Virus record (IMG/VR): IMGVR_UViG_3300049573_000103
Span: 1-43,612 of that record
Direction: 5' to 3' (one strand)
From: a virus
DNA: 43,612 nt
Shown: positions 1-43,612 of the stretch, piece by piece
Layout of the letters: the number at the start of each line of letters is the position of its first letter
Position numbering within the stretch: position 1 is the stretch's first letter
The notes under the pieces: generated by a model
What the model saw: only the letters and a program-made list of their open reading frames with translations
Databases searched by the model: none
Told to the model about the DNA's origin: nothing
Position numbers and translations under genes: made by a program

Positions 1-127
1 CACTCGTCGCCCAGGGCGAAGCCGGCCGGCAGGCGGCCGGTGGCCAGCCAGTCGGTCAGCAGTACGCGCGGGCCTTCCTCCGGTGCCGGCGGCACGGCGG
101 GGAAGCTGCCCAGCGCCTCGCGCCAGC
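1..127. repeat. Terminal direct repeat identical to 43486-43612; either a circular-assembly overlap or terminal redundancy
   Basis: Compared base by base. Both ends read cactcgtcgcccagggcgaagccgg...cagcgcctcgcgccagc (127 nt). The rdgC-like reading frame is continuous across the join. Confidence 0.95.
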
Positions 128-587
128 AGGTGAGCACGGTGTCGACCTGCTTGCGGCTGGCGGTGTCGATCACCAGCCAGCCGTTGGTGATGTCGGCATA
201 GGCGGCAGTGCGCGAGCTGCGCACGAAGGCGCGCGGCAGCAGCTCGTTCAGCAGATCCTCGCGGATGCGCTTGCGCTCGCGCCCGCCGACCGTGCGGCCT
301 TCCTTGTCGCTGATTTCCTGCACCTTGCGCTGCAGGGCGGCGGTGACCACGGCGGGCGGCAGCAGCTTGTCTTCGCAGCCAAGCGTGGCCAGCGTGCAGC
401 CGTTTTCGGTGAGGGTGATGTTGCCCCAGCCGTCAGTGCGGCCCACCGGCGGCACGAAGCCGCGGGTGAACAGCTCCAGCGGGCCGCAGGGGCGCAGGCG
501 GTGGTCGGCCAGCTCGTCATGCAGGCCCCAAAGGTCGTCGGCCACGGCGGGCGAGAATCGGAACAGGGTGAGGTTGCGGAAGAACAT
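1..587 (-). CDS. rdgC: RdgC (recombination-associated protein) homologue, N-terminal part. It continues at 43485->43143 once the window is circularised (about 309 aa in total).
   Basis: Manual translation from ATG 585-587 gives MFFRNLTLFRFSPAVADDLWGLHDELADHRLRPCGP... This resembles the E. coli RdgC N-terminus (MLWFKNLMVYRLS...PCG...GWVPP). The frame is open to position 1, so it is missing from the ORF track because it runs off the window edge. Confidence 0.85.
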   Translation of the reverse strand, partial: MFFRNLTLFRFSPAVADDLWGLHDELADHRLRPCGPLELFTRGFVPPVGRTDGWGNITLTENGCTLATLGCEDKLLPPAVVTAALQRKVQEISDKEGRTVGGRERKRIREDLLNELLPRAFVRSSRTAAYADITNGWLVIDTASRKQVDTVLTCWREALGSFPAVPPAPEEGPRVLLTDWLATGRLPAGFALGDE

Positions 588-590
588 GGC

Positions 591-887
591 TCAGGCCTCC
601 ATTTCCGGCTCGGCTGTGACGTGCACGCGCAAACCCAGTTGCGCCTGCACCGCAGCCGCGATGCCGTCCTGTATTTCTGTGGTGATGACGGGCGCCGGCG
701 TGTCGCCATGCACCTTGACGGTGGCGCGAAGGTGCGGCCTGGCGAACATCGCCGCCGGCACATCCACGCTGAGCTCCAGCAACACCTCGTCGGGCCGAAG
801 TGATGGGCGGTTGGCGGTGATGCGGGCCGACAGATACGGGAATCGCTTGGACTGGCTCAAGGCGAGGTAGAACAGTGCGGACGGCAT
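591..887 (-). CDS. Hypothetical early protein (alternative start at 917)
   Basis: ORF 591..917. The internal ATG at 887 lies 1 nt after the stop of the upstream gene. The stop at 591 lies 4 nt before the rdgC ATG. Composition is protein-like. Confidence 0.6.
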   Translation of the reverse strand: MPSALFYLALSQSKRFPYLSARITANRPSLRPDEVLLELSVDVPAAMFARPHLRATVKVHGDTPAPVITTEIQDGIAAAVQAQLGLRVHVTAEPEMEA

Positions 888-888
888 T

Positions 889-1152
889 TCAGTCGAGCCC
901 TGTTTCAGCAGGCGCATTGCGGAAAATCTCGGCGATGCGCTCGAACGCCACCGCCATCTGCCAGCGGCGCTGCGTCGATTTCGGCAGCCAGAACGTCACC
1001 GCGGAGCGGTCGTCATCTTCGGGCGGGTGGTGGAGCATCGGCGAGGAGTGCAGCACCAGCTGCGCGGCGGTGTATACGATGCCGGTGTTCGATACTTTCG
1101 ACACCTCGATCACTTCGTCGGTAAGTTCCTGGCTGTAGACGTTGATCCGCAT
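889..1152 (-). CDS. Hypothetical early protein
   Basis: 87-aa ORF with an ATG start preceded by GGAGGGG. The sequence is non-repetitive (MRINVYSQELTDEVIEVSKVSNTGIVY...). Confidence 0.7.
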   Translation of the reverse strand: MRINVYSQELTDEVIEVSKVSNTGIVYTAAQLVLHSSPMLHHPPEDDDRSAVTFWLPKSTQRRWQMAVAFERIAEIFRNAPAETGLD

Positions 1153-1155
1153 GGC

Positions 1156-1401
1156 TCAGCCCCTCCGCAGGTTGGCAGCGCGGCGCCGGCGGCGCGCGGT
1201 CTTGCCGGCCGGCGGCCGCGCGGTGCGCACGTGCTGGAACGGCTTGCGGGCGTCGGTGCGGCCCCTGCCCTTGCCGCGCCGGTCGCGCCGGCCGGTGGCG
1301 GTGTGGGCTTGTTCGGCGGGTGGGCGCGGCAGGTGCACGGCGTTGCTCATCCGCGACAACGCCATGGCGACCAGACGGGATAGCGGGGTGCGTTTGTGCA
1401 T
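1156..1401 (-). CDS. Small, highly basic (Arg-rich) protein
   Basis: 81-aa ORF packed tightly between its neighbours. GC3 is very high in this frame when the codons are read. Low-complexity composition keeps confidence moderate. Confidence 0.5.
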   Translation of the reverse strand: MHKRTPLSRLVAMALSRMSNAVHLPRPPAEQAHTATGRRDRRGKGRGRTDARKPFQHVRTARPPAGKTARRRRRAANLRRG

Positions 1402-1410
1402 GGTGGGTTC

Positions 1411-1665
1411 CTAAGCGGTAGGGGCGCGCTTGCCGGCGCGGCGGTGGTGGATCAGGCGGTACTCGGCCACGCGCACGATGTGCCGGCGGCGGTCGCGCAC
1501 CTTGACCATCTGCATGCCGATGGCGTAGCCGTGGTCGGTTTTCAGCTCGTGCATGCGGGCGCTCACGCAGATCACGCCGCAGCGACGGATCAGGTGCATG
1601 GTGGTAGCCGGGCCGCGGCGCAGCTCGGCGAGGATGGCCTCATGCTGGGGGCTGAGATTGGACAT
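1411..1665 (-). CDS. Winged-helix type DNA-binding protein
   Basis: Internal ATG at 1665 is preceded by GGGAGGAG. MSNLSPQHEAILAELRRGPATTMHLIRR... looks like a wHTH. Confidence 0.7.
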   Translation of the reverse strand: MSNLSPQHEAILAELRRGPATTMHLIRRCGVICVSARMHELKTDHGYAIGMQMVKVRDRRRHIVRVAEYRLIHHRRAGKRAPTA

Positions 1666-1667
1666 GT

Positions 1668-1904
1668 TCACTCCTCCCACGCGATGCAGCTGGGCGTGCG
1701 GCACTGGCCCTTGCTGTGCACGATGGCGCCGGCCTCGTCGTACTCCACCTGCACGCTGCAGCGCGATCCGCAGGCGGTGCAGCGGTAGCTGCCGCTGGTG
1801 GCGCCGTAGCGGTTGGCCAGGCGCAGCACGTTGCGCTTGGCGGCCTTGCCGGCGACGCTGTCCATGATCGCCGGCGGCACGAACATTTCAGCGGGCGCGA
1901 GCAT
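1668..1904 (-). CDS. Small Cys-rich (zinc-ribbon-like) protein
   Basis: 78-aa ORF with an ATG preceded by GAGGAGG. It has CTAC...C and C..PSC cysteine pairs. Confidence 0.65.
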   Translation of the reverse strand: MLAPAEMFVPPAIMDSVAGKAAKRNVLRLANRYGATSGSYRCTACGSRCSVQVEYDEAGAIVHSKGQCRTPSCIAWEE

Positions 1905-2166
1905 GGAGGGCCTCCTCGGTGGACTGGTTGAGCGCGGCCAGCAGCGCGTCGGCGTAGCGCACGGCGCGCGTGGCGTAGATGTCGGCGTTGCTGGTGCTTT
2001 GGGTGGTGGCCGGGTTGGCGGCGAGCAGGCCCTGCAGGGCGGCGGTGGCGATGCGCTCGCGCGGCGTGGGGTACGTGTAATCCAGCGTCCCGCTGACAGC
2101 GAATTGCCGTATGTTTTCGAGCAGTTCCTTGTCGAGGTTTCGGCTGGCAGGTGCGTGCGTATTCAT
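1888..2166 (-). CDS. Hypothetical protein
   Basis: Only the C-terminal 92 aa of ORF 1888..2544 look protein-like (MNTHAPASRNLDKELLENIRQFAV...). The ATG is at 2164-2166. Confidence 0.65.
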   Translation of the reverse strand: MNTHAPASRNLDKELLENIRQFAVSGTLDYTYPTPRERIATAALQGLLAANPATTQSTSNADIYATRAVRYADALLAALNQSTEEALHARAR

Positions 2167-2651
2167 CGCTGCGCCCTCCCCTTCGCCGCGCGCATCGGCC
2201 GCACGTTGTCGCGGCGCGGGGCCAGCGGCAGCGGCAGGGTTTCGCCCAGCTCGCCCCAGGCGCGCACGGCGTCGACCAGGCTGGCGCGCCAGCCGGTGCA
2301 GCGGCGGCACGGGCACTCGAGCTGGTGGCGATCGGCGATCACGGCGAACTGCACGCCCTCGCGCTGGGTGCTGCCGCTGGCCATGTAGTGGCGCGGTTCG
2401 ACCTTGCAGGTGGCGCAGGCGGCGAAGGTGCCGCGGGGGTGGGTGATCTGGCGCTGTTTCATGGGCAGGTGCACTCCTCTGATGGTTCGCGCCGCGGCGA
2501 GCCAGCGATAAGCGGTGGGTTTGGATACCGGGAAGCGATCGCACACGTCGTCGACGGACGGCATCACGTGTCGGTCGCTCAGCCAGAAGGCGAAACGCAG
2601 CATCTTCTCGACCAGCGCGTCGCGGTTCTTGGTGCGCATGCGTGGCGTCAT
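2163..2651 (-). CDS. HTH domain protein with a C-terminal Lar-like zinc-ribbon region
   Basis: This is the real part of ORF 2163..3086, from ATG 2651, with an ATGA overlap on the upstream gene. It contains the HTH-like DDVCDRFPVSKPTAYRWL. The segment ACATCK...ECPCRRCTGW..DAVRAW resembles my recollection of the Lar restriction-alleviation family. Confidence 0.65.
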   Translation of the reverse strand: MTPRMRTKNRDALVEKMLRFAFWLSDRHVMPSVDDVCDRFPVSKPTAYRWLAAARTIRGVHLPMKQRQITHPRGTFAACATCKVEPRHYMASGSTQREGVQFAVIADRHQLECPCRRCTGWRASLVDAVRAWGELGETLPLPLAPRRDNVRPMRAAKGRAQR

Positions 2652-3052
2652 CGGCCCACCTCGCGCACGGGTTCGGGATCGGCGTCGATCAGTTGCACCA
2701 GCTCGCGGGCCAGCGGCGACAGCCGCAGGCACTTGTCGCCCGCGTCGCAGCGGCAGCTTTCGCCGCAACCGCCGGCCGGCGCGTCGTATGGCTCCAGCAG
2801 GCCACATTCCAACGCCAGTTCCTCGGCCTCCAGCTCGTCGAGGTCGATGTCGGTGTGTGCCGCGGCCAGCATCCGCGCCGCGTAGCGCGCCACGCCCTCG
2901 CTGTAGGGGATGCGCAGCGCCGTGGCCAACTGCTGGAACAGCACCAGCGCCTTTTCGCGCGGCAGGAAGTTGTAGCCGGCGCCCACGTAGACGGCGATGC
3001 GGCCATCGGGTTGGCGCTCGGCGAGCGGGCGGAAGGTGGTGGGCGCGTTCAT
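2648..3052 (-). CDS. Hypothetical protein
   Basis: ATG at 3052 (MNAPTTFRPL...) forms an ATGA overlap with the upstream stop. The C-terminal half is acidic and Cys-containing. Confidence 0.65.
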   Translation of the reverse strand: MNAPTTFRPLAERQPDGRIAVYVGAGYNFLPREKALVLFQQLATALRIPYSEGVARYAARMLAAAHTDIDLDELEAEELALECGLLEPYDAPAGGCGESCRCDAGDKCLRLSPLARELVQLIDADPEPVREVGR

Positions 3053-3393
3053 GCCAACTTGCCATGGTGGCGCTTGAGCCACTCACCGAACTCTGTGCCA
3101 GCGTCCGCGGCGAGGAAGTCTCGATAGCGCTTCGCCGACCGGGTGAGCTGCGGCGGTTTCGGGCTGTGCTGCTCCATGTATGCGACGCCTGCCGGCGTCA
3201 CCAGAAAAAGGTCGTCGCCGCCCGTCACTGCGTTGCCGGCACGGCGCGTCATCAGCCCTCGGATCACCAGATCGACGCACTGGTCGTAATCTTTCGAACC
3301 CGGCCCGGTGACAAAGTGGTTGCGGTAACGCTCGCCCTGGCCGAACTGGTCGACGCCCAAGCTGTGTTGCAGGATGTGCAGATCGTGGTTCAT
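3049..3393 (-). CDS. Hypothetical conserved phage protein
   Basis: This is the C-terminal 114 aa of ORF 3049..4500 (MNHDLHILQHSLGVDQFGQGERYRNHFVTG...). It has an ATGA overlap with the recombinase stop. Confidence 0.7.
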   Translation of the reverse strand: MNHDLHILQHSLGVDQFGQGERYRNHFVTGPGSKDYDQCVDLVIRGLMTRRAGNAVTGGDDLFLVTPAGVAYMEQHSPKPPQLTRSAKRYRDFLAADAGTEFGEWLKRHHGKLA

Positions 3394-4355
3394 CCCACCC
3401 TCCTCACCGCATCCAGATCCGCGTGTTCGCGCAGCACGTGGCGCACCACGGCGGCGGCTTGGGCGCCGTAGACGTTGGCGGTGGTGGATTTCTTGGCGTG
3501 GCGGGCCAGGTGCTGGCCGGCTTCCAGGCCGAGGGTTTCCACCACGTCGCCCACGCGGCGGTGGCGCAGCAGTTGCGGGTTGAGGTGGGCGATGCCGGCG
3601 GCGGCGCCCAGGGTGCGGATGCGGTTGTAGGCCTGCTGGCGGGTGATGCGGGTGCCGCGGTTGCTCACGAACATGGCCTGCTCGCGCTCGGCGGCCATCG
3701 AATGGCGCACGGCCAGCCAGTCGGCCAGCCACGCCACGCTGCGCGCGTTGATCGGCACCACGGCCGGCTTGCCGCCCTTGCCCACCATGCACAGCTCGCC
3801 GCGCGCCAGATCCACGCTGTTGCGCGGGCGATACACCGGGCCGGGCAGGTCCAGCGCGGTGGCGTCGCTTACGCGCAGCGCGCCATCCAGCATCAGGCGC
3901 ATCATGGCGCGGTCGCGCAGCTGCATCGGCGTGCGCGTGGGCAGGGTTTCCAGCAGCTCCATCAGCGGGGCCAGCTCCGGCGCGATCTGCGGCAGCGCCA
4001 CGAAACGCACGTCGCTGTCTTTGGTCGGGTCGTGCTGCAGCCAGCCCTCGCGGTTGGCGTGCGCCACCAGTTGGCGCAGCACCACCAGCTTGCGCGCCTG
4101 GCTGCGCGGGGAAAGCCCGCGGTGGCCCAGCCGATCCAGCCAGCGCTCCACCAGGCGTTCGCCCAGCAGGCCGATCAGCTCCACGCCCTGCAGCGCGGCA
4201 AACTCGGCGAAGTCGTGCAAGTCGCCGCCGTAGGCCACCAGCGTGTTGATCGCCGCGCCGCGCAGGCGCTTGCGCTGCAGGTAGTGTTCGATCGCCTGCG
4301 CCATCGTCACGGGCGCCACGGCGTGGCCGGCCAGGGTGATGAGGTTGGCGGTCAT
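3390..4355 (-). CDS. Tyrosine recombinase 1 (XerC/XerD-like)
   Basis: 321 aa from ATG 4355. The SAM-like N-terminal domain is present. Catalytic motifs are ALRVSD (Arg), GKGGK (Lys), QLLRH (first His replaced by Gln) and HAKKSTTANVY (His...Tyr). Confidence 0.85.
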   Translation of the reverse strand: MTANLITLAGHAVAPVTMAQAIEHYLQRKRLRGAAINTLVAYGGDLHDFAEFAALQGVELIGLLGERLVERWLDRLGHRGLSPRSQARKLVVLRQLVAHANREGWLQHDPTKDSDVRFVALPQIAPELAPLMELLETLPTRTPMQLRDRAMMRLMLDGALRVSDATALDLPGPVYRPRNSVDLARGELCMVGKGGKPAVVPINARSVAWLADWLAVRHSMAAEREQAMFVSNRGTRITRQQAYNRIRTLGAAAGIAHLNPQLLRHRRVGDVVETLGLEAGQHLARHAKKSTTANVYGAQAAAVVRHVLREHADLDAVRRVG

Positions 4356-4561
4356 GGCTGGTCCTCGCCGGTGGTGTCGGCGGGCATGTCGCTGCGGTCG
4401 ATCCATTCCAGGAGCTTGGCGAGCAACCACCCGAACAGGGCGTAGAACGCGCCGAGGAAGGCCAACAACACGAGCAGGGCAAGAACCGGCGCCCAGCCAC
4501 CGCCGCAAGCCACGGCCGCGACGTAACCGATCACGACGAGTGCGATGATCTTGGTCTTCAT
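4352..4561 (-). CDS. Small membrane protein (2 predicted TM segments)
   Basis: MKTKIIALVVIGYVAAVACGGGWAPVLALLVLLAFLGAFYALFGWLLAKLL... The ATG is at 4561, with ATGA overlaps at both ends. Confidence 0.6.
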   Translation of the reverse strand: MKTKIIALVVIGYVAAVACGGGWAPVLALLVLLAFLGAFYALFGWLLAKLLEWIDRSDMPADTTGEDQP

Positions 4562-4800
4562 GCGACACCGCCCGTTTTGCGCAAGCCAAGGCCGGATATT
4601 TGCCACATGAACCGTGGCCCGCGCCGCCCACCGTTGCGGACGTAATCGCTGCGCCAGACGTACCGGCTGCGACGCATGTTGCTCAACGTCGCGCACACGA
4701 AATGGCGTGCGATGCCGGTCGCTGCTGCCAGCTCAGTGGATGTTGCCGGGCCGGCGCGGAGTTGCCGAAGAATGGTCCGCGCCTTGGTCGTGCGCGTCAT
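4558..4800 (-). CDS. Winged-helix DNA-binding protein
   Basis: 80-aa ORF. TILRQLRAGPATSTELAAATGIARHFVCATLSNM looks like a wHTH. There is an ATGA overlap. Confidence 0.7.
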   Translation of the reverse strand: MTRTTKARTILRQLRAGPATSTELAAATGIARHFVCATLSNMRRSRYVWRSDYVRNGGRRGPRFMWQISGLGLRKTGGVA

Positions 4801-4934
4801 TTCGCACCGCCCAGGCTGACCACGATCAGCGCGTCGATCAGCAGCAGGACCAGCACCACGGCAAAACCGATGCCCAGCGGCAGCACGGGGCTGGCCGGTG
4901 GCGCGCCGTGGCGGCGTTCCACGCGGGCGCTCAC
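4797..4934 (-). CDS. Possible small membrane protein (GTG start)
   Basis: GTGA overlap with the upstream stop at 4931-4934. The C-terminus is hydrophobic (LPLGIGFAVVLVLLLIDALIVV). The ORF is short and the start is uncertain. Confidence 0.35.
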   Translation of the reverse strand: MSARVERRHGAPPASPVLPLGIGFAVVLVLLLIDALIVVSLGGAK

Positions 4935-5122
4935 GACGCCACCGCTTGGAGCTGTTGCTGCAGCGAGTGCCATAGGCGCCGCGCGGCCTGCTCGGCCAGC
5001 GCTTGCTCGGTGAACAGGTTGCTGGTGCGGGCCTTGAGCGCGCCGCTGGGGCCGATTACCTGGCCGCGCCACAGGTTGCCTTCGCGCTCGCCGTGGAAAT
5101 AGACGTCCATGGGCTTTTTCAT
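4931..5122 (-). CDS. Hypothetical small protein
   Basis: MKKPMDVYFHGEREGNLWRGQVIGPSG... The ATG at 5122 is preceded by GGGAG. Confidence 0.6.
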   Translation of the reverse strand: MKKPMDVYFHGEREGNLWRGQVIGPSGALKARTSNLFTEQALAEQAARRLWHSLQQQLQAVAS

Positions 5123-5406
5123 GCGCGCGCTCCCGGCGTGTACCAGGCCGGCCGGAACCGTTCGCCGGCCAGGTCGCCCGCCATCAGCCACAGCGACGGC
5201 ACGGCCATCGCCTTGGCCATGGTTTCGATCTGGCGTGCGTCCGGCGGCGTGCTGCCGCCCATTTCCAGCGAGGCCAGCCGCTTGGGGGTAATGCCGGCGG
5301 CGGTGGCCAGATCCTCCGGCGCCAGCCGGGCGTGCTCGCGCGAGGCGCGCAGGCGCTGGGCGAAGCTGTCCGCGTGGGCGTTGTGCTGGCGGGTCTCGGC
5401 GCGCAT
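5119..5406 (-). CDS. XRE-family HTH protein
   Basis: This is the C-terminal 95 aa of ORF 5119..5973. FAQRLRASREHARLAPEDLATAAGITPKRLASLEMG is typical of an XRE HTH. Confidence 0.75.
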   Translation of the reverse strand: MRAETRQHNAHADSFAQRLRASREHARLAPEDLATAAGITPKRLASLEMGGSTPPDARQIETMAKAMAVPSLWLMAGDLAGERFRPAWYTPGARA

Positions 5407-5786
5407 CAGGCGAGCCTCCCGCGCGTGCTGGCTTCGCCCGCGATCATCAGCAGGTCGAACACCACGCCGCCCACGCTCAGCTTCCAGCCGGGCAGTTCCA
5501 GGTTCTTCAACGTGCCGGGAAACTCCCGGAACGCGGCCACCGCAGCGGCCTGCGCGCCCTTGGGCGTGATCACCGTGCACACCGGCATTTCGCGCGAGCC
5601 CTCGCGCCGCAGCGTCACCGCGTAGCTGCGCATCGTGCCGTGCGCCTGCACCATCTTGTGCAGCATGCCGCGCGTGCAGCCCAGGTCCGCCGCCACCGAT
5701 TTCAGGGTGGCCTTTGCCCGCTTCGCCGCTGCTACCGCTTCGGCGGCTGCCGCACAGCGTTCCGGCGTGGCCGGACCCACGTACAA
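5406..5786 (-). CDS. HTH-containing early protein. As sequenced it is separated from a likely upstream ATG (5853) by a +1 frame break at a C10 tract.
   Basis: ORF 5406..5786 starts at TTG directly after the C10 run. A different frame carries ATG 5851-5853, which overlaps the upstream stop as TGATG, and reads MEAPTTHPASDVATTTRRQPPP into the run. With C9 or C12 the two frames would fuse. Confidence 0.6.
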   Translation of the reverse strand: MYVGPATPERCAAAAEAVAAAKRAKATLKSVAADLGCTRGMLHKMVQAHGTMRSYAVTLRREGSREMPVCTVITPKGAQAAAVAAFREFPGTLKNLELPGWKLSVGGVVFDLLMIAGEASTRGRLA

Positions 5787-5796
5787 GGGGGGGGGG
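5787..5796. repeat. G10 homopolymer on the plus strand (C10 on the coding strand)
   Basis: Read directly as gtacaa-gggggggggg-ctgg. It is the longest homopolymer I saw in the window. Confidence 0.95.
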
Positions 5797-5852
5797 CTGG
5801 CGGCGCGTGGTGGTGGCCACGTCGCTGGCCGGGTGGGTGGTGGGCGCTTCCA

Positions 5853-6023
5853 TCAGCGCGCCCTCCCCTGCTTGGCCAGGCCGCCGAGGATCAGCGGGTA
5901 GCCGGGGCGGTGCAGGCGCAGCGCGTCGATCAGGCGCAGCGGCATGCAGGGGTACCAGCGCAGCAGCGCGCATTGCGCGGCGGCCAGTTGGCGGCGGCGC
6001 GAGGGTTGGGTTACAGTGGTCAT
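5853..6023 (-). CDS. Small hypothetical protein. An alternative long form starts at 6200.
   Basis: ATG 6023 is preceded by TTAGGAG. MTTVTQPSRRRQLAAAQCALLRWYPCMPLRLIDALRL... The longer form from 6200 has an ATGA overlap with the upstream gene but a low-complexity N-terminus. Confidence 0.6.
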   Translation of the reverse strand: MTTVTQPSRRRQLAAAQCALLRWYPCMPLRLIDALRLHRPGYPLILGGLAKQGRAR

Positions 6024-6057
6024 GTCTTCCGTACTCCTAAGCGCGGTGGGCACTTCC

Positions 6058-6094
6058 GAACGCCCGGGGTTGCCGCCCCGGGCGTTCTTCGTTT
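6058..6094 (+). terminator. Intrinsic-terminator-like hairpin oriented for plus-strand transcription
   Basis: gaaCGCCCGGGG-ttgccg-CCCCGGGCGttc forms a 12-bp stem and is followed by ttcgttt on the plus strand. On the minus strand no U-tract follows the stem (ggaagtg). Confidence 0.4.
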
Positions 6095-6196
6095 GGGCAG
6101 CAGACGCTGCGCTGATGGCCCGGCGGTGGGCGGTGGGGACCGTGGGGAGCGGGAAACCGCGATCCACCACCAGGCCATCAGCGAAACGTCCGGCGG

Positions 6197-6433
6197 TCAT
6201 TGCATGTAGTCCTCGACGCGGATGGCGGCGATCGCGTCATTGAGCGAACCGCGCGGCAGGCCGTAGGTTTCGCGCGCCGCCGCCATGGCCACCAGCGCCC
6301 GCCGCGCGGCGCGCCAGCGGTACACCGCCGCCAGTCTCGGGCGCCCTTCGCGCTGGGCGGTATCGGCCAGCACCTGCTGTTCCTGACAGGCATCCGCTGC
6401 TGCCGCCATGCCCTTGAAGCTGCGCCCGCGCAT
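6197..6433 (-). CDS. Hypothetical small protein
   Basis: ORF 6197..6436. ATG 6431-6433 overlaps the upstream TGA as TGATG. Composition is protein-like. Confidence 0.65.
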   Translation of the reverse strand: MRGRSFKGMAAAADACQEQQVLADTAQREGRPRLAAVYRWRAARRALVAMAAARETYGLPRGSLNDAIAAIRVEDYMQ

Positions 6434-7008
6434 CACTTCACGCTCCGCAGCGGCTGGCCGTCGACCACGCCCAGCACGTGCTGGTGGATGCTGCTTTTGA
6501 GCGTCACGGCGTAGGCCTGCAGCGCGTCCAGTTCGGCCAGCGCGGCGCTGGCGTGCGCGGCATCGCCGGCATCCATGCGGCCGTCGTCCAGCATCGGCGC
6601 CAGGCGGTTCACGGTGTCGCCCAGGTGGCGCAGCAGTTCGCCCAGCTGCTGTTGCTGGCCGGCGGGCGTGGGTTGCGGCTGCGGCGCGGCCAGTAGGCCC
6701 AGGCGGTGGCTCAGGTCCGCCAGCAGGTGGCTGCGGTACGGCTGCGGCAGCGCGAGGATCAGCGCCTCCTCGATGTCCACCGCCATGCGCACGCGGCCGT
6801 CCAGCATGCGCTTCACCGTCTGCCGGTTGGCCTCGCTGTCGGCGTACGGGTCGGCGCTGCTGGCAAAGGTCACGCTGCGCGCGTGCAGCGCGGTGCGCTC
6901 GTGGTACAGGTCCGCCACCGTCTGCGCGTAGGTGCGCTCGGTGAGCGCGCTGCGGCTGATGGCCAGCAGCACGTGCTCGGCAATGAGCTGGCTGCGCGAC
7001 TCACGCAT
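6433..7008 (-). CDS. Hypothetical early protein (possibly a CII-type regulator; weak)
   Basis: This is the real part of ORF 6433..7074, from ATG 7008 (MRESRSQLIAEHVLLAISRSALTERTYAQ...). Position downstream of the switch genes is the only functional hint. Confidence 0.65.
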   Translation of the reverse strand: MRESRSQLIAEHVLLAISRSALTERTYAQTVADLYHERTALHARSVTFASSADPYADSEANRQTVKRMLDGRVRMAVDIEEALILALPQPYRSHLLADLSHRLGLLAAPQPQPTPAGQQQQLGELLRHLGDTVNRLAPMLDDGRMDAGDAAHASAALAELDALQAYAVTLKSSIHQHVLGVVDGQPLRSVK

Positions 7009-7306
7009 GGCCGTGCACCCCGTGCACCAGCGCCAGGTCCATCGCCATGTCGGCGCTGGCCGCTTCAAAGGCATCGCACACCAGGTCCGGCGCAGTGCCC
7101 AGGCGGTAGGCGCGCTGGGTGAGCATCTCGGCGATGATCGCGTGCACGCCCTCCACGGTGGTCACGCCTTCGCGGCGGATGCGGGCATTCAACGCGCGCA
7201 GGGTCATGGCCTCGTGCGCGGTGGCGTGGGTCAGGCGCGCAAAGGCGCGGCGCTGGGCCTCGTTCATCGGTGGCATGCCGTCCGCTTCCAGCTGCAGTTC
7301 AGACAT
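7001..7306 (-). CDS. Hypothetical early protein
   Basis: ATG 7306 is preceded by CGGAGG. MSELQLEADGMPPMNEAQRRAFARLTH... Confidence 0.7.
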   Translation of the reverse strand: MSELQLEADGMPPMNEAQRRAFARLTHATAHEAMTLRALNARIRREGVTTVEGVHAIIAEMLTQRAYRLGTAPDLVCDAFEAASADMAMDLALVHGVHGHA

Positions 7307-8066
7307 GGGCTGAAACCTCCGGGTCAGGCGTGGCGGGGGCGCCGGTGGCAAGCTGAGCCATCGGTAACTTGCGGAGCGTTTCGTGATGGGTGCGCAGTTC
7401 GCGCAGGGTGTTCGGGCTCCAGCGCGGCCGGCCGGTGGGGCTGGGGATGGAACGTCCGTTCAGCATGTCCGCGACGCGGCGCAGGCTGATGCCGTGCTCC
7501 AGGTCATCCACCACGTCATCGCGCACCGGCCACGTTTCCGGGTCGCGCATCAGCCGGCGCTCGTCGCCCTCGCCCACCGCCACGCAACCGAACGGCACGT
7601 GGCCGTACACCCTGCCCTGCTCGCGAAGCGCGGCGTTGCACTCGGTGGCGCGCTGCACGGCCAGGTCGCGCTCGTACTGCGCAGCGGCCAGCTGAATGGT
7701 CAGGCTGAGCTTGCCGGCCGGCGTGCTGGAGTCGATCAGCTCGCTGATGCTGTGCACGGTGGCGCCGGTGCGCTCGGCCGTGCGGAAGAACGTGAGGCCG
7801 TCCAGCGCATCGCGGAACAGGCGGTCCAGGCGGATCACCACCACGCCCTGCGCGGCGCCGGCTTTCAGCGCGTCCAGCACCTGCCGGCCCCCTGCCCGCT
7901 TGGCCAGCGGCACGCTGGCACTCACGCCTTCGTCGGCGATCGCGTCCACCAGCGTGTGGCCGTGCAGGTCGCAATAGGCGATCAGGCGCGCGGTCTGCTG
8001 GCCCAGGCTCACGCCATCCTTGGCCTGCTCCTCGGTGGAGACGCGGATGTAGCCGATCAGCTTCAT
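7299..8066 (-). CDS. Serine recombinase (resolvase-type catalytic domain plus a recombinase domain; only 255 aa)
   Basis: MKLIGYIRVSTEEQAKDG... carries the catalytic Ser motif. It also has LDRLFRD and a C-terminal region like the large-serine-recombinase 'recombinase' domain (YGHVPFG...LNGRSIPSPTGRPRWSPNTL). I saw no zinc-ribbon or coiled-coil region. Confidence 0.9.
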   Translation of the reverse strand: MKLIGYIRVSTEEQAKDGVSLGQQTARLIAYCDLHGHTLVDAIADEGVSASVPLAKRAGGRQVLDALKAGAAQGVVVIRLDRLFRDALDGLTFFRTAERTGATVHSISELIDSSTPAGKLSLTIQLAAAQYERDLAVQRATECNAALREQGRVYGHVPFGCVAVGEGDERRLMRDPETWPVRDDVVDDLEHGISLRRVADMLNGRSIPSPTGRPRWSPNTLRELRTHHETLRKLPMAQLATGAPATPDPEVSAHV

Positions 8067-8359
8067 GCGGCTGCCCATATGCGTGGAATGGAAACGCGCC
8101 GGGCAAAGGCGCCAGTGGGCAGCCGAACATCCAGCGTGCGCCGCGGTGCACGCGCCGCCGCAGGAAAAATGTCCTCGATGTCGATATTGGGGAGCAGCTT
8201 GGTGATCGCGATCGCGCGCCGCGGCGACGGATGGTTGCGGTTGCATTCCCAGTCCGAAACGGCCTGCTTGGTCACGCCCAGCAGATCGGCAAGCGCCTGT
8301 TGCGTGAGGTTGGCGGCTTCCCGCGCATCGCGCAGGGCGGCGTTGGGCAAGGATTTCAT
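8063..8359 (-). CDS. XRE-family HTH protein (second copy of a tandem pair)
   Basis: MKSLPNAALRDAREAANLTQQALADLLGVTKQAVSDWECNRNHPSPRRAIAITKLLPNIDIEDIF. There are ATGA overlaps on both sides. Confidence 0.8.
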   Translation of the reverse strand: MKSLPNAALRDAREAANLTQQALADLLGVTKQAVSDWECNRNHPSPRRAIAITKLLPNIDIEDIFPAAARAPRRTLDVRLPTGAFARRVSIPRIWAAA

Positions 8360-8580
8360 GCGGCCGCCCTGCCCGACTCGGTCGGATAGATATGCTCGAT
8401 CTTGAGTCCCGGCAGCAGGCGGATCAGCGCCAGCGCCTTGCGCGGCGCCGGTTCGTCCGTGCCTGTCTCCCACCGCGACACCGCTCCCTTGCTGACGCCA
8501 AGGGCATCGGCGACGTTCTGCTGCGTGAGGCTTTTGCGCAGGCGCGCCTCTTTGATCGGATTGGGTTTCGCTGTGCTCAT
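8356..8580 (-). CDS. Cro-like XRE-family HTH protein (first gene of the minus-strand early operon)
   Basis: MSTAKPNPIKEARLRKSLTQQNVADALGVSKGAVSRWETGTDEPAPRKALALIRLLPGLKIEHIY. It is divergent from the CI-like gene and paralogous to 8063..8359. Confidence 0.8.
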   Translation of the reverse strand: MSTAKPNPIKEARLRKSLTQQNVADALGVSKGAVSRWETGTDEPAPRKALALIRLLPGLKIEHIYPTESGRAAA

Positions 8581-8659
8581 AGCTGAAGTTTCGGACAGCG
8601 CAACCCATTTGTCAAGTACAGCGCAACCACAAAGTTGCGCGCCTCTATACGCTTGCCGC
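8581..8659. promoter_or_regulatory. Divergent immunity switch region with operator-like repeats
   Basis: Palindrome GCGCAAC-N6-GTTGCGC at 8621-8640. The 11-bp direct repeat ACAGCGCAACC occurs at 8595-8605 and 8618-8628. On the minus strand there is a TTGACA at 8615-8610, and 17 nt further a GAAACT ending 6 nt before the cro-like ATG. Confidence 0.55.
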
Positions 8660-9010
8660 ATGAACACATTCGGCGGGCGGCTGCGAGCCGCTAGACATAA
8701 CGCCAACCTGACTCAGGAGCGCTTGGGGGAGCGCGTAGGGGTGAGCAAAGGCGCCATCTCCCGATGGGAGAGCGATCAGGACCAACCGCAGTTCGCGGTG
8801 CTGGAGCCACTTCGGTGCGCGCTGCGGGTTTCGCTTGACGAGCTGGTTTGTGGTTACATGCAAGGCACGGCTGGCGGCGTGGCGGACCCCTACGCCAAAC
8901 GCGACCCACCCAACACCGCTGAGTGGGCGCTGCTCATCCATCTTCGCCGCGAACCACCGTCAAAGCTTGGCGCGTTGCTGGAGTTTCTCGGGGTCCAGGT
9001 CGAATACTGA
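8660..9010 (+). CDS. CI-like repressor (XRE HTH; no S24 peptidase domain)
   Basis: MNTFGGRLRAARHNANLTQERLGERVGVSKGAISRWESDQDQP... is 116 aa and divergent from the cro-like gene. Confidence 0.8.
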   Translation: MNTFGGRLRAARHNANLTQERLGERVGVSKGAISRWESDQDQPQFAVLEPLRCALRVSLDELVCGYMQGTAGGVADPYAKRDPPNTAEWALLIHLRREPPSKLGALLEFLGVQVEY

Positions 9011-9027
9011 AAAATCAGGAGACAGGG

Positions 9028-9594
9028 ATGAGAATTCCGTTGGTGATGCTGTTGGTTTCGATCAGCACTATCGCGATGGCCGCACCGCCCGCGTCTGTGC
9101 AGGATCTGGCCGGCGCGCTGGCTGCGCCTCGCGATGCATGCGCGCAACAGGCACAGCGCGCGGCATCGGATGCGAGCACGGCCAATTACAAGGCGGGTCT
9201 GGATCTTCAGAACGCCCAGCTGCAGGCCGAGCTGGATGCTCGCGTTTACAGTGTGGGACATGGTCGCAGGGAAACGCGCGACTTCCTGCTGGAGCGGACA
9301 CGGCAGACCAATGCCGATTCGATCGCAACGACCCAACGCATCGCCGACAAGCTGCATGCCGATAGCCAGGCCGTGCTCGCCTGCGTAGCGGACGCCAAGG
9401 CGCAGGGGAAAACCCTGTACTCGACGTTCAAGGCCGACAAGCGCCACCACCGCGACATGCCTGAGGCCGAGGCGCTGATGACAGCATGGCTGACCAACGT
9501 GGCGGAAATCAGCACCAATCAGCCGCAGGGCAGCGACGAGTCGCTGGCGGGGTGGAAGAAGGCGAAGACGCACACGGAAGTGGCTGGTTTGTGA
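9028..9594 (+). CDS. Secreted protein (signal peptide); moron downstream of the repressor
   Basis: ATG 9028 follows AGGAGA. MRIPLVMLLVSISTIAMA|AP is signal-peptide-like. Local GC is lower than in the flanks. Confidence 0.75.
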   Translation: MRIPLVMLLVSISTIAMAAPPASVQDLAGALAAPRDACAQQAQRAASDASTANYKAGLDLQNAQLQAELDARVYSVGHGRRETRDFLLERTRQTNADSIATTQRIADKLHADSQAVLACVADAKAQGKTLYSTFKADKRHHRDMPEAEALMTAWLTNVAEISTNQPQGSDESLAGWKKAKTHTEVAGL

Positions 9595-9665
9595 TGCGGT
9601 ATCGTGCTTTCGACGCCAAGCGCCAGGCGGCGTTGTTGGAATTGATGAAGCCGTAGGAGAAAGCG

Positions 9666-10082
9666 ATGAAGGGAACTATCTTGATCATGGCATCGGCGCT
9701 GGTTCTTGCCGGGTGCGCGGCAGCACCATCTGCCGACAAGATTGCGGCGGCTGACTACGGTTCACCGATCAGCACGGCTGAGGCGGCGCAGCTAGCCACC
9801 GACTACATGAAACGCACGGCGAAAGACCCATATTCATTGATGGTGGAATGTGGCGATGTCACAAAAGGGTGGACGCAAAACAAGATTTCTGCGCGCAGTT
9901 TCTTCGCCGGTTATCTAATCGACTGCAGCGTCAACGGGAAAAATAGTTTCGGTGCCTACGTCGGTGCGAGGAACTATCGTTTCTCGATCCACAACGGGCA
10001 AATCGTCAGCGTGCTCGAACAGATGGATAACGGCTCTTTCGGTCCGCCAAGCATTGTCGACGCGTTGCGGAACGCACGGTAA
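9666..10082 (+). CDS. Lipoprotein; moron
   Basis: MKGTILIMASALVLAGC carries a lipobox. The gene is preceded by AGGAGA and is lower in GC. It converges on the spanin gene with a 5-nt gap. Confidence 0.8.
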   Translation: MKGTILIMASALVLAGCAAAPSADKIAAADYGSPISTAEAAQLATDYMKRTAKDPYSLMVECGDVTKGWTQNKISARSFFAGYLIDCSVNGKNSFGAYVGARNYRFSIHNGQIVSVLEQMDNGSFGPPSIVDALRNAR

Positions 10083-10087
10083 TAGCG

Positions 10088-10399
10088 TCACCGCTCCGCC
10101 TTCGCGCACTCCGCCGTCACCGGCACTTTCGCCGCCGTCTGCCACCACCACACCAGGCACTCCATGCGCACGGCGCAGCGGGTATAGGCAGAGCGCCAGG
10201 CCGCCCCGTTCTCCACGATGTCACGCACCTGCGCGGTGCGGCGCACGGTAGCCGCCGTGCACAACTGCATCAGCGACACCGGCGGCGTGAGCAGCTCAAT
10301 CTTTGTGCGGGTGGTGACCTGGGGCGCAGGGGCGACCGTCGAGCACGCAGCCAACATCATCAGGCACGGCAAGATCCAGTAGCGATTTGGCTGCAGCAT
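10088..10399 (-). CDS. o-spanin (Rz1-like outer-membrane lipoprotein), overlapped architecture
   Basis: ATG 10399 is preceded by GGAGAGGA. MLQPNRYWILPCLMMLAAC carries a lipobox and is followed by a Pro-rich stretch. The gene starts inside the i-spanin gene in another frame and ends beyond it. Confidence 0.7.
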   Translation of the reverse strand: MLQPNRYWILPCLMMLAACSTVAPAPQVTTRTKIELLTPPVSLMQLCTAATVRRTAQVRDIVENGAAWRSAYTRCAVRMECLVWWWQTAAKVPVTAECAKAER

Positions 10400-10751
10400 T
10401 GGTCCTCTCCAGCTCGGCGAGCTTGGTGCGAATGGCGGCATCCTGCGCGGTGGCGTGGCCCAGGCGTTGCTGCAGCCCGTCCAGCGCCTTGCTGTCGGTT
10501 TCGCGCAGGGCCTTGAGCCCGGCAATGGCCGCGTCCTGGTCGCGGTTGGCCTGCACTTGCTGGTTGAGCGTGGCGGCCATGCCGCCCAGCTGTCCGCTGA
10601 GGTCGGTGACGGTGCGCGCCAGGCGGTGCCGCTGCAGGGTGCTGCTGACCGCGTAGCCGGCCAGCGCCACCACCAAGGCGATCAGCGCGTACTCGATCCA
10701 CAGGCGCGCTCGCGCGCCGACAAAGGCCAGGGCCTTACTGAGTAGGTTCAT
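10296..10751 (-). CDS. i-spanin (Rz-like)
   Basis: It has an N-terminal TM segment (LWIEYALIALVVALAGYAV) followed by a coiled-coil-like periplasmic domain. It sits after the holin and endolysin. Confidence 0.75.
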   Translation of the reverse strand: MNLLSKALAFVGARARLWIEYALIALVVALAGYAVSSTLQRHRLARTVTDLSGQLGGMAATLNQQVQANRDQDAAIAGLKALRETDSKALDGLQQRLGHATAQDAAIRTKLAELERTNAAAKSLLDLAVPDDVGCVLDGRPCAPGHHPHKD

Positions 10752-11094
10752 CGTCGTGACTCCGGTTCAAGCCGAGCTTGTTCCACACGAGCCGTTGCAA
10801 TACCTGGATGCTGGCCGAGGCGCCCAGCCAGCCGCACACGCCCACGGTCACCGCGGTCCATTGCTGGCTCAGGCCCGCGGACTGGCACAGCCACATCGCG
10901 AGCAGGCCGACAAAGCCGGCCGACGAGCCCTCCACCAGCGCCCGCCAGCCGCTCAGGCGCGCGCCGCTGTCCATGGTGCGCATGATGTAGCCCAGCACGC
11001 CGGCCACCGCGGCGAAGAACGAGTACGCCGCCGCCTGCAGCCAGCCACCGGCGGCGAGCAACCAGCCACTGAGCGGGCCGCCCGGCTCGATCAT
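10735..11094 (-). CDS. Holin candidate (3 predicted TM segments)
   Basis: 119 aa from ATG 11094, with an ATGA overlap on the endolysin stop. Three hydrophobic stretches are followed by a charged C-terminus. Confidence 0.65.
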   Translation of the reverse strand: MIEPGGPLSGWLLAAGGWLQAAAYSFFAAVAGVLGYIMRTMDSGARLSGWRALVEGSSAGFVGLLAMWLCQSAGLSQQWTAVTVGVCGWLGASASIQVLQRLVWNKLGLNRSHDDEPTQ

Positions 11095-11720
11095 GCGGCG
11101 GTGGCCAGGTAGGTCTTGGGCGTGGCGATCGGCGCGCGCGGTGCTGGCGCGATGCCGCCCAGCGCCATCACGTAGGCGCGGTCGATCACGCCGGTGTCGT
11201 CCGCCTGTGCGCCGTCCTGCTGGCCCATCACGCGCTGGGTCCAGCCCTTGCCGAACGCATCGAACGTGGGCAGGCCGCGCAGGAACTGCAGCCGCGCGTG
11301 GCACAGCGCATCGGTGAGCGCGGTGGCCTGGTATTGCGCGTCATAGCGCACCGCCGCGGCCAGCGTGACGCGCCCGGCCACGCCATCCTCCTCCACGCCC
11401 ACGATGCGCTGCAGCGTGCGTACGGCGCGGCCCACGCCACTGTTCACGGCGAAATCGAATACGGCGTAGTCCACGCCAGCCGGCAGCTCGTCGCCGCGCG
11501 TGGTGGCCCAGTAGCGGCGGCGGTAGATCGCCGCGCGCTCGGCTTCGGTGCTCAGCCGCACGCTCTGCGGGGGCAGGCGCCGCGCCTCGCGGTCCTCGTC
11601 GTACACGCGCTGGGTGATGCCGCACATGGTGGCGCCACCGGGGTCGCGCGGATGGTTGCTCCAGCCGCCCTCATAGACCAAGGTCAGGGCCAGGCACGTG
11701 GGGAAGTGGGCGGCGCTCAT
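11091..11720 (-). CDS. Endolysin, GH108-like N-terminal domain with a peptidoglycan-binding C-terminal region
   Basis: LTLVYEGGWSNHPRDPGGATMCGITQRVYD matches my recollection of the GH108 signature (EGG...D.GG.T..GIT). It is 209 aa from ATG 11720. Confidence 0.85.
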   Translation of the reverse strand: MSAAHFPTCLALTLVYEGGWSNHPRDPGGATMCGITQRVYDEDREARRLPPQSVRLSTEAERAAIYRRRYWATTRGDELPAGVDYAVFDFAVNSGVGRAVRTLQRIVGVEEDGVAGRVTLAAAVRYDAQYQATALTDALCHARLQFLRGLPTFDAFGKGWTQRVMGQQDGAQADDTGVIDRAYVMALGGIAPAPRAPIATPKTYLATAA

Positions 11721-11808
11721 GGCGGCCAGCGTGGCGGCCAGCGCGCGCCGAATCCATGCGGGGATGTGCCAGCCGGTGGCGGGCGTTATGCTCCGGTGAT
11801 GGTCAAGG

Positions 11809-11982
11809 TCAGCGGCCCTTGCTGCTGGCCGCGATCGCCGCACGCACCGCATCCTGCCAGCGCTGCGACGCATCCGTGCGCGCCTCCAGGGCCGTCACGC
11901 GCGCCTGCAGCGCGCGCACCGCGCGGCGGGCGGCCACCGCCACTACCGCCAGCACACCCAGCACCACCAGCGCGCCGATCAT
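11809..11982 (-). CDS. Small TM protein (57 aa) upstream of the endolysin; possible second holin, antiholin or lysis regulator
   Basis: This ORF is not in the track (under 60 aa). Manual translation from ATG 11982, which forms an ATGA overlap with the upstream stop, gives MIGALVVLGVLAVVAVAARRAVRALQARVTALEARTDASQRWQDAVRAAIAASSKGR. Confidence 0.45.
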   Translation of the reverse strand: MIGALVVLGVLAVVAVAARRAVRALQARVTALEARTDASQRWQDAVRAAIAASSKGR

Positions 11983-12287
11983 GGCAGCGGATCCCGCGAC
12001 AGCACGATGCGCTCGCGGGCGAGCTGCGCGACGTAGCCGGCGGCGACCGGCGAGACGGTGCCGGAGAACGACTGCAGCAGAGTGCCGGCACTGTCGTGCG
12101 AGTACACCCGGTGCAGGTTATCCAGCAGGCCGGCGCTGTTGAGGCGCACCGCCTGCGTGAACAATTGGTCGGCCAGCGCGGCGTCGTCCAATGCCTGCAC
12201 GTCCACGCCGACGATGAAACTGGTCAGCATCGCCAGGTCGTCGGGGTTCACGTTGGCGAGGAAGGTGGGGTAGTCGATGATGGTCAT
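11979..12287 (-). CDS. Hypothetical protein downstream of the tail fibre genes
   Basis: ATG 12287 is preceded by TAAGGAGA. MTIIDYPTFLANVNPDDLAMLTSFIVGVDVQ... Confidence 0.7.
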   Translation of the reverse strand: MTIIDYPTFLANVNPDDLAMLTSFIVGVDVQALDDAALADQLFTQAVRLNSAGLLDNLHRVYSHDSAGTLLQSFSGTVSPVAAGYVAQLARERIVLSRDPLP

Positions 12288-12297
12288 GGCGGTCTCC

Positions 12298-12810
12298 TTA
12301 CAATCCGAGGTCGGCGAGTTTTGCGGCGGTGTCGATCTGCATCTCCAGCGCGTCGGCAAAGCTCTGCGCGGCTTGCGTCAGGCATCCCTGCGCATAAATC
12401 CACGCCTTGCCTGCCGTGGTGTCGAAGTAGCCGGCGCCGTAGGCCGGCATGCCAGTGGGGTCGCCACTGCCGCTGGACCAGCCATCGGGCAAATGGCCCG
12501 CGTCGATCGTGGTGCCGGCATCGGGCACGTAACGCACCCAGGCGTCGTACAACGCATGCGTGCCGGCGAGCACGCCGGAGAGCTGCACGCTGCGCTGGCC
12601 ATCCTGCGTGGCAATGGGTGCTGCCGTGGCCGGGTCGAGCACGGGCAGGCCCTGGGCGTCGATGGCGTAGGCCCAACCGGCCACCACCAGGTTATGGCTG
12701 TCGTTGCTCACCGTGGCCAGCGGCACGCGCGCAAAGCCGTGGGCCGTGGTGAAGTCGAAAACCGGCTTGCCGGCGGGGCGGTTGGGGATGGTGTCGATGA
12801 TCGTGCTCAT
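12298..12810 (-). CDS. Hypothetical protein immediately downstream of the tail fibre (possibly a fibre accessory or assembly protein)
   Basis: This is the real part of ORF 12298..13230, from ATG 12810 (MSTIIDTIPNRPAGKPVFDFTTAHGF...). The functional hint comes from position only. Confidence 0.65.
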   Translation of the reverse strand: MSTIIDTIPNRPAGKPVFDFTTAHGFARVPLATVSNDSHNLVVAGWAYAIDAQGLPVLDPATAAPIATQDGQRSVQLSGVLAGTHALYDAWVRYVPDAGTTIDAGHLPDGWSSGSGDPTGMPAYGAGYFDTTAGKAWIYAQGCLTQAAQSFADALEMQIDTAAKLADLGL

Positions 12811-12812
12811 GG

Positions 12813-15800
12813 CTATTTCTTGATCCCGTTGTGAGAGGAAATCCGCTGGTGCGCCTTGGCGCCGGCGAAGAACGAATGCCCGCCGACACTGATGCGCACC
12901 ACCTCGCGCAAGCCGATCGGCTGCACGGGTTGCGCAATGAACCAGCCATCGTCGGTGAGGATGGTGCCGCCGGTCATGTCCGGCGCCATCGCGCTCATGC
13001 CGTCGCGCAAGGTGAACGGCGTGGTGACACTGCAATCGAGCGTCGCGCCAGATGGTGCCGTGATCCGCACGGCGGGGGCTACGATGATGCGGGGCCGATA
13101 GCGCACGAATCGACGCTTGCCATCGCTGCACAGCAGGCGGGGGCGGAATACCCAGTGCCACCAACGCCATCCGCGAGCGAGGTCGCCGGCCGTCAGGCCA
13201 TCGCGCAGCAGCATGTCTGCGCATACGCAACCGTCGATCAGGCCGCCGCCGCCACTGCTGCCGCTGCTCGGGATCGTCACCTGGCCGCCGAGCACCGCGT
13301 CGTCGTAGCCCAGCGCGAGCAGCGCCTGACCTGAGCCTTCCACCGCGAACCAGGTCTTGCTGCCGCCGGCGCCACCGGGGTCTCGGCAGTAGATCTGATA
13401 AGTATGCCCTTGCGTGAGTCCGGTCACCGCCGAGGTCACCGCGCTATAGCTCACCGTGGCGCCGCCCATGCTCACGTTGAACGCATTCACGTCGACGGCG
13501 CCGGTGCTGTAGGCGGTCAGCGCGGTGGTGTTGCGTGCGGCGCCGTAGTTGAGGGTCAGGGAGTTGGGGGCGTTGAGCTGGTTGCCGAGCACCGCGCCAC
13601 TGCTGGCCACCCCGAGCTTGTGCAAGCCGCCGGATAGTTCGATGCCCTTGATGCGCGCGTAGGTACCGCCGTCGGAGATGTTGTCGACGTTCTTGCCAGC
13701 GTGGCCGCCGGCCGTGTTGTCACCGAAATCCGCATAGGCCTTCACGCCGCCGTTGGGTACCGTGGCGAGGTTTCCAAACTGCGTCGCGTTGTCCTGGTAG
13801 GGCGTGGCAACGCTACCCAGCTCAAGCTTGATGTTGCGCCAGCCAATGACGCTGCTTGAGGACATGGTTCCAGAGAAGCGCACCACCAATTGGATGCTAG
13901 CCGTGCCAGCCGCGGTCGTTGCGGTGGCGGTATACCGCTTCATCGGCTGGCCATTCGTGGCCACGATGATGGGGCGATTTCCGGAGTCGATCTCGGTGCC
14001 GGACGAGTTCATGAAGCGAAGCTGCACAATCATCGTGCCCGTTGCGACCATGCGCGGATCCATGTCCGCGGAGATAGTCACCGGCACGCTGCTCGCGGCC
14101 TGAGGAATCGTTGTCGTAAAACCCTGGTCGACGCTGCCCGTGCCCGGATTTACGCATGCGAACATGGGGCCGGCGTTGCCGAACAGTTCGGTGCGCGTGG
14201 CCATCTGCTGCTGGGATCCACCTACCCAGCTGAACCCTGGCAGGCCGCTGAAGCCGAGAGCGCCCGTGGGGTTCGGCATCAGATTTTGGCCGGGTTGCGC
14301 GATGCCCGTTTGTGCGGTTGGGTTATAGATCGCGCCGAACTTGGTGGTGCCATCCGGCACTTCGTCGAGGCTGCTGGGGTACTGCGTGCACGCCACGTTG
14401 TCCACGTAATACGTGCCCGCCGTGTGGCCGTTGGTGACAAGGATCGTGCGCGCGTAGACCGTGCCTGCCGGCGCAGCGCCGACTGCAAAGGAGCCGGCTG
14501 TCGTCGTCCCGGTGACTTGGTTTCCGGGGGTGGTCGTGATTTCGCCGCCCGACGCATTGCACCAGCTCACAGCGATGTAGCACGAGCCGTTCGCGCCGAC
14601 CGCCTTGACCAGCGCCTGCGTCTTGTAGACCTGACCCGGATTGCATGCGGCGAGCCCGCCGTTGCGGTACACCCGCACGCCACCAGACCCAGCAGGATGC
14701 AGCGCCGAATTCGGGCCGATGCCCGGCGTGTTGCCTGCCGTGTCGATCGTCCAGCCACTGCCGCTGTCCGCCGTCCAGCCATAGCCCGTGGGCGCGATGT
14801 CGAAACCGCCGTTGATGACGGGTAGCTGCGACACCTGACCCGTCGCGGTGTTGGCCGTCGCCTGTGCCGCATCAGCCTTCGATTTCGCGGCGGCGTAGAT
14901 CGCGTTCAACAAGGCCTGCCGCGTGGTGTACACGTCGGAGAACTTCGACCGGAACGTAGTACCAGTGATCGTCGTGTTGCCTGCCTGACTGTTCCATGCG
15001 GTCGGTGCGGTGAGCGTGCCGAGATAGGCCGTGAGCGCCGAGACGGCGTTGTCGTAGGCGGTTTTTTCGGTGGTGATCGCGTAGGTCGTCGCCTGCGCGT
15101 CGATGCCGGCCTGCTCGCTTGTGATGACCGCGTAGTCTTGAATCACTGCAGACTTCTCGCCGCCGGCACTCAGCACGTTGTCGCTGGCGATACTGGCGAG
15201 CGCGCTGTTCGCGGTGTTGGCCGCCGTCTGCGCGTTGTTGGCTGCCGTCTGCGCCATAGCGGCGTTGGTGACTGCCGTGTTGGCCGTGCTTTGCGCTGCA
15301 TCAGCCTTCGACTTGGCGGCGGCGTAGATAGCGTTAAGCAGCGCGGTCTTGGCTGTGTAGACCGTCGTCCAGTTGCTGTCCCATGTGGCGCGCGTGATCG
15401 CCGTGGTGCCGGTGATGCCGGTCCACACGAACGACGCATCCAGCACGCCGACCGTCGTCTTGAGGTAGTTCTTCAGCGCCGTGATGGCGCCGTCGTAATT
15501 GGTTTTCTCGGTGGTGATCCCGTAGCTGGTGGCCTGGGCGTCGATGCCGGATTGCTCGGCGGTGAGCGTGTTGTAGCGCTGCTTCGACTGGACCTTCTCA
15601 TCGGCCGTCAGCTTGCCGTCGCTGGCGATGTCCGTCAGCTGATTGAGCGCAGTAGCGGCATCGGCGCTGGCCGCATTGGCTTCGGCCTGGGCCGCCGCCG
15701 CCGCGGCTTCGATCGAGAACGCGGTGGCCGTCGACCCCTGCTCAAACTTCACGCGGCGCCATGCGAGCGTCGTCCATATGGCGCCAGTGGCCACCACGCG

Positions 15801-16436
15801 CACCCGTGCGGTTACGGCACCAGCGGCAGGCGTATCGGTCACCGTGGGGCGATGCCATGCACCGTCGGCAGCGAAAACTCCGTTGGAGCCATCGGTAACG
15901 GTCCCGCCGCTGCTGTTGAAATACAGCACGTCGATGTAATACGTGCCGGTTGCCGCCGCATCGGCTAGCACATCGGCCGATGCGGTATAGGGTTTGCCTG
16001 CCGTCACCGGGATCAGGTCGGTGTAGAAGGTATTGGTGCCGCTCGCGCCAGGCGCAGCAGCCCGCAGCTGGTAGCCATCCGTCGCAGACAACGAACTGAT
16101 CGCCGTCGAACCGGACCAGCCTGCGGTGCCGTTCTCGCCGGAGGTGTTGGGCACCATGTTCGCAGCGGGATAGAGGGCGGAAGCGGCGGCGGCCGATAGG
16201 TCACTCAGCGTGATGTTGCCCGGAGCCACGTCGGGCACCACCGCGGTGTGCAGTACCCAGTCCGATTTCGCGCCGCAGGCGGAAACGTCGCGGATCTGCA
16301 CGTCGTAGGTCTTGTCGCGGTCGAGGCCTTCCAGCCGCAGTTCGGCCACCGGCGAGCAGGTGGCGATATCGCTCCACGCCGTGGTGCCGGTGACGCGCCA
16401 GCGCACCTCGCGCAGGATGGCGGACGAGGCGGCCAT
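12813..16436 (-). CDS. Tail fibre / host-recognition protein (1207 aa). It has an FN3-like N-terminus, three CBM-like jelly-roll modules, a tandem 146-aa-period duplication and a C-terminal Hint-like domain.
   Basis: This is the longest minus-strand ORF after the tape measure and the J-like protein, and it lies directly after the J-like gene. The repeats and the C-terminal C...HN pattern were read in the translation. Confidence 0.85.
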   Translation of the reverse strand: MAASSAILREVRWRVTGTTAWSDIATCSPVAELRLEGLDRDKTYDVQIRDVSACGAKSDWVLHTAVVPDVAPGNITLSDLSAAAASALYPAANMVPNTSGENGTAGWSGSTAISSLSATDGYQLRAAAPGASGTNTFYTDLIPVTAGKPYTASADVLADAAATGTYYIDVLYFNSSGGTVTDGSNGVFAADGAWHRPTVTDTPAAGAVTARVRVVATGAIWTTLAWRRVKFEQGSTATAFSIEAAAAAAQAEANAASADAATALNQLTDIASDGKLTADEKVQSKQRYNTLTAEQSGIDAQATSYGITTEKTNYDGAITALKNYLKTTVGVLDASFVWTGITGTTAITRATWDSNWTTVYTAKTALLNAIYAAAKSKADAAQSTANTAVTNAAMAQTAANNAQTAANTANSALASIASDNVLSAGGEKSAVIQDYAVITSEQAGIDAQATTYAITTEKTAYDNAVSALTAYLGTLTAPTAWNSQAGNTTITGTTFRSKFSDVYTTRQALLNAIYAAAKSKADAAQATANTATGQVSQLPVINGGFDIAPTGYGWTADSGSGWTIDTAGNTPGIGPNSALHPAGSGGVRVYRNGGLAACNPGQVYKTQALVKAVGANGSCYIAVSWCNASGGEITTTPGNQVTGTTTAGSFAVGAAPAGTVYARTILVTNGHTAGTYYVDNVACTQYPSSLDEVPDGTTKFGAIYNPTAQTGIAQPGQNLMPNPTGALGFSGLPGFSWVGGSQQQMATRTELFGNAGPMFACVNPGTGSVDQGFTTTIPQAASSVPVTISADMDPRMVATGTMIVQLRFMNSSGTEIDSGNRPIIVATNGQPMKRYTATATTAAGTASIQLVVRFSGTMSSSSVIGWRNIKLELGSVATPYQDNATQFGNLATVPNGGVKAYADFGDNTAGGHAGKNVDNISDGGTYARIKGIELSGGLHKLGVASSGAVLGNQLNAPNSLTLNYGAARNTTALTAYSTGAVDVNAFNVSMGGATVSYSAVTSAVTGLTQGHTYQIYCRDPGGAGGSKTWFAVEGSGQALLALGYDDAVLGGQVTIPSSGSSGGGGLIDGCVCADMLLRDGLTAGDLARGWRWWHWVFRPRLLCSDGKRRFVRYRPRIIVAPAVRITAPSGATLDCSVTTPFTLRDGMSAMAPDMTGGTILTDDGWFIAQPVQPIGLREVVRISVGGHSFFAGAKAHQRISSHNGIKK

Positions 16437-18919
16437 CAGCGCGCCACCAGGTTGGGGGTGTGACGGATGTTGCCGCTGCCGCCACTGCCGCCGCTATAGA
16501 TCGGCAGCCGGTGCACGCCGGGCTTGGGCGTGCCCGATACGCCGGTCACCGCGTGGATCACGCCGGCGTCGTCCGGGCCGCTGTCGCTGATGCGGATGGT
16601 GACATCCGGCGGCGGCGGCGCGCTGCACCAGGGCGTGCCGGTGATGGCGCTGACAAAGGTCGGCGGCGTGCCGGTGCCGGCGGCGGGCACGTCGGGCGCT
16701 TCATCCACCGCCGTGATCCGCGCCGACAGATCCTGCAGCGGCTCGATGCGCTGCACGATCAGCCGCTGGGTCACCAGCGTGCGCTCGCCCACCACGGCCA
16801 GGTCGCCTACCTGCACGCCGGCGGGCAGCGCGCTGGCAAAGGCGAACGTGGCCACGTCGCCGCTGCCCGTGGTGCTGGTGTTGGCCACCGCCTGCACGCC
16901 GTCGTCGCTGCGGATCTGCACGGCGTAGAGCGTGCTCGCCTTCAGTACCACGGCGCCGTCCAGCGTGATGCTCTTGCGATCGCCGGCCATGCTCTTGATC
17001 CGCCCGGAGCCGGCGCCCCACTCCACCACGTCGTTGGCCGCGGTCACCAGCTGCCCGCGCTGGCACACCAGGTGCTCCATGTCGGCGGTGAAGGTGTAGG
17101 TGTTCACGCGCTGCTCGCTGGCTTTCAGGTGGTAGGTGCCGATGCGCCACACCGCCACCGGGTCGGTACACATGCGCAGGTCCATCACCTCGTAGCGGGT
17201 GGCCTGGGTGGTGCCGCCGGCGCCATCGGCGCTGTAGCCGTCGGCGTAGACGATCAGCTCGTCCTGCTGGTTGTTGGCCTGCGGGTTGATGAACTGGCAG
17301 CGCAGCGCGTGCGGCGGGTCGAAGAACACGCGCTGGCCGCTGAAGTCCCAACTGTTGCGCGGGGTGAACATCTGCACCGGCGTGGTCTGCGCCACGTCGC
17401 GCACGCAGCCATATTTGCCGTTGGGCATGCCGAAGGTGGCGCGGCCGCTGGCCAGCACGTCGCGCAGCAGCTCCAGCTGGGTGCGGCCGGACTCCTCCAT
17501 GGCGTTGTACACGTAGCCCATGGCCTCGCAGTCGGCGGCCCAGTCGACAATCTCGTCGATGGCCATGCGCGACTCCGGCACCAGGCGCGCCACCAGCTGC
17601 GGTGGCGCGGCGGTGAGCAGCCAGTGGTACACCCATGCGTTGTTGCTGGTGGCCACGCCGGTGGTCCACGTGTCGGTATCCGGGTCGTAGGTGCGGATCA
17701 GCTGCGAGGCCAGCACGCTGATGGTGCTGACCACGCTGTTGAGCTGGTCGGTGGCACGAATGCGCAGGGCCAGCTTGGTGGTGCCGGTGGTGCTGGGCAG
17801 CGCACTGCTCACGCTGCGCAGCACCGTCCAGGTCAGGTCGGCATAGGTCTGGACGGTGGTGCCGTCCCACGTGGTGCTGTTGCGCCCCACGATGACCTCG
17901 TATTGCCCCACCGTGGGCAGCTTCCAGCGCAGGCCCACGCGCACGATTTTTCGCACCGCGCTGCTGAGCGTGAAGGTGGTGCCGTTGGTGGTCAGTTCCC
18001 CGGCGGACATGGACAGGCCGCTGGCGCCGGCCACGTTGAGCCACGTGCTCGACCCCACCTCGCGATACTGGATAGTGAGCTGGATGTGGCCGGCCACGTC
18101 GCGGCCCTTGTTGTCCACGCCGAACAGGCCGCTGGGGCACTGCAGGTCCAGCGACATTTCGCTGCTGTTGGCCTGCCCTGCCCGCGTGGCGGTGTCGGCG
18201 GCGTCGTTGAGGTTCACCGCCACCGCCAGCTCGAAGATGTCGTTGGTGTACAGCGTGGGGGTCTTGGTCACCTCCCATTGCACATCGTCGTAGTCCTCGA
18301 TCGCGGTCTCGCCGATTTTGATGCCCGACACCGACAGGTCGCCCGGCCCCAGGTCCAGCAGCATGCGCAGGTATTGGTCGCTGCCCACGATCTCGGTGTA
18401 CGGGAGTGCCGCATGGGTGGGGAAAAACCGCACCGTGCCGATCACGCAGGGGACCGGGCTGTAGACCGTGGCGCGGTTCTGCGTGCCGGTGAGCGAGTTG
18501 AGCGTGTCGAACGGGTCGCCGGCGCCGGGCAGCTTGGGCATCGGCGGTGGCACCAGCAGGTTCACTGCCGTGAAGCCGTAGGCGAGGATCTGCAGGGCGC
18601 CCTGGTAGTCCTGCGTGTAGTACGCATAGACGATGGCGACGATCACCACCACGATCTTGAGCAGCTTGTTGTTGTTGCCGCCACCCATCGGCACCGCGGT
18701 CACCACCAGCCGCTGGCCCGCCTTGGGCTTCACCTTGGCCCACAGCGTGCGCGGCACCAGCTCGCCGCCAAGCTCCACGCGCAAGCTTTGCGCCGCGCCA
18801 GGCCCCAGCAGCTCGGCAATGGTCTGCCCGGCGGGCGCCTCGGCGTATACCGTGTCGGCCAGTGGGTGCGCGCGGCCGGCCACCGTCACCATGCCCCGGG
18901 TGATGGCGCGCTCAGTCAT
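16436..18919 (-). CDS. Host specificity / tip attachment protein (lambda J-like) with a gpI-like N-terminal region
   Basis: 827 aa from ATG 18919. The hydrophobic segment LLKIVVVIVAIVYAYY near the N-terminus is as in lambda gpI-type proteins. The gene follows the NlpC/P60 tail protein. Confidence 0.8.
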   Translation of the reverse strand: MTERAITRGMVTVAGRAHPLADTVYAEAPAGQTIAELLGPGAAQSLRVELGGELVPRTLWAKVKPKAGQRLVVTAVPMGGGNNNKLLKIVVVIVAIVYAYYTQDYQGALQILAYGFTAVNLLVPPPMPKLPGAGDPFDTLNSLTGTQNRATVYSPVPCVIGTVRFFPTHAALPYTEIVGSDQYLRMLLDLGPGDLSVSGIKIGETAIEDYDDVQWEVTKTPTLYTNDIFELAVAVNLNDAADTATRAGQANSSEMSLDLQCPSGLFGVDNKGRDVAGHIQLTIQYREVGSSTWLNVAGASGLSMSAGELTTNGTTFTLSSAVRKIVRVGLRWKLPTVGQYEVIVGRNSTTWDGTTVQTYADLTWTVLRSVSSALPSTTGTTKLALRIRATDQLNSVVSTISVLASQLIRTYDPDTDTWTTGVATSNNAWVYHWLLTAAPPQLVARLVPESRMAIDEIVDWAADCEAMGYVYNAMEESGRTQLELLRDVLASGRATFGMPNGKYGCVRDVAQTTPVQMFTPRNSWDFSGQRVFFDPPHALRCQFINPQANNQQDELIVYADGYSADGAGGTTQATRYEVMDLRMCTDPVAVWRIGTYHLKASEQRVNTYTFTADMEHLVCQRGQLVTAANDVVEWGAGSGRIKSMAGDRKSITLDGAVVLKASTLYAVQIRSDDGVQAVANTSTTGSGDVATFAFASALPAGVQVGDLAVVGERTLVTQRLIVQRIEPLQDLSARITAVDEAPDVPAAGTGTPPTFVSAITGTPWCSAPPPPDVTIRISDSGPDDAGVIHAVTGVSGTPKPGVHRLPIYSGGSGGSGNIRHTPNLVAR

Positions 18920-19316
18920 GGCGGTAGATGCCCTCGATGCGGCACGCCCAGCGCGGGCTGTCCAACCGGTCGACCACCGTGCTGTCGCCCGGTGAGGCAT
19001 GCAGAAAGTGCACGGCATCCAGCATCAGGGCGCAGTGCCATGGGCGCTGGGCGATCGCCAGCACCAGCAGGTCGCCGGCACGCGCCCGCTCCACGCGGCG
19101 CCAGCCGTCCAGCAGCCCGGCGCGCACGGCGTCACCGATGGCTGCCCAGTCGTCGCCGTCGCGGTAGCTGTCGTCGTAGCCCGGCAGCTTCACGTGAAAC
19201 ACTTCGGCGAGCATCAGACGCACGATGCCCCAGCAGTCGATACCGGCGCGGTCGCGCCCCTTGTCGAGGTACGGAATGCCCACGTAGGGCGCGGCGAAGG
19301 CGGGGATCATGCCCAT
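18912..19316 (-). CDS. NlpC/P60-family tail protein (lambda gpK position)
   Basis: GIDCWGIVRLMLAEVF carries the catalytic Cys motif, and there is a downstream His (WHCALML...HFLHASPG). It is 134 aa. Confidence 0.8.
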   Translation of the reverse strand: MGMIPAFAAPYVGIPYLDKGRDRAGIDCWGIVRLMLAEVFHVKLPGYDDSYRDGDDWAAIGDAVRAGLLDGWRRVERARAGDLLVLAIAQRPWHCALMLDAVHFLHASPGDSTVVDRLDSPRWACRIEGIYRHD

Positions 19317-19792
19317 CAGAGAAAGAGCCCCGGCGAGTTGGTCGGGGTGTATGTCATGGCGGGCACTTGCTGATTCAGGATGTCGTCCTCGTACCCCAGC
19401 GTGCCGGTGATCGCCAGCACGTCGTAGGTGGCGGACTTCAACGCGAAGTCGAACGGGCCGGCCTCCACCGTGTTGGGGCTGCTGGCCATGATCACCTCCA
19501 TGGTCACCTGCGGCACGCCGGACAGCAGCCGGATCTGGCGCAGCACCTCGCGGTCGACGTTGTCGATCACGATATCCACCTGCGGCAGCTGGTCGTCGCG
19601 CTGCGCCGGCAGGCTCAGCTGCATGGGGTACGGCTGGTAGGTGCCCGCCGTGCGCGCCACGGGCTGGGTGTTGTTGACCAGGCGCAGGGTGGTGATGTCC
19701 TGGTGGGTGATGGTCAGGCACACCAGGAACACCTCGCCGGTCTCCTGCGCAAACATCGCGCGCATGGCGTTGATGCTGACCTGCGGGGTCAC
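19316..19792 (-). CDS. Minor tail protein (DUF1833-like; lambda gpL position)
   Basis: GTG start with a GTGA overlap. MFAQETGEVFLVCLTITH matches my recollection of DUF1833 proteins. Confidence 0.7.
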   Translation of the reverse strand: MTPQVSINAMRAMFAQETGEVFLVCLTITHQDITTLRLVNNTQPVARTAGTYQPYPMQLSLPAQRDDQLPQVDIVIDNVDREVLRQIRLLSGVPQVTMEVIMASSPNTVEAGPFDFALKSATYDVLAITGTLGYEDDILNQQVPAMTYTPTNSPGLFL

Positions 19793-20148
19793 GGCAGTTT
19801 CTCCAGTTGCAGCGTCACCAGCCAGCGGTTGATCGAGCCTTTCTGGAAGCTGCCCGCCGGGCGCTGGATGAACCGGTAGGTGGCGGTGGCGTTGGTGCGG
19901 AAGTCGGTCCAGTCAAACGGCAGCACGTCGGCCAGCGTGGTCTCGTAGAACGTGATCAGCGTGGCGTACTGCGTCTGCGTGAGCTTGAGCGAGCAGTTGA
20001 ACGGCGTTGCCACAGCGGTGAAGCGCCGCCGCACCTTGGCCACGCCGGCGTCCTGGTTGCTGCGGATCGCATTGCTCACCCCCTGGTAACTGGTAGTGTT
20101 GTCCGCCAGCGGCGCCGGCAGCGTGCTCGGCCACAATGGATTCGCCAT
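19789..20148 (-). CDS. Minor tail protein (lambda gpM position)
   Basis: 119-aa ORF directly after the tape measure gene. The call rests on position. Confidence 0.6.
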   Translation of the reverse strand: MANPLWPSTLPAPLADNTTSYQGVSNAIRSNQDAGVAKVRRRFTAVATPFNCSLKLTQTQYATLITFYETTLADVLPFDWTDFRTNATATYRFIQRPAGSFQKGSINRWLVTLQLEKLP

Positions 20149-20151
20149 GGC

Positions 20152-23100
20152 TCAGCCTCCCGCCGCGGCGTAGCTGCGGGCCGGACGGCGCGTGCCGGTG
20201 GCGGCATGGATCGCCTGGCCCAGCCGGCCACCACGCGCCACGTCCTGCGCCGCCGCGTTGATGAAGATGTCGAGGTACTTGCGCCCATCCGCGCCGTCGC
20301 GCTGTTCGGTGCGCGCGCCGTTGTCGGCGCCGTAGATGTTCACCACCACGCCACCGGCATCCGTACCGCCCGCCGCGCCGCTGCTGCCACCGATCGGGCC
20401 GCCATCGGCGTAGCGCGGCAGGCGTTTGGCGCGCACGTCGTCCATGAACCGCTCGCCGTAGTAGTTCACGGCATCGGCGGTCTGCATGTATTCGCCGTTG
20501 CTGGCACGGATCAGCACGCTGTCGCTGGTGCCCGTGCCGGGGCCACGGATGGGGCCGCCCTCGGCATGGCCGCCGTTGCCGGCGGTGGCGAGGTTGAAGC
20601 CGCCGGTACCCGTCACCGAGTTGTAGCCGCCGCCGAAGTAGCCGAAGCTGCTGCTGTTGGCGGCGGTGCCGGCAGCGGGCGAAATGAGGTTGATCAGGCC
20701 GGTGATGGCCTGGGCAATCAGCGCCTTTGCCACCATGTGCGCCAGCATGTTCTCGAAATCCTTTTCGAAGCTCTTGAACGTGAGCTTGCCGCCGGCAAGC
20801 CAGTCGGCGGCGGCGTCCTCGGCATCGCTGTAGAGCGTGGTGATGCCGCGCTGGGCCTGCCCGGCCTTGTCTTTCGCTTGCGCGGCATAGTCCTGCCATG
20901 CCGCGCGTGCGCCGTTGACCCAGTCGGCCTGGGCATCGTCCATGCGGCGGTAGCCGTCGCGGATGATCTCCACTTTCCGGTCGGTGGCGTTCTGCAACGC
21001 CTGCACGTCGGCCTCGTAGGCCTCCTGCGACAGGCCGCCCTTCTGCCCCGCGGCACCGGCCTGCCGCTGCAGCGCCAGCTTCTGCAGCTGCTCGGCCTCG
21101 TCGCGGTAGGCCTTGGTGATCTGCTGGGTGCGCTGGTACTCCTGCGCGCCCATGCCGATGCGTGCGACCTGGTTGTCGATCGAGTCCTGCAGCGCCGCGT
21201 TGGTGCGATCCAGCGCGTCGGCATACTCCTTCTGCCCCGCCAGCTCGCGCTTGCGGTTGTCGTCCAGCGTGCGCTGCAGTGCCTGCTGGCCGCGGTTGAA
21301 CAGCTCGGCAGCCTTGGTGGCGTCGCCGCCCTTCTGCAGGTACACATCCATCTGCGCCGCAAGCTGGGCAATGCCCTGCTCATACTGCGTCAGCGCACCG
21401 GTGTCGGCCTGGATGCTCTTGCGGTCCAGCGCGTCGACCTGGCTGCTGAACGTGTTGTAGGCGGCCGGCTCCTTGCTCTTGGGGCCTTGGGGGCCGGCCA
21501 GCTTTTTCAGCGACGCTTGATAGGTGTTGTTGGCCGCTTTCACCTGGTTGTCGAACTGCGCCTCGATCAGCGCGCGCTGCTGCGGATCCACCACGCCGTA
21601 GAGCGCGGAGGCGCGGTCCATGCGCAGCTTGTCCAGCGTGTTCTTCAGCACCACGTCGGCCGGGGTGCCGGCGGACAGGCGCCGCTGCGCCGCGATGGCC
21701 TCGGCGTTCAGGGCCGCATCGTTCGACGTTTGCTGCGACGCGAACTGGTCGGTGATGCCCTGCAGCTGCAGGGCCGCCAGTTGCTTGCGCAGCGCCGCCA
21801 GCTGCTCACCACCCTGCGCCTGCACCAGGTTGCCGGCGCGGTCGAGGTGCGGGGTGGTGAGCTTGTCGATCGCGGCCTGCACCTCCTTGATCTGGTCGGT
21901 GATGCTCTGCGTGCGGCCCAGGCCTTTCATGGAATCCCACGCACCGTTCCACGCCTCGGCCACGGCGTGGCCGGCGCGGATCATCCAGCCGGCGTTGTCC
22001 TGCACGTCCTGCGCGCGCTCCTTCATCGCCGCCGCGTCGAGCTGGTTGGCGATGCGCGACGCCTCGCGCGTGTTGCCCTCGGCTTCCAGCGCGGCGATCT
22101 GCGCGTATTGCGCGGCGGTCAGGAAGTGGTACTGCTCGTTGAGCTTGGCGATCGCCTCGGAGGGCTTGTCGCCGATCTCGATGATCTTGGCCACCGACTT
22201 GTCGATGCTCTCGCCGGTGACGGTGGACATATCCACCGCCTGCTGCGCGAGCACGTCCAGGCTGGTGCCGAAGCTCTTGCCCGACCCTACCAGCTGCTCG
22301 ATGGCCTTGCGCGCGTCGCTGTACTTGCCGGTGGCCGCACCCACCGCCTCGGCCATGTCGTTGATCTGCCCGACCGTGGCGCCGGCGGCGCCGCCAGTGG
22401 CGATCAGCGATACGCGCAGTTGCTCGGTTTCAAAGTAGCCCTTGGCGGCGGCCACGGCAAAGCTGCCCAGCACCGCCACCGCACCACCGATGAGCAACCC
22501 CGCGGCGCTGAACGCCAGGCCCATCACGCCGGTGTTGGCGCCCAACGTGAGCACGCTCTGGCTCAGCCGGCCAAACTGCCCGGTGGCCAGATCCTTGGTG
22601 ATGTAGCCCAGCTCGCGGCGCGCGTTGGCGTTGTTGACGCTGAACCCGTGCATGGCGTTGCCGGCGGCGGCAATGCGGTCGCGGCTTTGGTCGATCGCCG
22701 CGCTGAACATCTTGTAGTCGTCGGCGCCGAGCACGCCCTTGGCGCGGAATGCGTCCAGTTTGGCCTGCTGCGCATCAAGCTTTTCCAGCGCGGCGATGGT
22801 GGGGTCGATCTGGCCCAGCAGGCGGCCCAGCTCGGCGCGCTGTTTCTCCAGCCCGGCGGTGTTGGCGGCGGCGGCCGCCGCCTGCTGTTCGGCGCGCACC
22901 AGGTCGGTGGCGCCGTGCATGGCGCGGGTCTGCGCCGCCACCACGCGCTCGTAGCCGGCTGCGGCGCCGGCATTGGTGGCGGTGCTGCGCTGGGTGGCGG
23001 CAATGGAGCTGAGCTCGGCCTGCTGGCGTTCCAGCGAGGCACGCACCATCGCCTTGATGCGTGCGGCGGCTTCGTCGTTCGATTCGCCCAGCGCGGCGGT

Positions 23101-23271
23101 GGCGCTGGCGTTTTCCCGCGATGCCGCCGTGGCGGCATTGGTGGAATCCACCACGCTGCGCTGCGCTTCGTCCAGGTTGGACACACCCTGCGCGGCATCG
23201 CCCATCGTGGCCTTGAATTGGCCGTCGCTGGTTGCCTCAAGCTTCACCCGCAGGATGTTTTCGCTGATCAC
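20152..23271 (-). CDS. Tail tape measure protein
   Basis: 1039 aa, Ala/Gln-rich and coiled-coil-like, with a central hydrophobic stretch (GVMGLAFSAAGLLIGGAVAVLGSFAVAAA). It follows the chaperone G/GT genes. The start is GTG. Confidence 0.9.
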   Translation of the reverse strand: MISENILRVKLEATSDGQFKATMGDAAQGVSNLDEAQRSVVDSTNAATAASRENASATAALGESNDEAAARIKAMVRASLERQQAELSSIAATQRSTATNAGAAAGYERVVAAQTRAMHGATDLVRAEQQAAAAAANTAGLEKQRAELGRLLGQIDPTIAALEKLDAQQAKLDAFRAKGVLGADDYKMFSAAIDQSRDRIAAAGNAMHGFSVNNANARRELGYITKDLATGQFGRLSQSVLTLGANTGVMGLAFSAAGLLIGGAVAVLGSFAVAAAKGYFETEQLRVSLIATGGAAGATVGQINDMAEAVGAATGKYSDARKAIEQLVGSGKSFGTSLDVLAQQAVDMSTVTGESIDKSVAKIIEIGDKPSEAIAKLNEQYHFLTAAQYAQIAALEAEGNTREASRIANQLDAAAMKERAQDVQDNAGWMIRAGHAVAEAWNGAWDSMKGLGRTQSITDQIKEVQAAIDKLTTPHLDRAGNLVQAQGGEQLAALRKQLAALQLQGITDQFASQQTSNDAALNAEAIAAQRRLSAGTPADVVLKNTLDKLRMDRASALYGVVDPQQRALIEAQFDNQVKAANNTYQASLKKLAGPQGPKSKEPAAYNTFSSQVDALDRKSIQADTGALTQYEQGIAQLAAQMDVYLQKGGDATKAAELFNRGQQALQRTLDDNRKRELAGQKEYADALDRTNAALQDSIDNQVARIGMGAQEYQRTQQITKAYRDEAEQLQKLALQRQAGAAGQKGGLSQEAYEADVQALQNATDRKVEIIRDGYRRMDDAQADWVNGARAAWQDYAAQAKDKAGQAQRGITTLYSDAEDAAADWLAGGKLTFKSFEKDFENMLAHMVAKALIAQAITGLINLISPAAGTAANSSSFGYFGGGYNSVTGTGGFNLATAGNGGHAEGGPIRGPGTGTSDSVLIRASNGEYMQTADAVNYYGERFMDDVRAKRLPRYADGGPIGGSSGAAGGTDAGGVVVNIYGADNGARTEQRDGADGRKYLDIFINAAAQDVARGGRLGQAIHAATGTRRPARSYAAAGG

Positions 23272-23318
23272 AAGGGGCTCGGTGAATTAGTGAACGATTC
23301 CAGCTGCTTTCAGTACAG

Positions 23319-23777
23319 TTATTCCGGCGGCGAGTCGCCGCGCTTTTCGGCGGCCTGCTCCGCCCACGCCGTCAGCAGGGCGTCTTCGATCGTGCGCAGG
23401 TCATCCAGCAGGTCGGCGACCTCCATGCCGTGCAGCGCATCCCCCGGTGGTGCCAGCGCCTTCCAACGCGGCAGGTACAGCGCCAGCGTGGCGATGCACG
23501 CGCCGTAGTCCAGCCCGGTGGTGCCGGCAAAGCTCACGCGCATCTGCGTGCTGCAGGTGTCCCACGCGCGCAGCGCCGGCAGGCATTCGGGCAGCAGGTG
23601 CGGCTTGGGACAGGCATCGCAGCCGCCGGTGGCGCGGCAGGTCTTGCAGTAGTCCGGCAGGTTGGTCTCGTCCGGCCATTGCTGCTCCGCGTCCCACAAC
23701 CGTTGCTCGCTGCCGTCCGGCAGCTTTACGCCTGGGCGGGCGCCGGCAAGCCAGCGAGCCCAGGCCGTGAGTTTTTT
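23319..23777 (-). CDS. gpT-like extension of the tail assembly chaperone, expressed as a G-T fusion by a -1 frameshift
   Basis: ORF 23319..23699 is in the -1 frame relative to 23726..24199. I translated the -1 frame from the slippery site to 23699 and found no stop (KKLTAWARWLAGARPGVKLPDGSEQRLWDAEQQ...). Confidence 0.7.
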   Translation of the reverse strand, partial: KKLTAWARWLAGARPGVKLPDGSEQRLWDAEQQWPDETNLPDYCKTCRATGGCDACPKPHLLPECLPALRAWDTCSTQMRVSFAGTTGLDYGACIATLALYLPRWKALAPPGDALHGMEVADLLDDLRTIEDALLTAWAEQAAEKRGDSPPE

Positions 23778-24199
23778 GAGTGTGCCCCGCTGCTGGCGTC
23801 CACCAGGCCCTGCAGCAGCGTGTCGCGCAGCAGCTCATTGCGCAGGAACGCGGCCAGCGCGGTGGCGCTGAACGGGATCGGTTTGCCGTCCTGGTCGGCA
23901 ATGTCGAACCAGCCGAGCACCCGATCGGTCAGCAGTGCGTCATCCGCCTGCAGGCGCCGGTCGGTCAGCTCGCGTCGCTGCTCGGCCTGCTCGTCGGTGT
24001 CGGCTGCGCCGTCGGCCGGCATCAACGCGCGCACCTGGCGCATGAAATCGGTCATAGCGTTGTCGCGCGTGCGCAGTTCCTCGCGCGTCATCACGCGGTA
24101 CACCACCGCAAAGGTCTGCGCGGCGGTGCTGCCGTCATCCTGCAGCTGCTCGATGGTGACCGGCCAGCGCACGCGGCCGTCTTGGGCAAATCGAAACAT
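23726..24199 (-). CDS. Tail assembly chaperone (gpG-like)
   Basis: 157-aa ORF between the major tail protein and the tape measure. It ends ...GAHSKNSRPGLAGLPAPAQA and contains the slippery heptamer. Confidence 0.75.
   Translation of the reverse strand: MFRFAQDGRVRWPVTIEQLQDDGSTAAQTFAVVYRVMTREELRTRDNAMTDFMRQVRALMPADGAADTDEQAEQRRELTDRRLQADDALLTDRVLGWFDIADQDGKPIPFSATALAAFLRNELLRDTLLQGLVDASSGAHSKNSRPGLAGLPAPAQA
23771..23777 (-). promoter_or_regulatory. Programmed -1 ribosomal frameshift slippery heptamer A_AAA_AAC
   Basis: The minus strand reads TCA AAA AAC TCA in the G frame (codon phase checked from ATG 24199). The plus strand reads gttttttg. Confidence 0.7.
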
Positions 24200-24208
24200 G
24201 GTGGTCCC

Positions 24209-25204
24209 TTACTCGATGGTGGCCAGCGGCGACAGGAGCACGGCGGTGACGCCGATCTCGCCGGTGGTGCGATGGGCGGTGAAGCTGGCCTGCAGGCGCA
24301 CGCCCTTGGGGCCGCTGATCACCGGCGTGGTGGCGGCAAACACCAACGCGGGCACGGTGATGGTCAGTTTCTCGTTGCCTGCGGTGCCGTCGCCGGTGCC
24401 GCGCGAAAGGGTGAGCACCAGGCTGCTGTCGGTGTCGGACAGCGCGGCGTCGAGCAGGTTGCTGTCTTTCAGCAGCGCCTCCACCGTGCCGGTGGGCACC
24501 AGCTTGCCCTCGGGCAAGTCGCCGCGCTTGCCGGCGCCGCCGACCACGTAGGTGTCCTCGTCCAGGTTGTTGCTCAGGGTGAGGTCGAACTTGGTCACGT
24601 CCAGCGCCAGCGAGCCGCCGCCGAACACCAGCGTGGCGGCCAGTGCGCCGAATGCGGCGTGGCCGTTGTCGGTGGGCGAGGCCTCCAGCGGCGTGGAACT
24701 CTTGACGTAGTCCGCGCCGGCCACGGTGAAGGTGGCCTGCACGAAGCCGCTGGGCGACAGCGAGAATTGCGCCTGGCCGATGCGGCAGCCGATATAGCGC
24801 ACGTAGCGCGCGGCGGCGGTGAAGCTTGCGCCCAGATCCTCCTCCAGCTCGAAGCCGGGCGGCAGTGCGTTGGCGCCGCTGGCGGCCACGTTGAAGGTAT
24901 GGGTGTAGGGCACGGCGCTGCCGGAGGTGGTGGGCACGCCCAGCAGGTGCTTCAGCCAGAAGCCGATGGTCTGTGGTGCGGTGTTGACCTGCACCGTGCC
25001 GCTCACCGTGCGGTTGCCCGCCACGCTGCGGGTGGCGCCGCGGTAACCGTCGATGGTCTCGTCGGTGTCGCGCTGCTGGTCCGCCTTCACGTTGTTCTGC
25101 ACGTACGGCAGGATCAGCGCATCGGGCGAGGCCGGCGTGGTGCCGAAAGCAGCCTCGGTGCAGCCGATCAGGCGAACGTTGGCGCCGCGTACTTGAGTGC
25201 CCAT
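24209..25204 (-). CDS. Major tail (tube) protein
   Basis: 331-aa ORF directly upstream of the G/GT chaperone genes. Composition is beta-rich. Confidence 0.75.
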   Translation of the reverse strand: MGTQVRGANVRLIGCTEAAFGTTPASPDALILPYVQNNVKADQQRDTDETIDGYRGATRSVAGNRTVSGTVQVNTAPQTIGFWLKHLLGVPTTSGSAVPYTHTFNVAASGANALPPGFELEEDLGASFTAAARYVRYIGCRIGQAQFSLSPSGFVQATFTVAGADYVKSSTPLEASPTDNGHAAFGALAATLVFGGGSLALDVTKFDLTLSNNLDEDTYVVGGAGKRGDLPEGKLVPTGTVEALLKDSNLLDAALSDTDSSLVLTLSRGTGDGTAGNEKLTITVPALVFAATTPVISGPKGVRLQASFTAHRTTGEIGVTAVLLSPLATIE

Positions 25205-25205
25205 G

Positions 25206-25439
25206 TCACTGCTCCTCGTTGCTGTCGTCAGCCGCAGGCGCGACCGATGTGGATGGGTTCAGCTCGCGACGTGCCGCGGCTTCGTCTGCCGGGTTGGCAA
25301 AGGCCAGGCCCTTGGTGTCGACCAGGTGCACCGCCTCGGCAGCGCTCACCTGCCCGCTCTGGCCCCGGCGGATGCCGCCCACGGCAAACACACCCGGGCG
25401 CGCATTGTCGGCAAAGATCACTTCGTAGGTCTTGTTCAT
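25206..25439 (-). CDS. Hypothetical small structural-module protein
   Basis: ATG 25439 is preceded by GAGGGA. MNKTYEVIFADNARPGVFAVGGIRRGQSGQV... Confidence 0.6.
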   Translation of the reverse strand: MNKTYEVIFADNARPGVFAVGGIRRGQSGQVSAAEAVHLVDTKGLAFANPADEAAARRELNPSTSVAPAADDSNEEQ

Positions 25440-25915
25440 GGATCCCTCGCAATCGGGTAGTCGGCCTGCAGTCGGGCCACGAAACACTGCACGGGGTGGC
25501 GAACGCCCTGGTCGGGAATCCACTCCTGCAGCCACGCGCCATTCACGTCGCCGGGCTGCGGGTTGCGCAGCATCAGGCGGGCGAACAGCTCCGGCAACTG
25601 GCTGCGCTGGTCGGCGGCGGTCTCGCGATTCTGTTGGAACCACAGCAGCGCCACGTCCAGCTCGCTGGTGAAATCCTGCGACCTGTGGCCGATCACCAGG
25701 CCGTTCTCATCGCCGGTGCCCCAGCCGCTGGTCTTGCCCGGCGACTGCTCCACCACGAAACACGGCAGCAAGGCCGCGCCGATCTGCTCCCACGGCGTGT
25801 TGCCGCGGATCACGCGCGGCACCGGGGCGCCGATCAGCGCCTCGATCTCGGCGGTAAAGGTGGCGTCGCCGGCAAGCAGCGTCACCACGGCATCGGTGAA
25901 GGCTTTCAGGCCCAT
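25436..25915 (-). CDS. Tail completion / terminator-type protein (DUF3168-like)
   Basis: This is the real part of ORF 25436..26566, from ATG 25915 (MGLKAFTDAVVTLLAGDATFTAEIEALIGAPVPRVIRG...). The call rests on position and a remembered family pattern. Confidence 0.6.
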   Translation of the reverse strand: MGLKAFTDAVVTLLAGDATFTAEIEALIGAPVPRVIRGNTPWEQIGAALLPCFVVEQSPGKTSGWGTGDENGLVIGHRSQDFTSELDVALLWFQQNRETAADQRSQLPELFARLMLRNPQPGDVNGAWLQEWIPDQGVRHPVQCFVARLQADYPIARDP

Positions 25916-26328
25916 GCGGCAATGGCCCCCTCGACTTCGCGCTGAATCACCATCAGCGGCTGCTCGCTTTCCACCGCGTCGTCGATGAACAGCCGCGGCT
26001 TGTGGAACACCATGCGGTGTTTGCCGCGTCCGGCCCAGCTCGACACGTAGCCGCTGTGGATAGCGGCGGCGTACGCGGCAGTGTTGAAGATGTACGCCAC
26101 GGTGGGCGACTCGATCTGCATGCCCTGGTTGGCGCGCAGGCCGCCAGGCGTGCGCACCGGCACGGGATACGTCCACGGCGCCGCCTTGCGGCTGCCGCTG
26201 AGGTTCTTGATCGCCGCGCGGTTCACCGCCGTGGCGGCTTTCTTCATGCCGCGGCTCAGCGCGGCGGTCAGCGCGTTCACCAGCGCCAGCAGGCGCTTGC
26301 TCATCTGCGCGGGCGTGTAGGCGGCCAT
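25906..26328 (-). CDS. HK97 gp10-like neck / tail-completion protein
   Basis: 140-aa ORF. The call rests on its position between the connector and the tail terminator, and on resemblance to HK97 gp10-family proteins as I recall them. Confidence 0.6.
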   Translation of the reverse strand: MAAYTPAQMSKRLLALVNALTAALSRGMKKAATAVNRAAIKNLSGSRKAAPWTYPVPVRTPGGLRANQGMQIESPTVAYIFNTAAYAAAIHSGYVSSWAGRGKHRMVFHKPRLFIDDAVESEQPLMVIQREVEGAIAAWA

Positions 26329-26819
26329 CAGCCCACCCCGACGACGCTGGTGGTGGTGAGCGGGTAGCGGCCGGTTTCCACCACGCCGGCGGCCAGGCCG
26401 CTGCCCTCGAACAGCGTGGTGTCGTCCACGCCACTGGCGCGCAGCGACTCGGCCAGCCAGTACAGCGCATTCTGCAGCGCCTCCTCGGCTTTCTTGCGCA
26501 GTTCGGCCAGCACCATGGCTTCATCCTTGTTGCTGCCGGATGCCGCATTGCTCTCGTAGTACGCATAGCGCCGGCGGTACAGCACCATGGACGAATACTG
26601 CACCTCGGCCTGGCGTGCGCTGTCCTCGGCGTAGCTGCCGGACGGCATGGCGCCGTAGACCGTCGCGCCGCACTTCTGCTCCACCCACAGGCTGGCGGAT
26701 TTCAGCACGCGCGCCAGGTAGCCCGTGGCCGGCGTGTCGAAATCCGCAGGCATGCCGAACTGCGAGGCGGTGAATCCCTCGTCTTGCAGGTCCGCGATGG
26801 TGGCCTTGGGTGCGCTCAT
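26328..26819 (-). CDS. Head-tail connector / adaptor protein
   Basis: 163 aa from ATG 26819. It is the first gene after the terminator that follows the capsid gene. Confidence 0.55.
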   Translation of the reverse strand: MSAPKATIADLQDEGFTASQFGMPADFDTPATGYLARVLKSASLWVEQKCGATVYGAMPSGSYAEDSARQAEVQYSSMVLYRRRYAYYESNAASGSNKDEAMVLAELRKKAEEALQNALYWLAESLRASGVDDTTLFEGSGLAAGVVETGRYPLTTTSVVGVG

Positions 26820-26830
26820 GCTGCCTCGTT

Positions 26831-26864
26831 CGAAAAATGCCGCGCGGGGTGACCGCGCGGCATT
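26831..26864 (-). terminator. Rho-independent terminator after the major capsid gene
   Basis: AATGCCGCGCGG-ggtga-CCGCGCGGCATT is a perfect 12-bp stem at 26836-26864. On the minus strand it is followed by TTTTTCGAA. Confidence 0.7.
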
Positions 26865-26889
26865 CGTGGATGCCTGCCCGGTTGACCGA

Positions 26890-27963
26890 TCAGGTGAACT
26901 TGACGCGCGCCACCTGAGCGGTATCGCCGATCGCTGCATTCGCCTGGAACGTGCCCACGTAGTCGCTGGCGCGCACGTAGATGTTGCGGGCCGACTCGAT
27001 GGTCAGGTCCATCCAGTTGCCGCGCTTCAGCTTGCGGCCCGGCAGCACCAGGTAATAGCCACCGAGATCGGCCGGCAGGTTCGCCGTGGCGATCACCGCC
27101 TGCACGCGCACCGTGATCGGCTGCACGTTCGCCTGGTAGGCCACCACCAGGCTGCCCGCCGTGGCGGTCAGCATCTTGGTGATACGGCCCACGTCTTCCG
27201 GCGCGCAGTAGATCAGGAATCCCGCGTTGCTGCCGGCGCCATAACCCTTGCCCTTCACCGCACGCAGGATCTTCGCGGCGGCCTTGTTCAAGGTCTTGGT
27301 GTCGTCGGTGTCGAATGCCACGTCGACGCCGCTGCTCAGCGCGGTGAACAGGTCGTAGTGCCAGCTGGCCAGCTTGTCCTGCGCTTTGGCGTTGAACTCC
27401 GCCACGGTGTCGCTGACCGCCCACCACTTCTGGAAGCGCAGCCAGTCGTCCAGGATGCCCACGCCATCGGCGAAGGTGCACACGCTGACGCTCATCTTGC
27501 TGTCGGTCACGCCGCGGCGAATCTTCACCTCGGCACCCGGCTTGTACTGCTGGAACGTGATGCCGTTGTTCGCGTCCAGGATCTCGAACGTATCCTGGTT
27601 GCTCGAGCGCATGTCCACCAGGTCGAAAGCCTGCTGGTAGCCCAGGTCCATGTCCGGCATGTTGGTGTGGAAGAACTCCACCACGCGGTTGCTGGCGTCG
27701 ACCAGGTTGGGGTTGTCGCCGGGCACCGCCCACTTGGTGGACAGGTGCGCCTTGACGCGCTCCACGCTGGGCACCACCAGGTTGCCCTCCTTGCCGCCGA
27801 TGACCTTGATGCCGTCCACCGTGGCGATGCGCGGCGAACCACCCAACTCGCCGAACAGGGCCGGCAGGTTGAAGTCGGTGTTGATCGCCTGTTCCAGGGC
27901 CTTGAGCTGCTCGCCCTGGTCGGCAATGGTGCCGAGCTTTTCGAACTTGCTGAAAGTGCGCAT
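26890..27963 (-). CDS. Major capsid protein
   Basis: 357-aa ORF preceded by AAGGAG. It sits after the protease/scaffold and decoration genes and is followed by a strong terminator. Confidence 0.85.
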   Translation of the reverse strand: MRTFSKFEKLGTIADQGEQLKALEQAINTDFNLPALFGELGGSPRIATVDGIKVIGGKEGNLVVPSVERVKAHLSTKWAVPGDNPNLVDASNRVVEFFHTNMPDMDLGYQQAFDLVDMRSSNQDTFEILDANNGITFQQYKPGAEVKIRRGVTDSKMSVSVCTFADGVGILDDWLRFQKWWAVSDTVAEFNAKAQDKLASWHYDLFTALSSGVDVAFDTDDTKTLNKAAAKILRAVKGKGYGAGSNAGFLIYCAPEDVGRITKMLTATAGSLVVAYQANVQPITVRVQAVIATANLPADLGGYYLVLPGRKLKRGNWMDLTIESARNIYVRASDYVGTFQANAAIGDTAQVARVKFT

Positions 27964-27976
27964 GTGGGCTGGCTCC

Positions 27977-28324
27977 TTAGGCCGCGAAAGCGTTGAAGGC
28001 GATCAGGCCGGTGGTGGCGTCGCCCGACAGCGCCGGTTCGATCGCATAACCGACCAGCGTGTTCGAAGTGGCCACGTTGGTGAACGCCTTGGCCGCGTTG
28101 TCCCAGTACACCTTGTCGCCCACGGCCAGTGCCACGGCCGCCTTGGCGCCGCCGCTGATCTCGGCTTCATACGTGAAGCCGTTCAGCGCGTTGGCGTCCG
28201 CCGTGCTGGTGGGGATGAGCAGGTGCGAATTGATCAACACCGGCACGTGCGCGGTGGTGGCCGCGGTGTGCGACATCTGCAGGGTCTTGATCTGCGATGC
28301 CGGGGAGCGAACTTGCAGCGTCAT
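27977..28324 (-). CDS. Head decoration-type protein (DUF2190-like)
   Basis: 115-aa ORF preceded by AGGAGA. The size, Ala/Gly-rich beta-type sequence and its position just upstream of the capsid gene all fit. Confidence 0.65.
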   Translation of the reverse strand: MTLQVRSPASQIKTLQMSHTAATTAHVPVLINSHLLIPTSTADANALNGFTYEAEISGGAKAAVALAVGDKVYWDNAAKAFTNVATSNTLVGYAIEPALSGDATTGLIAFNAFAA

Positions 28325-28339
28325 GGCTGTCTCCTGGGG

Positions 28340-29425
28340 TTACGCCGCGAGGGCCGGGTTGTTGATCGGGGAATCGGCCGGCGCTTCCTGGGTGCCGGGG
28401 CCGCCGGCATTGGTGTTCGCGCCCTTGATCGCGCCGCTGCCCGGCAGGCGCTTCTCGTAGCCCTTCTGCATGGTCTGCAGGCGCTCCACGCTGAACTCGC
28501 CCAGGAACGCCTTGGCGGCGGCCACGTCTTCCGGCGTGTCGCCGGTCATCTTCAGCTGCCGCTCGAGGGCGATTACCTCGTCGACCAGCGAGGCCTTGAA
28601 CGCCTTGGCGTCAGCCACGTAGGCCTTGAGCTGCGCCGGGTTCTCCACCAGCGCGGCGTCGTCGCCCAGTGCGGTCTTGATCGCGGCCAGCGCGGTGGTG
28701 GCCTTGTCGCCGGATGCAGCCTTGGCATTCAGCGCGTCGAAGTCTTCCTGCTTGATGTCCATGACATGCTCCAGCGTGGGGTCAGGGGTTTCGGGTGACT
28801 CGTGGGTTGCGCCTTTGACGGCGCGGGCGCCGGGCTGGGCGCCAAGCCACACCAGCGACATTTCCAGCGCCTTGGCCGGGCCCATCCAGCGGCGGGCGGT
28901 CAGCTCGTTGCCTTGCGCGTCGGTCACCTTCTGCAGCGACTGCGCGGTGAAGCCGATGGATACGTCGCCGGCAATGCCGGCGTCCTGCTTGATCAGCAGG
29001 CTGGCGTTGTCGGGGGTCTTCGCGAAAAACGCGGATGCCAGCAGCAGCTTGGCCTGGCTACGATCCGGGGGCAGCTGCAGGTCGGGCTCGCGCAGCAGCG
29101 TGCGCGCCTCGTCCAGGCTCATGGTCTTGGTGCTGGTGGCGTAGACGCGGCCCTCGGCCGGGCCACCATCACCCTGCCAGCTGCTGGGGTGCTTGATGTA
29201 CACCCCTTTGCCCGGCAGGGTGCGGGCGAAGTCGTCCAGCACTCCCTCGTCGAAAATCTCGTTGTCGCGGTCGATGCAGTTGTGCGCCAGCACGTACTCG
29301 CGCACCTGCAGCTCGTCGGCGGCGAAATCGCGCAGCGTGTATGCGCGGATGGCAGCCAGCGCGGCATCATCTGCCGCCTCGGCCGCCTTCACGCGCAACG
29401 CCAGCGATTTCTGCTGCACACTCAC
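28340..29425 (-). CDS. Prohead protease / scaffold fusion candidate
   Basis: 361 aa with a GTG start and a GTGA overlap. The globular N-terminal half is followed by an Ala/Lys/Glu-rich helical C-terminal half. It lies between the portal and the capsid gene. Confidence 0.55.
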   Translation of the reverse strand: MSVQQKSLALRVKAAEAADDAALAAIRAYTLRDFAADELQVREYVLAHNCIDRDNEIFDEGVLDDFARTLPGKGVYIKHPSSWQGDGGPAEGRVYATSTKTMSLDEARTLLREPDLQLPPDRSQAKLLLASAFFAKTPDNASLLIKQDAGIAGDVSIGFTAQSLQKVTDAQGNELTARRWMGPAKALEMSLVWLGAQPGARAVKGATHESPETPDPTLEHVMDIKQEDFDALNAKAASGDKATTALAAIKTALGDDAALVENPAQLKAYVADAKAFKASLVDEVIALERQLKMTGDTPEDVAAAKAFLGEFSVERLQTMQKGYEKRLPGSGAIKGANTNAGGPGTQEAPADSPINNPALAA

Positions 29426-29805
29426 TTCGTGCGCGCCTCGCGTACCGGCTTGATGTTGGCCACGCGCCAGGCGGCCTGCTCACCGTCGAGCGGGCCGGTG
29501 TAGTCCGGGTGGCGGAAGTCGGTGGCCGGGATCTTTTCGACGGTGGGGATCTTCCCGGCGCCCTTCGGCGCCGGGTCGACCTTTTCACCACCGCCCGTGG
29601 GAGTCTTGTCGCCCTGCTCGTCGCCGGGCTCGCCATCCAGCGCGATCAGCGCGGCGTCGATGGCCGCCAGCGCGGTCGCACGATTCTTGCCGGCCGCTTC
29701 CTGCGCCTGCAGTTCCACCAGGCTTTCGCGGTCCAGCGACGGCAGCTGCTCGGTGAGCTTGTCCACCGACAGGTCCAGCACTTCACTGATCTGGTTCTTG
29801 TCCAT
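29422..29805 (-). CDS. Hypothetical head-module protein
   Basis: ORF 29422..29808 with a probable ATG at 29805. The sequence is acidic and Gly/Pro-rich. Confidence 0.55.
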   Translation of the reverse strand: MDKNQISEVLDLSVDKLTEQLPSLDRESLVELQAQEAAGKNRATALAAIDAALIALDGEPGDEQGDKTPTGGGEKVDPAPKGAGKIPTVEKIPATDFRHPDYTGPLDGEQAAWRVANIKPVREARTK

Positions 29806-29900
29806 CACATGGCAGCCTCTGCGCGTAGATGTGCGACTCAGTAGGCTGCATCAGACTTCAATCCCGCGATGCGTTTCCATGCGCGGATGTGCCACGCGGA

Positions 29901-32078
29901 TCAGTCGTCCGCGCGGCCCGCGATCACGCAGAAGCAACCCGGGTGCGAGTCGCGCACGGGGATCGGGCCGGTGGCCACGTCGTAGGGGCCGGCGGCTTTG
30001 ATCTTTTCGCAGATGGTGCAGGCCTCGGGCGCGGTGATCCAGTCGTACTGGCTGATACCCATACCGGTGAGCGCGGTTTTCTGACCCATGGCATGGCTGG
30101 CGGAAATCTCGCTGCCGGCCAGGCGCTCCCAGTCGTAGGTGTGGGCGTCGAACTTCTTTCGCAGCTCGGCGGCCACCTGGCGCGGGTTGATGCCGTTGTA
30201 TGCGGCGTCCTGCAGCGCTTGCACGATGTCGTTTTCGTACACGCGCACGGTGGTTTTCTGCAGCACGCTGTGCAGCTCGGCCGGCAACGCGGCGGCACGC
30301 TGGGCGCGGGCGGCAGCGATGATGGTGTCGGCGCCGGCGGGGCCGTCGCCTGCTTCGGCGGTGTTGGCAATGCCGCGGATCCATGCTTGCAGCACCTGCT
30401 CCACCAGCGCGCTGTCGGCGCCGGATTGGTCAAGGATGAACTGCGTCTGCAGCTGCAGTAGTTGCTGCAGCATGCTCACGGGGTCAAACGCGAACGCCTG
30501 CGGCGCCTTGCCGGCAAGCGGCAAGCCCAGCACGCGCAGGGTGTCGTCGGCCAGCGTGTCCCACGCATCCTGCAGGGCGCGGGTGGCGGCGCGCTGGATG
30601 CGCGGCAGCGCGGGGTCGTCGATGGCCCAGGTCTCTGCAGCGGCCTTGTGCACGTGCGCCGGCTCGTCGGCGGACTTTAGCAGCGTGCGCAGCGCGGCGC
30701 GCACGATCGGATCCAGGTCATCCAGCGCGCCGACCATGGCAGCCTTGCCCGGCTGGGTGTCGGGGTCGTTCTGTTGGGCGGGGTCGGCGGCGGGCAGCGC
30801 GCCGCCGTTGGCCTGCATCAGCGCGGTTTGCGCGTTGAGGAACCCCGCCTGGGCGCGCTTCAGCTCGTCGCGCAGGTTGGGCAGGTTCTGCACCAGCTTC
30901 CAGTCGCCCGGGCGCCAGGTGAGTCCGCGACCGCGCAGCCACGTTTCCGTGAGGCGGTTGAGGCCGGGGCTGCGCGCTTCGAAACGGGTTTTGCTTTCCT
31001 GCAGCACCACCTCGGCCTGGTTGTCGGCCATGCGCTCGGCGGTGCCGCCGCTCATGCCCATCATCCATGCCGGCAGGCCACCCTTGGCCAGCACCTGCTC
31101 CACCATTTGCCGCGCCGGCATCTCGATTTCCAGCACCTGGCCATCGTGGCCAATCACGGTGACAGTGATGTCGTCGTCGGCGCCCACCGCCGTGGTGAAG
31201 TCAGCGCTGTTGCCGTTGCGCTTGGCGGTCAGCGCGGCCTGCAGGTTGTCGGCCAGCAGCTTGCGGCGGGCGTCCAGCGCGCCATCCTTCAGCGCTCGGT
31301 TCTTGGTCTTGTAGTTCACGTGGAACACGGGGTCGCCGAAGCGGTCCCAGGCCTGCCCGGTCGCGTTGTGCATCTTCAGCAGGATCTGGCCGACGAACTC
31401 GATACTGCGCATGATGCTCACGCCGTAGGGCTGGTCGTTCTCGGGGTTGAACGCGCCGTAGACCAGCCGCGCCGGGTCAATCTGGGTATAGCCCTTGCTC
31501 TGCAGCGTGCTCACGTTGAGCTGGCGGCCGTTGTTGCGTAGCACGGTCTCCACCGCGTCGGTACCGTCGCGCCGCCCGGCGGTGTTGGGCAGCGGCGGCA
31601 GATACCACGTCTGCAGCTGGCCGGTATCGGTGTCGCGGTGGAACAGCACGCCCTTGCTGTCGGCCACGCGCAGGCCGATCAGCTCGCGCCCGCGCCGGTC
31701 GAACACCATTTCGCCCACGGTGAAACCCTGCTCGTACAGCTCATTGCCCTGCGCGGCGTAGAAGGATTGCAGCCCGGTCTGCAGATCGCCCACCGGCATG
31801 GCGCCGATCAGCTCGCGCTCGATCAGCTGGGTGAGCTTGTCGTTATCGCCCTCCACCGCAATGATGCCGTCCACCGTCACCATGCGGTTTATCAGGCCGT
31901 CGAGGATGCCCAGCGACTCGCGCAGGGCTTCGTAGAACCATGGGTTCACCGTGCGCGGCACAAAGCCGTTGATCTGCGTCGTCCACGGACCCATCGCCAT
32001 CCCGGCCCGCGCGATCGCGCTGCTGCCGATGTCGTTGGATTTGCGGCCGGCGAACCAGGTGCGGGGGTTGATGTTCAT
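29901..32078 (-). CDS. Portal protein fused to a Mu F-like minor head (morphogenesis) domain
   Basis: 725 aa from ATG 32078, preceded by GGAGA. The C-terminus ...DWITAPEACTICEKIKAAGPYDV...VRDSHPGCFCV matches the Mu F / SPP1 gp7 family HP.C.C motif as I recall it. Confidence 0.8.
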   Translation of the reverse strand: MNINPRTWFAGRKSNDIGSSAIARAGMAMGPWTTQINGFVPRTVNPWFYEALRESLGILDGLINRMVTVDGIIAVEGDNDKLTQLIERELIGAMPVGDLQTGLQSFYAAQGNELYEQGFTVGEMVFDRRGRELIGLRVADSKGVLFHRDTDTGQLQTWYLPPLPNTAGRRDGTDAVETVLRNNGRQLNVSTLQSKGYTQIDPARLVYGAFNPENDQPYGVSIMRSIEFVGQILLKMHNATGQAWDRFGDPVFHVNYKTKNRALKDGALDARRKLLADNLQAALTAKRNGNSADFTTAVGADDDITVTVIGHDGQVLEIEMPARQMVEQVLAKGGLPAWMMGMSGGTAERMADNQAEVVLQESKTRFEARSPGLNRLTETWLRGRGLTWRPGDWKLVQNLPNLRDELKRAQAGFLNAQTALMQANGGALPAADPAQQNDPDTQPGKAAMVGALDDLDPIVRAALRTLLKSADEPAHVHKAAAETWAIDDPALPRIQRAATRALQDAWDTLADDTLRVLGLPLAGKAPQAFAFDPVSMLQQLLQLQTQFILDQSGADSALVEQVLQAWIRGIANTAEAGDGPAGADTIIAAARAQRAAALPAELHSVLQKTTVRVYENDIVQALQDAAYNGINPRQVAAELRKKFDAHTYDWERLAGSEISASHAMGQKTALTGMGISQYDWITAPEACTICEKIKAAGPYDVATGPIPVRDSHPGCFCVIAGRADD

Positions 32079-32431
32079 GCAGTGATCTCCGGCAGCTCGA
32101 CGGTCTGGCCGGCGAGCGAGTGCGTGCAGTCGGGTAGGAACTGGATGTGGCCGTCGCGGACGTAGGAATGGCAGATGCCGCACGGCCAATCCCACGGATC
32201 TTCATCGGGGAATCGCTCTTGGAAATCGCAGGCGCAGTTTCCAGGCACCGGTGGGTCATTGCAGAAATGGCCGGTGCGAACCAGGACCGACGGGCTCAGG
32301 GTCGGCCTATCCATGTCGCCGTTGAAGTCCCAGTGCGGGCTTCCGGCACCGATGTTGACGATATGGCTATCGCCGCAACCAGGGCACTTGAACCGAAGGC
32401 CCGAATCACCAGCATGCTTCGCTTTGCTCAT
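32075..32431 (-). CDS. Cys/His-rich zinc-binding-type protein between the terminase and the portal
   Basis: MSKAKHAGDSGLRFKCPGCGDSHIVNIG...WDFNGDMDRPTLSPSVL...CGICHSYVRDGHIQFLPDCTH. There are ATGA overlaps. Local GC is lower. Confidence 0.7.
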   Translation of the reverse strand: MSKAKHAGDSGLRFKCPGCGDSHIVNIGAGSPHWDFNGDMDRPTLSPSVLVRTGHFCNDPPVPGNCACDFQERFPDEDPWDWPCGICHSYVRDGHIQFLPDCTHSLAGQTVELPEITA

Positions 32432-34314
32432 GCCGCCCGCGCCTCCGTCCCGCAGCTGAAAACATCCACTTCCCCGCCCGCCTCGTCGTAGAGCTTGCGC
32501 AGCATCTGCATGCGCCGCGCGTCGATGTCGTGGTCGTCCTTCTTCGCGTAGATCGGCCACTTGGTGCCCTGGCGGGCGGTGTGGTTGGTCATGTGGTTGA
32601 GCACCTCCACGTCGTAGGCCATCGCGTAGCCGTTGGCCTGCAGGCGCTGGCTGATGCACTGCGTGGCCCAGTGCTTGGCCGGTGCGCGCACGATGGTTTC
32701 GCCACCGCCGTCGTCGCGGGCGCGGTCCACCAGCGGCTCGCCGTCTTCGCCCACGCAGTCCACCGCGTTGCTGAACTGGTAGCCGGTCATGACCTCGTCG
32801 AAGTGCTGGTCGGCATAGGCCTCCATGGTCTGCAGGTCTTTCACCACCACGGTGCCGGCGCTGCCCAGGTCGACGCCCCAATGCGGCAGGCCGCCGAACA
32901 GCTCCTGCAGGCAATAGATCAGCTCGCGCTGAATGTAGTAATCCACGCCGCGGGCGTTGATGCGCAGCACGTCCTGTAGCTGCGGGCCGCGCTGTTCGCT
33001 GATGATGATTTCCGTGGGGTCGTTGGTCTCGCCCAGGTCGGCGCCGGCCCAGTACACGCCGGCGGTGGCGCCGGTGAGGTATTCGCGCAGCAGCGCGCGC
33101 ATGGCCTGGCGGCGCTCGGCGTCGTTGCGGCTGGCGAACGGCGCCAGCGCCAGCGTGCCGTCGAACAGCCAGTCGTAACTGCCGGACTTGCGACCTTGCT
33201 CCACGTGGAGCACTACACGTTTCACGGCCACGTGCAGCTCGCCGCGCTGGCGGTCGATGTTGAGGGTCAGCACGCGGTAGTCGGGCAGCTCGTGCACGTT
33301 GGGCAGCAGCAGATCCCAACTCCACACCGGGTTCTCGGCCTCGCCGTGCTCACCCAGCACGTTTCGCTTATAGCCAGGCGTGTGGCGACCGCCGTACAAC
33401 CGGATGAACTCCGCATCGCGCTCTGGCGTCCAGAACGGCGGCGGCATGATGGTTTTTGGCCAGTGGAACAGTCGCCATCCGGGCTTGGTGACCGGAAGAT
33501 CAATCACGGCGGATGTGGTCACGTTGAAATATTCGGTGCTTCGATCGCCGTCCGTCACCGAGTACACGCGTTTGCGGCACCCCGGCTCGCATGATCGCCA
33601 GAACTCACTCCATTGCACCGCGCGTTTCATTTTTGCCGCTTCGTCGACCAATGCCATGCCGTTGACGTGCACACCACGGAACGCTTCGCCATCGTGGCCC
33701 GCGGGGCGGTAGTACACGCGGCCGATGCCGGGCTTTTCCGTCTCGCCCAGCGGGATGGTGAGAAAGCGCTGCATCATGTGCGGCGTGCGCTTGGGCTGCA
33801 GCCAGAACTGGCTTAGCAGCGAGCCGCGCGCCTCGGCGCGCCCTTCCTGCGCGCCCACCTGGCCCTCGATGGCCAGAATGATCTCGTCCAGGTGCGTCTG
33901 CTGCGGCGCGCCCACCAGCATCCACGGCCGGCGCACGGTGAACCCCATCGACGTGCATTGGCCCCACAGGATCAGCACCGTGATCTCGCGCGTCTTGCCG
34001 ACCTCGGCGCCGTCCTGGTGCACCACGTCCTGCCGCCAGCTGCGCACGCTCTCGCGCTGGTAGTCGAAGAACTGCCACGGCTCGCCGGTGCGCGGCTCCA
34101 CCATGAACGTTTCCGCCCACCGCACCGGGTCGACGAACACGAACAGGAACATGGCCTGCTCCAGCGTGATGCCGTAATCGCCCCGCGACAACGCCTGCCA
34201 CGCCCAGCCCTTCTCGCACAGCCACGCGTCGAACTCGTCCGGCGCGAACACGCCGCGCGCGTCCATCTGGCGCAGCACGTCGTGATCGGCGGTGGGCAGG
34301 CGGCGCTTAGCCAT
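32428..34314 (-). CDS. terL: Terminase large subunit
   Basis: 628 aa from ATG 34314. It has a P-loop-like QDGAEVGKTRE and sits immediately upstream of the portal module. Confidence 0.8.
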   Translation of the reverse strand: MAKRRLPTADHDVLRQMDARGVFAPDEFDAWLCEKGWAWQALSRGDYGITLEQAMFLFVFVDPVRWAETFMVEPRTGEPWQFFDYQRESVRSWRQDVVHQDGAEVGKTREITVLILWGQCTSMGFTVRRPWMLVGAPQQTHLDEIILAIEGQVGAQEGRAEARGSLLSQFWLQPKRTPHMMQRFLTIPLGETEKPGIGRVYYRPAGHDGEAFRGVHVNGMALVDEAAKMKRAVQWSEFWRSCEPGCRKRVYSVTDGDRSTEYFNVTTSAVIDLPVTKPGWRLFHWPKTIMPPPFWTPERDAEFIRLYGGRHTPGYKRNVLGEHGEAENPVWSWDLLLPNVHELPDYRVLTLNIDRQRGELHVAVKRVVLHVEQGRKSGSYDWLFDGTLALAPFASRNDAERRQAMRALLREYLTGATAGVYWAGADLGETNDPTEIIISEQRGPQLQDVLRINARGVDYYIQRELIYCLQELFGGLPHWGVDLGSAGTVVVKDLQTMEAYADQHFDEVMTGYQFSNAVDCVGEDGEPLVDRARDDGGGETIVRAPAKHWATQCISQRLQANGYAMAYDVEVLNHMTNHTARQGTKWPIYAKKDDHDIDARRMQMLRKLYDEAGGEVDVFSCGTEARAA

Positions 34315-34316
34315 GG

Positions 34317-34550
34317 TTACGGCGCATCCGCCCACAGATGGCACCCGTGGCAGTCGTCTTTGTCGCCAGCACAGATGCACTTCGCTTCGGCTTCTTTCGG
34401 ATCATTGGCGCCACACTCCATGCATGGCGGTTGTTCGTAACGCGTATCGCTGGCGGCGTGCTCGGCGGCATCAGCAAATGCGTACCCAGGCGGCAACGCT
34501 CGCACCGCGCCCTCAAGAATCACAAATGGGTCAATACTCCCATGTTTCAT
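34317..34550 (-). CDS. Small Cys-rich protein
   Basis: 77-aa ORF with PPCMECG...KCICAGDKDDCHGCH. It has an ATGA overlap with the upstream gene. Confidence 0.65.
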   Translation of the reverse strand: MKHGSIDPFVILEGAVRALPPGYAFADAAEHAASDTRYEQPPCMECGANDPKEAEAKCICAGDKDDCHGCHLWADAP

Positions 34551-35380
34551 TCGTCATCCCTCGGCGGTGGCGGCAGCTTGCGCTGCGCGCGGTTGAAGAT
34601 GGCACCCAGCAGCGACTGCAGGCCGCCGGCGGCCTCGTCGTCGTCTTTCAGTTTTTCGCGGGCACGCGGCGTCGCCATCAGCTCGGCCAGGTTGATGCCA
34701 AGCGACTCGTTGAGCTTGATCAGGTGACTCAGGATCGGGTTGGGCTGCATGCCGACGATCACGCGCTTGCCTTCCGCGTCGAGCACCAGCACGCCCTCCT
34801 TGGTGACCATCGGAATCTCGATCAGCAGGCCTCGGTTGGCGATCTCCTCGCGGATCTGCCGCAGCAGCTGGAAATTGCCGGCCATTTCGGTGGCGAGCAG
34901 GCCGTGCATGCCGTCCATGTCGCCCTCGGTGAAGGCGGACATCAGCGAATCCAGCGCGTGCACGTACACGGTTTTGTCGAGGCAGCTGCCACCGGCGCGG
35001 GTGAGGCCATCCAGCACCAGGCTGCACGGCGCCTCGGTGCGGTCGGGGTTGTCGGGGTGGAACGGGCACGTGGTCACGCATGGCTTGCCGAACATCTTGG
35101 CGATGCTGGTGGCGCCGCTGGCGAACTGCGCGCGGTTGATGGCGCTGTAGCGGCCGTGCTTCCACGCGTTGCGGCTGCTGGCCGCCTTGCCCTCGTCGGT
35201 GATCGGGCCGGTGGCGGCGGCCGCGGCGGCTGGCAGGTTGTCGCGGCGCTGTTGCACGGCTTCCTCGCTCATCGTGTAGCCCGATTTCGGCGCCGAAGCG
35301 CCCGCTGGCGACGCCTTGCGCCGCTGCTCCAGCGCTGCCGGCGACAGCGTGTACGGGCGTTTGGTGCTCTTGTCCTTCAT
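34547..35380 (-). CDS. Terminase small subunit candidate
   Basis: 277 aa just upstream of terL. SSRNAWKHGRYS resembles N-A-x-K-H-G-x-Y-S motifs I associate with some small terminases. The call is weak. Confidence 0.45.
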   Translation of the reverse strand: MKDKSTKRPYTLSPAALEQRRKASPAGASAPKSGYTMSEEAVQQRRDNLPAAAAAATGPITDEGKAASSRNAWKHGRYSAINRAQFASGATSIAKMFGKPCVTTCPFHPDNPDRTEAPCSLVLDGLTRAGGSCLDKTVYVHALDSLMSAFTEGDMDGMHGLLATEMAGNFQLLRQIREEIANRGLLIEIPMVTKEGVLVLDAEGKRVIVGMQPNPILSHLIKLNESLGINLAELMATPRAREKLKDDDEAAGGLQSLLGAIFNRAQRKLPPPPRDDE

Positions 35381-35778
35381 CCGCGCTGTTTCTCACAGGT
35401 GGCCGGTGCACTTCCATGCGCGCATGTGCCGCGGCGCCGGGCGGCGTGGCGGGCGGCGATGCGCTGCACCTGGGTGTGGCTCATGCACATGCGCCGCGCG
35501 ATTTCGCGCTGGCTCACGTCCTGGTCGAGCAGCGTGGTGATCATGTTTTCCAGCGTGGGGCCACCCAGCGCGTTGAAGAACGTGCGCCGCGATGGCACCC
35601 ACACCGCGCCGTTGCCGAATTCGTCCAGCACCACCATCAGCGCCTCCAGCCCGGCACGCTGGGCGATCAGCAGCCACAGCTCCTGCGTGGTCGATGGGTG
35701 ATGCACGGCGGCCGCGTCGAGCAACTGGCGCTCGAACGCGGTCGGGGCCTCACCCGGTCGGGAGAACACTGGATCCAT
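35377..35778 (-). CDS. DNA-binding protein with a C-terminal HTH
   Basis: 133-aa ORF. DVSQREIARRMCMSHTQVQRIAARH is HTH-like. It is the first gene of the packaging block. Confidence 0.6.
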   Translation of the reverse strand: MDPVFSRPGEAPTAFERQLLDAAAVHHPSTTQELWLLIAQRAGLEALMVVLDEFGNGAVWVPSRRTFFNALGGPTLENMITTLLDQDVSQREIARRMCMSHTQVQRIAARHAARRRGTCAHGSAPATCEKQRG

Positions 35779-36895
35779 GGCGCTTCCTCTCGAGGTCTTG
35801 GGCCCACAGGGGCAGGTCGTCGGGCACCGTGCCCAGCGCGGCGTGCTGGCGGTGCGCTTTCAGCGTGTAGCGGTTCATGCGGTTGCTCACCGCGAGGTAA
35901 CGGCGCGTGGTTTCGATGGACTCGTGGCCCATCAGCACGCGGATGCGCTCGATGTCGGTGCCGTCGTCGTAGAGCATCGTGGCGAAGGTGACGCGGAAGC
36001 GGTGCACGCCCCAGCTGCCCAGCCCGGCGCGGCGCGCGGTGCGCTTCACCGTGTCCTCGATGGACTTCACTGCCAGCGCGCTGCCCGGCACGCTCAGCCG
36101 GCCGCCACGCGACAGGTTCACGAAGACCGCATCCGTGCACAGCGACGGCAGCTTGCTGCGCACATCCAGCCATGCCAGCAGCTCTCGCACCACCGGCCCC
36201 TCGATCGGCACCGTGCGCTCCTTGCTGCCCTTGCCAAACACGTGCACCTGGCCCTTGCGATCGCTCGCCAGGTCCAGCTGGTGGACGCGAAGCTCGGTGA
36301 TCTCCTCGCGACGCAGACCGGCCGCGAGCAGCAGTAGCAGCATGGCCCGGTCGCGCTGCACGATCAGCTCGGATGTGCCCTGCTTCACTGCCGCGAACAG
36401 CGCGCGGAGCTGCGCCACGCTGTACTTTTTCGCCTGGGTGATCACCCGCTTCGGCGCCTTGTAGCCGCGCGTCACGTCCACGCCATCGCCGCGGGTGGCC
36501 AGGTAGCTGTACAGGCTCCGCACGGCCATCAGCGCGGACCGCCGTGCCGAGGCAGACAGCCGGCGCTTGACGTACAGCCACTTCTGCCAGTCATCCAGCT
36601 CACGCACCGTGATCTCGCGGAAATCGTGGCCCGCTTCCTCGGCCCAGCCCATGAACCGCGCCACGGCTTCGACGTAATCCGCCACCGTGGTCGCTCCACG
36701 GAACCCGCGCACCACGATCAGGCACTGCACCCACAGCCAGCACGTCGCCAGCCAGCGCGAATCGCGCCACGGTCGCGCCTCCACCGCCCGCATCGCCGAC
36801 GCCAGCGGCCCACCCTGGCCCAGCAACGTCGCACGCAGCTGCACCTCCTGCGGCGGCAGCACCAACCCAGCCGGAATCGGCGGTACTTCAACCAC
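35750..36895 (-). CDS. Tyrosine recombinase 2 (XerC/XerD / phage integrase family)
   Basis: 381 aa with a GTG start. The motifs are GLRREEITEL (Arg), GKGSKERT (Lys), HRFRVTFAT (H-x-x-R) and LMGHESIETTRRYL (His...Tyr). Confidence 0.85.
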   Translation of the reverse strand: MVEVPPIPAGLVLPPQEVQLRATLLGQGGPLASAMRAVEARPWRDSRWLATCWLWVQCLIVVRGFRGATTVADYVEAVARFMGWAEEAGHDFREITVRELDDWQKWLYVKRRLSASARRSALMAVRSLYSYLATRGDGVDVTRGYKAPKRVITQAKKYSVAQLRALFAAVKQGTSELIVQRDRAMLLLLLAAGLRREEITELRVHQLDLASDRKGQVHVFGKGSKERTVPIEGPVVRELLAWLDVRSKLPSLCTDAVFVNLSRGGRLSVPGSALAVKSIEDTVKRTARRAGLGSWGVHRFRVTFATMLYDDGTDIERIRVLMGHESIETTRRYLAVSNRMNRYTLKAHRQHAALGTVPDDLPLWAQDLERKRHGSSVLPTG

Positions 36896-37219
36896 AGCGC
36901 ACCCCCTCGCGGCCGGAAACCAAAAACGCTCCCCATTTTTCGAGGGCCAACCAGGTTTGGGCCGTGCTGCGGTGCAGCACTGCTTTCAGGGGGGGGTGGG
37001 TGCGAATCACTCGCATCTGTCCTGTACCGACCCCAGCCGACACCCCGCAGGCCGCGCCACCACTGGGTTTCAGGCATTCGGCATCCGGCTTCCTAGTGGT
37101 CTCACCGTAGCGTGAGACTGGAAACGAGCGCGAAGCGGGATGGATGGCGTCACCTCGCCATTCCTGCTGTGGATAACTCGCCCTGTAGCTGGCGGAGAGA
37201 ACAACGGTTAGGCGAATGC
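36896..37219. other. Probable non-coding region (324 bp) with lower GC, a G8 run and hairpins; function unknown
   Basis: The only ORF here (36888..37223, minus) has poor GC3 and implausible composition. Hairpins are GTGCTGC-ggt-GCAGCAC (36964-36980) and GTCTCAC-cgtagc-GTGAGAC (37099-37118). A G8 run lies at 36989-36996. Confidence 0.4.
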
Positions 37220-37828
37220 TCATAGGGAAAGCCCAAGGGAAACAGCGATCTGGCGGCGTATCTCGGCCACAGCCTCAGGCTCCTGGCCACGTGGGATCGG
37301 GCGATGGACGCGCGCTGGCAGCGCCTGCCTGATCGGCTCGTCGAGGGTTTCACCTCGCGCCAAGCGATCGAGCGCCGTGCGGTACGCCACGTCGAACGCG
37401 GTGCGCACCGCTCGCTCGTCGAGCGTGCGCAGGTTCCACGTGCCAACCGATCGCGCTGCGGCGCCGATGGCTGGATGCGTGAACTCGTGGTCGGTGTTGC
37501 GCGACCAAGCCAACGCCTCGCGCAACGCCTGCTGCAGATCCGGCGCCAATGGCCGGCACAGCGCAATGAACTCCTCGTCGCTCGGTGGCCAACCCGTGCC
37601 GACCTTCGACAACGCCGCCAGCCCCAGCTTGGTCGCATCGGCTGAAACGCCAGCCGCGCGCAGCGAGGCAAACCACACACCGCGGGCATGCGGATCTTCG
37701 AACCTGTCCCGCCAGCGCTGGCCGTACTTGCGCTGGAAGATCGCGAACACCTGCGCCACGGCCATGCGCAGCGCCTGGTCCTCAGCGAGTGCCGGCGAAT
37801 TCGCGGCTGAGCTGATCACCTCGCTCAT
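37220..37828 (-). CDS. Lambda P-like replication protein (helicase loader)
   Basis: ATG 37828 is preceded by GGAGGTG. ...DRLARGETLDEPIRQALP and WPPSDEEFIALCR resemble lambda P (RINRGEAIPEPVKQLP; LPSPGQFVAWCR) as I recall it. Confidence 0.7.
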   Translation of the reverse strand: MSEVISSAANSPALAEDQALRMAVAQVFAIFQRKYGQRWRDRFEDPHARGVWFASLRAAGVSADATKLGLAALSKVGTGWPPSDEEFIALCRPLAPDLQQALREALAWSRNTDHEFTHPAIGAAARSVGTWNLRTLDERAVRTAFDVAYRTALDRLARGETLDEPIRQALPARVHRPIPRGQEPEAVAEIRRQIAVSLGLSL

Positions 37829-38645
37829 AGCCACCTCCGGTGTTGGTGTTGGTTTCAGCCGTTGCCGGCACGCCGGCGATCACGTCGTCGACGAAGCACG
37901 CGAGGAACCCCAGGTTTACCGGGTGCTGACTGCGCTGCTGTTCGCGTTTCCGCTTGGCCCGGCGCATGGCCTCGGCCAGGTTGGCATCGGTGAGCCCGTG
38001 GGCCAGCCACTCGGTCAGCTTGCCGCGGTTCATCGTGCGGATGCCGATGTGCGCCGGGATGCCCTGATCGGCGACCCATGCCCAAAAACCACCGGCATCA
38101 ATGATCGCGCCCGCCTGCTCGCGCACGGTGCGCGTAGTAGGTGACTTTAGACTTGGGTTACAAGAATCTGCAGAAGCATCGGAGAAATCGCAGTTGCTCT
38201 GCTCTTTCTCCTCTGTGGGAGTTACGCCGTTACGTGTGACGCCAGTAACGGGAATAACGCCGTTATTATCGGGTCGAGGAGCACCCGCTTTTGCACGCTT
38301 CAGCTTCTCCCGATGCCGCCTCTGCCGGGCCGCATTGGTGGCGTCCAGCTTGACCGGCTGTTTCTCCAGCCAGTCGCTTATCTCGCCGTCGACAATCAAC
38401 CCGCGATCGCGGATGGCGTCGACAACGGCCGTGATCTGCTCCAGGCGCCAGCCGGTGAAATCGGCCAGGGCATGAGCATCGAACGCGGTCACCGTGCCCC
38501 GTGGCGAGGCCTTCGAAGCGCACTCCTTGAGGTAGCCCCACACCACGAAGACGTGACCGGGTGTAACACCGTTACCAGCTACCCTGGCCACGCCAAGCCA
38601 GCGCGGATCGCAGACCTCACCGTGGTATTGGCGGAACCAATCCAT
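37782..38645 (-). CDS. Replication initiator / replisome organiser (lambda O-like role)
   Basis: 287-aa ORF immediately upstream of the P-like gene. Its central linker coincides with a DNA iteron cluster and an AT-rich stretch. Confidence 0.65.
   Translation of the reverse strand: MDWFRQYHGEVCDPRWLGVARVAGNGVTPGHVFVVWGYLKECASKASPRGTVTAFDAHALADFTGWRLEQITAVVDAIRDRGLIVDGEISDWLEKQPVKLDATNAARQRRHREKLKRAKAGAPRPDNNGVIPVTGVTRNGVTPTEEKEQSNCDFSDASADSCNPSLKSPTTRTVREQAGAIIDAGGFWAWVADQGIPAHIGIRTMNRGKLTEWLAHGLTDANLAEAMRRAKRKREQQRSQHPVNLGFLACFVDDVIAGVPATAETNTNTGGGYERGDQLSREFAGTR
38141..38273. other. Candidate origin of replication inside the O-like gene (AT-rich stretch plus iterons)
   Basis: 38221-38273 reads gTTACGCCGTTACgtgtgacgccaGTAACGGgaaTAACGCCGTTATtatc, which contains ACGCCGTTA twice plus an inverted GTAACGG. 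38141-38220 is markedly AT-richer than the genome. Related copies lie at 38563-38575 (GTAACACCGTTAC) and 38905-38914 (ACGCCGTTAC). Confidence 0.5.
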
Positions 38646-38792
38646 CAGCGCGTACCCGACGCTGAAAGCGCTGGGTCATGCGCTGCGCATCCCGACGTGG
38701 CAGGATGGCAATGCGAGGCGGCAAGCCACGCAAGGCGTTGTGCAGAAAAGACTTCCCACATAAGGCTCGTCCTGAGCCGGTGCGCGAACTGA

Positions 38793-38820
38793 TCCTGTCA
38801 AACTGTATATTATGTAAAAT
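38793..38820 (+). other. dif-like recombination site (degenerate left arm, TGTATA centre, XerD-type right arm); candidate attP or resolution site
   Basis: 38804-38820 reads TGTATA-TTATGTAAAAT against the canonical dif TGTATA-TTATGTTAAAT (16/17). The left 11 nt, TCCTGTCAAAC, are unlike the XerC arm GGTGCGCATAA. Confidence 0.6.
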
Positions 38821-38921
38821 CACGCCAGATTCGGCGGGTTTTACATCGGAATCAGAAGCTTACCGGCTTTTGACGGGTCCACTTTTGGACCCGATGTGTG
38901 ATACCACGCCGTTACAGTCAA

Positions 38922-39971
38922 ATGCAGCTGCCTGCTGGCAAGGGCGAGCTGCTGCATGTGGATTCGCAGGATGCGCTGGCGCGGTTTGCGCGCATCCTGT
39001 CGGGTAGTCGGGCGCCCACGACGGTTCGGCTGTACGTTGGCGTGGTGCGTCGGTGGCTGGCTTACGGTGGAGCGGCAGACCGGCTCGATGCCGCCCTGCT
39101 GCAACGGTGGTTGAGCGATCGTCGCCGGCAGCACGCCGCGCCGGCGACGATCAACGTGGATATCAAGGCGCTGCGCGCGTTCTACGACACGATGGCGCTG
39201 ATCGGTGCCGCTCCGCAAGCAGAATCGAATAATTGTCCAAAAGGGCGACGCGTACCGGTGCGCCTGGTGCGCTGCTTCAGCGATGAACAGGTGCTGGCGA
39301 TGCTGGCGGCTCCCGATGTGTGCACGTTCGCCGGCTACCGCGACAGCGTGATGATGCGCACGTTGTGGGAGACCGGCCTGCGCGCCAGCGAGCTGGTCGG
39401 GCTGGGCCTGGGCGACGTGCTGCCCGATGCGGTGTACGTGGCCGCCGGCAAGGGTGGGCGCAGCCGCTGGGCGCCGATCAGCGCGGAGCTGCATGGCCTG
39501 CTGGTCGGCTACATGGCACTGCGCGCCACCACGCGCCCCGGCAAGCGCACGGCGCTGTGGGTGACGGCGGCAGGTCGCGCCCTGCGCAGCCGGCGCAGCG
39601 TATGGGCCATCGTGAGCCGCTGGGCGCGCGCCACGCTGGGCGGCGCCGTAGGGTATGACCGCGTGCGCCGCGCGGCGCGGCAGCGGCCATGGAGCGGGCA
39701 ATACCCGCACCTGCTGCGCGCCAGCATGGCCACTACCCTGCTCCGCAACGGCTGTCCCCTGCCCGCCATCATGCAGATGCTCGGCCACACCAGCCTCGAT
39801 AGCACCGCGCGCTACCTGGCCGCGGACATCAGCCATTTGCGTGCAGCGATCGACAAACATCCGCGCAACCATCGGTCAGCCCGCCCTGGCGAGTCGCCCG
39901 CGCCGGCGGGCGTGGCAGGATCCAGCGATCCACAAGGGGGAGTCGGGCAAGGCGCGGAGCCCGACCAGTAG
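38922..39971 (+). CDS. Tyrosine recombinase 3 (XerC/XerD-like). It is the only plus-strand gene outside the CI operon. An alternative GTG start lies at 38898.
   Basis: The motifs are GLRASEL (Arg), AGKGGRSR (Lys), PHLLRASMAT (H-x-x-R) and MLGHTSLDSTARYL (His...Tyr). A SAM-like N-terminal domain is present (VRLYVGVVRRWLAY...INVDIKALRAFY). Confidence 0.85.
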   Translation: MQLPAGKGELLHVDSQDALARFARILSGSRAPTTVRLYVGVVRRWLAYGGAADRLDAALLQRWLSDRRRQHAAPATINVDIKALRAFYDTMALIGAAPQAESNNCPKGRRVPVRLVRCFSDEQVLAMLAAPDVCTFAGYRDSVMMRTLWETGLRASELVGLGLGDVLPDAVYVAAGKGGRSRWAPISAELHGLLVGYMALRATTRPGKRTALWVTAAGRALRSRRSVWAIVSRWARATLGGAVGYDRVRRAARQRPWSGQYPHLLRASMATTLLRNGCPLPAIMQMLGHTSLDSTARYLAADISHLRAAIDKHPRNHRSARPGESPAPAGVAGSSDPQGGVGQGAEPDQ

Positions 39972-40199
39972 CTGGTGGAACTGGTCCCGGCCCAGCCGCA
40001 GGCAGGTATCCACGCCCACGGCAGCCAGGCGCAGCCGGTATTGCTCCTCGGTGAGGCCTTTGCGCGAGCGCGCCAGCACGTGGATCATGCGCACCCGGTC
40101 CCGCGTCATCTGCCAGCGCTTGCGCGCAAGCAGGTCCAAGCCGCAGCACCAGCGGTGCGCAGTCGGTTGCTGACAGCGGGGGCAGGTGCGGCGGGTCAC
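39876..40199 (-). CDS. GemA (Mu gp16)-like protein with an N-terminal zinc finger
   Basis: GTG start with a GTGA overlap. It contains CPRCQQ...HRWCC, and RMIHVLARSRKGLTEEQYRLRLAAVGVDTCLRLGRDQFHQLLVGLRAL resembles DUF1018/GemA as I recall it. Its 3' end overlaps the convergent recombinase 3 by 96 nt. Confidence 0.6.
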   Translation of the reverse strand: MTRRTCPRCQQPTAHRWCCGLDLLARKRWQMTRDRVRMIHVLARSRKGLTEEQYRLRLAAVGVDTCLRLGRDQFHQLLVGLRALPDSPLWIAGSCHARRRGRLARAG

Positions 40200-40429
40200 G
40201 CGTCGTATTCCTCGTCAGGGGTCAGATCGGTGTGTTCGAACCCATTGGCGGGCTGGAGCCAGTCAGCGTCGATCCAGCCGCCAAGGTCGGGCAGCACCTT
40301 GAACATCACGCCCGATTGGCAGTGAGCGTCCATGCGCCGCGCCGTGATCACGTGCAGGCTTTCGCGGCCGTGGTCGTAGGTGGTGCTCACGTGGGCGCCG
40401 GGCTCGAGCTGGCGGCTGGCGTGGGTCAT
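40196..40429 (-). CDS. Hypothetical small protein
   Basis: This is the C-terminal 77 aa of ORF 40196..40873 (MTHASRQLEPGAHVSTTYDHGRESLHVITARR...). It has an ATGA overlap with the methylase stop. Confidence 0.6.
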   Translation of the reverse strand: MTHASRQLEPGAHVSTTYDHGRESLHVITARRMDAHCQSGVMFKVLPDLGGWIDADWLQPANGFEHTDLTPDEEYDA

Positions 40430-42351
40430 GCAGCCCTCGCGTAGAACTCGATCAGGTCGGCCAGGTCGTTGGCTACCTCGGCCGCCGCCATGTCCGGGCA
40501 GACGCTGTTGCCGATCAGGCGCACCTGGTCGGTCTTGGTGACCTGGCGCCACTCGTATTCGCCGCTGCCTGGTGCGGTTTCGAACAGGCCTCGGTCGATG
40601 ATGTAGCTGTCGGGGAAGCCCTGCGCCCGGGCGAGCTCGCGCGGCACCAGCATGCGCAGCGTGATGTCGGCCAGCACGTAGCCGCCCAGCAGCACCATGC
40701 CGGCGGGATCGGGGAAGTGCTCCGGCAGGTACTCGTGCAGGAAGTCGGCCACCGCCTTGGCGCGTTCGCGCAGCTCCGGCGCCAGCGTGTCGGCCGGCAC
40801 CTGCACGCACTGGATCAGGCCCATGCGGTCCTTCGTCGGCACCGTGTGCATCGGCTCGTCGCAGCCCTGCCACTGGCCGCCCTCGCCGTAATACTTGACC
40901 AGGTAGGCCGACACCAGCCGCTGGTTGGCTCCGCTGGCGCAGATGGTCGACACCGGATCGCGCAGGTCGCGGCCGTCGCCGTCGTAGAAACCGCCGTTGG
41001 CTTGCTCAAGGAAGGCGGAGACCGGCCCGAGGGCATGGGCCGCGCCAGCGGGGCGCTTCATGGCGCCGCCGGCGGTGATCGTATGCATCGGATCGTTCAG
41101 CGAGCTGCCCACGCTGTTGAAGCGGAACTTGGTGATATGGGCGGCGACCAGCGCGTGCTTCACGCCACCAGCCACCACCGTGCCCAACGGCTTGCCGATG
41201 TCCAGCGCGCGCGGTTCTTGCCCTTCCCGCTCGCCGTAGCCGGTCTGGACCAGCGCCGGCGCCACCAGCGAGAAATGCCCGCCCTTGATCTGAGCCACCT
41301 GCGTGCGCAGCGGATCGTCTGCCGGGAACACTCGCTGGCTGCTGCCGTTCGCGTGCTCGGTCAAGTAGGGCGTGACCAGCGCGTGGTGTGTGCCGCCACC
41401 CGTGATCGTGCTCAGCGGCTGGTCGATGGCGTGCGTCGATGTGTGCGCCTCGCTGGTGCCGCGGAGCGGCACGATGAACGGCTGCGGGCAGTTCAGCACG
41501 TAGCGCCACATGCCTTTCGCGATGCGCTTGAGCGTATTGGTCGCCAGCGGCTTCTTGCGGCCGAAGATCGAGCGCGCCGGCAGGCTGAAGTCGATGCACT
41601 CGGCGGCGGTGCGGTAAGGTTTCAGCTTGCCGGCCGCCACGGCTTTGCTGTCCTGCGCCGCATGAGTGTCCGGGCTCCAGGTGATCGGTCGGCCGTCGCG
41701 GCGGAACTTGATCACCAACCGTTTGCGGATGGTCTTGGCGCCCTTGTCGCACGCCCGGATTTCGCGCCAGTCGGCGGTGTAGCCCAGGCCGCGCACCAGC
41801 GCCGCGCGCGGCACTGCATCGCCCAGGAACTCCACGATCTCGTCCATGGCGGGGTGGTCATCGGCCAGGCCTTTGGTCATCACGTCGATGAACGCCCGGA
41901 ACGTCTCGCCCTTGCGCTCGGCGATCGCGCTGCCGCTGTCGTCCAGCGGGCACCAGTGGATGAACTCCTCCACGTTCTCCATCTCGATCACGCGCGGGGT
42001 GGCGAAGTAGCCCCAGCGCACCACCACCCAAGCCAGCCCGCGGATGCGCTTGCTGCGCGGCGCCTTGCCCTTGGCCTTGCTGTGGTGCCGGCAGTCCGGC
42101 GATGCCCACAGCAGGCCCACCGGCCGGCCCCGCGTAGCAGCCAGCGGGTCGACCTCGAACACGTCCGCCTGGTAGTGCTCGGTATGCGGGTGGTTGGCAC
42201 GGTGCACGGCGATCGCGATGGCGTTGTGGTTCACCGCCACGTCGGGCTCGCGGTAGGCGCGGGCGATGCCGGTGGACGCGCCGCCGCCGCCGGCGAACAG
42301 GTCCACCACCAGTTCCTGGTCGAAGTTGAGGAAGGCGGTCCCGTCAGCCAT
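40426..42351 (-). CDS. DNA (cytosine-5) methyltransferase with an unusually long, internally repetitive variable region
   Basis: 641 aa from ATG 42351. The motifs are DLFAGGGG (I), SPDC (IV), ENV (VI), QGFPDSY (IX) and GNSV (X). About 250 aa between motifs VIII and IX carry 6-7 repeats of (D/K)xP(L/M)xT(I/V)...LV. Confidence 0.9.
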   Translation of the reverse strand: MADGTAFLNFDQELVVDLFAGGGGASTGIARAYREPDVAVNHNAIAIAVHRANHPHTEHYQADVFEVDPLAATRGRPVGLLWASPDCRHHSKAKGKAPRSKRIRGLAWVVVRWGYFATPRVIEMENVEEFIHWCPLDDSGSAIAERKGETFRAFIDVMTKGLADDHPAMDEIVEFLGDAVPRAALVRGLGYTADWREIRACDKGAKTIRKRLVIKFRRDGRPITWSPDTHAAQDSKAVAAGKLKPYRTAAECIDFSLPARSIFGRKKPLATNTLKRIAKGMWRYVLNCPQPFIVPLRGTSEAHTSTHAIDQPLSTITGGGTHHALVTPYLTEHANGSSQRVFPADDPLRTQVAQIKGGHFSLVAPALVQTGYGEREGQEPRALDIGKPLGTVVAGGVKHALVAAHITKFRFNSVGSSLNDPMHTITAGGAMKRPAGAAHALGPVSAFLEQANGGFYDGDGRDLRDPVSTICASGANQRLVSAYLVKYYGEGGQWQGCDEPMHTVPTKDRMGLIQCVQVPADTLAPELRERAKAVADFLHEYLPEHFPDPAGMVLLGGYVLADITLRMLVPRELARAQGFPDSYIIDRGLFETAPGSGEYEWRQVTKTDQVRLIGNSVCPDMAAAEVANDLADLIEFYARAA

Positions 42352-43159
42352 GCGCCCTGCTCCCCGCCAGCAGATCCACGAACCACGGCGTGTGTCCTGC
42401 CGGCAGCTTGCGCAGGTCGACGTGGATCGCGTGGGTGATGATGAAGTTACGCAGCGCCTGGTTGGTGACGCGCCAGGGTGCGCGGCCGTCCGGGGTTGGC
42501 TGGTGGGTGGGGTCGCGTTCGGCGGCGAGCATGCCCAGGTGGATCCAGCGCGTGACGGTGGTGGGATCGTGGCCGAGCAGGCTGGCGACCTCGCGGGCGG
42601 TGTAGTCGTCCTCGCGCGGGTCGCGCTGGATCGCGCGGCGTTTGCGTTGCACGACAATCGCAGCTTCGGTGCGGCGGAAGCCCTGGCGCCGCAGTGCGTG
42701 TTGCACACCGGCGGGCCGCAGGTTGCGGGTGGCGCGCAGGATGTCCAGTTCCGCCGGGCTCCACGGTGTCTCGCGGAAACGCGGGGTGGTAAGGCCAAGG
42801 TCGCGCGCCCGGCGGCTCACCCACCACACCGGCCGCTCCAGGCGCTTGGCCAGCGCCACCACGTCGCCGCGCTGCATCGGGCGCTGATGCGCGGTGCGGA
42901 TGGCCTCATCCATGCCCGGCTCCAGCGTCCACGACTCGCGCACCAGCGGCTGGCTGGCGCAGCGCAGGCCCAGCGCGTTGGCATGCTGGTAGATCGCCGA
43001 CCGGCTGCGGTGCGGCAGCAGCGCGATCACGCCATTGATGCCGCCCTGCGGGTATGTCTCGCGCAGCACGCGGATCTCGCGCGTGGTCCAGGCCGCGCGG
43101 CTGATGGGCTGGGGGTGCGACATGCTGATGGAAGCGGTGCCGTCAGGCATGGGGCGCAT
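42344..43159 (-). CDS. DNA-binding protein with three Myb/SANT-like repeats and an excisionase/MerR-type HTH. An alternative start lies at 43123.
   Basis: The repeats are W(T/S)..E...L and the HTH is YTAREVASLLGHDPTTVTRWIHLGML. The start is uncertain because neither ATG has a well-spaced RBS. Confidence 0.6.
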   Translation of the reverse strand: MRPMPDGTASISMSHPQPISRAAWTTREIRVLRETYPQGGINGVIALLPHRSRSAIYQHANALGLRCASQPLVRESWTLEPGMDEAIRTAHQRPMQRGDVVALAKRLERPVWWVSRRARDLGLTTPRFRETPWSPAELDILRATRNLRPAGVQHALRRQGFRRTEAAIVVQRKRRAIQRDPREDDYTAREVASLLGHDPTTVTRWIHLGMLAAERDPTHQPTPDGRAPWRVTNQALRNFIITHAIHVDLRKLPAGHTPWFVDLLAGSRAHG

Positions 43160-43612
43160 CCTCCGGCCGCGGCAGCCCGAACACTTCCTCCAGACGCACC
43201 AGCAGCCGCCGCAGTTCGGTGGTCATCAGGAACAGGGTGGCGGTGGCTTCGTCGTGGGCGTCCTGCAGGCTGTCGCCAAGCGTGTCCAGCACCACGTCGA
43301 GGAAGCGCAGTTTGTGCAGCACCAGGTCTTCGCCCAGCACAAAGCTGATGCGGTCGTCGTAGACCAGGCCAAGCTTGAACACCTGCTTGCCGCTGCGCAG
43401 GTGTTCCTTGACCTCCTCGGCGTCCATGTCCTGCCGGCGGGCACGGATGACGGCGCCGGCGGCGGTGGCGGGGTCGCGCAGTTCGCACTCGTCGCCCAGG
43501 GCGAAGCCGGCCGGCAGGCGGCCGGTGGCCAGCCAGTCGGTCAGCAGTACGCGCGGGCCTTCCTCCGGTGCCGGCGGCACGGCGGGGAAGCTGCCCAGCG
43601 CCTCGCGCCAGC
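43143..43612 (-). CDS. rdgC: RdgC homologue, C-terminal part (joins 1..587 on the circular map; 43486-43612 duplicates 1-127)
   Basis: ...VLLTDWLATGRLPAGFALGDECELRDP...GAVIRARRQDMDAEEVKEHLRSGKQVFKLGLVYDDRISFVLGEDLVLHKLRF parallels E. coli RdgC (...LTEWVRSG...GFQLLDEAELK...GGVIRAKKQDLTSEEI..HIEAGK.VTKLAL.W..RI.FV...DGSLKRLKF). Confidence 0.85.
   Translation of the reverse strand, partial: WREALGSFPAVPPAPEEGPRVLLTDWLATGRLPAGFALGDECELRDPATAAGAVIRARRQDMDAEEVKEHLRSGKQVFKLGLVYDDRISFVLGEDLVLHKLRFLDVVLDTLGDSLQDAHDEATATLFLMTTELRRLLVRLEEVFGLPRPEDAPHA
43486..43612. repeat. Second copy of the 127-bp terminal direct repeat
   Basis: Identical to 1-127 by direct comparison. Confidence 0.95.

Follow-up and report, generated by a model that had tools for sequence, protein, structure and literature searches.

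Xer-like and serine recombinases in a family of temperate siphoviruses with a dif-like attachment site

What does a single tailed phage do with four site-specific recombinases? The question was raised by a preliminary description of the 43,612-nucleotide stretch of viral DNA analyzed here (the window), which noted three dispersed Xer-like tyrosine recombinases, here Int1, Int2, and Int3, and one serine recombinase, here SR (255 aa). The interpretation offered at that time is partly supported by the present analysis. The window is a complete, circular 43.5-kb siphovirus genome (127-bp terminal overlap; CheckV 100%) with a GC content of 68%. Genes for a tape-measure protein, capsid protein, and GH108 lysin accord with a tailed phage, best explained as a temperate siphovirus of Rhodanobacteraceae (Xanthomonadales-type Gammaproteobacteria).

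The phage family is undescribed, and all of its members carry the same four recombinases. Its sole GenBank member is Microcystis phage MACPNOA1 (KY697807), which shares the gene order, orthologs of the four recombinases (44–51% identity), and a dif-like attP. In that record, however, the genes are annotated merely as XerD, integrase, and Pin, and no functional study or analysis of them was found in the literature. The “Microcystis” host label is doubtful, because nameable integrated relatives reside in Rhodanobacteraceae genomes. A cos site read from the ends of the MACPNOA1 record was rejected, because roughly 80 nt are repeated at its termini as an assembly overlap, which makes those ends arbitrary.

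In the window, the presumed large terminase (32428–34380) has no match in Pfam, PHROG, or PDB sequence searches, the presumed portal (29901–32195) has no Pfam match, and Rfam gave zero matches across the whole stretch. Two cro-like HTH genes (8063–8580, minus strand), which match PHROG repressor and regulator families with E = 1e-8 to 1e-10, open the early operon and immediately precede SR. An O-like initiator (37782–38645) and a P-like helicase loader (37220–37834), both on the minus strand and covered by PHROG 3729 and PHROG 109 matches, are encoded between attP and Int2.

Four recombinases conserved across the family

All four recombinases were confirmed by Pfam and PHROGs matches at the positions first proposed, and the proposed starts (4355, 36895, 38922, and 8066) match the N termini of orthologs. 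Int1 (3390–4355, minus strand; PF00589, E = 2e-19), Int2 (35750–36895, minus strand; E = 2.7e-29), and Int3 (38922–39971, plus strand; E = 2.6e-21) score 70.5, 102.6, and 76.6 bits against a PF00589 cut-off of 27.1, placing them in the tyrosine recombinase superfamily. Each contains an N-terminal SAM-like core-binding domain and aligns full length to the XerC and XerD models. They are nevertheless not XerC or XerD equivalogs (TIGR02224/TIGR02225), for which the best scores are 118–139 bits against a cut-off of about 330–335, and they fall far under the XerC, XerD, XerS, and XerA equivalog cut-offs alike.

The Arg, Lys, Arg, His, and Tyr positions are kept in all three enzymes, as alignments to XerD and XerA chains and to orthologs demonstrate. 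The complete catalytic set of six (R, K, H-x-x-R, H, and Y) is present in both Int2 and Int3, and the series R-K-H-R-H-Y is invariant in 10 aligned Int3 orthologs. The divergent Int1, which aligns full length to XerD, retains five of the six; the Gln reported in place of the first His (PQLLRH) was borne out by alignment. This Gln is restricted to a subclade (G000, G001, G002, and G006), and the H-x-x-R His is the commoner state, present in 10 of 14 genomes. The R, K, R, H, and Y residues of Int1 and its motif RHRR.G(D/E)(V/I).E are invariant in the 14 genomes. Int2 has two extra N-terminal helices, its AF2 model is nearest to XerA, XerH, and Cre, and its block WG(V/I)H(R/V)FRVTFAT.LYD.G.DIE.IR.LMGHESIETTR.Y(L/I)(A/S)VS is nearly invariant in 14 genomes.

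SR (7299–8066, minus strand; PF00239, E = 1.1e-28, plus a partial PF07508 match) scores 100.6 bits against a PF00239 cut-off of 23.3 and so belongs to the serine recombinase superfamily. It consists of a catalytic domain, a long E-helix, and a “recombinase” DNA-binding domain, and its AF2 model (pLDDT 80) ends after a small β-hairpin and helical domain. Large serine integrases possess a zinc ribbon and a coiled coil and exceed about 400 aa, but SR has neither element, its orthologs span 248–269 aa, and PHROG 95 matches it over profile positions 78–306 of 651 only. The YIRVSTEEQ nucleophile motif and the LDRLFR motif are kept, with S10, R8, and D81-R82-L83-F84-R85 invariant in 10 orthologs, and the gene is syntenic in 20 of 20 relatives.

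Across all 13 related genomes that were fetched, syntenic orthologs of the four genes are present (40–99% identity), with catalytic residues preserved and dN/dS values of 0.03–0.66. Three tyrosine recombinases occur in 13 of 15 relatives, the other two being truncated proviruses, and one serine recombinase in all 15. Each of five more distant records has three or four tyrosine recombinases and one serine recombinase, and Pfam domain counts alone suggest the same set in seven further records. A 201-genome sample of the R. glycinis family contained the prophage solely in three genomes already known, and thus added no new co-occurrence data. The possibility that some copies are remnants or dead was rejected: the orthologs are intact, their catalytic residues are preserved, and dN/dS is below 1. 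Judged from these comparisons, all four genes are intact, under purifying selection, and conserved family-wide, which supports the functional multiplicity originally proposed. Whether such multiplicity is already common and functionally assigned in close relatives, which had been named as a finding that would refute it, has a divided answer, in that the set is universal in the relatives but no functional assignment of it was found in the literature.

Phylogenetic placement gave three old groups with matching trees. The tyrosine recombinases form three monophyletic groups (SH-aLRT 97, 100, and 99) with the same basal split in each, in a quick IQ-TREE analysis in which the host sequences have long branches and are not reliably placed. 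The three enzymes share about 27% identity with one another, and a recent paralogous origin was rejected given this value and the three deep clades. Descent from the host XerC and XerD is likewise unsupported, identity being about 30% to the presumed XerC and XerD of R. glycinis, its two tyrosine recombinases with the highest scores.

Int3 and the dif-like attachment site

Only the third tyrosine recombinase had been credited with an obvious candidate site. That site is the attachment site, because provirus junctions fall at 38804–38820; its nature as a dif mimic used on host dif had been missed. The attP (38793–38820, plus strand), defined by the sequence read and by provirus junctions, consists of a phage-specific arm, TCCTGTCAAAC, the center TGTATA, and an XerD-type arm, TTATGTAAAAT, and its 17-bp core (38804–38820) is identical to host dif. 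The mimic lies 101 bp from Int3 in the window and about 100–170 bp from it in the genomes measured. It occurs once, the window containing no second dif-like site, and no tRNA genes are present as attachment targets. The spacer between attP and Int3 (38823–38891, unstranded), presumably functional, contains a terminator-like hairpin (38823–38836), for which the XerD-type arm supplies the minus-strand T-run, and, just ahead of Int3, the perfect palindrome GGTCCA-N4-TGGACC (38876–38891).

In Rhodanobacter, in Dyella, and in metagenomes, the boundary between provirus and host falls exactly at the dif mimic. One provirus that is 90–95% identical to the window (G002) breaks exactly at 38804–38820, and the junctions read are of two types, host arm–core–phage and phage arm–core–host. 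A dif-type junction is found at both ends in 6 integrated copies and at one end in 7, and the remaining proviruses have the same gene geometry; in every integrated copy examined the provirus ends between Int3 and the O-like gene, leaving Int3 at the edge. In Rhodanobacter glycinis and three Dyella species, a full dif is located about 120 bp upstream of the Int3 ortholog and is the sole dif-like match in each of the four host genomes, and the left junction in R. glycinis bears the phage arm. A dif-like site was also found in four of the five more distant records, and the fetched ends of the fifth (G020) have none. Identity over 17 bp at a junction is typical of tyrosine recombination at dif.

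Given that Int3 is encoded 101 bp from the dif mimic and that proviruses are joined there, Int3 and its site constitute an integration module. Int3 and the mimic very probably mediate integration at host dif, with Int3 the probable integrase. The phage would recombine the 17-bp core, comprising the center and XerD-type arm, with the chromosomal dif of the host, which would restore a full dif next to Int3 and leave, toward the O gene, a hybrid site bearing the phage-specific arm. The phage-specific arm would most likely be bound by Int3, and the canonical arms by host XerD, together with XerC on dif. The assignment of Int3 is one of adjacency, and Int2 is encoded just 1.9 kb from attP on the other side.

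The same junctions bear on the earlier suggestion of alternative integration sites or hosts, according to which Int1 and Int2 would be integrases for other attachment sites. Multi-integrase phages, such as Perkons, have been discussed as cases of this kind (PMC13245101), and noncoding DNA does adjoin Int2. However, all the proviruses examined have their ends at the dif mimic next to Int3, on the side of the O-like gene, and none is permuted at Int1 or Int2, making such a role very unlikely. The provirus geometry has a further consequence. Since the O-like and P-like genes (37220–38645) lie between attP and Int2, integration parts them, and the late genes too, from the early operon. This suggests that replication requires excision.

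Possible roles of Int1, Int2, and the serine recombinase

We consider it plausible, at somewhat under an even chance, that Int1, Int2, and SR each do a separate, independent job as active core genes and are not spare integrases. The whole explanation, an Int3–dif integration module combined with separate jobs for the other three enzymes, stands at roughly even chances, and any single specific role named for one of them is doubtful. Their genomic contexts differ. Int1 has no adjacent noncoding DNA and, with SR, is part of the cro-led early operon, the only long transcript that remains contiguous in the prophage; both enzymes would most likely function soon after induction or infection, either in excision or in the processing of intermediates of replication and recombination. 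Int2, encoded after the O and P genes, stands at the start of the packaging/head block, directly before its first gene and overlapping it. It would most likely act at a single site in the adjoining conserved noncoding region, where it might monomerize or circularize genomes in the manner of Cre at loxP. Multimer resolution is not an obvious need of phages that package from concatemers, and the Gln at the Int1 catalytic His position in this clade also counts against the explanation.

The 324-bp noncoding region beside Int2 (36896–37219, minus strand) is real. A 111-aa ORF overlaps it, with a GC3 of about 0.6–0.7 vs. 0.8–0.96 in accepted genes and no PHROG match, and Rfam has no match within it. 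In an alignment of 17 relatives, family-wide motifs include CACCCCCCC and, about 45 nt ahead of the Int2 start, CCTCGAAAAATGGG, and a GTCTCAC-N6-GTGAGAC hairpin is conserved in part of the family. The region is a candidate regulatory, packaging, or Int2 site. When a Cre/loxP-like site was defined as two inverted 11- to 13-bp arms around a 6- to 8-bp spacer adjoining the gene, the only candidate beside Int2 was GTCTCAC-N6-GTGAGAC itself, a 7-bp inverted repeat with a 6-bp spacer, which is equally possible as an RNA hairpin. Alternatively, the region may be no more than a late promoter or a cos/pac site. Searches of the window for dif-like sites, lox-like sites, and repeats identified no site for Int1, Int2, or SR; the direct-repeat and dif-like searches returned solely internal repeats of the tail-fiber gene and the single attP, and a generic palindrome scan is uninformative in a genome of 68% GC.

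Late-gene control at this region would be one example of a different kind of function, in which the main task of Int1, Int2, or SR would be DNA-binding regulation or an architectural role and not recombination. Int2 occupies the place, beside the conserved noncoding region, where lambdoid phages carry late regulators, a Gln is tolerated at the Int1 catalytic His, and SR is translationally chained to the two cro-like genes. However, the Tyr or Ser nucleophile and the remaining catalytic residues stay invariant even in orthologs with only about 40% identity, which would not be expected of a purely DNA-binding role, and we regard such a role as improbable.

Phage invertases such as Gin and Cin are common, and the match of SR to the PHROG 125 DNA-invertase family raises the possibility that one or more of the enzymes, SR especially, flips a phage segment such as a promoter or tail-fiber tip. 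The DNA inversion suggested in the preliminary description is nonetheless disfavored. The window and five relatives align in full colinearity, and no block of 150 bp or longer is flipped; inverted repeats do not rise above noise (~70% complementarity), the one pair at 82% being inside coding DNA; and the tail-fiber gene lies 4.7 kb from SR. An invertase is thus extremely unlikely.

A more elaborate alternative is that Int1, Int2, and Int3 act jointly, as a heteromeric machine that mimics Xer at attP × dif, each binding one type of half-site (the phage, XerC, or XerD arm). Each is a two-domain Xer-like enzyme with a full-length alignment to the XerC and XerD models. Because the two arms of attP differ, at least two different proteins must bind. 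The three genes strictly co-occur and their trees are congruent, no other site was found in the genome, and Int1 has no adjoining noncoding DNA of its own. Strict co-occurrence and the two unlike arms fit such a machine and separate jobs equally well. Against joint action, the genes lie in three separate transcription contexts, with differing orientation and presumably differing timing, and known multirecombinase units (Tn554 and RIT elements) keep their genes adjacent. Moreover, identity of only about 30% to host XerC and XerD does not indicate shared arm specificity, and the XerD-type arm of the phage has been kept identical to that of the host most simply because host XerD binds it. We consider a joint machine unlikely; if it did exist, the phage could integrate and excise without host XerC/XerD and without activation by FtsK, and dif would be hijacked in a third manner, in addition to XerC-only exchange (CTXφ) and XafT-activated XerD (TLCφ).

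Relation to known recombination systems

Integration at chromosomal dif via a dif-like attP is a feature shared with IMEXs (integrative mobile elements exploiting Xer), including CTXφ, VGJφ, TLCφ, Xanthomonas filamentous phages, and Vibrio double-jelly-roll prophages, whose attP likewise has one canonical and one degenerate arm and whose integration rebuilds a functional dif on one side (PMC4246890, PMC12715192). In the searched literature, dif integration is described for small filamentous, tailless double-jelly-roll, and satellite elements that borrow host XerCD. IMEXs are defined by this borrowing and by the lack of a recombinase of their own, whereas the present element is a 43-kb tailed phage with three intact Xer-like enzymes, one of them 101 bp from attP, and a serine recombinase in addition.

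Like XerS/difSL, XerH/difH, XerA/dif, and Cre/loxP of phage P1, the tyrosine recombinases described here are two-domain enzymes without an arm-binding domain, and Int3 adjoins its own site as in Xer modules that keep the site beside the gene; for Int1 and Int2, in contrast, no lox-like or dif-like site was found in the window. Such simple, armless enzymes are uncommon on phages, with 27 phages in one survey vs. 410 carrying arm-binding types (PMC8138268). RIT elements and TnpA/TnpB of Tn554 also co-inherit several distinct simple tyrosine recombinases (PMC8138268), but RIT genes are three adjacent genes forming one unit, while those described here, at 3.4, 35.8, and 38.9 kb, are 2 to 32 kb apart in a phage genome, on both strands, with one on the opposite strand. 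A parallel in gene content is Psychrobacillus phage Perkons, with three tyrosine integrases and one serine integrase, a set termed “extremely unusual” in a report that lists Geobacillus phage E3 (four integrases) and Bacillus phage Tsamsa (at least three) as the other cases (PMC13245101). In Perkons, however, the serine integrase was found to be active for integration (PMC13245101), whereas SR lacks the zinc-ribbon and coiled-coil domain, and the likeness to Perkons, E3, and Tsamsa is drawn from integrase content.

Set against the searched literature, the present case is a whole family of 40- to 50-kb tailed phages that targets dif and also carries an Xer-like enzyme of its own. Two more Xer-like recombinases and a shortened serine recombinase belong to its core genes as well. 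The family offers a tractable case of a phage enzyme cooperating or competing with XerCD/FtsK at dif, a test case for direction control without an arm-binding domain, and a possible source of new site-specific recombination tools.

Recombinase complement of the phage family

The 127-bp terminal overlap of the record, together with its complete rating, indicates that the genome in the window is circular, with a length of about 43,485 bp; its GC content is 68%. It is the genome of a tailed temperate phage. It encodes a tape-measure protein (20152-23271), a capsid protein (26890-27963), a GH108 lysin (11091-11873), lambda O-like (37782-38645) and lambda P-like (37220-37834) replication genes, cro-like and CII-like regulators, RdgC, and a large methyltransferase. 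The minus strand carries nearly all genes of the genome. The packaging proteins of the family look highly divergent: the 650-aa ORF at the position expected for the large terminase (32428-34380) has no match in Pfam, PHROG, or PDB sequences, and a Pfam search with the 764-aa ORF at the expected portal position (29901-32195) also gave none. The tail-fiber gene (1207 aa) contains, within 14845-15565, two direct-repeat pairs with a spacing of 429-441 bp and 78-82% identity.

Three ORFs of the window, Int1 (3390-4355, minus strand), Int2 (35750-36895, minus strand), and Int3 (38922-39971, one of the few plus-strand genes), match the tyrosine recombinase family PF00589 well above the cut-off, and each contains a SAM-like core-binding domain. 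A fourth, the serine recombinase SR (7299-8066, minus strand), has a match to the Resolvase domain and a partial one to the "Recombinase" domain, and carries the Ser-10 and DRLFR motifs. Alignment to XerD and XerA chains gives the catalytic residues R-K-H-R-H-Y for Int2 and Int3 and R-K-Q-R-H-Y for Int1, and these matches and alignments bear out the coordinates and catalytic residues listed in a preliminary description of the genome. Pairwise identity among the three tyrosine recombinases is only about 27%, and with the XerC and XerD equivalog models they obtain 118-139 bits, where the cut-offs are about 330 bits; they are Xer-like in architecture and neither XerC nor XerD.

A search with Int2 recovered about 27 full-length orthologs, located on IMG/VR contigs of 40-52 kb. 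Three PF00589 genes are present in 13 of 15 whole records, the other two being proviruses with one edge missing, while all 15 contain one Resolvase gene, and the recombinase genes are all at syntenic positions. Orthologs of Int1, Int2, Int3, and SR, with identities of 40-99%, occur in all 13 genomes fetched, which include the sole GenBank member, "Microcystis phage" MACPNOA1 (KY697807). Catalytic residues are retained throughout, the His-to-Gln change in Int1 being limited to four genomes, the window among them, and in each of the four genes pairwise dN/dS falls within 0.03-0.66. A quick maximum-likelihood tree resolved the tyrosine recombinases into three monophyletic groups (SH-aLRT 97, 100, and 99) with an identical basal split in each, a topology that fits their joint vertical inheritance since the family ancestor. 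Collectively, synteny, orthologs, retained residues, dN/dS, and the tree show that none of the recombinase genes is a remnant and that the four genes together characterize the family; the multiplicity first noted in this single genome is thus confirmed as real and family-wide and, from intact orthologs under these dN/dS values, as functional. The Int1 profile also reached five more distant records (32-44% identity), each with three or four tyrosine recombinases and one serine recombinase. One distant relative (G021, 36389-37622) has a fourth tyrosine recombinase gene that directly adjoins its Int3-like gene in divergent orientation.

Integration at the host dif site

The attachment site attP is a dif mimic (38793-38820) composed of a phage-specific arm, the center TGTATA, and a XerD-type arm; its dif-like core (38804-38820) lies 101 bp upstream of Int3. 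Roughly 2 kb separate Int2 from one end of the proviruses, and Int3 lies at the opposite end. Reading of the provirus ends revealed dif-type junctions on both sides of G002, G008, G009, G014, G017, and a Rhodanobacter glycinis prophage, and on one side of G006, G011, G015, G018, and three Dyella prophages. The Int3-side junction, host ATTTCGCATAA / TGTATA / TTATGTAAAAT followed by phage DNA, is a complete dif; at the opposite junction, phage ...CTGTCAAAC / TGTATA / XerD-type arm leads into host DNA. The alignment of the window to G002, which is 90-95% identical, breaks exactly at 38804-38820, and in whole-genome searches of R. glycinis and three Dyella species with the 24-nt dif core (≤3 mismatches), the junction dif was the sole match. 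These junctions, the G002 break, and the unique host dif indicate that the phage family integrates at chromosomal dif. Because Int3 adjoins attP in every genome, it is the probable integrase, and one of the four enzymes can thereby be assigned with good confidence to dif integration. The phage arm varies by sub-lineage (GTCAAAC, AAGCCAA, AAACCAA, GGGAA), whereas the center and XerD-type arm track the host dif, which suggests that the variable arm may be bound by a phage protein and the canonical arm by host XerD.

Several other features were observed around attP. On the minus strand within 38790-38840, the XerD-type arm itself forms the T-run behind a hairpin (38836-38823), so that early transcripts running antisense through Int3 would encounter a terminator-like signal at the attachment core. 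In reverse complement, the phage arm gives TTGACA, which faces the O-like gene. A TTGACG hexamer and then a perfect palindrome, GGTCCA-N4-TGGACC (38876-38891), closely precede the Int3 start. The palindrome is a candidate operator controlling Int3; with zero mismatches it occurs only once in the window, but the count for the pattern does not exceed chance. In the 52-kb provirus G014 (L133-L135), 8.7 kb separate the phage-arm junction from Int2, versus 1.9 kb in the window, which indicates an insertion of additional DNA between attP and Int2. On the host side of dif in R. glycinis, directly opposite the prophage, a small island (L090:3718-8556) encodes a KfrA_N-like gene, a further tyrosine recombinase, and a Thoeris defense pair (ThsA Macro, ThsB TIR), and may represent another integrative element, directed at dif and equipped with its own recombinase.

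The nameable integrated relatives sit in Rhodanobacteraceae, the close ones being prophages at dif in Rhodanobacter and Dyella, and the host label "Microcystis" of MACPNOA1 is therefore doubtful; its true host would appear to be a heterotroph from the culture. The public annotation of MACPNOA1 shows the same recombinase genes as the window, and our literature search found no published analysis of them. The "XerD" annotated in its tail module (12355-13344) has no PF00589 counterpart in the window, and the record terminates in an assembly overlap of roughly 80 nt, so that its ends do not mark those of the physical genome.

Roles of Int1, Int2, and SR

The preliminary description had listed alternative integration sites and a DNA inversion among the possible roles. 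The former are disfavored, as none of the proviruses examined is permuted at Int1 or Int2, and so is inversion of a sizeable segment, given the colinearity of the window with five relatives and the lack of inverted repeats above noise. Neither a second dif-like site nor a repeated candidate site pair was found in the window. Any site for Int1, Int2, or SR would thus be single-copy, so that recombination would have to take place between sister copies (resolution or cyclization) or with the host.

After integration through attP, the cro-led early operon, which comprises cro, a second HTH gene, SR, the CII-like gene, Int1, RdgC, and the methylase, runs unbroken as far as the Int3-side junction. 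The other prophage end carries O, P, Int2, and the genes for packaging, head, and tail. Of the four recombinases, it is therefore Int1 and SR that an induced prophage could express from its early transcript prior to excision. Int2 follows O and P and is preceded by a 324-bp noncoding region with the family-wide motifs CACCCCCCC and CCTCGAAAAATGGG and, in part of the family, the stem GTCTCAC-N6-GTGAGAC; in its predicted model, a Xer/Cre-type fold is extended by two additional N-terminal helices. SR has a catalytic domain, an E-helix, and a recombinase domain, but lacks the zinc-ribbon and coiled-coil part of large serine integrases, and so resembles a resolvase or invertase more closely than an integrase. 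On the basis of this operon layout, the region neighboring Int2, and the Int2 and SR models, we favor separate roles, in which Int1 and SR would act early and Int2 would act at its adjoining noncoding region in a Cre/loxP-like manner. A serious rival is a joint machine in which the three tyrosine recombinases would act on the three half-site types of attP × dif; the present evidence is compatible with separate roles and with such a machine.

Comparison with known systems

Phages with several integrases, namely Perkons, E3, and Tsamsa, have been reported as very unusual, and in Perkons the serine enzyme is the one found active for integration (PMC13245101). Simple tyrosine recombinases are rare on phages (PMC8138268). 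The IMEX elements in the literature found are filamentous, double-jelly-roll, or satellite elements (PMC4246890, PMC12715192). The integration logic of the present phage family is that of IMEX elements; however, whereas these are defined by borrowing host XerCD, this family carries Xer-like recombinases of its own.

What the first reader, a model, noticed from the sequence alone, without database searches (positions are those of the whole stretch)
12813..13229. The tail fibre ends in a Hint / bacterial-intein-like domain, predicting autoproteolytic maturation rather than a classical chaperone domain
The last 138 aa follow a Gly/Ser linker (SSGSSGGGG LIDG). They begin with Cys (CVCADMLLRDGLTAGDLARG...) and end ...LREVVRISVGGHSFFAGAKAHQRISSHN-GIKK. 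That pattern matches intein/Hint block A (nucleophilic Cys followed by a hydrophobic stretch and G..DL) and blocks F/G (V.I.V..H.F.A.G....HN with a terminal His-Asn).

Only four residues follow HN, and the +1 residue is Gly, so protein splicing is not possible. Self-cleavage at the N-terminal Cys and/or Asn cyclisation is the expected chemistry. Codons in this segment are visibly less GC3-biased (GTA, CGT, TAT, TCT, ATT) than in the rest of the genome, suggesting a horizontally acquired module.

Self-cleaving intramolecular chaperones in phage fibres are usually S74 peptidase domains. A Hint domain in that position would be unusual.
Basis: partly seen in the sequence, partly recalled or inferred. 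Interest (0 to 1): 0.65.

Follow-up and report, generated by a model that had tools for sequence, protein, structure and literature searches.

The report
Self-cleaving Hint cap on phage fibre
The last 138 residues of this phage's distal tail fibre form an intein-like (Hint) domain from a large family that no domain library tested here recognises, found at the ends of phage fibres, which probably cuts itself off as the fibre matures.

Summary
The 1207-aa ORF at 12813-16436 (-) ends in a Gly/Ser linker, then Cys1070 ... His1202-Asn1203, then GIKK.

No Pfam, NCBIfam or PHROG model matches it. The fold evidence is nonetheless clear:
- AlphaFold2 gives pLDDT 93.
- The 50 listed Foldseek PDB hits are all inteins, BIL or Hedgehog domains.
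- A family profile finds the gp41-1 intein (E 5e-5).
- hhalign against mini-inteins gives 94% probability.

The module is common. 383 clusters at 50% identity carry it, almost always at the extreme C-terminus of J-like or fibre proteins. Cys1, His and Asn are invariant in 113/113 domains.

It departs from canonical Hint domains in four ways:
- The block-B His is replaced by Thr/Ala.
- The block-F Asp is replaced by a basic residue.
- There is no +1 nucleophile.
- Every short tail carries a Lys.

Related phages encode Hint-less homologues that stop just after the poly-Gly, which resembles the predicted cleaved product.

The codon-bias argument fails: GC3 is 0.819 here against 0.823 in the rest of the gene.

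Self-removal is inferred, not shown. I rate this a new variant of a known kind, of moderate to high interest.

The parts
12813..16436 (-). Distal tail-fibre gene (1207 aa plus stop). It follows the J-like gene with an ATGA start/stop overlap.
   Evidence: ORF list. The same gene call appears on the source metagenome contig, after DUF1833, NlpC/P60 and FNIII-A_GpJ genes. PHROG tail and host-range families match residues 210-537.
12828..13229 (-). Hint-fold domain, residues Cys1070 to Asn1203.
   Evidence: AF2 pLDDT 93.3, pTM 0.88. All 50 Foldseek PDB hits listed (of 301 with E<=10) are inteins, BIL or Hedgehog Hint domains, with TM 0.44-0.73 normalised to the query and best E 6e-6. Profile against PDB sequences finds the gp41-1 intein at E 5e-5. 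hhalign gives 93.9% probability.
13227..13229 (-). [quoted passage not shown]
   Evidence: Invariant in 113/113 family domains and always preceded by a poly-Gly stretch.
13017..13031 (-). Block-B equivalent, S1136-V-T-T1139-P1140. Ser takes the Thr/Ser position and Thr1139 takes the His position.
   Evidence: Three independent alignments put T1139 on the block-B His: gp41-1 and PhoCDC21-1 and hhalign. In the family, S is 109/113, T 111/113 and P 112/113. The position is Ala in divergent members.
12828..12833 (-). His1202-Asn1203, the block-G penultimate His and terminal Asn (predicted succinimide-forming residue).
   Evidence: Both invariant in 113/113. They align to the intein terminal HN.
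12816..12827 (-). C-terminal tail G1204-I-K-K1207. The +1 residue is Gly, and a Lys lies at or next to the C-terminus.
   Evidence: Family tails are 3-7 aa. 109/109 contain Lys and 74 end in K-P. The +1 residue is A/P/V/T/L and others, never Cys. Members with extensions or tandem copies keep HN-x-x-K.
13230..13268 (-). Gly/Ser linker S1057-G1069 (SSGSSGGGGLIDG), which carries the predicted scissile bond Gly1069-Cys1070.
   Evidence: Read directly from the sequence. Positions -2 to -7 are mostly Gly across the family. pLDDT is about 40 in the model, so the linker is predicted disordered.
13269..13619 (-). 'Pre-Hint' beta-rich domain, residues ~940-1056, ending in VTIP. It is the likely mature tip of the fibre.
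   Evidence: Homologous region lies directly upstream of the poly-Gly-Hint in 45 of 150 representatives. The AF2 core has pLDDT 82-94. It also occurs without a Hint in P0155, P0157 and P0159. No significant fold match was found.
16182..16436 (-). N-terminal adaptor, residues 1-85. It is shared with other fibre genes that follow J.
   Evidence: 54% identity to the N-terminus of P0155, which sits in the same position after J. Matches also occur in L006 and L008.
16436..19018 (-). Upstream gene: the proximal part of the central tail fibre J.
   Evidence: phrog_31 'central tail fiber J', E 4e-81. FNIII-A_GpJ is on record for it. In L009 the J part and a Hint-ended fibre are fused in one 1726-codon reading frame.
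12298..12810 (-). Downstream 170-aa gene of unknown function, starting 2 nt after the fibre stop.
   Evidence: No family match. It is conserved after the fibre in the Frateuria prophage L006 (56% identity) and in L005. It is absent after the Hint-ended fibres in L008 and L009, so it is not tied to the Hint module.

Best explanation
The C-terminal 138 residues are a catalytically competent Hint (Hedgehog/intein) domain of a distinct family that none of the domain libraries tested here recognises. The family is appended to the distal end of phage central-fibre and fibre proteins through a flexible poly-Gly linker.

Proposed mechanism:
1. After the fibre folds, Cys1070 attacks the Gly1069 carbonyl (N-S acyl shift) and forms a thioester.
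2. The thioester is resolved by water or by an amine. This frees the fibre, which then ends in its poly-Gly tail behind the ~120-aa 'pre-Hint' tip domain.
3. His1202-assisted cyclisation of Asn1203 cuts the bond to the short Lys-containing tail.

The net result is removal of a ~15-kDa cap. This is functionally analogous to the self-cleaving S74 intramolecular chaperone of other fibres, but uses thioester/succinimide chemistry rather than a Ser-Lys protease.

Shown: the fold, homology to inteins, family-wide invariance of Cys1/His/Asn, the terminal position, and the existence of Hint-less homologues that end at the poly-Gly.

Inferred: that cleavage happens, its order and timing, and that it serves fibre maturation.
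For: Fold and homology:
- AF2 model, pLDDT 93.3.
- All 50 listed Foldseek PDB hits are inteins, BIL or Hedgehog Hint domains, for example gp41-1 6qaz (TM 0.73/0.81), C. thermocellum BIL 2lwy and Hedgehog 1at0.
- In BFVD, the hits ranked after the homologous fibre ends that carry a name are mostly phage inteins or intein-bearing proteins.
- The HMM profile hits the gp41-1 intein at E 5e-5. hhalign gives 93.9% probability, E 1.6e-7.

Selection on catalytic residues:
- Cys1070, His1202 and Asn1203 are invariant in 113/113 domains that share only 33-55% identity with the query.

Position and architecture:
- Of the ~150 domain matches that reach the module's C-terminal end, 146 leave at most 14 residues after it; 4 have longer extensions.
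- A disordered poly-Gly linker lies before the Cys.
- Two members carry tandem copies, each with its own Cys...HN. This fits self-removing units better than a binding tip.
- The host proteins are J-like fibres, with Phage-tail_3, FNIII-A_GpJ and Rcc01698_C domains.
- The same module ends fibre-like proteins of Stenotrophomonas phage DLP6 and Xanthomonas phages LucasX, XacN1 and PhiXhv.

Hint-less homologues:
- P0155, P0157 and P0159 have the pre-Hint domain and stop a few residues after the poly-Gly.
- P0155 sits in the syntenic slot right after J.
- They resemble the predicted cleaved product.
Against: - There are no experimental data for any member. No paper on this module was found.
- The block-B His is absent (Thr1139, or Ala in some members). 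This residue normally drives the N-S acyl shift and is the most conserved residue in inteins (PMC6333167).
- The block-F Asp is replaced by Arg/His/Lys. N-terminal cleavage could therefore be slow, conditional or absent.
- No curated Hint HMM recognises the domain.
- Invariance of Asn, when only 3-7 residues follow it, is not explained by simple cap removal.
- I could not inspect model coordinates, so the active-site geometry is unverified.
Confidence: 0.6

Rival explanations
1. Lysine-directed branch splicing. The thioester at Cys1070 is attacked not by water but by the epsilon-amine of the conserved tail Lys (K1206 or K1207), or by the alpha-amine of the tail once Asn cyclisation has released it. 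The Hint domain is excised and the fibre C-terminus ends up capped by the short tail peptide through an isopeptide or peptide bond.
For: - All 109 short tails contain a Lys. The spacing from Asn varies (1-5 residues) but the Lys sits at or next to the C-terminus.
- The motif HN-x-x-K persists in members with extensions or tandem copies.
- The reading explains why Asn and His are invariant although almost nothing follows them.
- Precedents: Tetrahymena BIL2 forms a Lys(epsilon-NH2)-C-terminus isopeptide (PMC8616854). BIL domains without a +1 nucleophile are reported to splice (title of Dassa et al. 2004, as listed in PMC7765530).
Against: - This is purely an inference from conservation.
- The tail has low model confidence (pLDDT ~56) and no coordinates were available to check that the Lys can reach the thioester.
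- The Lys could equally serve folding, Asn cyclisation or protection of the C-terminus.
- No biological benefit of a 4-residue cap is evident.
Confidence: 0.15
2. A retained tip domain. The Hint fold has been co-opted as a stable, uncleaved distal domain (receptor binding or structural), and the Cys/His/Asn are kept for structural reasons.
For: - It occupies the very tip of a J-like fibre, where receptor-binding domains usually sit.
- The block-B His and block-F Asp, which are important for catalysis in canonical inteins, are missing.
Against: - 100% conservation of exactly the three chemistry residues across 113 divergent domains, while the rest averages ~39% column identity.
- A disordered poly-Gly tether rather than a rigid junction.
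- Tandem copies exist.
- Hint-less homologues, one of them (P0155) in the same genomic slot.
- Receptor-binding tips are normally hypervariable, not motif-conserved.
Confidence: 0.1
3. A thioester warhead. The Hint domain stays on the assembled fibre and delivers the fibre C-terminus as an activated thioester to an external nucleophile. The target could be another virion protein (cross-linking) or a host surface amine or hydroxyl (covalent, irreversible adsorption), by analogy with Hedgehog cholesteroylation.
For: - Hint chemistry produces a transferable acyl-thioester (Hedgehog and BUBL precedents; PMC7765530; PMC8616854).
- The domain is located at the distal tip.
- The long flexible poly-Gly arm recalls the ubiquitin-like C-termini used by BIL2.
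Against: - There is no adduct-recognition region comparable to the Hedgehog sterol-recognition region. Only 4 residues follow the Hint.
- Thioesters are hydrolytically labile over a virion's lifetime.
- Nothing in the data points to an acceptor.
Confidence: 0.08
4. A decayed intein: a remnant of a once-splicing mini-intein whose C-extein was lost, now neutral baggage.
For: The closest solved structures are mini-inteins, several of phage or cyanophage-like origin.
Against: - 383 clusters share the same terminal architecture, the poly-Gly linker and the Lys tail.
- Purifying selection acts on Cys/His/Asn.
- There is no homing endonuclease and no conserved insertion site in a conserved host protein.
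- Host proteins are variable fibres, as is typical of BIL domains (PMC7765530).
Confidence: 0.03

Closest known systems
A-type bacterial intein-like (BIL) domains (Amitai et al. 2003; Dassa et al. 2004; example structure C. thermocellum BIL, PDB 2lwy)
   Same: - Hint fold (Foldseek E 1.4e-4, TM 0.68).
- Cys at position 1 and a conserved C-terminal His-Asn.
- No obligatory +1 nucleophile.
- Found in variable, non-conserved surface or secreted proteins rather than in conserved enzymes.
- Expected N- and C-terminal autocleavage (PMC7765530).
   Different: - No sequence-HMM match to PT-HINT or any other Pfam Hint family.
- Block-B His replaced by Thr/Ala, and block-F Asp by a basic residue.
- Almost always the very last domain, followed only by a 3-7-residue Lys-containing tail.
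- The hosts are phage tail-fibre / J proteins.
Mini-inteins (gp41-1, MchDnaB-1 / Msm DnaB class 3, Npu DnaE, Ssp DnaB)
   Same: - Best structural matches (TM up to 0.73/0.81) and best profile matches.
- Same size (~135 aa), with no endonuclease insert.
- Blocks A, B, F and G can be aligned.
   Different: - There is no C-extein and no +1 Cys/Ser/Thr in the window protein. Only 21/113 family members have Ser or Thr there.
- It is not inserted in a conserved host-protein site.
- It lacks the block-B His.
Tetrahymena BUBL BIL2 domain (PDB 6y75/6tmm)
   Same: - Hint fold.
- The N-extein ends in a flexible Gly-rich C-terminus.
- A lysine amine resolves the thioester to give an isopeptide (PMC8616854). 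This is a possible model for the conserved tail Lys here.
   Different: - Eukaryotic.
- Flanked by ubiquitin-like domains.
- Retains the block-B His (H69).
- Lys involvement here is only hypothesised.
Peptidase S74 intramolecular chaperone of endosialidases and phage fibres (e.g. K1F, T5 pb1)
   Same: - A C-terminal, self-removing domain on phage fibre or spike proteins.
- The likely biological logic is the same: a cap that is needed during folding or assembly and then discarded.
   Different: - Unrelated fold and chemistry: a Ser-Lys dyad protease and trimerisation chaperone, against a Cys thioester / Asn succinimide Hint.
- No S74 match in this protein.
- There is no evidence that the Hint domain chaperones trimerisation.
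Hedgehog C-terminal autoprocessing (Hog) domain (PDB 1at0)
   Same: - Hint fold.
- A Gly-Cys type scissile junction at the start of a C-terminal domain that removes itself from the functional N-terminal part through a thioester.
   Different: - No sterol-recognition region.
- Has the intein-type terminal His-Asn, which Hog domains lack.
- No match to the Pfam Hint family PF01079.

Membership tests
Hint (Hedgehog/intein) superfamily | Horseshoe-like all-beta Hint fold | tested here: met
   AF2 pLDDT 93.3. All 50 listed Foldseek PDB hits (of 301 with E<=10) are inteins, BIL or Hedgehog domains; 33 have E<=1e-3. In BFVD, after the homologous fibre ends, the named hits are mostly phage inteins or intein-bearing proteins.
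Hint (Hedgehog/intein) superfamily | Nucleophilic Cys/Ser as the first residue of the domain (block A) | tested here: met
   Cys1070; invariant in 113/113.
Hint (Hedgehog/intein) superfamily | Block B Thr-x-x-His | tested here: not met
   Ser1136 occupies the Thr/Ser position, but the His position is Thr1139 (T in 111/113, otherwise Ala) in three independent alignments.
Hint (Hedgehog/intein) superfamily | Detectable sequence homology to known members | tested here: met
   Family profile against PDB sequences: gp41-1 intein E 5e-5, PhoCDC21-1 E 0.018. hhalign against four mini-inteins: 93.9% probability, E 1.6e-7.
Inteins (protein-splicing elements) | Block G penultimate His and terminal Asn | tested here: met
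   His1202-Asn1203; invariant in 113/113; aligned to the intein HN.
Inteins (protein-splicing elements) | +1 Cys/Ser/Thr on a C-extein, and insertion within a conserved host protein | tested here: not met
   The +1 residue is Gly1204 and only 4 residues follow. Across the family, +1 is A/P/V/T/L and others (Ser/Thr in 21/113, Cys in 0), and tails are 3-7 aa.
Inteins (protein-splicing elements) | Block F Asp (F:4) that coordinates the splicing steps | tested here: not met
   The aligned position is Arg1181. In the family it is R 49, H 29, K 14 of 113.
A-type BIL / Pretoxin-HINT (Pfam PT-HINT) | Match to the curated family model | tested here: not met
   No Pfam family of any Hint type at E<=10 for the window protein or its 162-aa C-terminus. 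None at E<=1 in 37 members.
A-type BIL / Pretoxin-HINT (Pfam PT-HINT) | Cys1 plus C-terminal His-Asn, no required +1 nucleophile, located in variable non-conserved surface or secreted proteins | tested here: met
   for the residues. The host proteins are mosaic fibre / J proteins. The description of A-type BILs is taken from PMC7765530.
A-type BIL / Pretoxin-HINT (Pfam PT-HINT) | Demonstrated autocleavage at the N and/or C junction | not testable with these tools
   Needs protein expression and mass spectrometry. No published data on any member were found.
B-type BIL (Pfam Hint_2) | Match to the model; lacks the intein-type C-terminal motif | tested here: not met
   No Hint_2 match. The intein-type HN is present and invariant here, whereas B-type BILs lack that motif (PMC7765530).
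Hedgehog Hog domain | Hint module followed by a sterol-recognition region; match to Pfam Hint (PF01079) | tested here: not met
   No Pfam match. Only GIKK follows the Hint module.
Peptidase S74 intramolecular chaperone | Match to the S74 model / Ser-Lys dyad protease fold at the fibre C-terminus | tested here: not met
   No such Pfam or PHROG match. The fold is Hint.

The most novel reading that the evidence does not exclude
The module is a new mechanistic class of Hint domain that works without the block-B histidine. It uses its universally conserved tail lysine as the acyl acceptor. The phage fibre is thereby matured by 'lysine branch splicing': the Hint is excised and the fibre C-terminus becomes isopeptide-capped. 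More radically, the tip thioester could be used for covalent attachment to a virion or host partner. Either case would be a post-translational chemistry not yet described for any virus structural protein.
Probability: 0.15. Interest if true: 0.85.

Novelty: new variant of a known kind. Interest (0 to 1): 0.62.

Why it matters
Receptor-binding fibres decide phage host range and are prime engineering targets. Knowing that a large class of them (at least 383 sequence clusters, including cultured Xanthomonas and Stenotrophomonas phages) carries a probably self-removing Hint cap changes three things:
- how their mature ends should be predicted;
- how they should be expressed;
- how cryo-EM or mass-spectrometry data should be read.

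For intein biochemistry, the family is a natural experiment. It is a deeply conserved Hint domain with Cys1 and His-Asn but without the 'essential' block-B His or the block-F Asp, and with a conserved tail Lys. If active, it is also a compact (134-aa) C-terminal self-cleaving tag candidate.

It also fills an annotation gap, because no Pfam, NCBIfam or PHROG model recognises the domain.

Tried and rejected
- Pfam, NCBIfam and PHROG scans of the C-terminal 162 aa and of 37 members found no Hint family. I do not read this as refutation, because fold and profile evidence is strong.
- A single-sequence PDB phmmer search gave only noise (gamma-sarcoglycan, E 0.5).
- Word-index protein searches mostly failed: no hit, then one fragment. 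The exhaustive representative search was needed.
- The search for related loci with the broad alignment or the single sequence found nothing. A subfamily alignment gave only 5 loci.
- The nucleotide search of the neighbouring J and tail genes (window 16436-24000) against known phages matched only short tape-measure-like stretches, about 2% of the query, so no close cultured relative was found.
- The pre-Hint domain model has pLDDT 71 and no significant fold match (best E 0.79).
- The XacN1 and LucasX papers hold no proteomic information on their Hint-bearing proteins.
- The codon-bias / horizontal-transfer argument for the module is rejected.
- I considered whether the downstream 170-aa gene is a partner of the Hint. 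It is rejected because it is absent after the Hint-ended fibres in L008 and L009.
- Overlapping plus-strand ORFs at 12831-13334 and elsewhere are taken as spurious high-GC ORFs. The minus frame has homologues and GC3 of 0.82.
Full report
**1. What is in the sequence**

The finding lies at the 3' end of a 1207-codon ORF on the minus strand (12813-16436).
- Residues 1057-1069 read SSGSSGGGGLIDG.
- Cys1070 (codon 13227-13229) begins the last 138 residues.
- The protein ends ...HQRISSHN-GIKK-stop.

The gene sits in a lambda-like tail-tip module. The source metagenome contig (JGI 3300056388, 43.6 kb) has this order: DUF1833, NlpC/P60, an FNIII-A_GpJ protein, this 1207-aa protein, three small ORFs, then GH108 endolysin, holin, spanin/LysC.

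The upstream ORF (16436-19018) matches PHROG 'central tail fiber J' (E 4e-81). It overlaps the fibre start by ATGA. In a related viral contig (L009) the J part and a Hint-ended fibre are one 1726-codon frame. So 'distal part of the central tail fibre' is a fair description.

**2. Is it a Hint domain?**

Curated sequence models say nothing:
- No Pfam, NCBIfam or PHROG family matches the C-terminal 162 aa.
- None of 37 family members hits any Pfam Hint-type model, even at E<=1.
- A single-sequence search of PDB sequences gives only noise.

Deeper methods agree that it is a Hint domain:
- An exhaustive phmmer search of 1.84 billion cluster representatives returned 383 proteins at E<=1e-3 and 84 at E<=1e-10.
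- A 37-sequence profile of these hits finds the gp41-1 intein in PDB sequences (E 5e-5) and PhoCDC21-1 (E 0.018).
- hhalign of a 61-sequence family alignment against four mini-inteins gives 93.9% probability, E 1.6e-7.
- AlphaFold2 on the 61-sequence alignment gives pLDDT 93.3 and pTM 0.88, with an all-beta architecture.
- Foldseek against the PDB returns 33 hits at E<=1e-3, and all 50 listed hits are inteins, BIL domains or Hedgehog autoprocessing domains. Examples are MchDnaB-1 (E 6e-6), gp41-1 (TM 0.73/0.81), C. thermocellum BIL 2lwy, Tetrahymena BIL2 6y75 and Hedgehog 1at0.
- Against viral predicted structures, the first hits are homologous fibre ends (LucasX, XacN1, DLP6). Of the hits that follow and carry a name, most are phage inteins or intein-bearing terminase, polymerase and helicase proteins.

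**3. Anatomy of the family**

I analysed 113 full-length domains, which share 33-55% identity with the query.

Invariant or near-invariant positions:
- Cys1070, His1202 and Asn1203 are invariant.
- Gly1130, Ser1136, Thr1139, Pro1140, Gly1146, Ala1191 and Gly1192 are above 90%.
- Positions -2 to -7 before the Cys are mostly Gly.

Three independent alignments map S1136-x-x-T1139-P onto the block-B motif (T/S)-x-x-H-P. The block-B histidine is therefore replaced by Thr, and by Ala in divergent members. [quoted passage not shown] The block-F Asp aligns with Arg1181, which is R/H/K across the family.

After Asn come only 3-7 residues in 109/113 members:
- The +1 residue is A/P/V/T/L and others. It is Ser or Thr in 21 and never Cys.
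- Every one of the 109 short tails contains a Lys at or next to the C-terminus, and 74 end in K-P.
- The cultured-phage homologues end ...HNVADQKM...HNNNQQKM...HNASISYEKM and ...HNAVKQIQ.
- The few members with longer extensions or a second tandem Hint keep HN-x-x-K.

**4. Where the module occurs**

- Of the ~150 domain matches that reach the module's C-terminal end, 146 leave at most 14 residues after it; 4 have longer extensions.
- Host proteins are 200-3200 aa. Where they are recognisable, they carry Phage-tail_3, FNIII-A_GpJ, Rcc01698_C or PKD domains.
- Cultured carriers include Stenotrophomonas phage DLP6 ('VlrC protein') and Xanthomonas phages LucasX, XacN1, PhiXhv-12/15/16 and RTH11. 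All are annotated as hypothetical.
- A Frateuria MAG prophage (L006) is a close relative of the window phage: J 64%, the two downstream ORFs 56% and 64%. Its fibre ends in a Hint of a different subfamily.

In 45 of 150 representatives, a ~120-aa domain lies directly before the poly-Gly. It corresponds to window residues ~940-1056 and ends in VTIP-SSG-SSGGGG.
- Its AF2 model has a confident beta core and a disordered linker.
- It has no significant fold match.

The same domain plus poly-Gly also exists without any Hint. P0155, P0157 and P0159 stop 5-20 residues after the Gly run. P0155 (203 aa) sits in the syntenic slot right after J, with the same overlap. It shares 54% identity with the window fibre's N-terminal adaptor. 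These natural Hint-less proteins resemble the product expected after N-terminal cleavage.

**5. Mechanism**

Best-supported reading, confidence about 0.6:
- An N-S acyl shift occurs at Gly1069-Cys1070.
- The thioester is resolved and Asn1203 cyclises.
- The ~15-kDa Hint cap is removed, and the fibre ends in its poly-Gly tail.

The arguments are:
- the absolute conservation of exactly the three chemistry residues;
- the flexible linker;
- the terminal position;
- the tandem self-contained copies;
- the Hint-less homologues.

The weak points are:
- the missing block-B His and block-F Asp;
- the lack of any experiment;
- the unexplained need for an invariant Asn when almost nothing follows it.

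The last point and the universal tail Lys suggest a variant, at about 0.15. In it, the Lys epsilon-amine, or the tail alpha-amine after Asn cyclisation, resolves the thioester. Precedents are the Tetrahymena BIL2 isopeptide ligation (PMC8616854) and the reported splicing of BIL domains that lack a +1 nucleophile (reference title in PMC7765530).

Other rivals rank lower, for the reasons given in their entries: a retained non-catalytic tip domain (0.1), a thioester warhead for covalent attachment (0.08) and a decayed intein (0.03).

**6.

- Codon usage. GC3 is 0.819 in the 138 codons and 0.823 in the other 1069 codons (p = 0.91). The whole fibre gene is lower than J (0.926, p = 2e-11) and lower than the neighbouring genes (0.86-0.89). 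Any compositional oddity therefore belongs to the whole fibre gene, not to the Hint module.
- 'Splicing not possible'. Canonical class-1 splicing is excluded for this protein, because +1 is Gly. Non-canonical ligation is not excluded.
- 'Unusual'. Seven full-text searches combining Hint/intein terms with phage fibre or tail terms found no description of this module. The module is, however, abundant in metagenomes.

**7. Comparison and verdict**

By fold and remote homology the domain belongs to the Hint superfamily. It behaves most like an A-type BIL: Cys1, terminal His-Asn, no +1 nucleophile, variable surface-protein hosts. It fails the sequence-model test for every curated Hint family, and it lacks two canonical catalytic residues. 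It is functionally analogous, not homologous, to the S74 intramolecular chaperone.

I class it as a new variant of a known kind. It is a distinct, large Hint family specific to phage fibre C-termini, and the domain libraries tested here do not recognise it. Interest is 0.62: the fold is solid, the context is new and testable, and the chemistry is unproven.

Noticed in passing
window 12816-12827 (-); family-wide: Every short tail after the terminal Asn (109/109) contains a Lys at or next to the C-terminus, and 74 end in K-P. The spacing from Asn varies between 1 and 5 residues.
   Followed up: partly
window 13269-13619 (-); P0155 in L011 5001-5612: A conserved ~120-aa 'pre-Hint' domain ending in VTIP(S/T)SG(S/T)SGGGG forms a cassette with the Hint in 45 of 150 representatives. 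It also occurs in short fibre proteins that stop just after the poly-Gly, one of them syntenic after J. Its fold has no significant match in the PDB.
   Followed up: partly
P0009 residues ~1262-1560; P0139 residues ~110-396: Two metagenomic proteins carry two tandem copies of the module (Cys...HN-xxK-linker-Cys...HHN). The second copies belong to a divergent subtype, with Ala at the block-B His position and an HHN ending.
   Followed up: no
window 16434-16438 (-); L009 1231-6411: The central fibre is split into a J-like gene and the distal fibre gene, joined by an ATGA stop/start overlap. The same split is seen in L006, L008 and L011, whereas L009 encodes both parts in one 1726-codon frame.
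   Followed up: partly
window ~14850-15680 (-), fibre residues ~252-530: The fibre has an internal duplication of a ~130-aa Ala-rich, probably helical segment (...IASDGKLTADEK...GIDAQATSYGITTEKTNYDGAITAL... repeated as ...IASDNVLSAGGEK...GIDAQATTYAITTEKTAYDNAVSAL...). Both copies align to the same stretch of L008 and L009.
   Followed up: no
window ~15690-16164 (-), fibre residues 91-249: There are sub-threshold matches to the CBM_4_9 carbohydrate-binding domain (24.3 bits against a cut-off of 25.9) and to the NCBIfam 'GTA head spike fiber' domain (26.3 against 36). These hint at a glycan-binding domain near the N-terminus of the fibre.
   Followed up: no
window 11979-12810 (-): Two small genes (170 aa and 126 aa) lie between the fibre and the lysis cassette and match no family. 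Both are conserved in the Frateuria prophage L006. They could be fibre accessory or assembly proteins.
   Followed up: partly
window 8000-10100: There is a low-GC island (0.60-0.64, against ~0.69 elsewhere) just past the lysis genes. It holds a plus-strand ORF with a lipoprotein-like signal (9666-10082, MKGTILIMASALVLAGC...) and an ORF with an XRE-type helix-turn-helix-like stretch (8402-9010). It may be a moron or regulatory region.
   Followed up: no
window 12813-16436 compared with 16436-19018: The whole fibre gene has markedly lower GC3 (0.82) than the adjacent J gene (0.93; p = 2e-11). This is consistent with the distal fibre gene, not the Hint module alone, having a separate evolutionary history.
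   Followed up: partly

Follow-up and report, generated by a model that had tools for sequence, protein, structure and literature searches.

The hijacking of the bacterial dif site has so far been ascribed to small elements without an integrase, including inoviruses, microviruses, DJR phages, satellites and islands. IMEXs are described as having no recombinase of their own (PMC12715192; PMC6744903), and DUF3653 is the XafT domain family found beside dif (PMC6744903). In Vibrio, the DJR prophages, which are non-tailed, about 13 kb long and devoid of an integrase, carry 17-bp "armed" attPs together with a terminal xafT gene, and "int-type" and "dif-type" are treated as alternatives (PMC12715192). 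A phage-like element with a dif-mimicking att site, LME-1, is known from Legionella (PMC9765430). The initial annotation of the DNA studied here had regarded dif targeting as something other than a standard feature of tailed phages, and the searchable literature agrees, the dif-targeting phages found there being non-tailed and described as lacking an integrase; dif is not mentioned in the Xylella prophage paper. The sequence analyzed (hereafter the window, 43,612 nt, IMG/VR record IMGVR_UViG_3300049573_000103) is a circular assembly corresponding to a circular phage genome of 43,485 bp, which encodes a tape measure protein, tail protein J, a minor tail protein and a portal protein, as expected of a tailed phage. 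Positions 38793–38820 constitute the attP core of this temperate siphovirus-like phage, which inserts at the dif site of its host, very probably by means of the adjacent tyrosine recombinase 3 (Rec3) acting as the integrase. A megablast search of the locus against GenBank phages returned no match.

Architecture of the attP locus

The dif mimic that was originally noticed at 38804–38820 reads TGTATATTATGTAAAAT, exactly in the letters and at the coordinates claimed. It is composed of the central (overlap) region TGTATA (38804–38809, plus strand), which is identical to that of the host dif and is the probable zone of strand exchange, and the XerD-type right arm TTATGTAAAAT (38810–38820, plus strand), which equals the XerD arm of the host dif. 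As claimed, the two together match the E. coli dif at 16 of 17 positions; comparison with the reconstructed dif of the host, which had been proposed as a check, gives 17 of 17. The judgment that a chance match is unlikely is also borne out, as this is the sole dif-type match in the window at up to three mismatches (0.01 expected from shuffled sequences) and 15 of its 17 bases are A/T in a genome with a GC content of 68%. On the other hand, the site does not lie in the only AT-rich island of the genome, as had been stated, since a second island of equally low GC content (0.46–0.48 per 100 nt) is located at approximately 9790–9960.

Among relatives, the 17-mer is kept while its flanks diverge. 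In the close group, the right arm varies only as TTATGT[A/C/T]AA[A/G][T/C], the same pattern that is displayed by genuine XerD arms of Xanthomonadales dif sites (PMC2731167 Table S1); one free-phage contig (L012) bears the variant arm TTATGTAAAGT. The perfect XerD arm of the window permits the participation of host XerD without proving it. The left arm TCCTGTCAAAC (38793–38803, plus strand), which stays with the replication genes in attR, is phage-specific and, as recognized at the outset, is not XerC-like, being identical to the host XerC arm ATTTCGCATAA at 4 of 11 positions. Across nine independent attPs, its mean pairwise identity is modest, at 0.46, compared with 0.23–0.32 in the flanking 11-mers, and its consensus, nCCTAAAcCAA, is loose.

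Several accessory elements surround the core. The sequence GGTGCGCGAAC at 38779–38789 is present and agrees with the XerC arm of E. coli in 8 of 11 positions, as noted initially, but is most likely irrelevant; as a displaced XerC arm it was rejected because it is out of register and not conserved in the 77% relative, and the XerC arm of the host is ATTTCGCATAA. Both inverted repeats described earlier were recovered. In the first, ATGTAAAA (38812–38819) pairs with TTTTACAT (38839–38846) at 8 of 8 positions; the second (I1) joins 38787–38802 and 38869–38884 with 75% identity over 16 nt. The distal half of the first repeat falls within an element that has the sequence of an accessory Xer-type half-site, GTTTTACATCG (38838–38848, plus strand), which lies 17 nt from the XerD arm in the opposite orientation. 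All aligned relatives possess a TTT(T/C)AC block at this position, which reads ATTTCACGTAA in two of them (L010 and L009). The inverted partial copy of the left arm in I1, TTTTGACGGG (38868–38877, plus strand), is weakly conserved among relatives. Just upstream of the recombinase start, a palindrome, CGGGTCCA-N4-TGGACCCG (38874–38893, plus strand), could form a hairpin, the stem of which is kept in most relatives, with a variable loop and one compensatory change (GGGTCCG...CGGACCC in L004). The hairpin is a probable regulatory element.

The gene for Rec3 (38898–39971, plus strand), a putative dif-specific integrase, begins 78 bp (GTG at 38898) or 102 bp (ATG at 38922) downstream of the site, in line with the distance first given. 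Its product matches Pfam Phage_integrase (PF00589, 2.6e-21) and Phage_int_SAM_1, and in an alignment with XerA its motifs GLRASEL, GKGG, PHLLRAS, LGHTS and ARYL fall on the R-K-HxxR-H-Y positions, so that the catalytic motifs are intact. The designation "Xer-like" holds insofar as Rec3 is a simple tyrosine recombinase, but its scores fall well below the NCBIfam equivalog cut-offs for XerC (124.5 bits vs 335), XerD (117.7 vs 329.6), XerS (38 vs 267) and XerA (100.7 vs 220). The phage also encodes two more tyrosine recombinases and one serine recombinase, a point against the proposed role of Rec3. A candidate excisionase or directionality factor (42344–43159, minus strand) is weakly indicated by PHROG 2907 excisionase (3.1e-05) and by Pfam HTH_17 (5.2e-04, below the cut-off).

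The Rec3 family ranges from 39 to 96% identity, and Microcystis phage MACPNOA1 belongs to it, as does a prophage of Thioalbus, the dif of which has a different central region, TATAGA. A dif-type site lies 60–180 bp upstream of the gene in every family member with enough upstream sequence, in contrast to only 2 of 51 phage tyrosine recombinases that are more distant. In some of the 43–46% relatives, the phage right arm is degenerate past TTATGT(A/C), and their attL would therefore be an imperfect dif.

Integrated copies and the host target

All four att sites, attP, attB, attL and attR, were recovered, with TGTATA identical in each. The attP occurs in the window and in two free-phage contigs (L012 and L008) that are 96% identical to it. 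One lysogen contig of 45,330 bp, also 96% identical to the window, holds both attL (L007) and attR (L017). Its attL junction reads host-ATTTCGCATAA|TGTATA|TTATGTAAAAT-phage, as do those of Rhodanobacter glycinis and three Dyella species, and its attR junction reads phage-TCCTGTCAAAC|TGTATA|TTATGTAAAAT-host. An unoccupied attB was found in a metagenome contig (L028), in which the left flank (97% over 327 nt) and the right flank (97% over 219 nt) of the lysogen are separated by exactly the 17-bp core. This attB, ATTTCGCATAA-TGTATA-TTATGTAAAAT (in full ATTTCGCATAATGTATATTATGTAAAAT), is a perfect 28-bp dif of the Xanthomonadales type and matches the Xanthomonadales dif tabulated in PMC2731167.

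In the four Rhodanobacter and Dyella genomes, phage homology begins at window positions 38804–38864, and exactly at 38804 in the Dyella ginsengisoli prophage; non-phage DNA lies upstream, with the host XerC arm to the left and the recombinase as the first prophage gene. In every integrated prophage rec3 comes first; it is terminal in L001–L004, L007, L021, L037, L038 and L040. At the opposite end, the last prophage gene is a replication-initiator-like gene (37782–38645, minus strand; PHROG 3729 replication initiation protein, 4.5e-07) adjoining attR, which is located about 160 bp past the start of this gene (L017 and L018). Of the 28 bp of attP, 17 are identical to dif, and the sequence of attL is that of a full 28-bp dif. 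Across the family, a half-dif is found in free phages and a full site with a XerC arm in prophages. The exchange falls inside the 17 bp common to attP and attB (the central hexamer and the XerD arm), which is also the limit of crossover resolution, as the only complete lysogen has the same core sequence in attL and attR. The first of the three hypotheses in the initial annotation, a dif-mimicking attP, had predicted junctions at 38804–38809 beside the XerC half of the host dif, and such junctions are what the integrated copies contain.

The host of the phage is probably a member of the Rhodanobacteraceae. Two prophages abut filamentous-phage IMEXs: in L004, an inovirus (Rep_trans, Coat_B and Zot) lies between a XerC-arm half-dif and a full dif, and in L038, attL is adjoined by an inovirus that carries a XafT-like (DUF3653) gene. 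The target is therefore the host dif. Around 14 metagenomic dif loci, GC skew is greater on the left than on the right in about eight of nine independent loci, which is suggestive only. KOPS (GGGNAGGG) occurs once on the plus strand of the window and nine times on the minus strand, an orientation toward attL; because G-rich words of a similar kind show a 64:103 distribution anyway (p ~0.06), this bias is not counted as evidence. The sequence, the IMEX arrays and the weak GC-skew trend point to the unique dif of the chromosome terminus as the host site.

Proposed recombination mechanism and rival readings

The linkage of rec3 to the site and its position at the prophage end suggest that Rec3 performs the attP × attB recombination. 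In the proposed reaction, Rec3 may recognize the phage-specific left arm and act at the Xer-type cleavage positions on either side of the central region. Recombination within the 17 bp generates attL (host XerC arm, central region and XerD arm) beside rec3, and attR (phage arm, central region and XerD arm) beside the replication genes. The host would keep a working dif after integration, and FtsK-activated XerCD would be unable to excise the prophage because XerC could not bind the degenerate arm of attR. Rec3 might occupy all four half-sites as a homotetramer, or it might act in a mixed complex in which host XerD is bound to the two XerD arms and XerC to dif. The fuller form of the latter scheme, with Rec3 as a XerC surrogate on the left arm of attP, XerD on its XerD arm, and XerC and XerD on dif, so that a mixed virus–host tetramer bypasses FtsK control, is possible but rather doubtful. 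If it were true, the complete dif left behind as attL would carry a phage-derived XerD arm. The initial annotation had already suggested that the phage recombinase may stand in for XerC on the degenerate arm and pair with host XerD.

As in a classical IMEX, host XerC and XerD alone could integrate the phage through its half-dif attP, Rec3 having a role in excision only or an unrelated one. No integrase is involved when Vibrio inoviruses and DJR phages integrate through attPs that are a full dif or a 17-bp half-dif (PMC12715192), so that in principle the host XerCD might be enough; host XerD would bind a XerD arm that equals the one in the host, and many IMG/VR contigs contain a half-dif (central region and XerD arm) without a Rec3 homolog. 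Against this reading, Rec3 and the site remain linked even at 39% identity and in hosts that differ in their dif central regions, and Rec3 occupies the canonical position of an integrase next to attP at the prophage end. Also counted in favor of the linkage, homologs of Rec1, Rec2 and Rec3 were found by tblastn in none of 120 other viral contigs with the same dif core, in a search whose positive control worked. Furthermore, the attP lacks the XerC arm needed by most IMEX pathways, the left arm is conserved at the family level and unrelated to XerC arms, and the window contains no XafT/DUF3653-like activator gene. Integration by XerC and XerD alone is accordingly considered unlikely.

The annotation had also proposed a self-contained dimer-resolution module of the Cre/loxP or XerS/difSL type for an episomal prophage; a module serving replicating phage DNA belongs to the same reading. 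As in XerS/difSL, the recombinase gene does neighbor an asymmetric site of the 11-6-11 type, which itself adjoins the replication module, and the window assembles as a circle. Such a primary role is contradicted by the integrated copies with both junctions, the empty attB and the identical attPs in free-phage contigs, and no partition or plasmid-maintenance genes were detected among the ORFs scanned; we regard it as very improbable, and the site may have a secondary role in resolving phage multimers. Less probable still is a chance AT-rich promoter sequence or, as a third hypothesis had it, the remnant of a hybrid att site. The site does lie between divergently oriented genes, with TTGACA (minus strand) and TAAAAT-like hexamers present, but a scan of the intergenic region revealed no sigma-70-type promoter. 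The conservation of the 17-mer amid diverged flanks, together with its coincidence with the exact recombination junction, also opposes chance, and the remnant is contradicted by the integrated copies and by phage DNA on both sides of the window site, identical to that of other free-phage contigs. Insertion at dif with Rec3 as the integrase remains the preferred reading.

Significance and comparison with known systems

The locus reveals a widespread lineage of tailed phages (43–68% GC) that unites int-type and dif-type lysogeny, with prophages in genomes of Rhodanobacter, Dyella and Thioalbus as well as in metagenome contigs; each member would carry a dedicated Xer-like integrase with dif as its attB. 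It offers a natural system for studying the retargeting of a Xer-family enzyme and whether such an enzyme can function together with XerC and XerD, an example of 43 kb being inserted at the terminus with dif left complete by sequence, and a setting for competition or cooperation between tailed and filamentous prophages at a single site. It also supplies a practical rule by which, in little-studied Proteobacteria, dif sites and the limits of prophages can be located.

The phage resembles IMEXs in inserting at the chromosomal dif through a dif-mimicking attP, in regenerating a complete dif at one junction and a degenerate arm at the other, and in forming tandem arrays with other dif-integrating elements (L004 and L038). 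In contrast to those filamentous, satellite or island elements, it is a 43.5-kb tailed dsDNA phage with an intact tyrosine recombinase gene 78 bp from attP and without a XafT/DUF3653 gene, and in its attP the XerD arm is preserved and the XerC arm degenerate, the reverse of the pattern in CTX, TLC, GGI and the Xanthomonas filamentous phages (PMC5357621). As in the dif-type DJR prophages of Vibrio, a 17-bp half-dif attP (one arm and the central region) suffices to target dif, but the present phage would be both int-type and dif-type, unlike the scheme of PMC12715192. Lambda-style int-attP modules likewise have an integrase gene that adjoins attP and becomes a terminal prophage gene, a core of identity between attP and attB, and direct repeats of this core bounding the prophage. 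In the present phage, by contrast, dif takes the place of a tRNA or protein gene as the target, the 11-6-11 layout of the core is that of Xer sites, and Rec3 is a short XerC/D-type protein (SAM-like and catalytic domains) in which no arm-binding domain was detected. A recombinase gene beside an asymmetric dif-type site is shared with XerS/difSL, XerH/difH and XerL/dif; those enzymes are chromosomal housekeeping dimer-resolution recombinases, and LME-1, the IMEX of this group, borrows the XerL of its host, whereas Rec3 is phage-borne and would target a XerCD-type dif.

The dif-like site and its phage

The window's dif-like site (38793-38820) reads TCCTGTCAAAC-TGTATA-TTATGTAAAAT (left arm, central region and right arm), and its last 17 bases show 16/17 identity to the central region and XerD arm of E. 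coli dif (GGTGCGCATAATGTATATTATGTTAAAT, quoted in PMC3603311 and PMC3025954). It is the sole match in the window at up to three mismatches, against 0.01 expected from shuffles, which bears out the dif mimicry and the low likelihood of a chance match pointed out in the initial annotation. The site is located between the divergent genes for the replication initiator and Rec3, a tyrosine recombinase (38898-39971, plus strand), within one of the two lowest-GC islands of a 68% GC genome. Its earlier description as the only AT-rich intergenic island needs correction, because a second low-GC island (0.46-0.48 GC per 100 nt) occurs at about 9790-9960, with the serine recombinase gene on one side and that of the endolysin on the other.

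The two ends of the window repeat the same 127 bp exactly and in direct orientation (1-127 = 43486-43612), so the window is a circular assembly and the genome measures 43,485 bp; an RdgC-like gene (43143-43580, minus strand) is split by the window ends. Its genes for tape-measure, minor tail and portal proteins and for a J-like central tail fibre identify it as a tailed, siphovirus-like phage, which also encodes a GH108 endolysin, a C5 methyltransferase, and a replication initiator and P-like helicase loader (37220-38645, minus strand). Three mutually divergent tyrosine recombinases are present, Rec1 (3390-4631, minus strand), Rec2 (35750-36895, minus strand) and Rec3, together with a serine recombinase (7299-8246, minus strand). 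Rec1 and Rec2 are, like Rec3, Xer-like, and Q replaces the first His of the HxxR motif in Rec1. Since a Rec1 homologue (41% identity) occurs in a Thioalbus prophage and a Rec2-like gene (31%) in L039, a locus of a Rec3 relative, the possession of several recombinases may be a trait of the Rec3-phage lineage. The KOPS-like word GGGNAGGG is found once on the plus strand and nine times on the minus strand of the whole window, a skew that is not significant relative to similar G-rich words (64:103; p about 0.06). The minus strand carries nearly all window genes, and in the integrated orientation both words and genes are directed toward attL, co-directional with replication.

Integration at a 28-bp dif-type site

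Searching one genome per bacterial species with Rec3 gave matches in Rhodanobacter glycinis, Dyella sedimenti, D. amyloliquefaciens and D. ginsengisoli. In all four genomes the phage homology starts at window 38804-38864 and extends rightward through Rec3 and over the window ends into the early region, with non-phage DNA to the left of its start. The junctions read host-A(T/C)T(T/G)CGCATAA-TGTATA-TTATGTAAAAT-phage, which is a full 28-bp site like those listed for Xanthomonadales dif (X. citri reverse complement ATTTCGCATAA TGTATA TTATGTCAAAT; X. oryzae ...TTATGTAAAAC; PMC2731167 Table S1). A complete lysogen with both prophage ends was found in the 45,330-bp IMG/VR contig 3300024996_000144, the Rec3 of which is 96% identical to that of the window; its attL reads ...ctatcttta ATTTCGCATAA TGTATA TTATGTAAAAT cgcgccagattcgg... 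and its attR ...gaactga TCCTGTCAAAC TGTATA TTATGTAAAAT atagaatacatc.... A single metagenome scan with the predicted empty site as the pattern recovered an empty attB on contig Ga0207702_10075957, in which the flanks of the lysogen (left, 97% over 327 nt; right, 97% over 219 nt) are joined with exactly the 17-bp core between them. Free-phage contigs of 96% (L012 and L008) and 77% identity (L010) carry attP arranged as in the window. Together, these junction sequences demonstrate phage integration at a 28-bp dif-type site, with the exchange confined to the 17-bp identity. The initial annotation had proposed an attP mimicking dif and a junction test for it; the recovery of attL, attR, attP and an empty attB supports this proposal, and the integration junctions exclude its alternatives, an episomal dimer-resolution site and a hybrid att remnant, as the primary explanation.

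Two further metagenomic loci (L024 and L027) share the host left flank of the empty attB contig (92%) and an identical dif. Their right flank departs from that contig 14 nt past the XerD arm, a difference that points to variation between strains or to a further insertion immediately past dif.

The host target site matches the dif consensus, and other dif-associated elements adjoin it. In the D. ginsengisoli locus (L004), a 6.5-kb inovirus/filamentous prophage (locus positions 3423-9923; Rep_trans, inovirus coat B and Zot) is flanked by a XerC-arm half-dif (ATTGCGCATAA TGTATA gacgtg...) on one side and, on the other, by the full dif that is the attL of the tailed prophage; the locus is a mixed inovirus and siphovirus array at dif. 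The last ORF of this inovirus is weakly DUF3653-like. In L038, a metagenome scaffold (ERZ28597395), an inovirus at 1-2915 (DUF2523 and Zot) with a DUF3653 (XafT-like) last gene adjoins attL, and the site to its right, ACTTCGCATAA TGTACA TTATGTAAGAT, is followed by a Rec3-family gene (46% identity). DUF3653 is the domain of XafT, which activates XerD for IMEXs of the TLCphi type; these cluster at dif (PMC6744903). Across 14 metagenomic copies of the site, GC skew tends to change from positive to negative, although the signal is weak.

In two of the Rhodanobacter/Dyella loci (L001, 6469-8600; L004, 764-2841; 74% DNA identity to each other), a different tyrosine recombinase and a KfrA_N protein are encoded left of the dif site at a distance of 0.6-2 kb, and a KfrA_N gene only is present at the edge of L037, another Rec3-family prophage locus (1-745). 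This pair may be the dif-proximal end of a further integrase-bearing element at dif. PMC2731167 (Table 1) lists TCCTGACATAA TATACA TTATGCGAAAT as the dif of the X. campestris strains ATCC 33913 and 8004. The unusual arm TCCTGACATAA is 8/11 identical to the phage left arm TCCTGTCAAAC but lies on the other side of the central region; the resemblance may be fortuitous or may reflect a degenerate half-site common to both.

The Rec3 family and its attP

Rec3 has Phage_int_SAM_1 and Phage_integrase domains, and its motifs GLRASEL, GKGG, PHLLRAS, LGHTS and ARYL align to XerA catalytic positions. Assignment as a XerC or XerD orthologue was rejected (124 and 118 bits vs cut-offs of 335 and 330). A dif-type site occurs 60-180 bp upstream of the gene in every family member with enough upstream sequence. 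In free phages (the window, L012, L008, L010, L167, L168, L170, L172, L173, L039 at 39% identity, and Microcystis phage MACPNOA1, KY697807, at 47%), a non-dif arm precedes the central region and TTATGT.... In prophages (L001-L004, L007, L037, L038, L040, L171, L174 and Thioalbus denitrificans L021, whose central region differs: AGTTCGCATAA TATAGA TTATGTTAAAT), a full XerC-arm site is preceded by host or other-element DNA on the left. A control set comprised 51 phage tyrosine recombinases that are more distant and have 200 nt or more of upstream sequence; the [N6]TTATGTNAA motif was found upstream in two of them. Homologues of Rec1, Rec2 or Rec3 were found in none of 120 other viral contigs with the same 16-nt core, for which a positive control worked. 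By these sequence comparisons, the association with dif-type sites is specific to the Rec3 family, and it spans phages of 43-68% GC.

MACPNOA1 was deposited as a 'cyanophage'; its half-dif attP of Xanthomonadales type, ACCTAAGCCAC TGTATA TTATGTCAAAC, lies beside the Rec3-family integrase in a region (KY697807.1, 36902-42473) of 68% GC. Microcystis has a GC content of about 42-43%, which makes an associated proteobacterium the probable true host.

Over nine independent attPs, mean pairwise identity is 0.82 for the central region, 0.83 for the right arm, 0.46 for the left arm and 0.23-0.32 for the flanking 11-mers. The left arm, whose loose consensus (nCCTAAAcCAA) bears no relation to XerC arms, can be read as a weak, family-specific half-site. 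The inverted repeats listed in the initial annotation are present. To the right of the XerD arm, at a distance of 17-19 nt, there is an inverted Xer-type half-site (38838-38848; ATTTCACGTAA in L010 and L009, another Rec3-relative locus), followed by a partial inverted copy of the left arm (38868-38877) and a conserved palindrome with a variable loop, CGGGTCCA-N4-TGGACCCG (GGGTCCA-N4-TGGACCC, within 38874-38921), which shows one compensatory change, in L004. The subsequent block of about 30 nt, GATGTGTGATACCACGCCGTTACAGTCAA, is almost invariant, including would-be wobble positions, and overlaps the annotated GTG start of Rec3. The palindrome and this block look like an operator or 5'-UTR hairpin controlling integrase expression; for the elements right of the XerD arm as a whole, roles as accessory recombinase sites or in the control of int expression are plausible.

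Proposed recombination and comparison with known systems

Recombination between attP and dif, shown by the aligned sites to fall within the 17-bp identity, leaves an attL that is a complete dif by sequence and an attR in which the phage arm replaces the XerC arm. Following the established Xer/tyrosine-recombinase mechanism, the strands would be exchanged at either edge of the 6-bp central region. On this scheme attL would take its XerD arm from the phage, and the L012 variant TTATGTAAAGT would thereby enter the dif of the lysogen. XerC would be unable to bind attR, and the prophage would thereby escape FtsK-driven excision by XerCD, an argument already made for difGGI (PMC5357621).

Its linkage to the site suggests that Rec3 is the integrase. 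Rec3 alone may act on all four half-sites, a tentative reading that falls somewhat short of an even chance. In four relatives of 43-46% identity (L167, L171, L172 and L174), nothing but TTATGT(A/C) is retained in the phage right arm, the rest of which is degenerate (TTATGTAGAAA, TTATGTACTAG, TTATGTCATCA and TTATGTAATGT), so their attL would not be a perfect dif; these arms slightly favour the view that TTATGT(A/C) is read by Rec3 itself. Because the lineage of the window has a perfect XerD arm, a hybrid model in which Rec3 would act with host XerD, plus XerC on dif, stays in play as a rather doubtful but credible arrangement. Catalysis by host XerCD alone is improbable; no XafT-like gene was found in the window.

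Phages targeting dif have been described as filamentous, microvirus-like or DJR phages that "lack an endogenous integrase", and "int-type" and "dif-type" lysogeny have been set in contrast (PMC12715192, PMC5357621, PMC6744903). Legionella LME-1 is a phage-like IMEX that uses host XerL (PMC9765430). An incomplete literature search turned up no account of a tailed phage that targets dif with a Xer-like integrase of its own, so that a prior description is possible; papers naming MACPNOA1 do so just once or twice, and none surfaced in the dif-directed searches. The XerC arm is the one retained in most characterised IMEX attPs, whereas the window's attP retains the XerD arm; Vibrio DJR phages are reported to have 17-bp half-dif attPs with one or the other arm, but no integrase. 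The phage resembles IMEXs in its target and site logic and a lambda-type module in having int beside attP, and it differs from IMEXs, defined as having no recombinase of their own, in encoding one.
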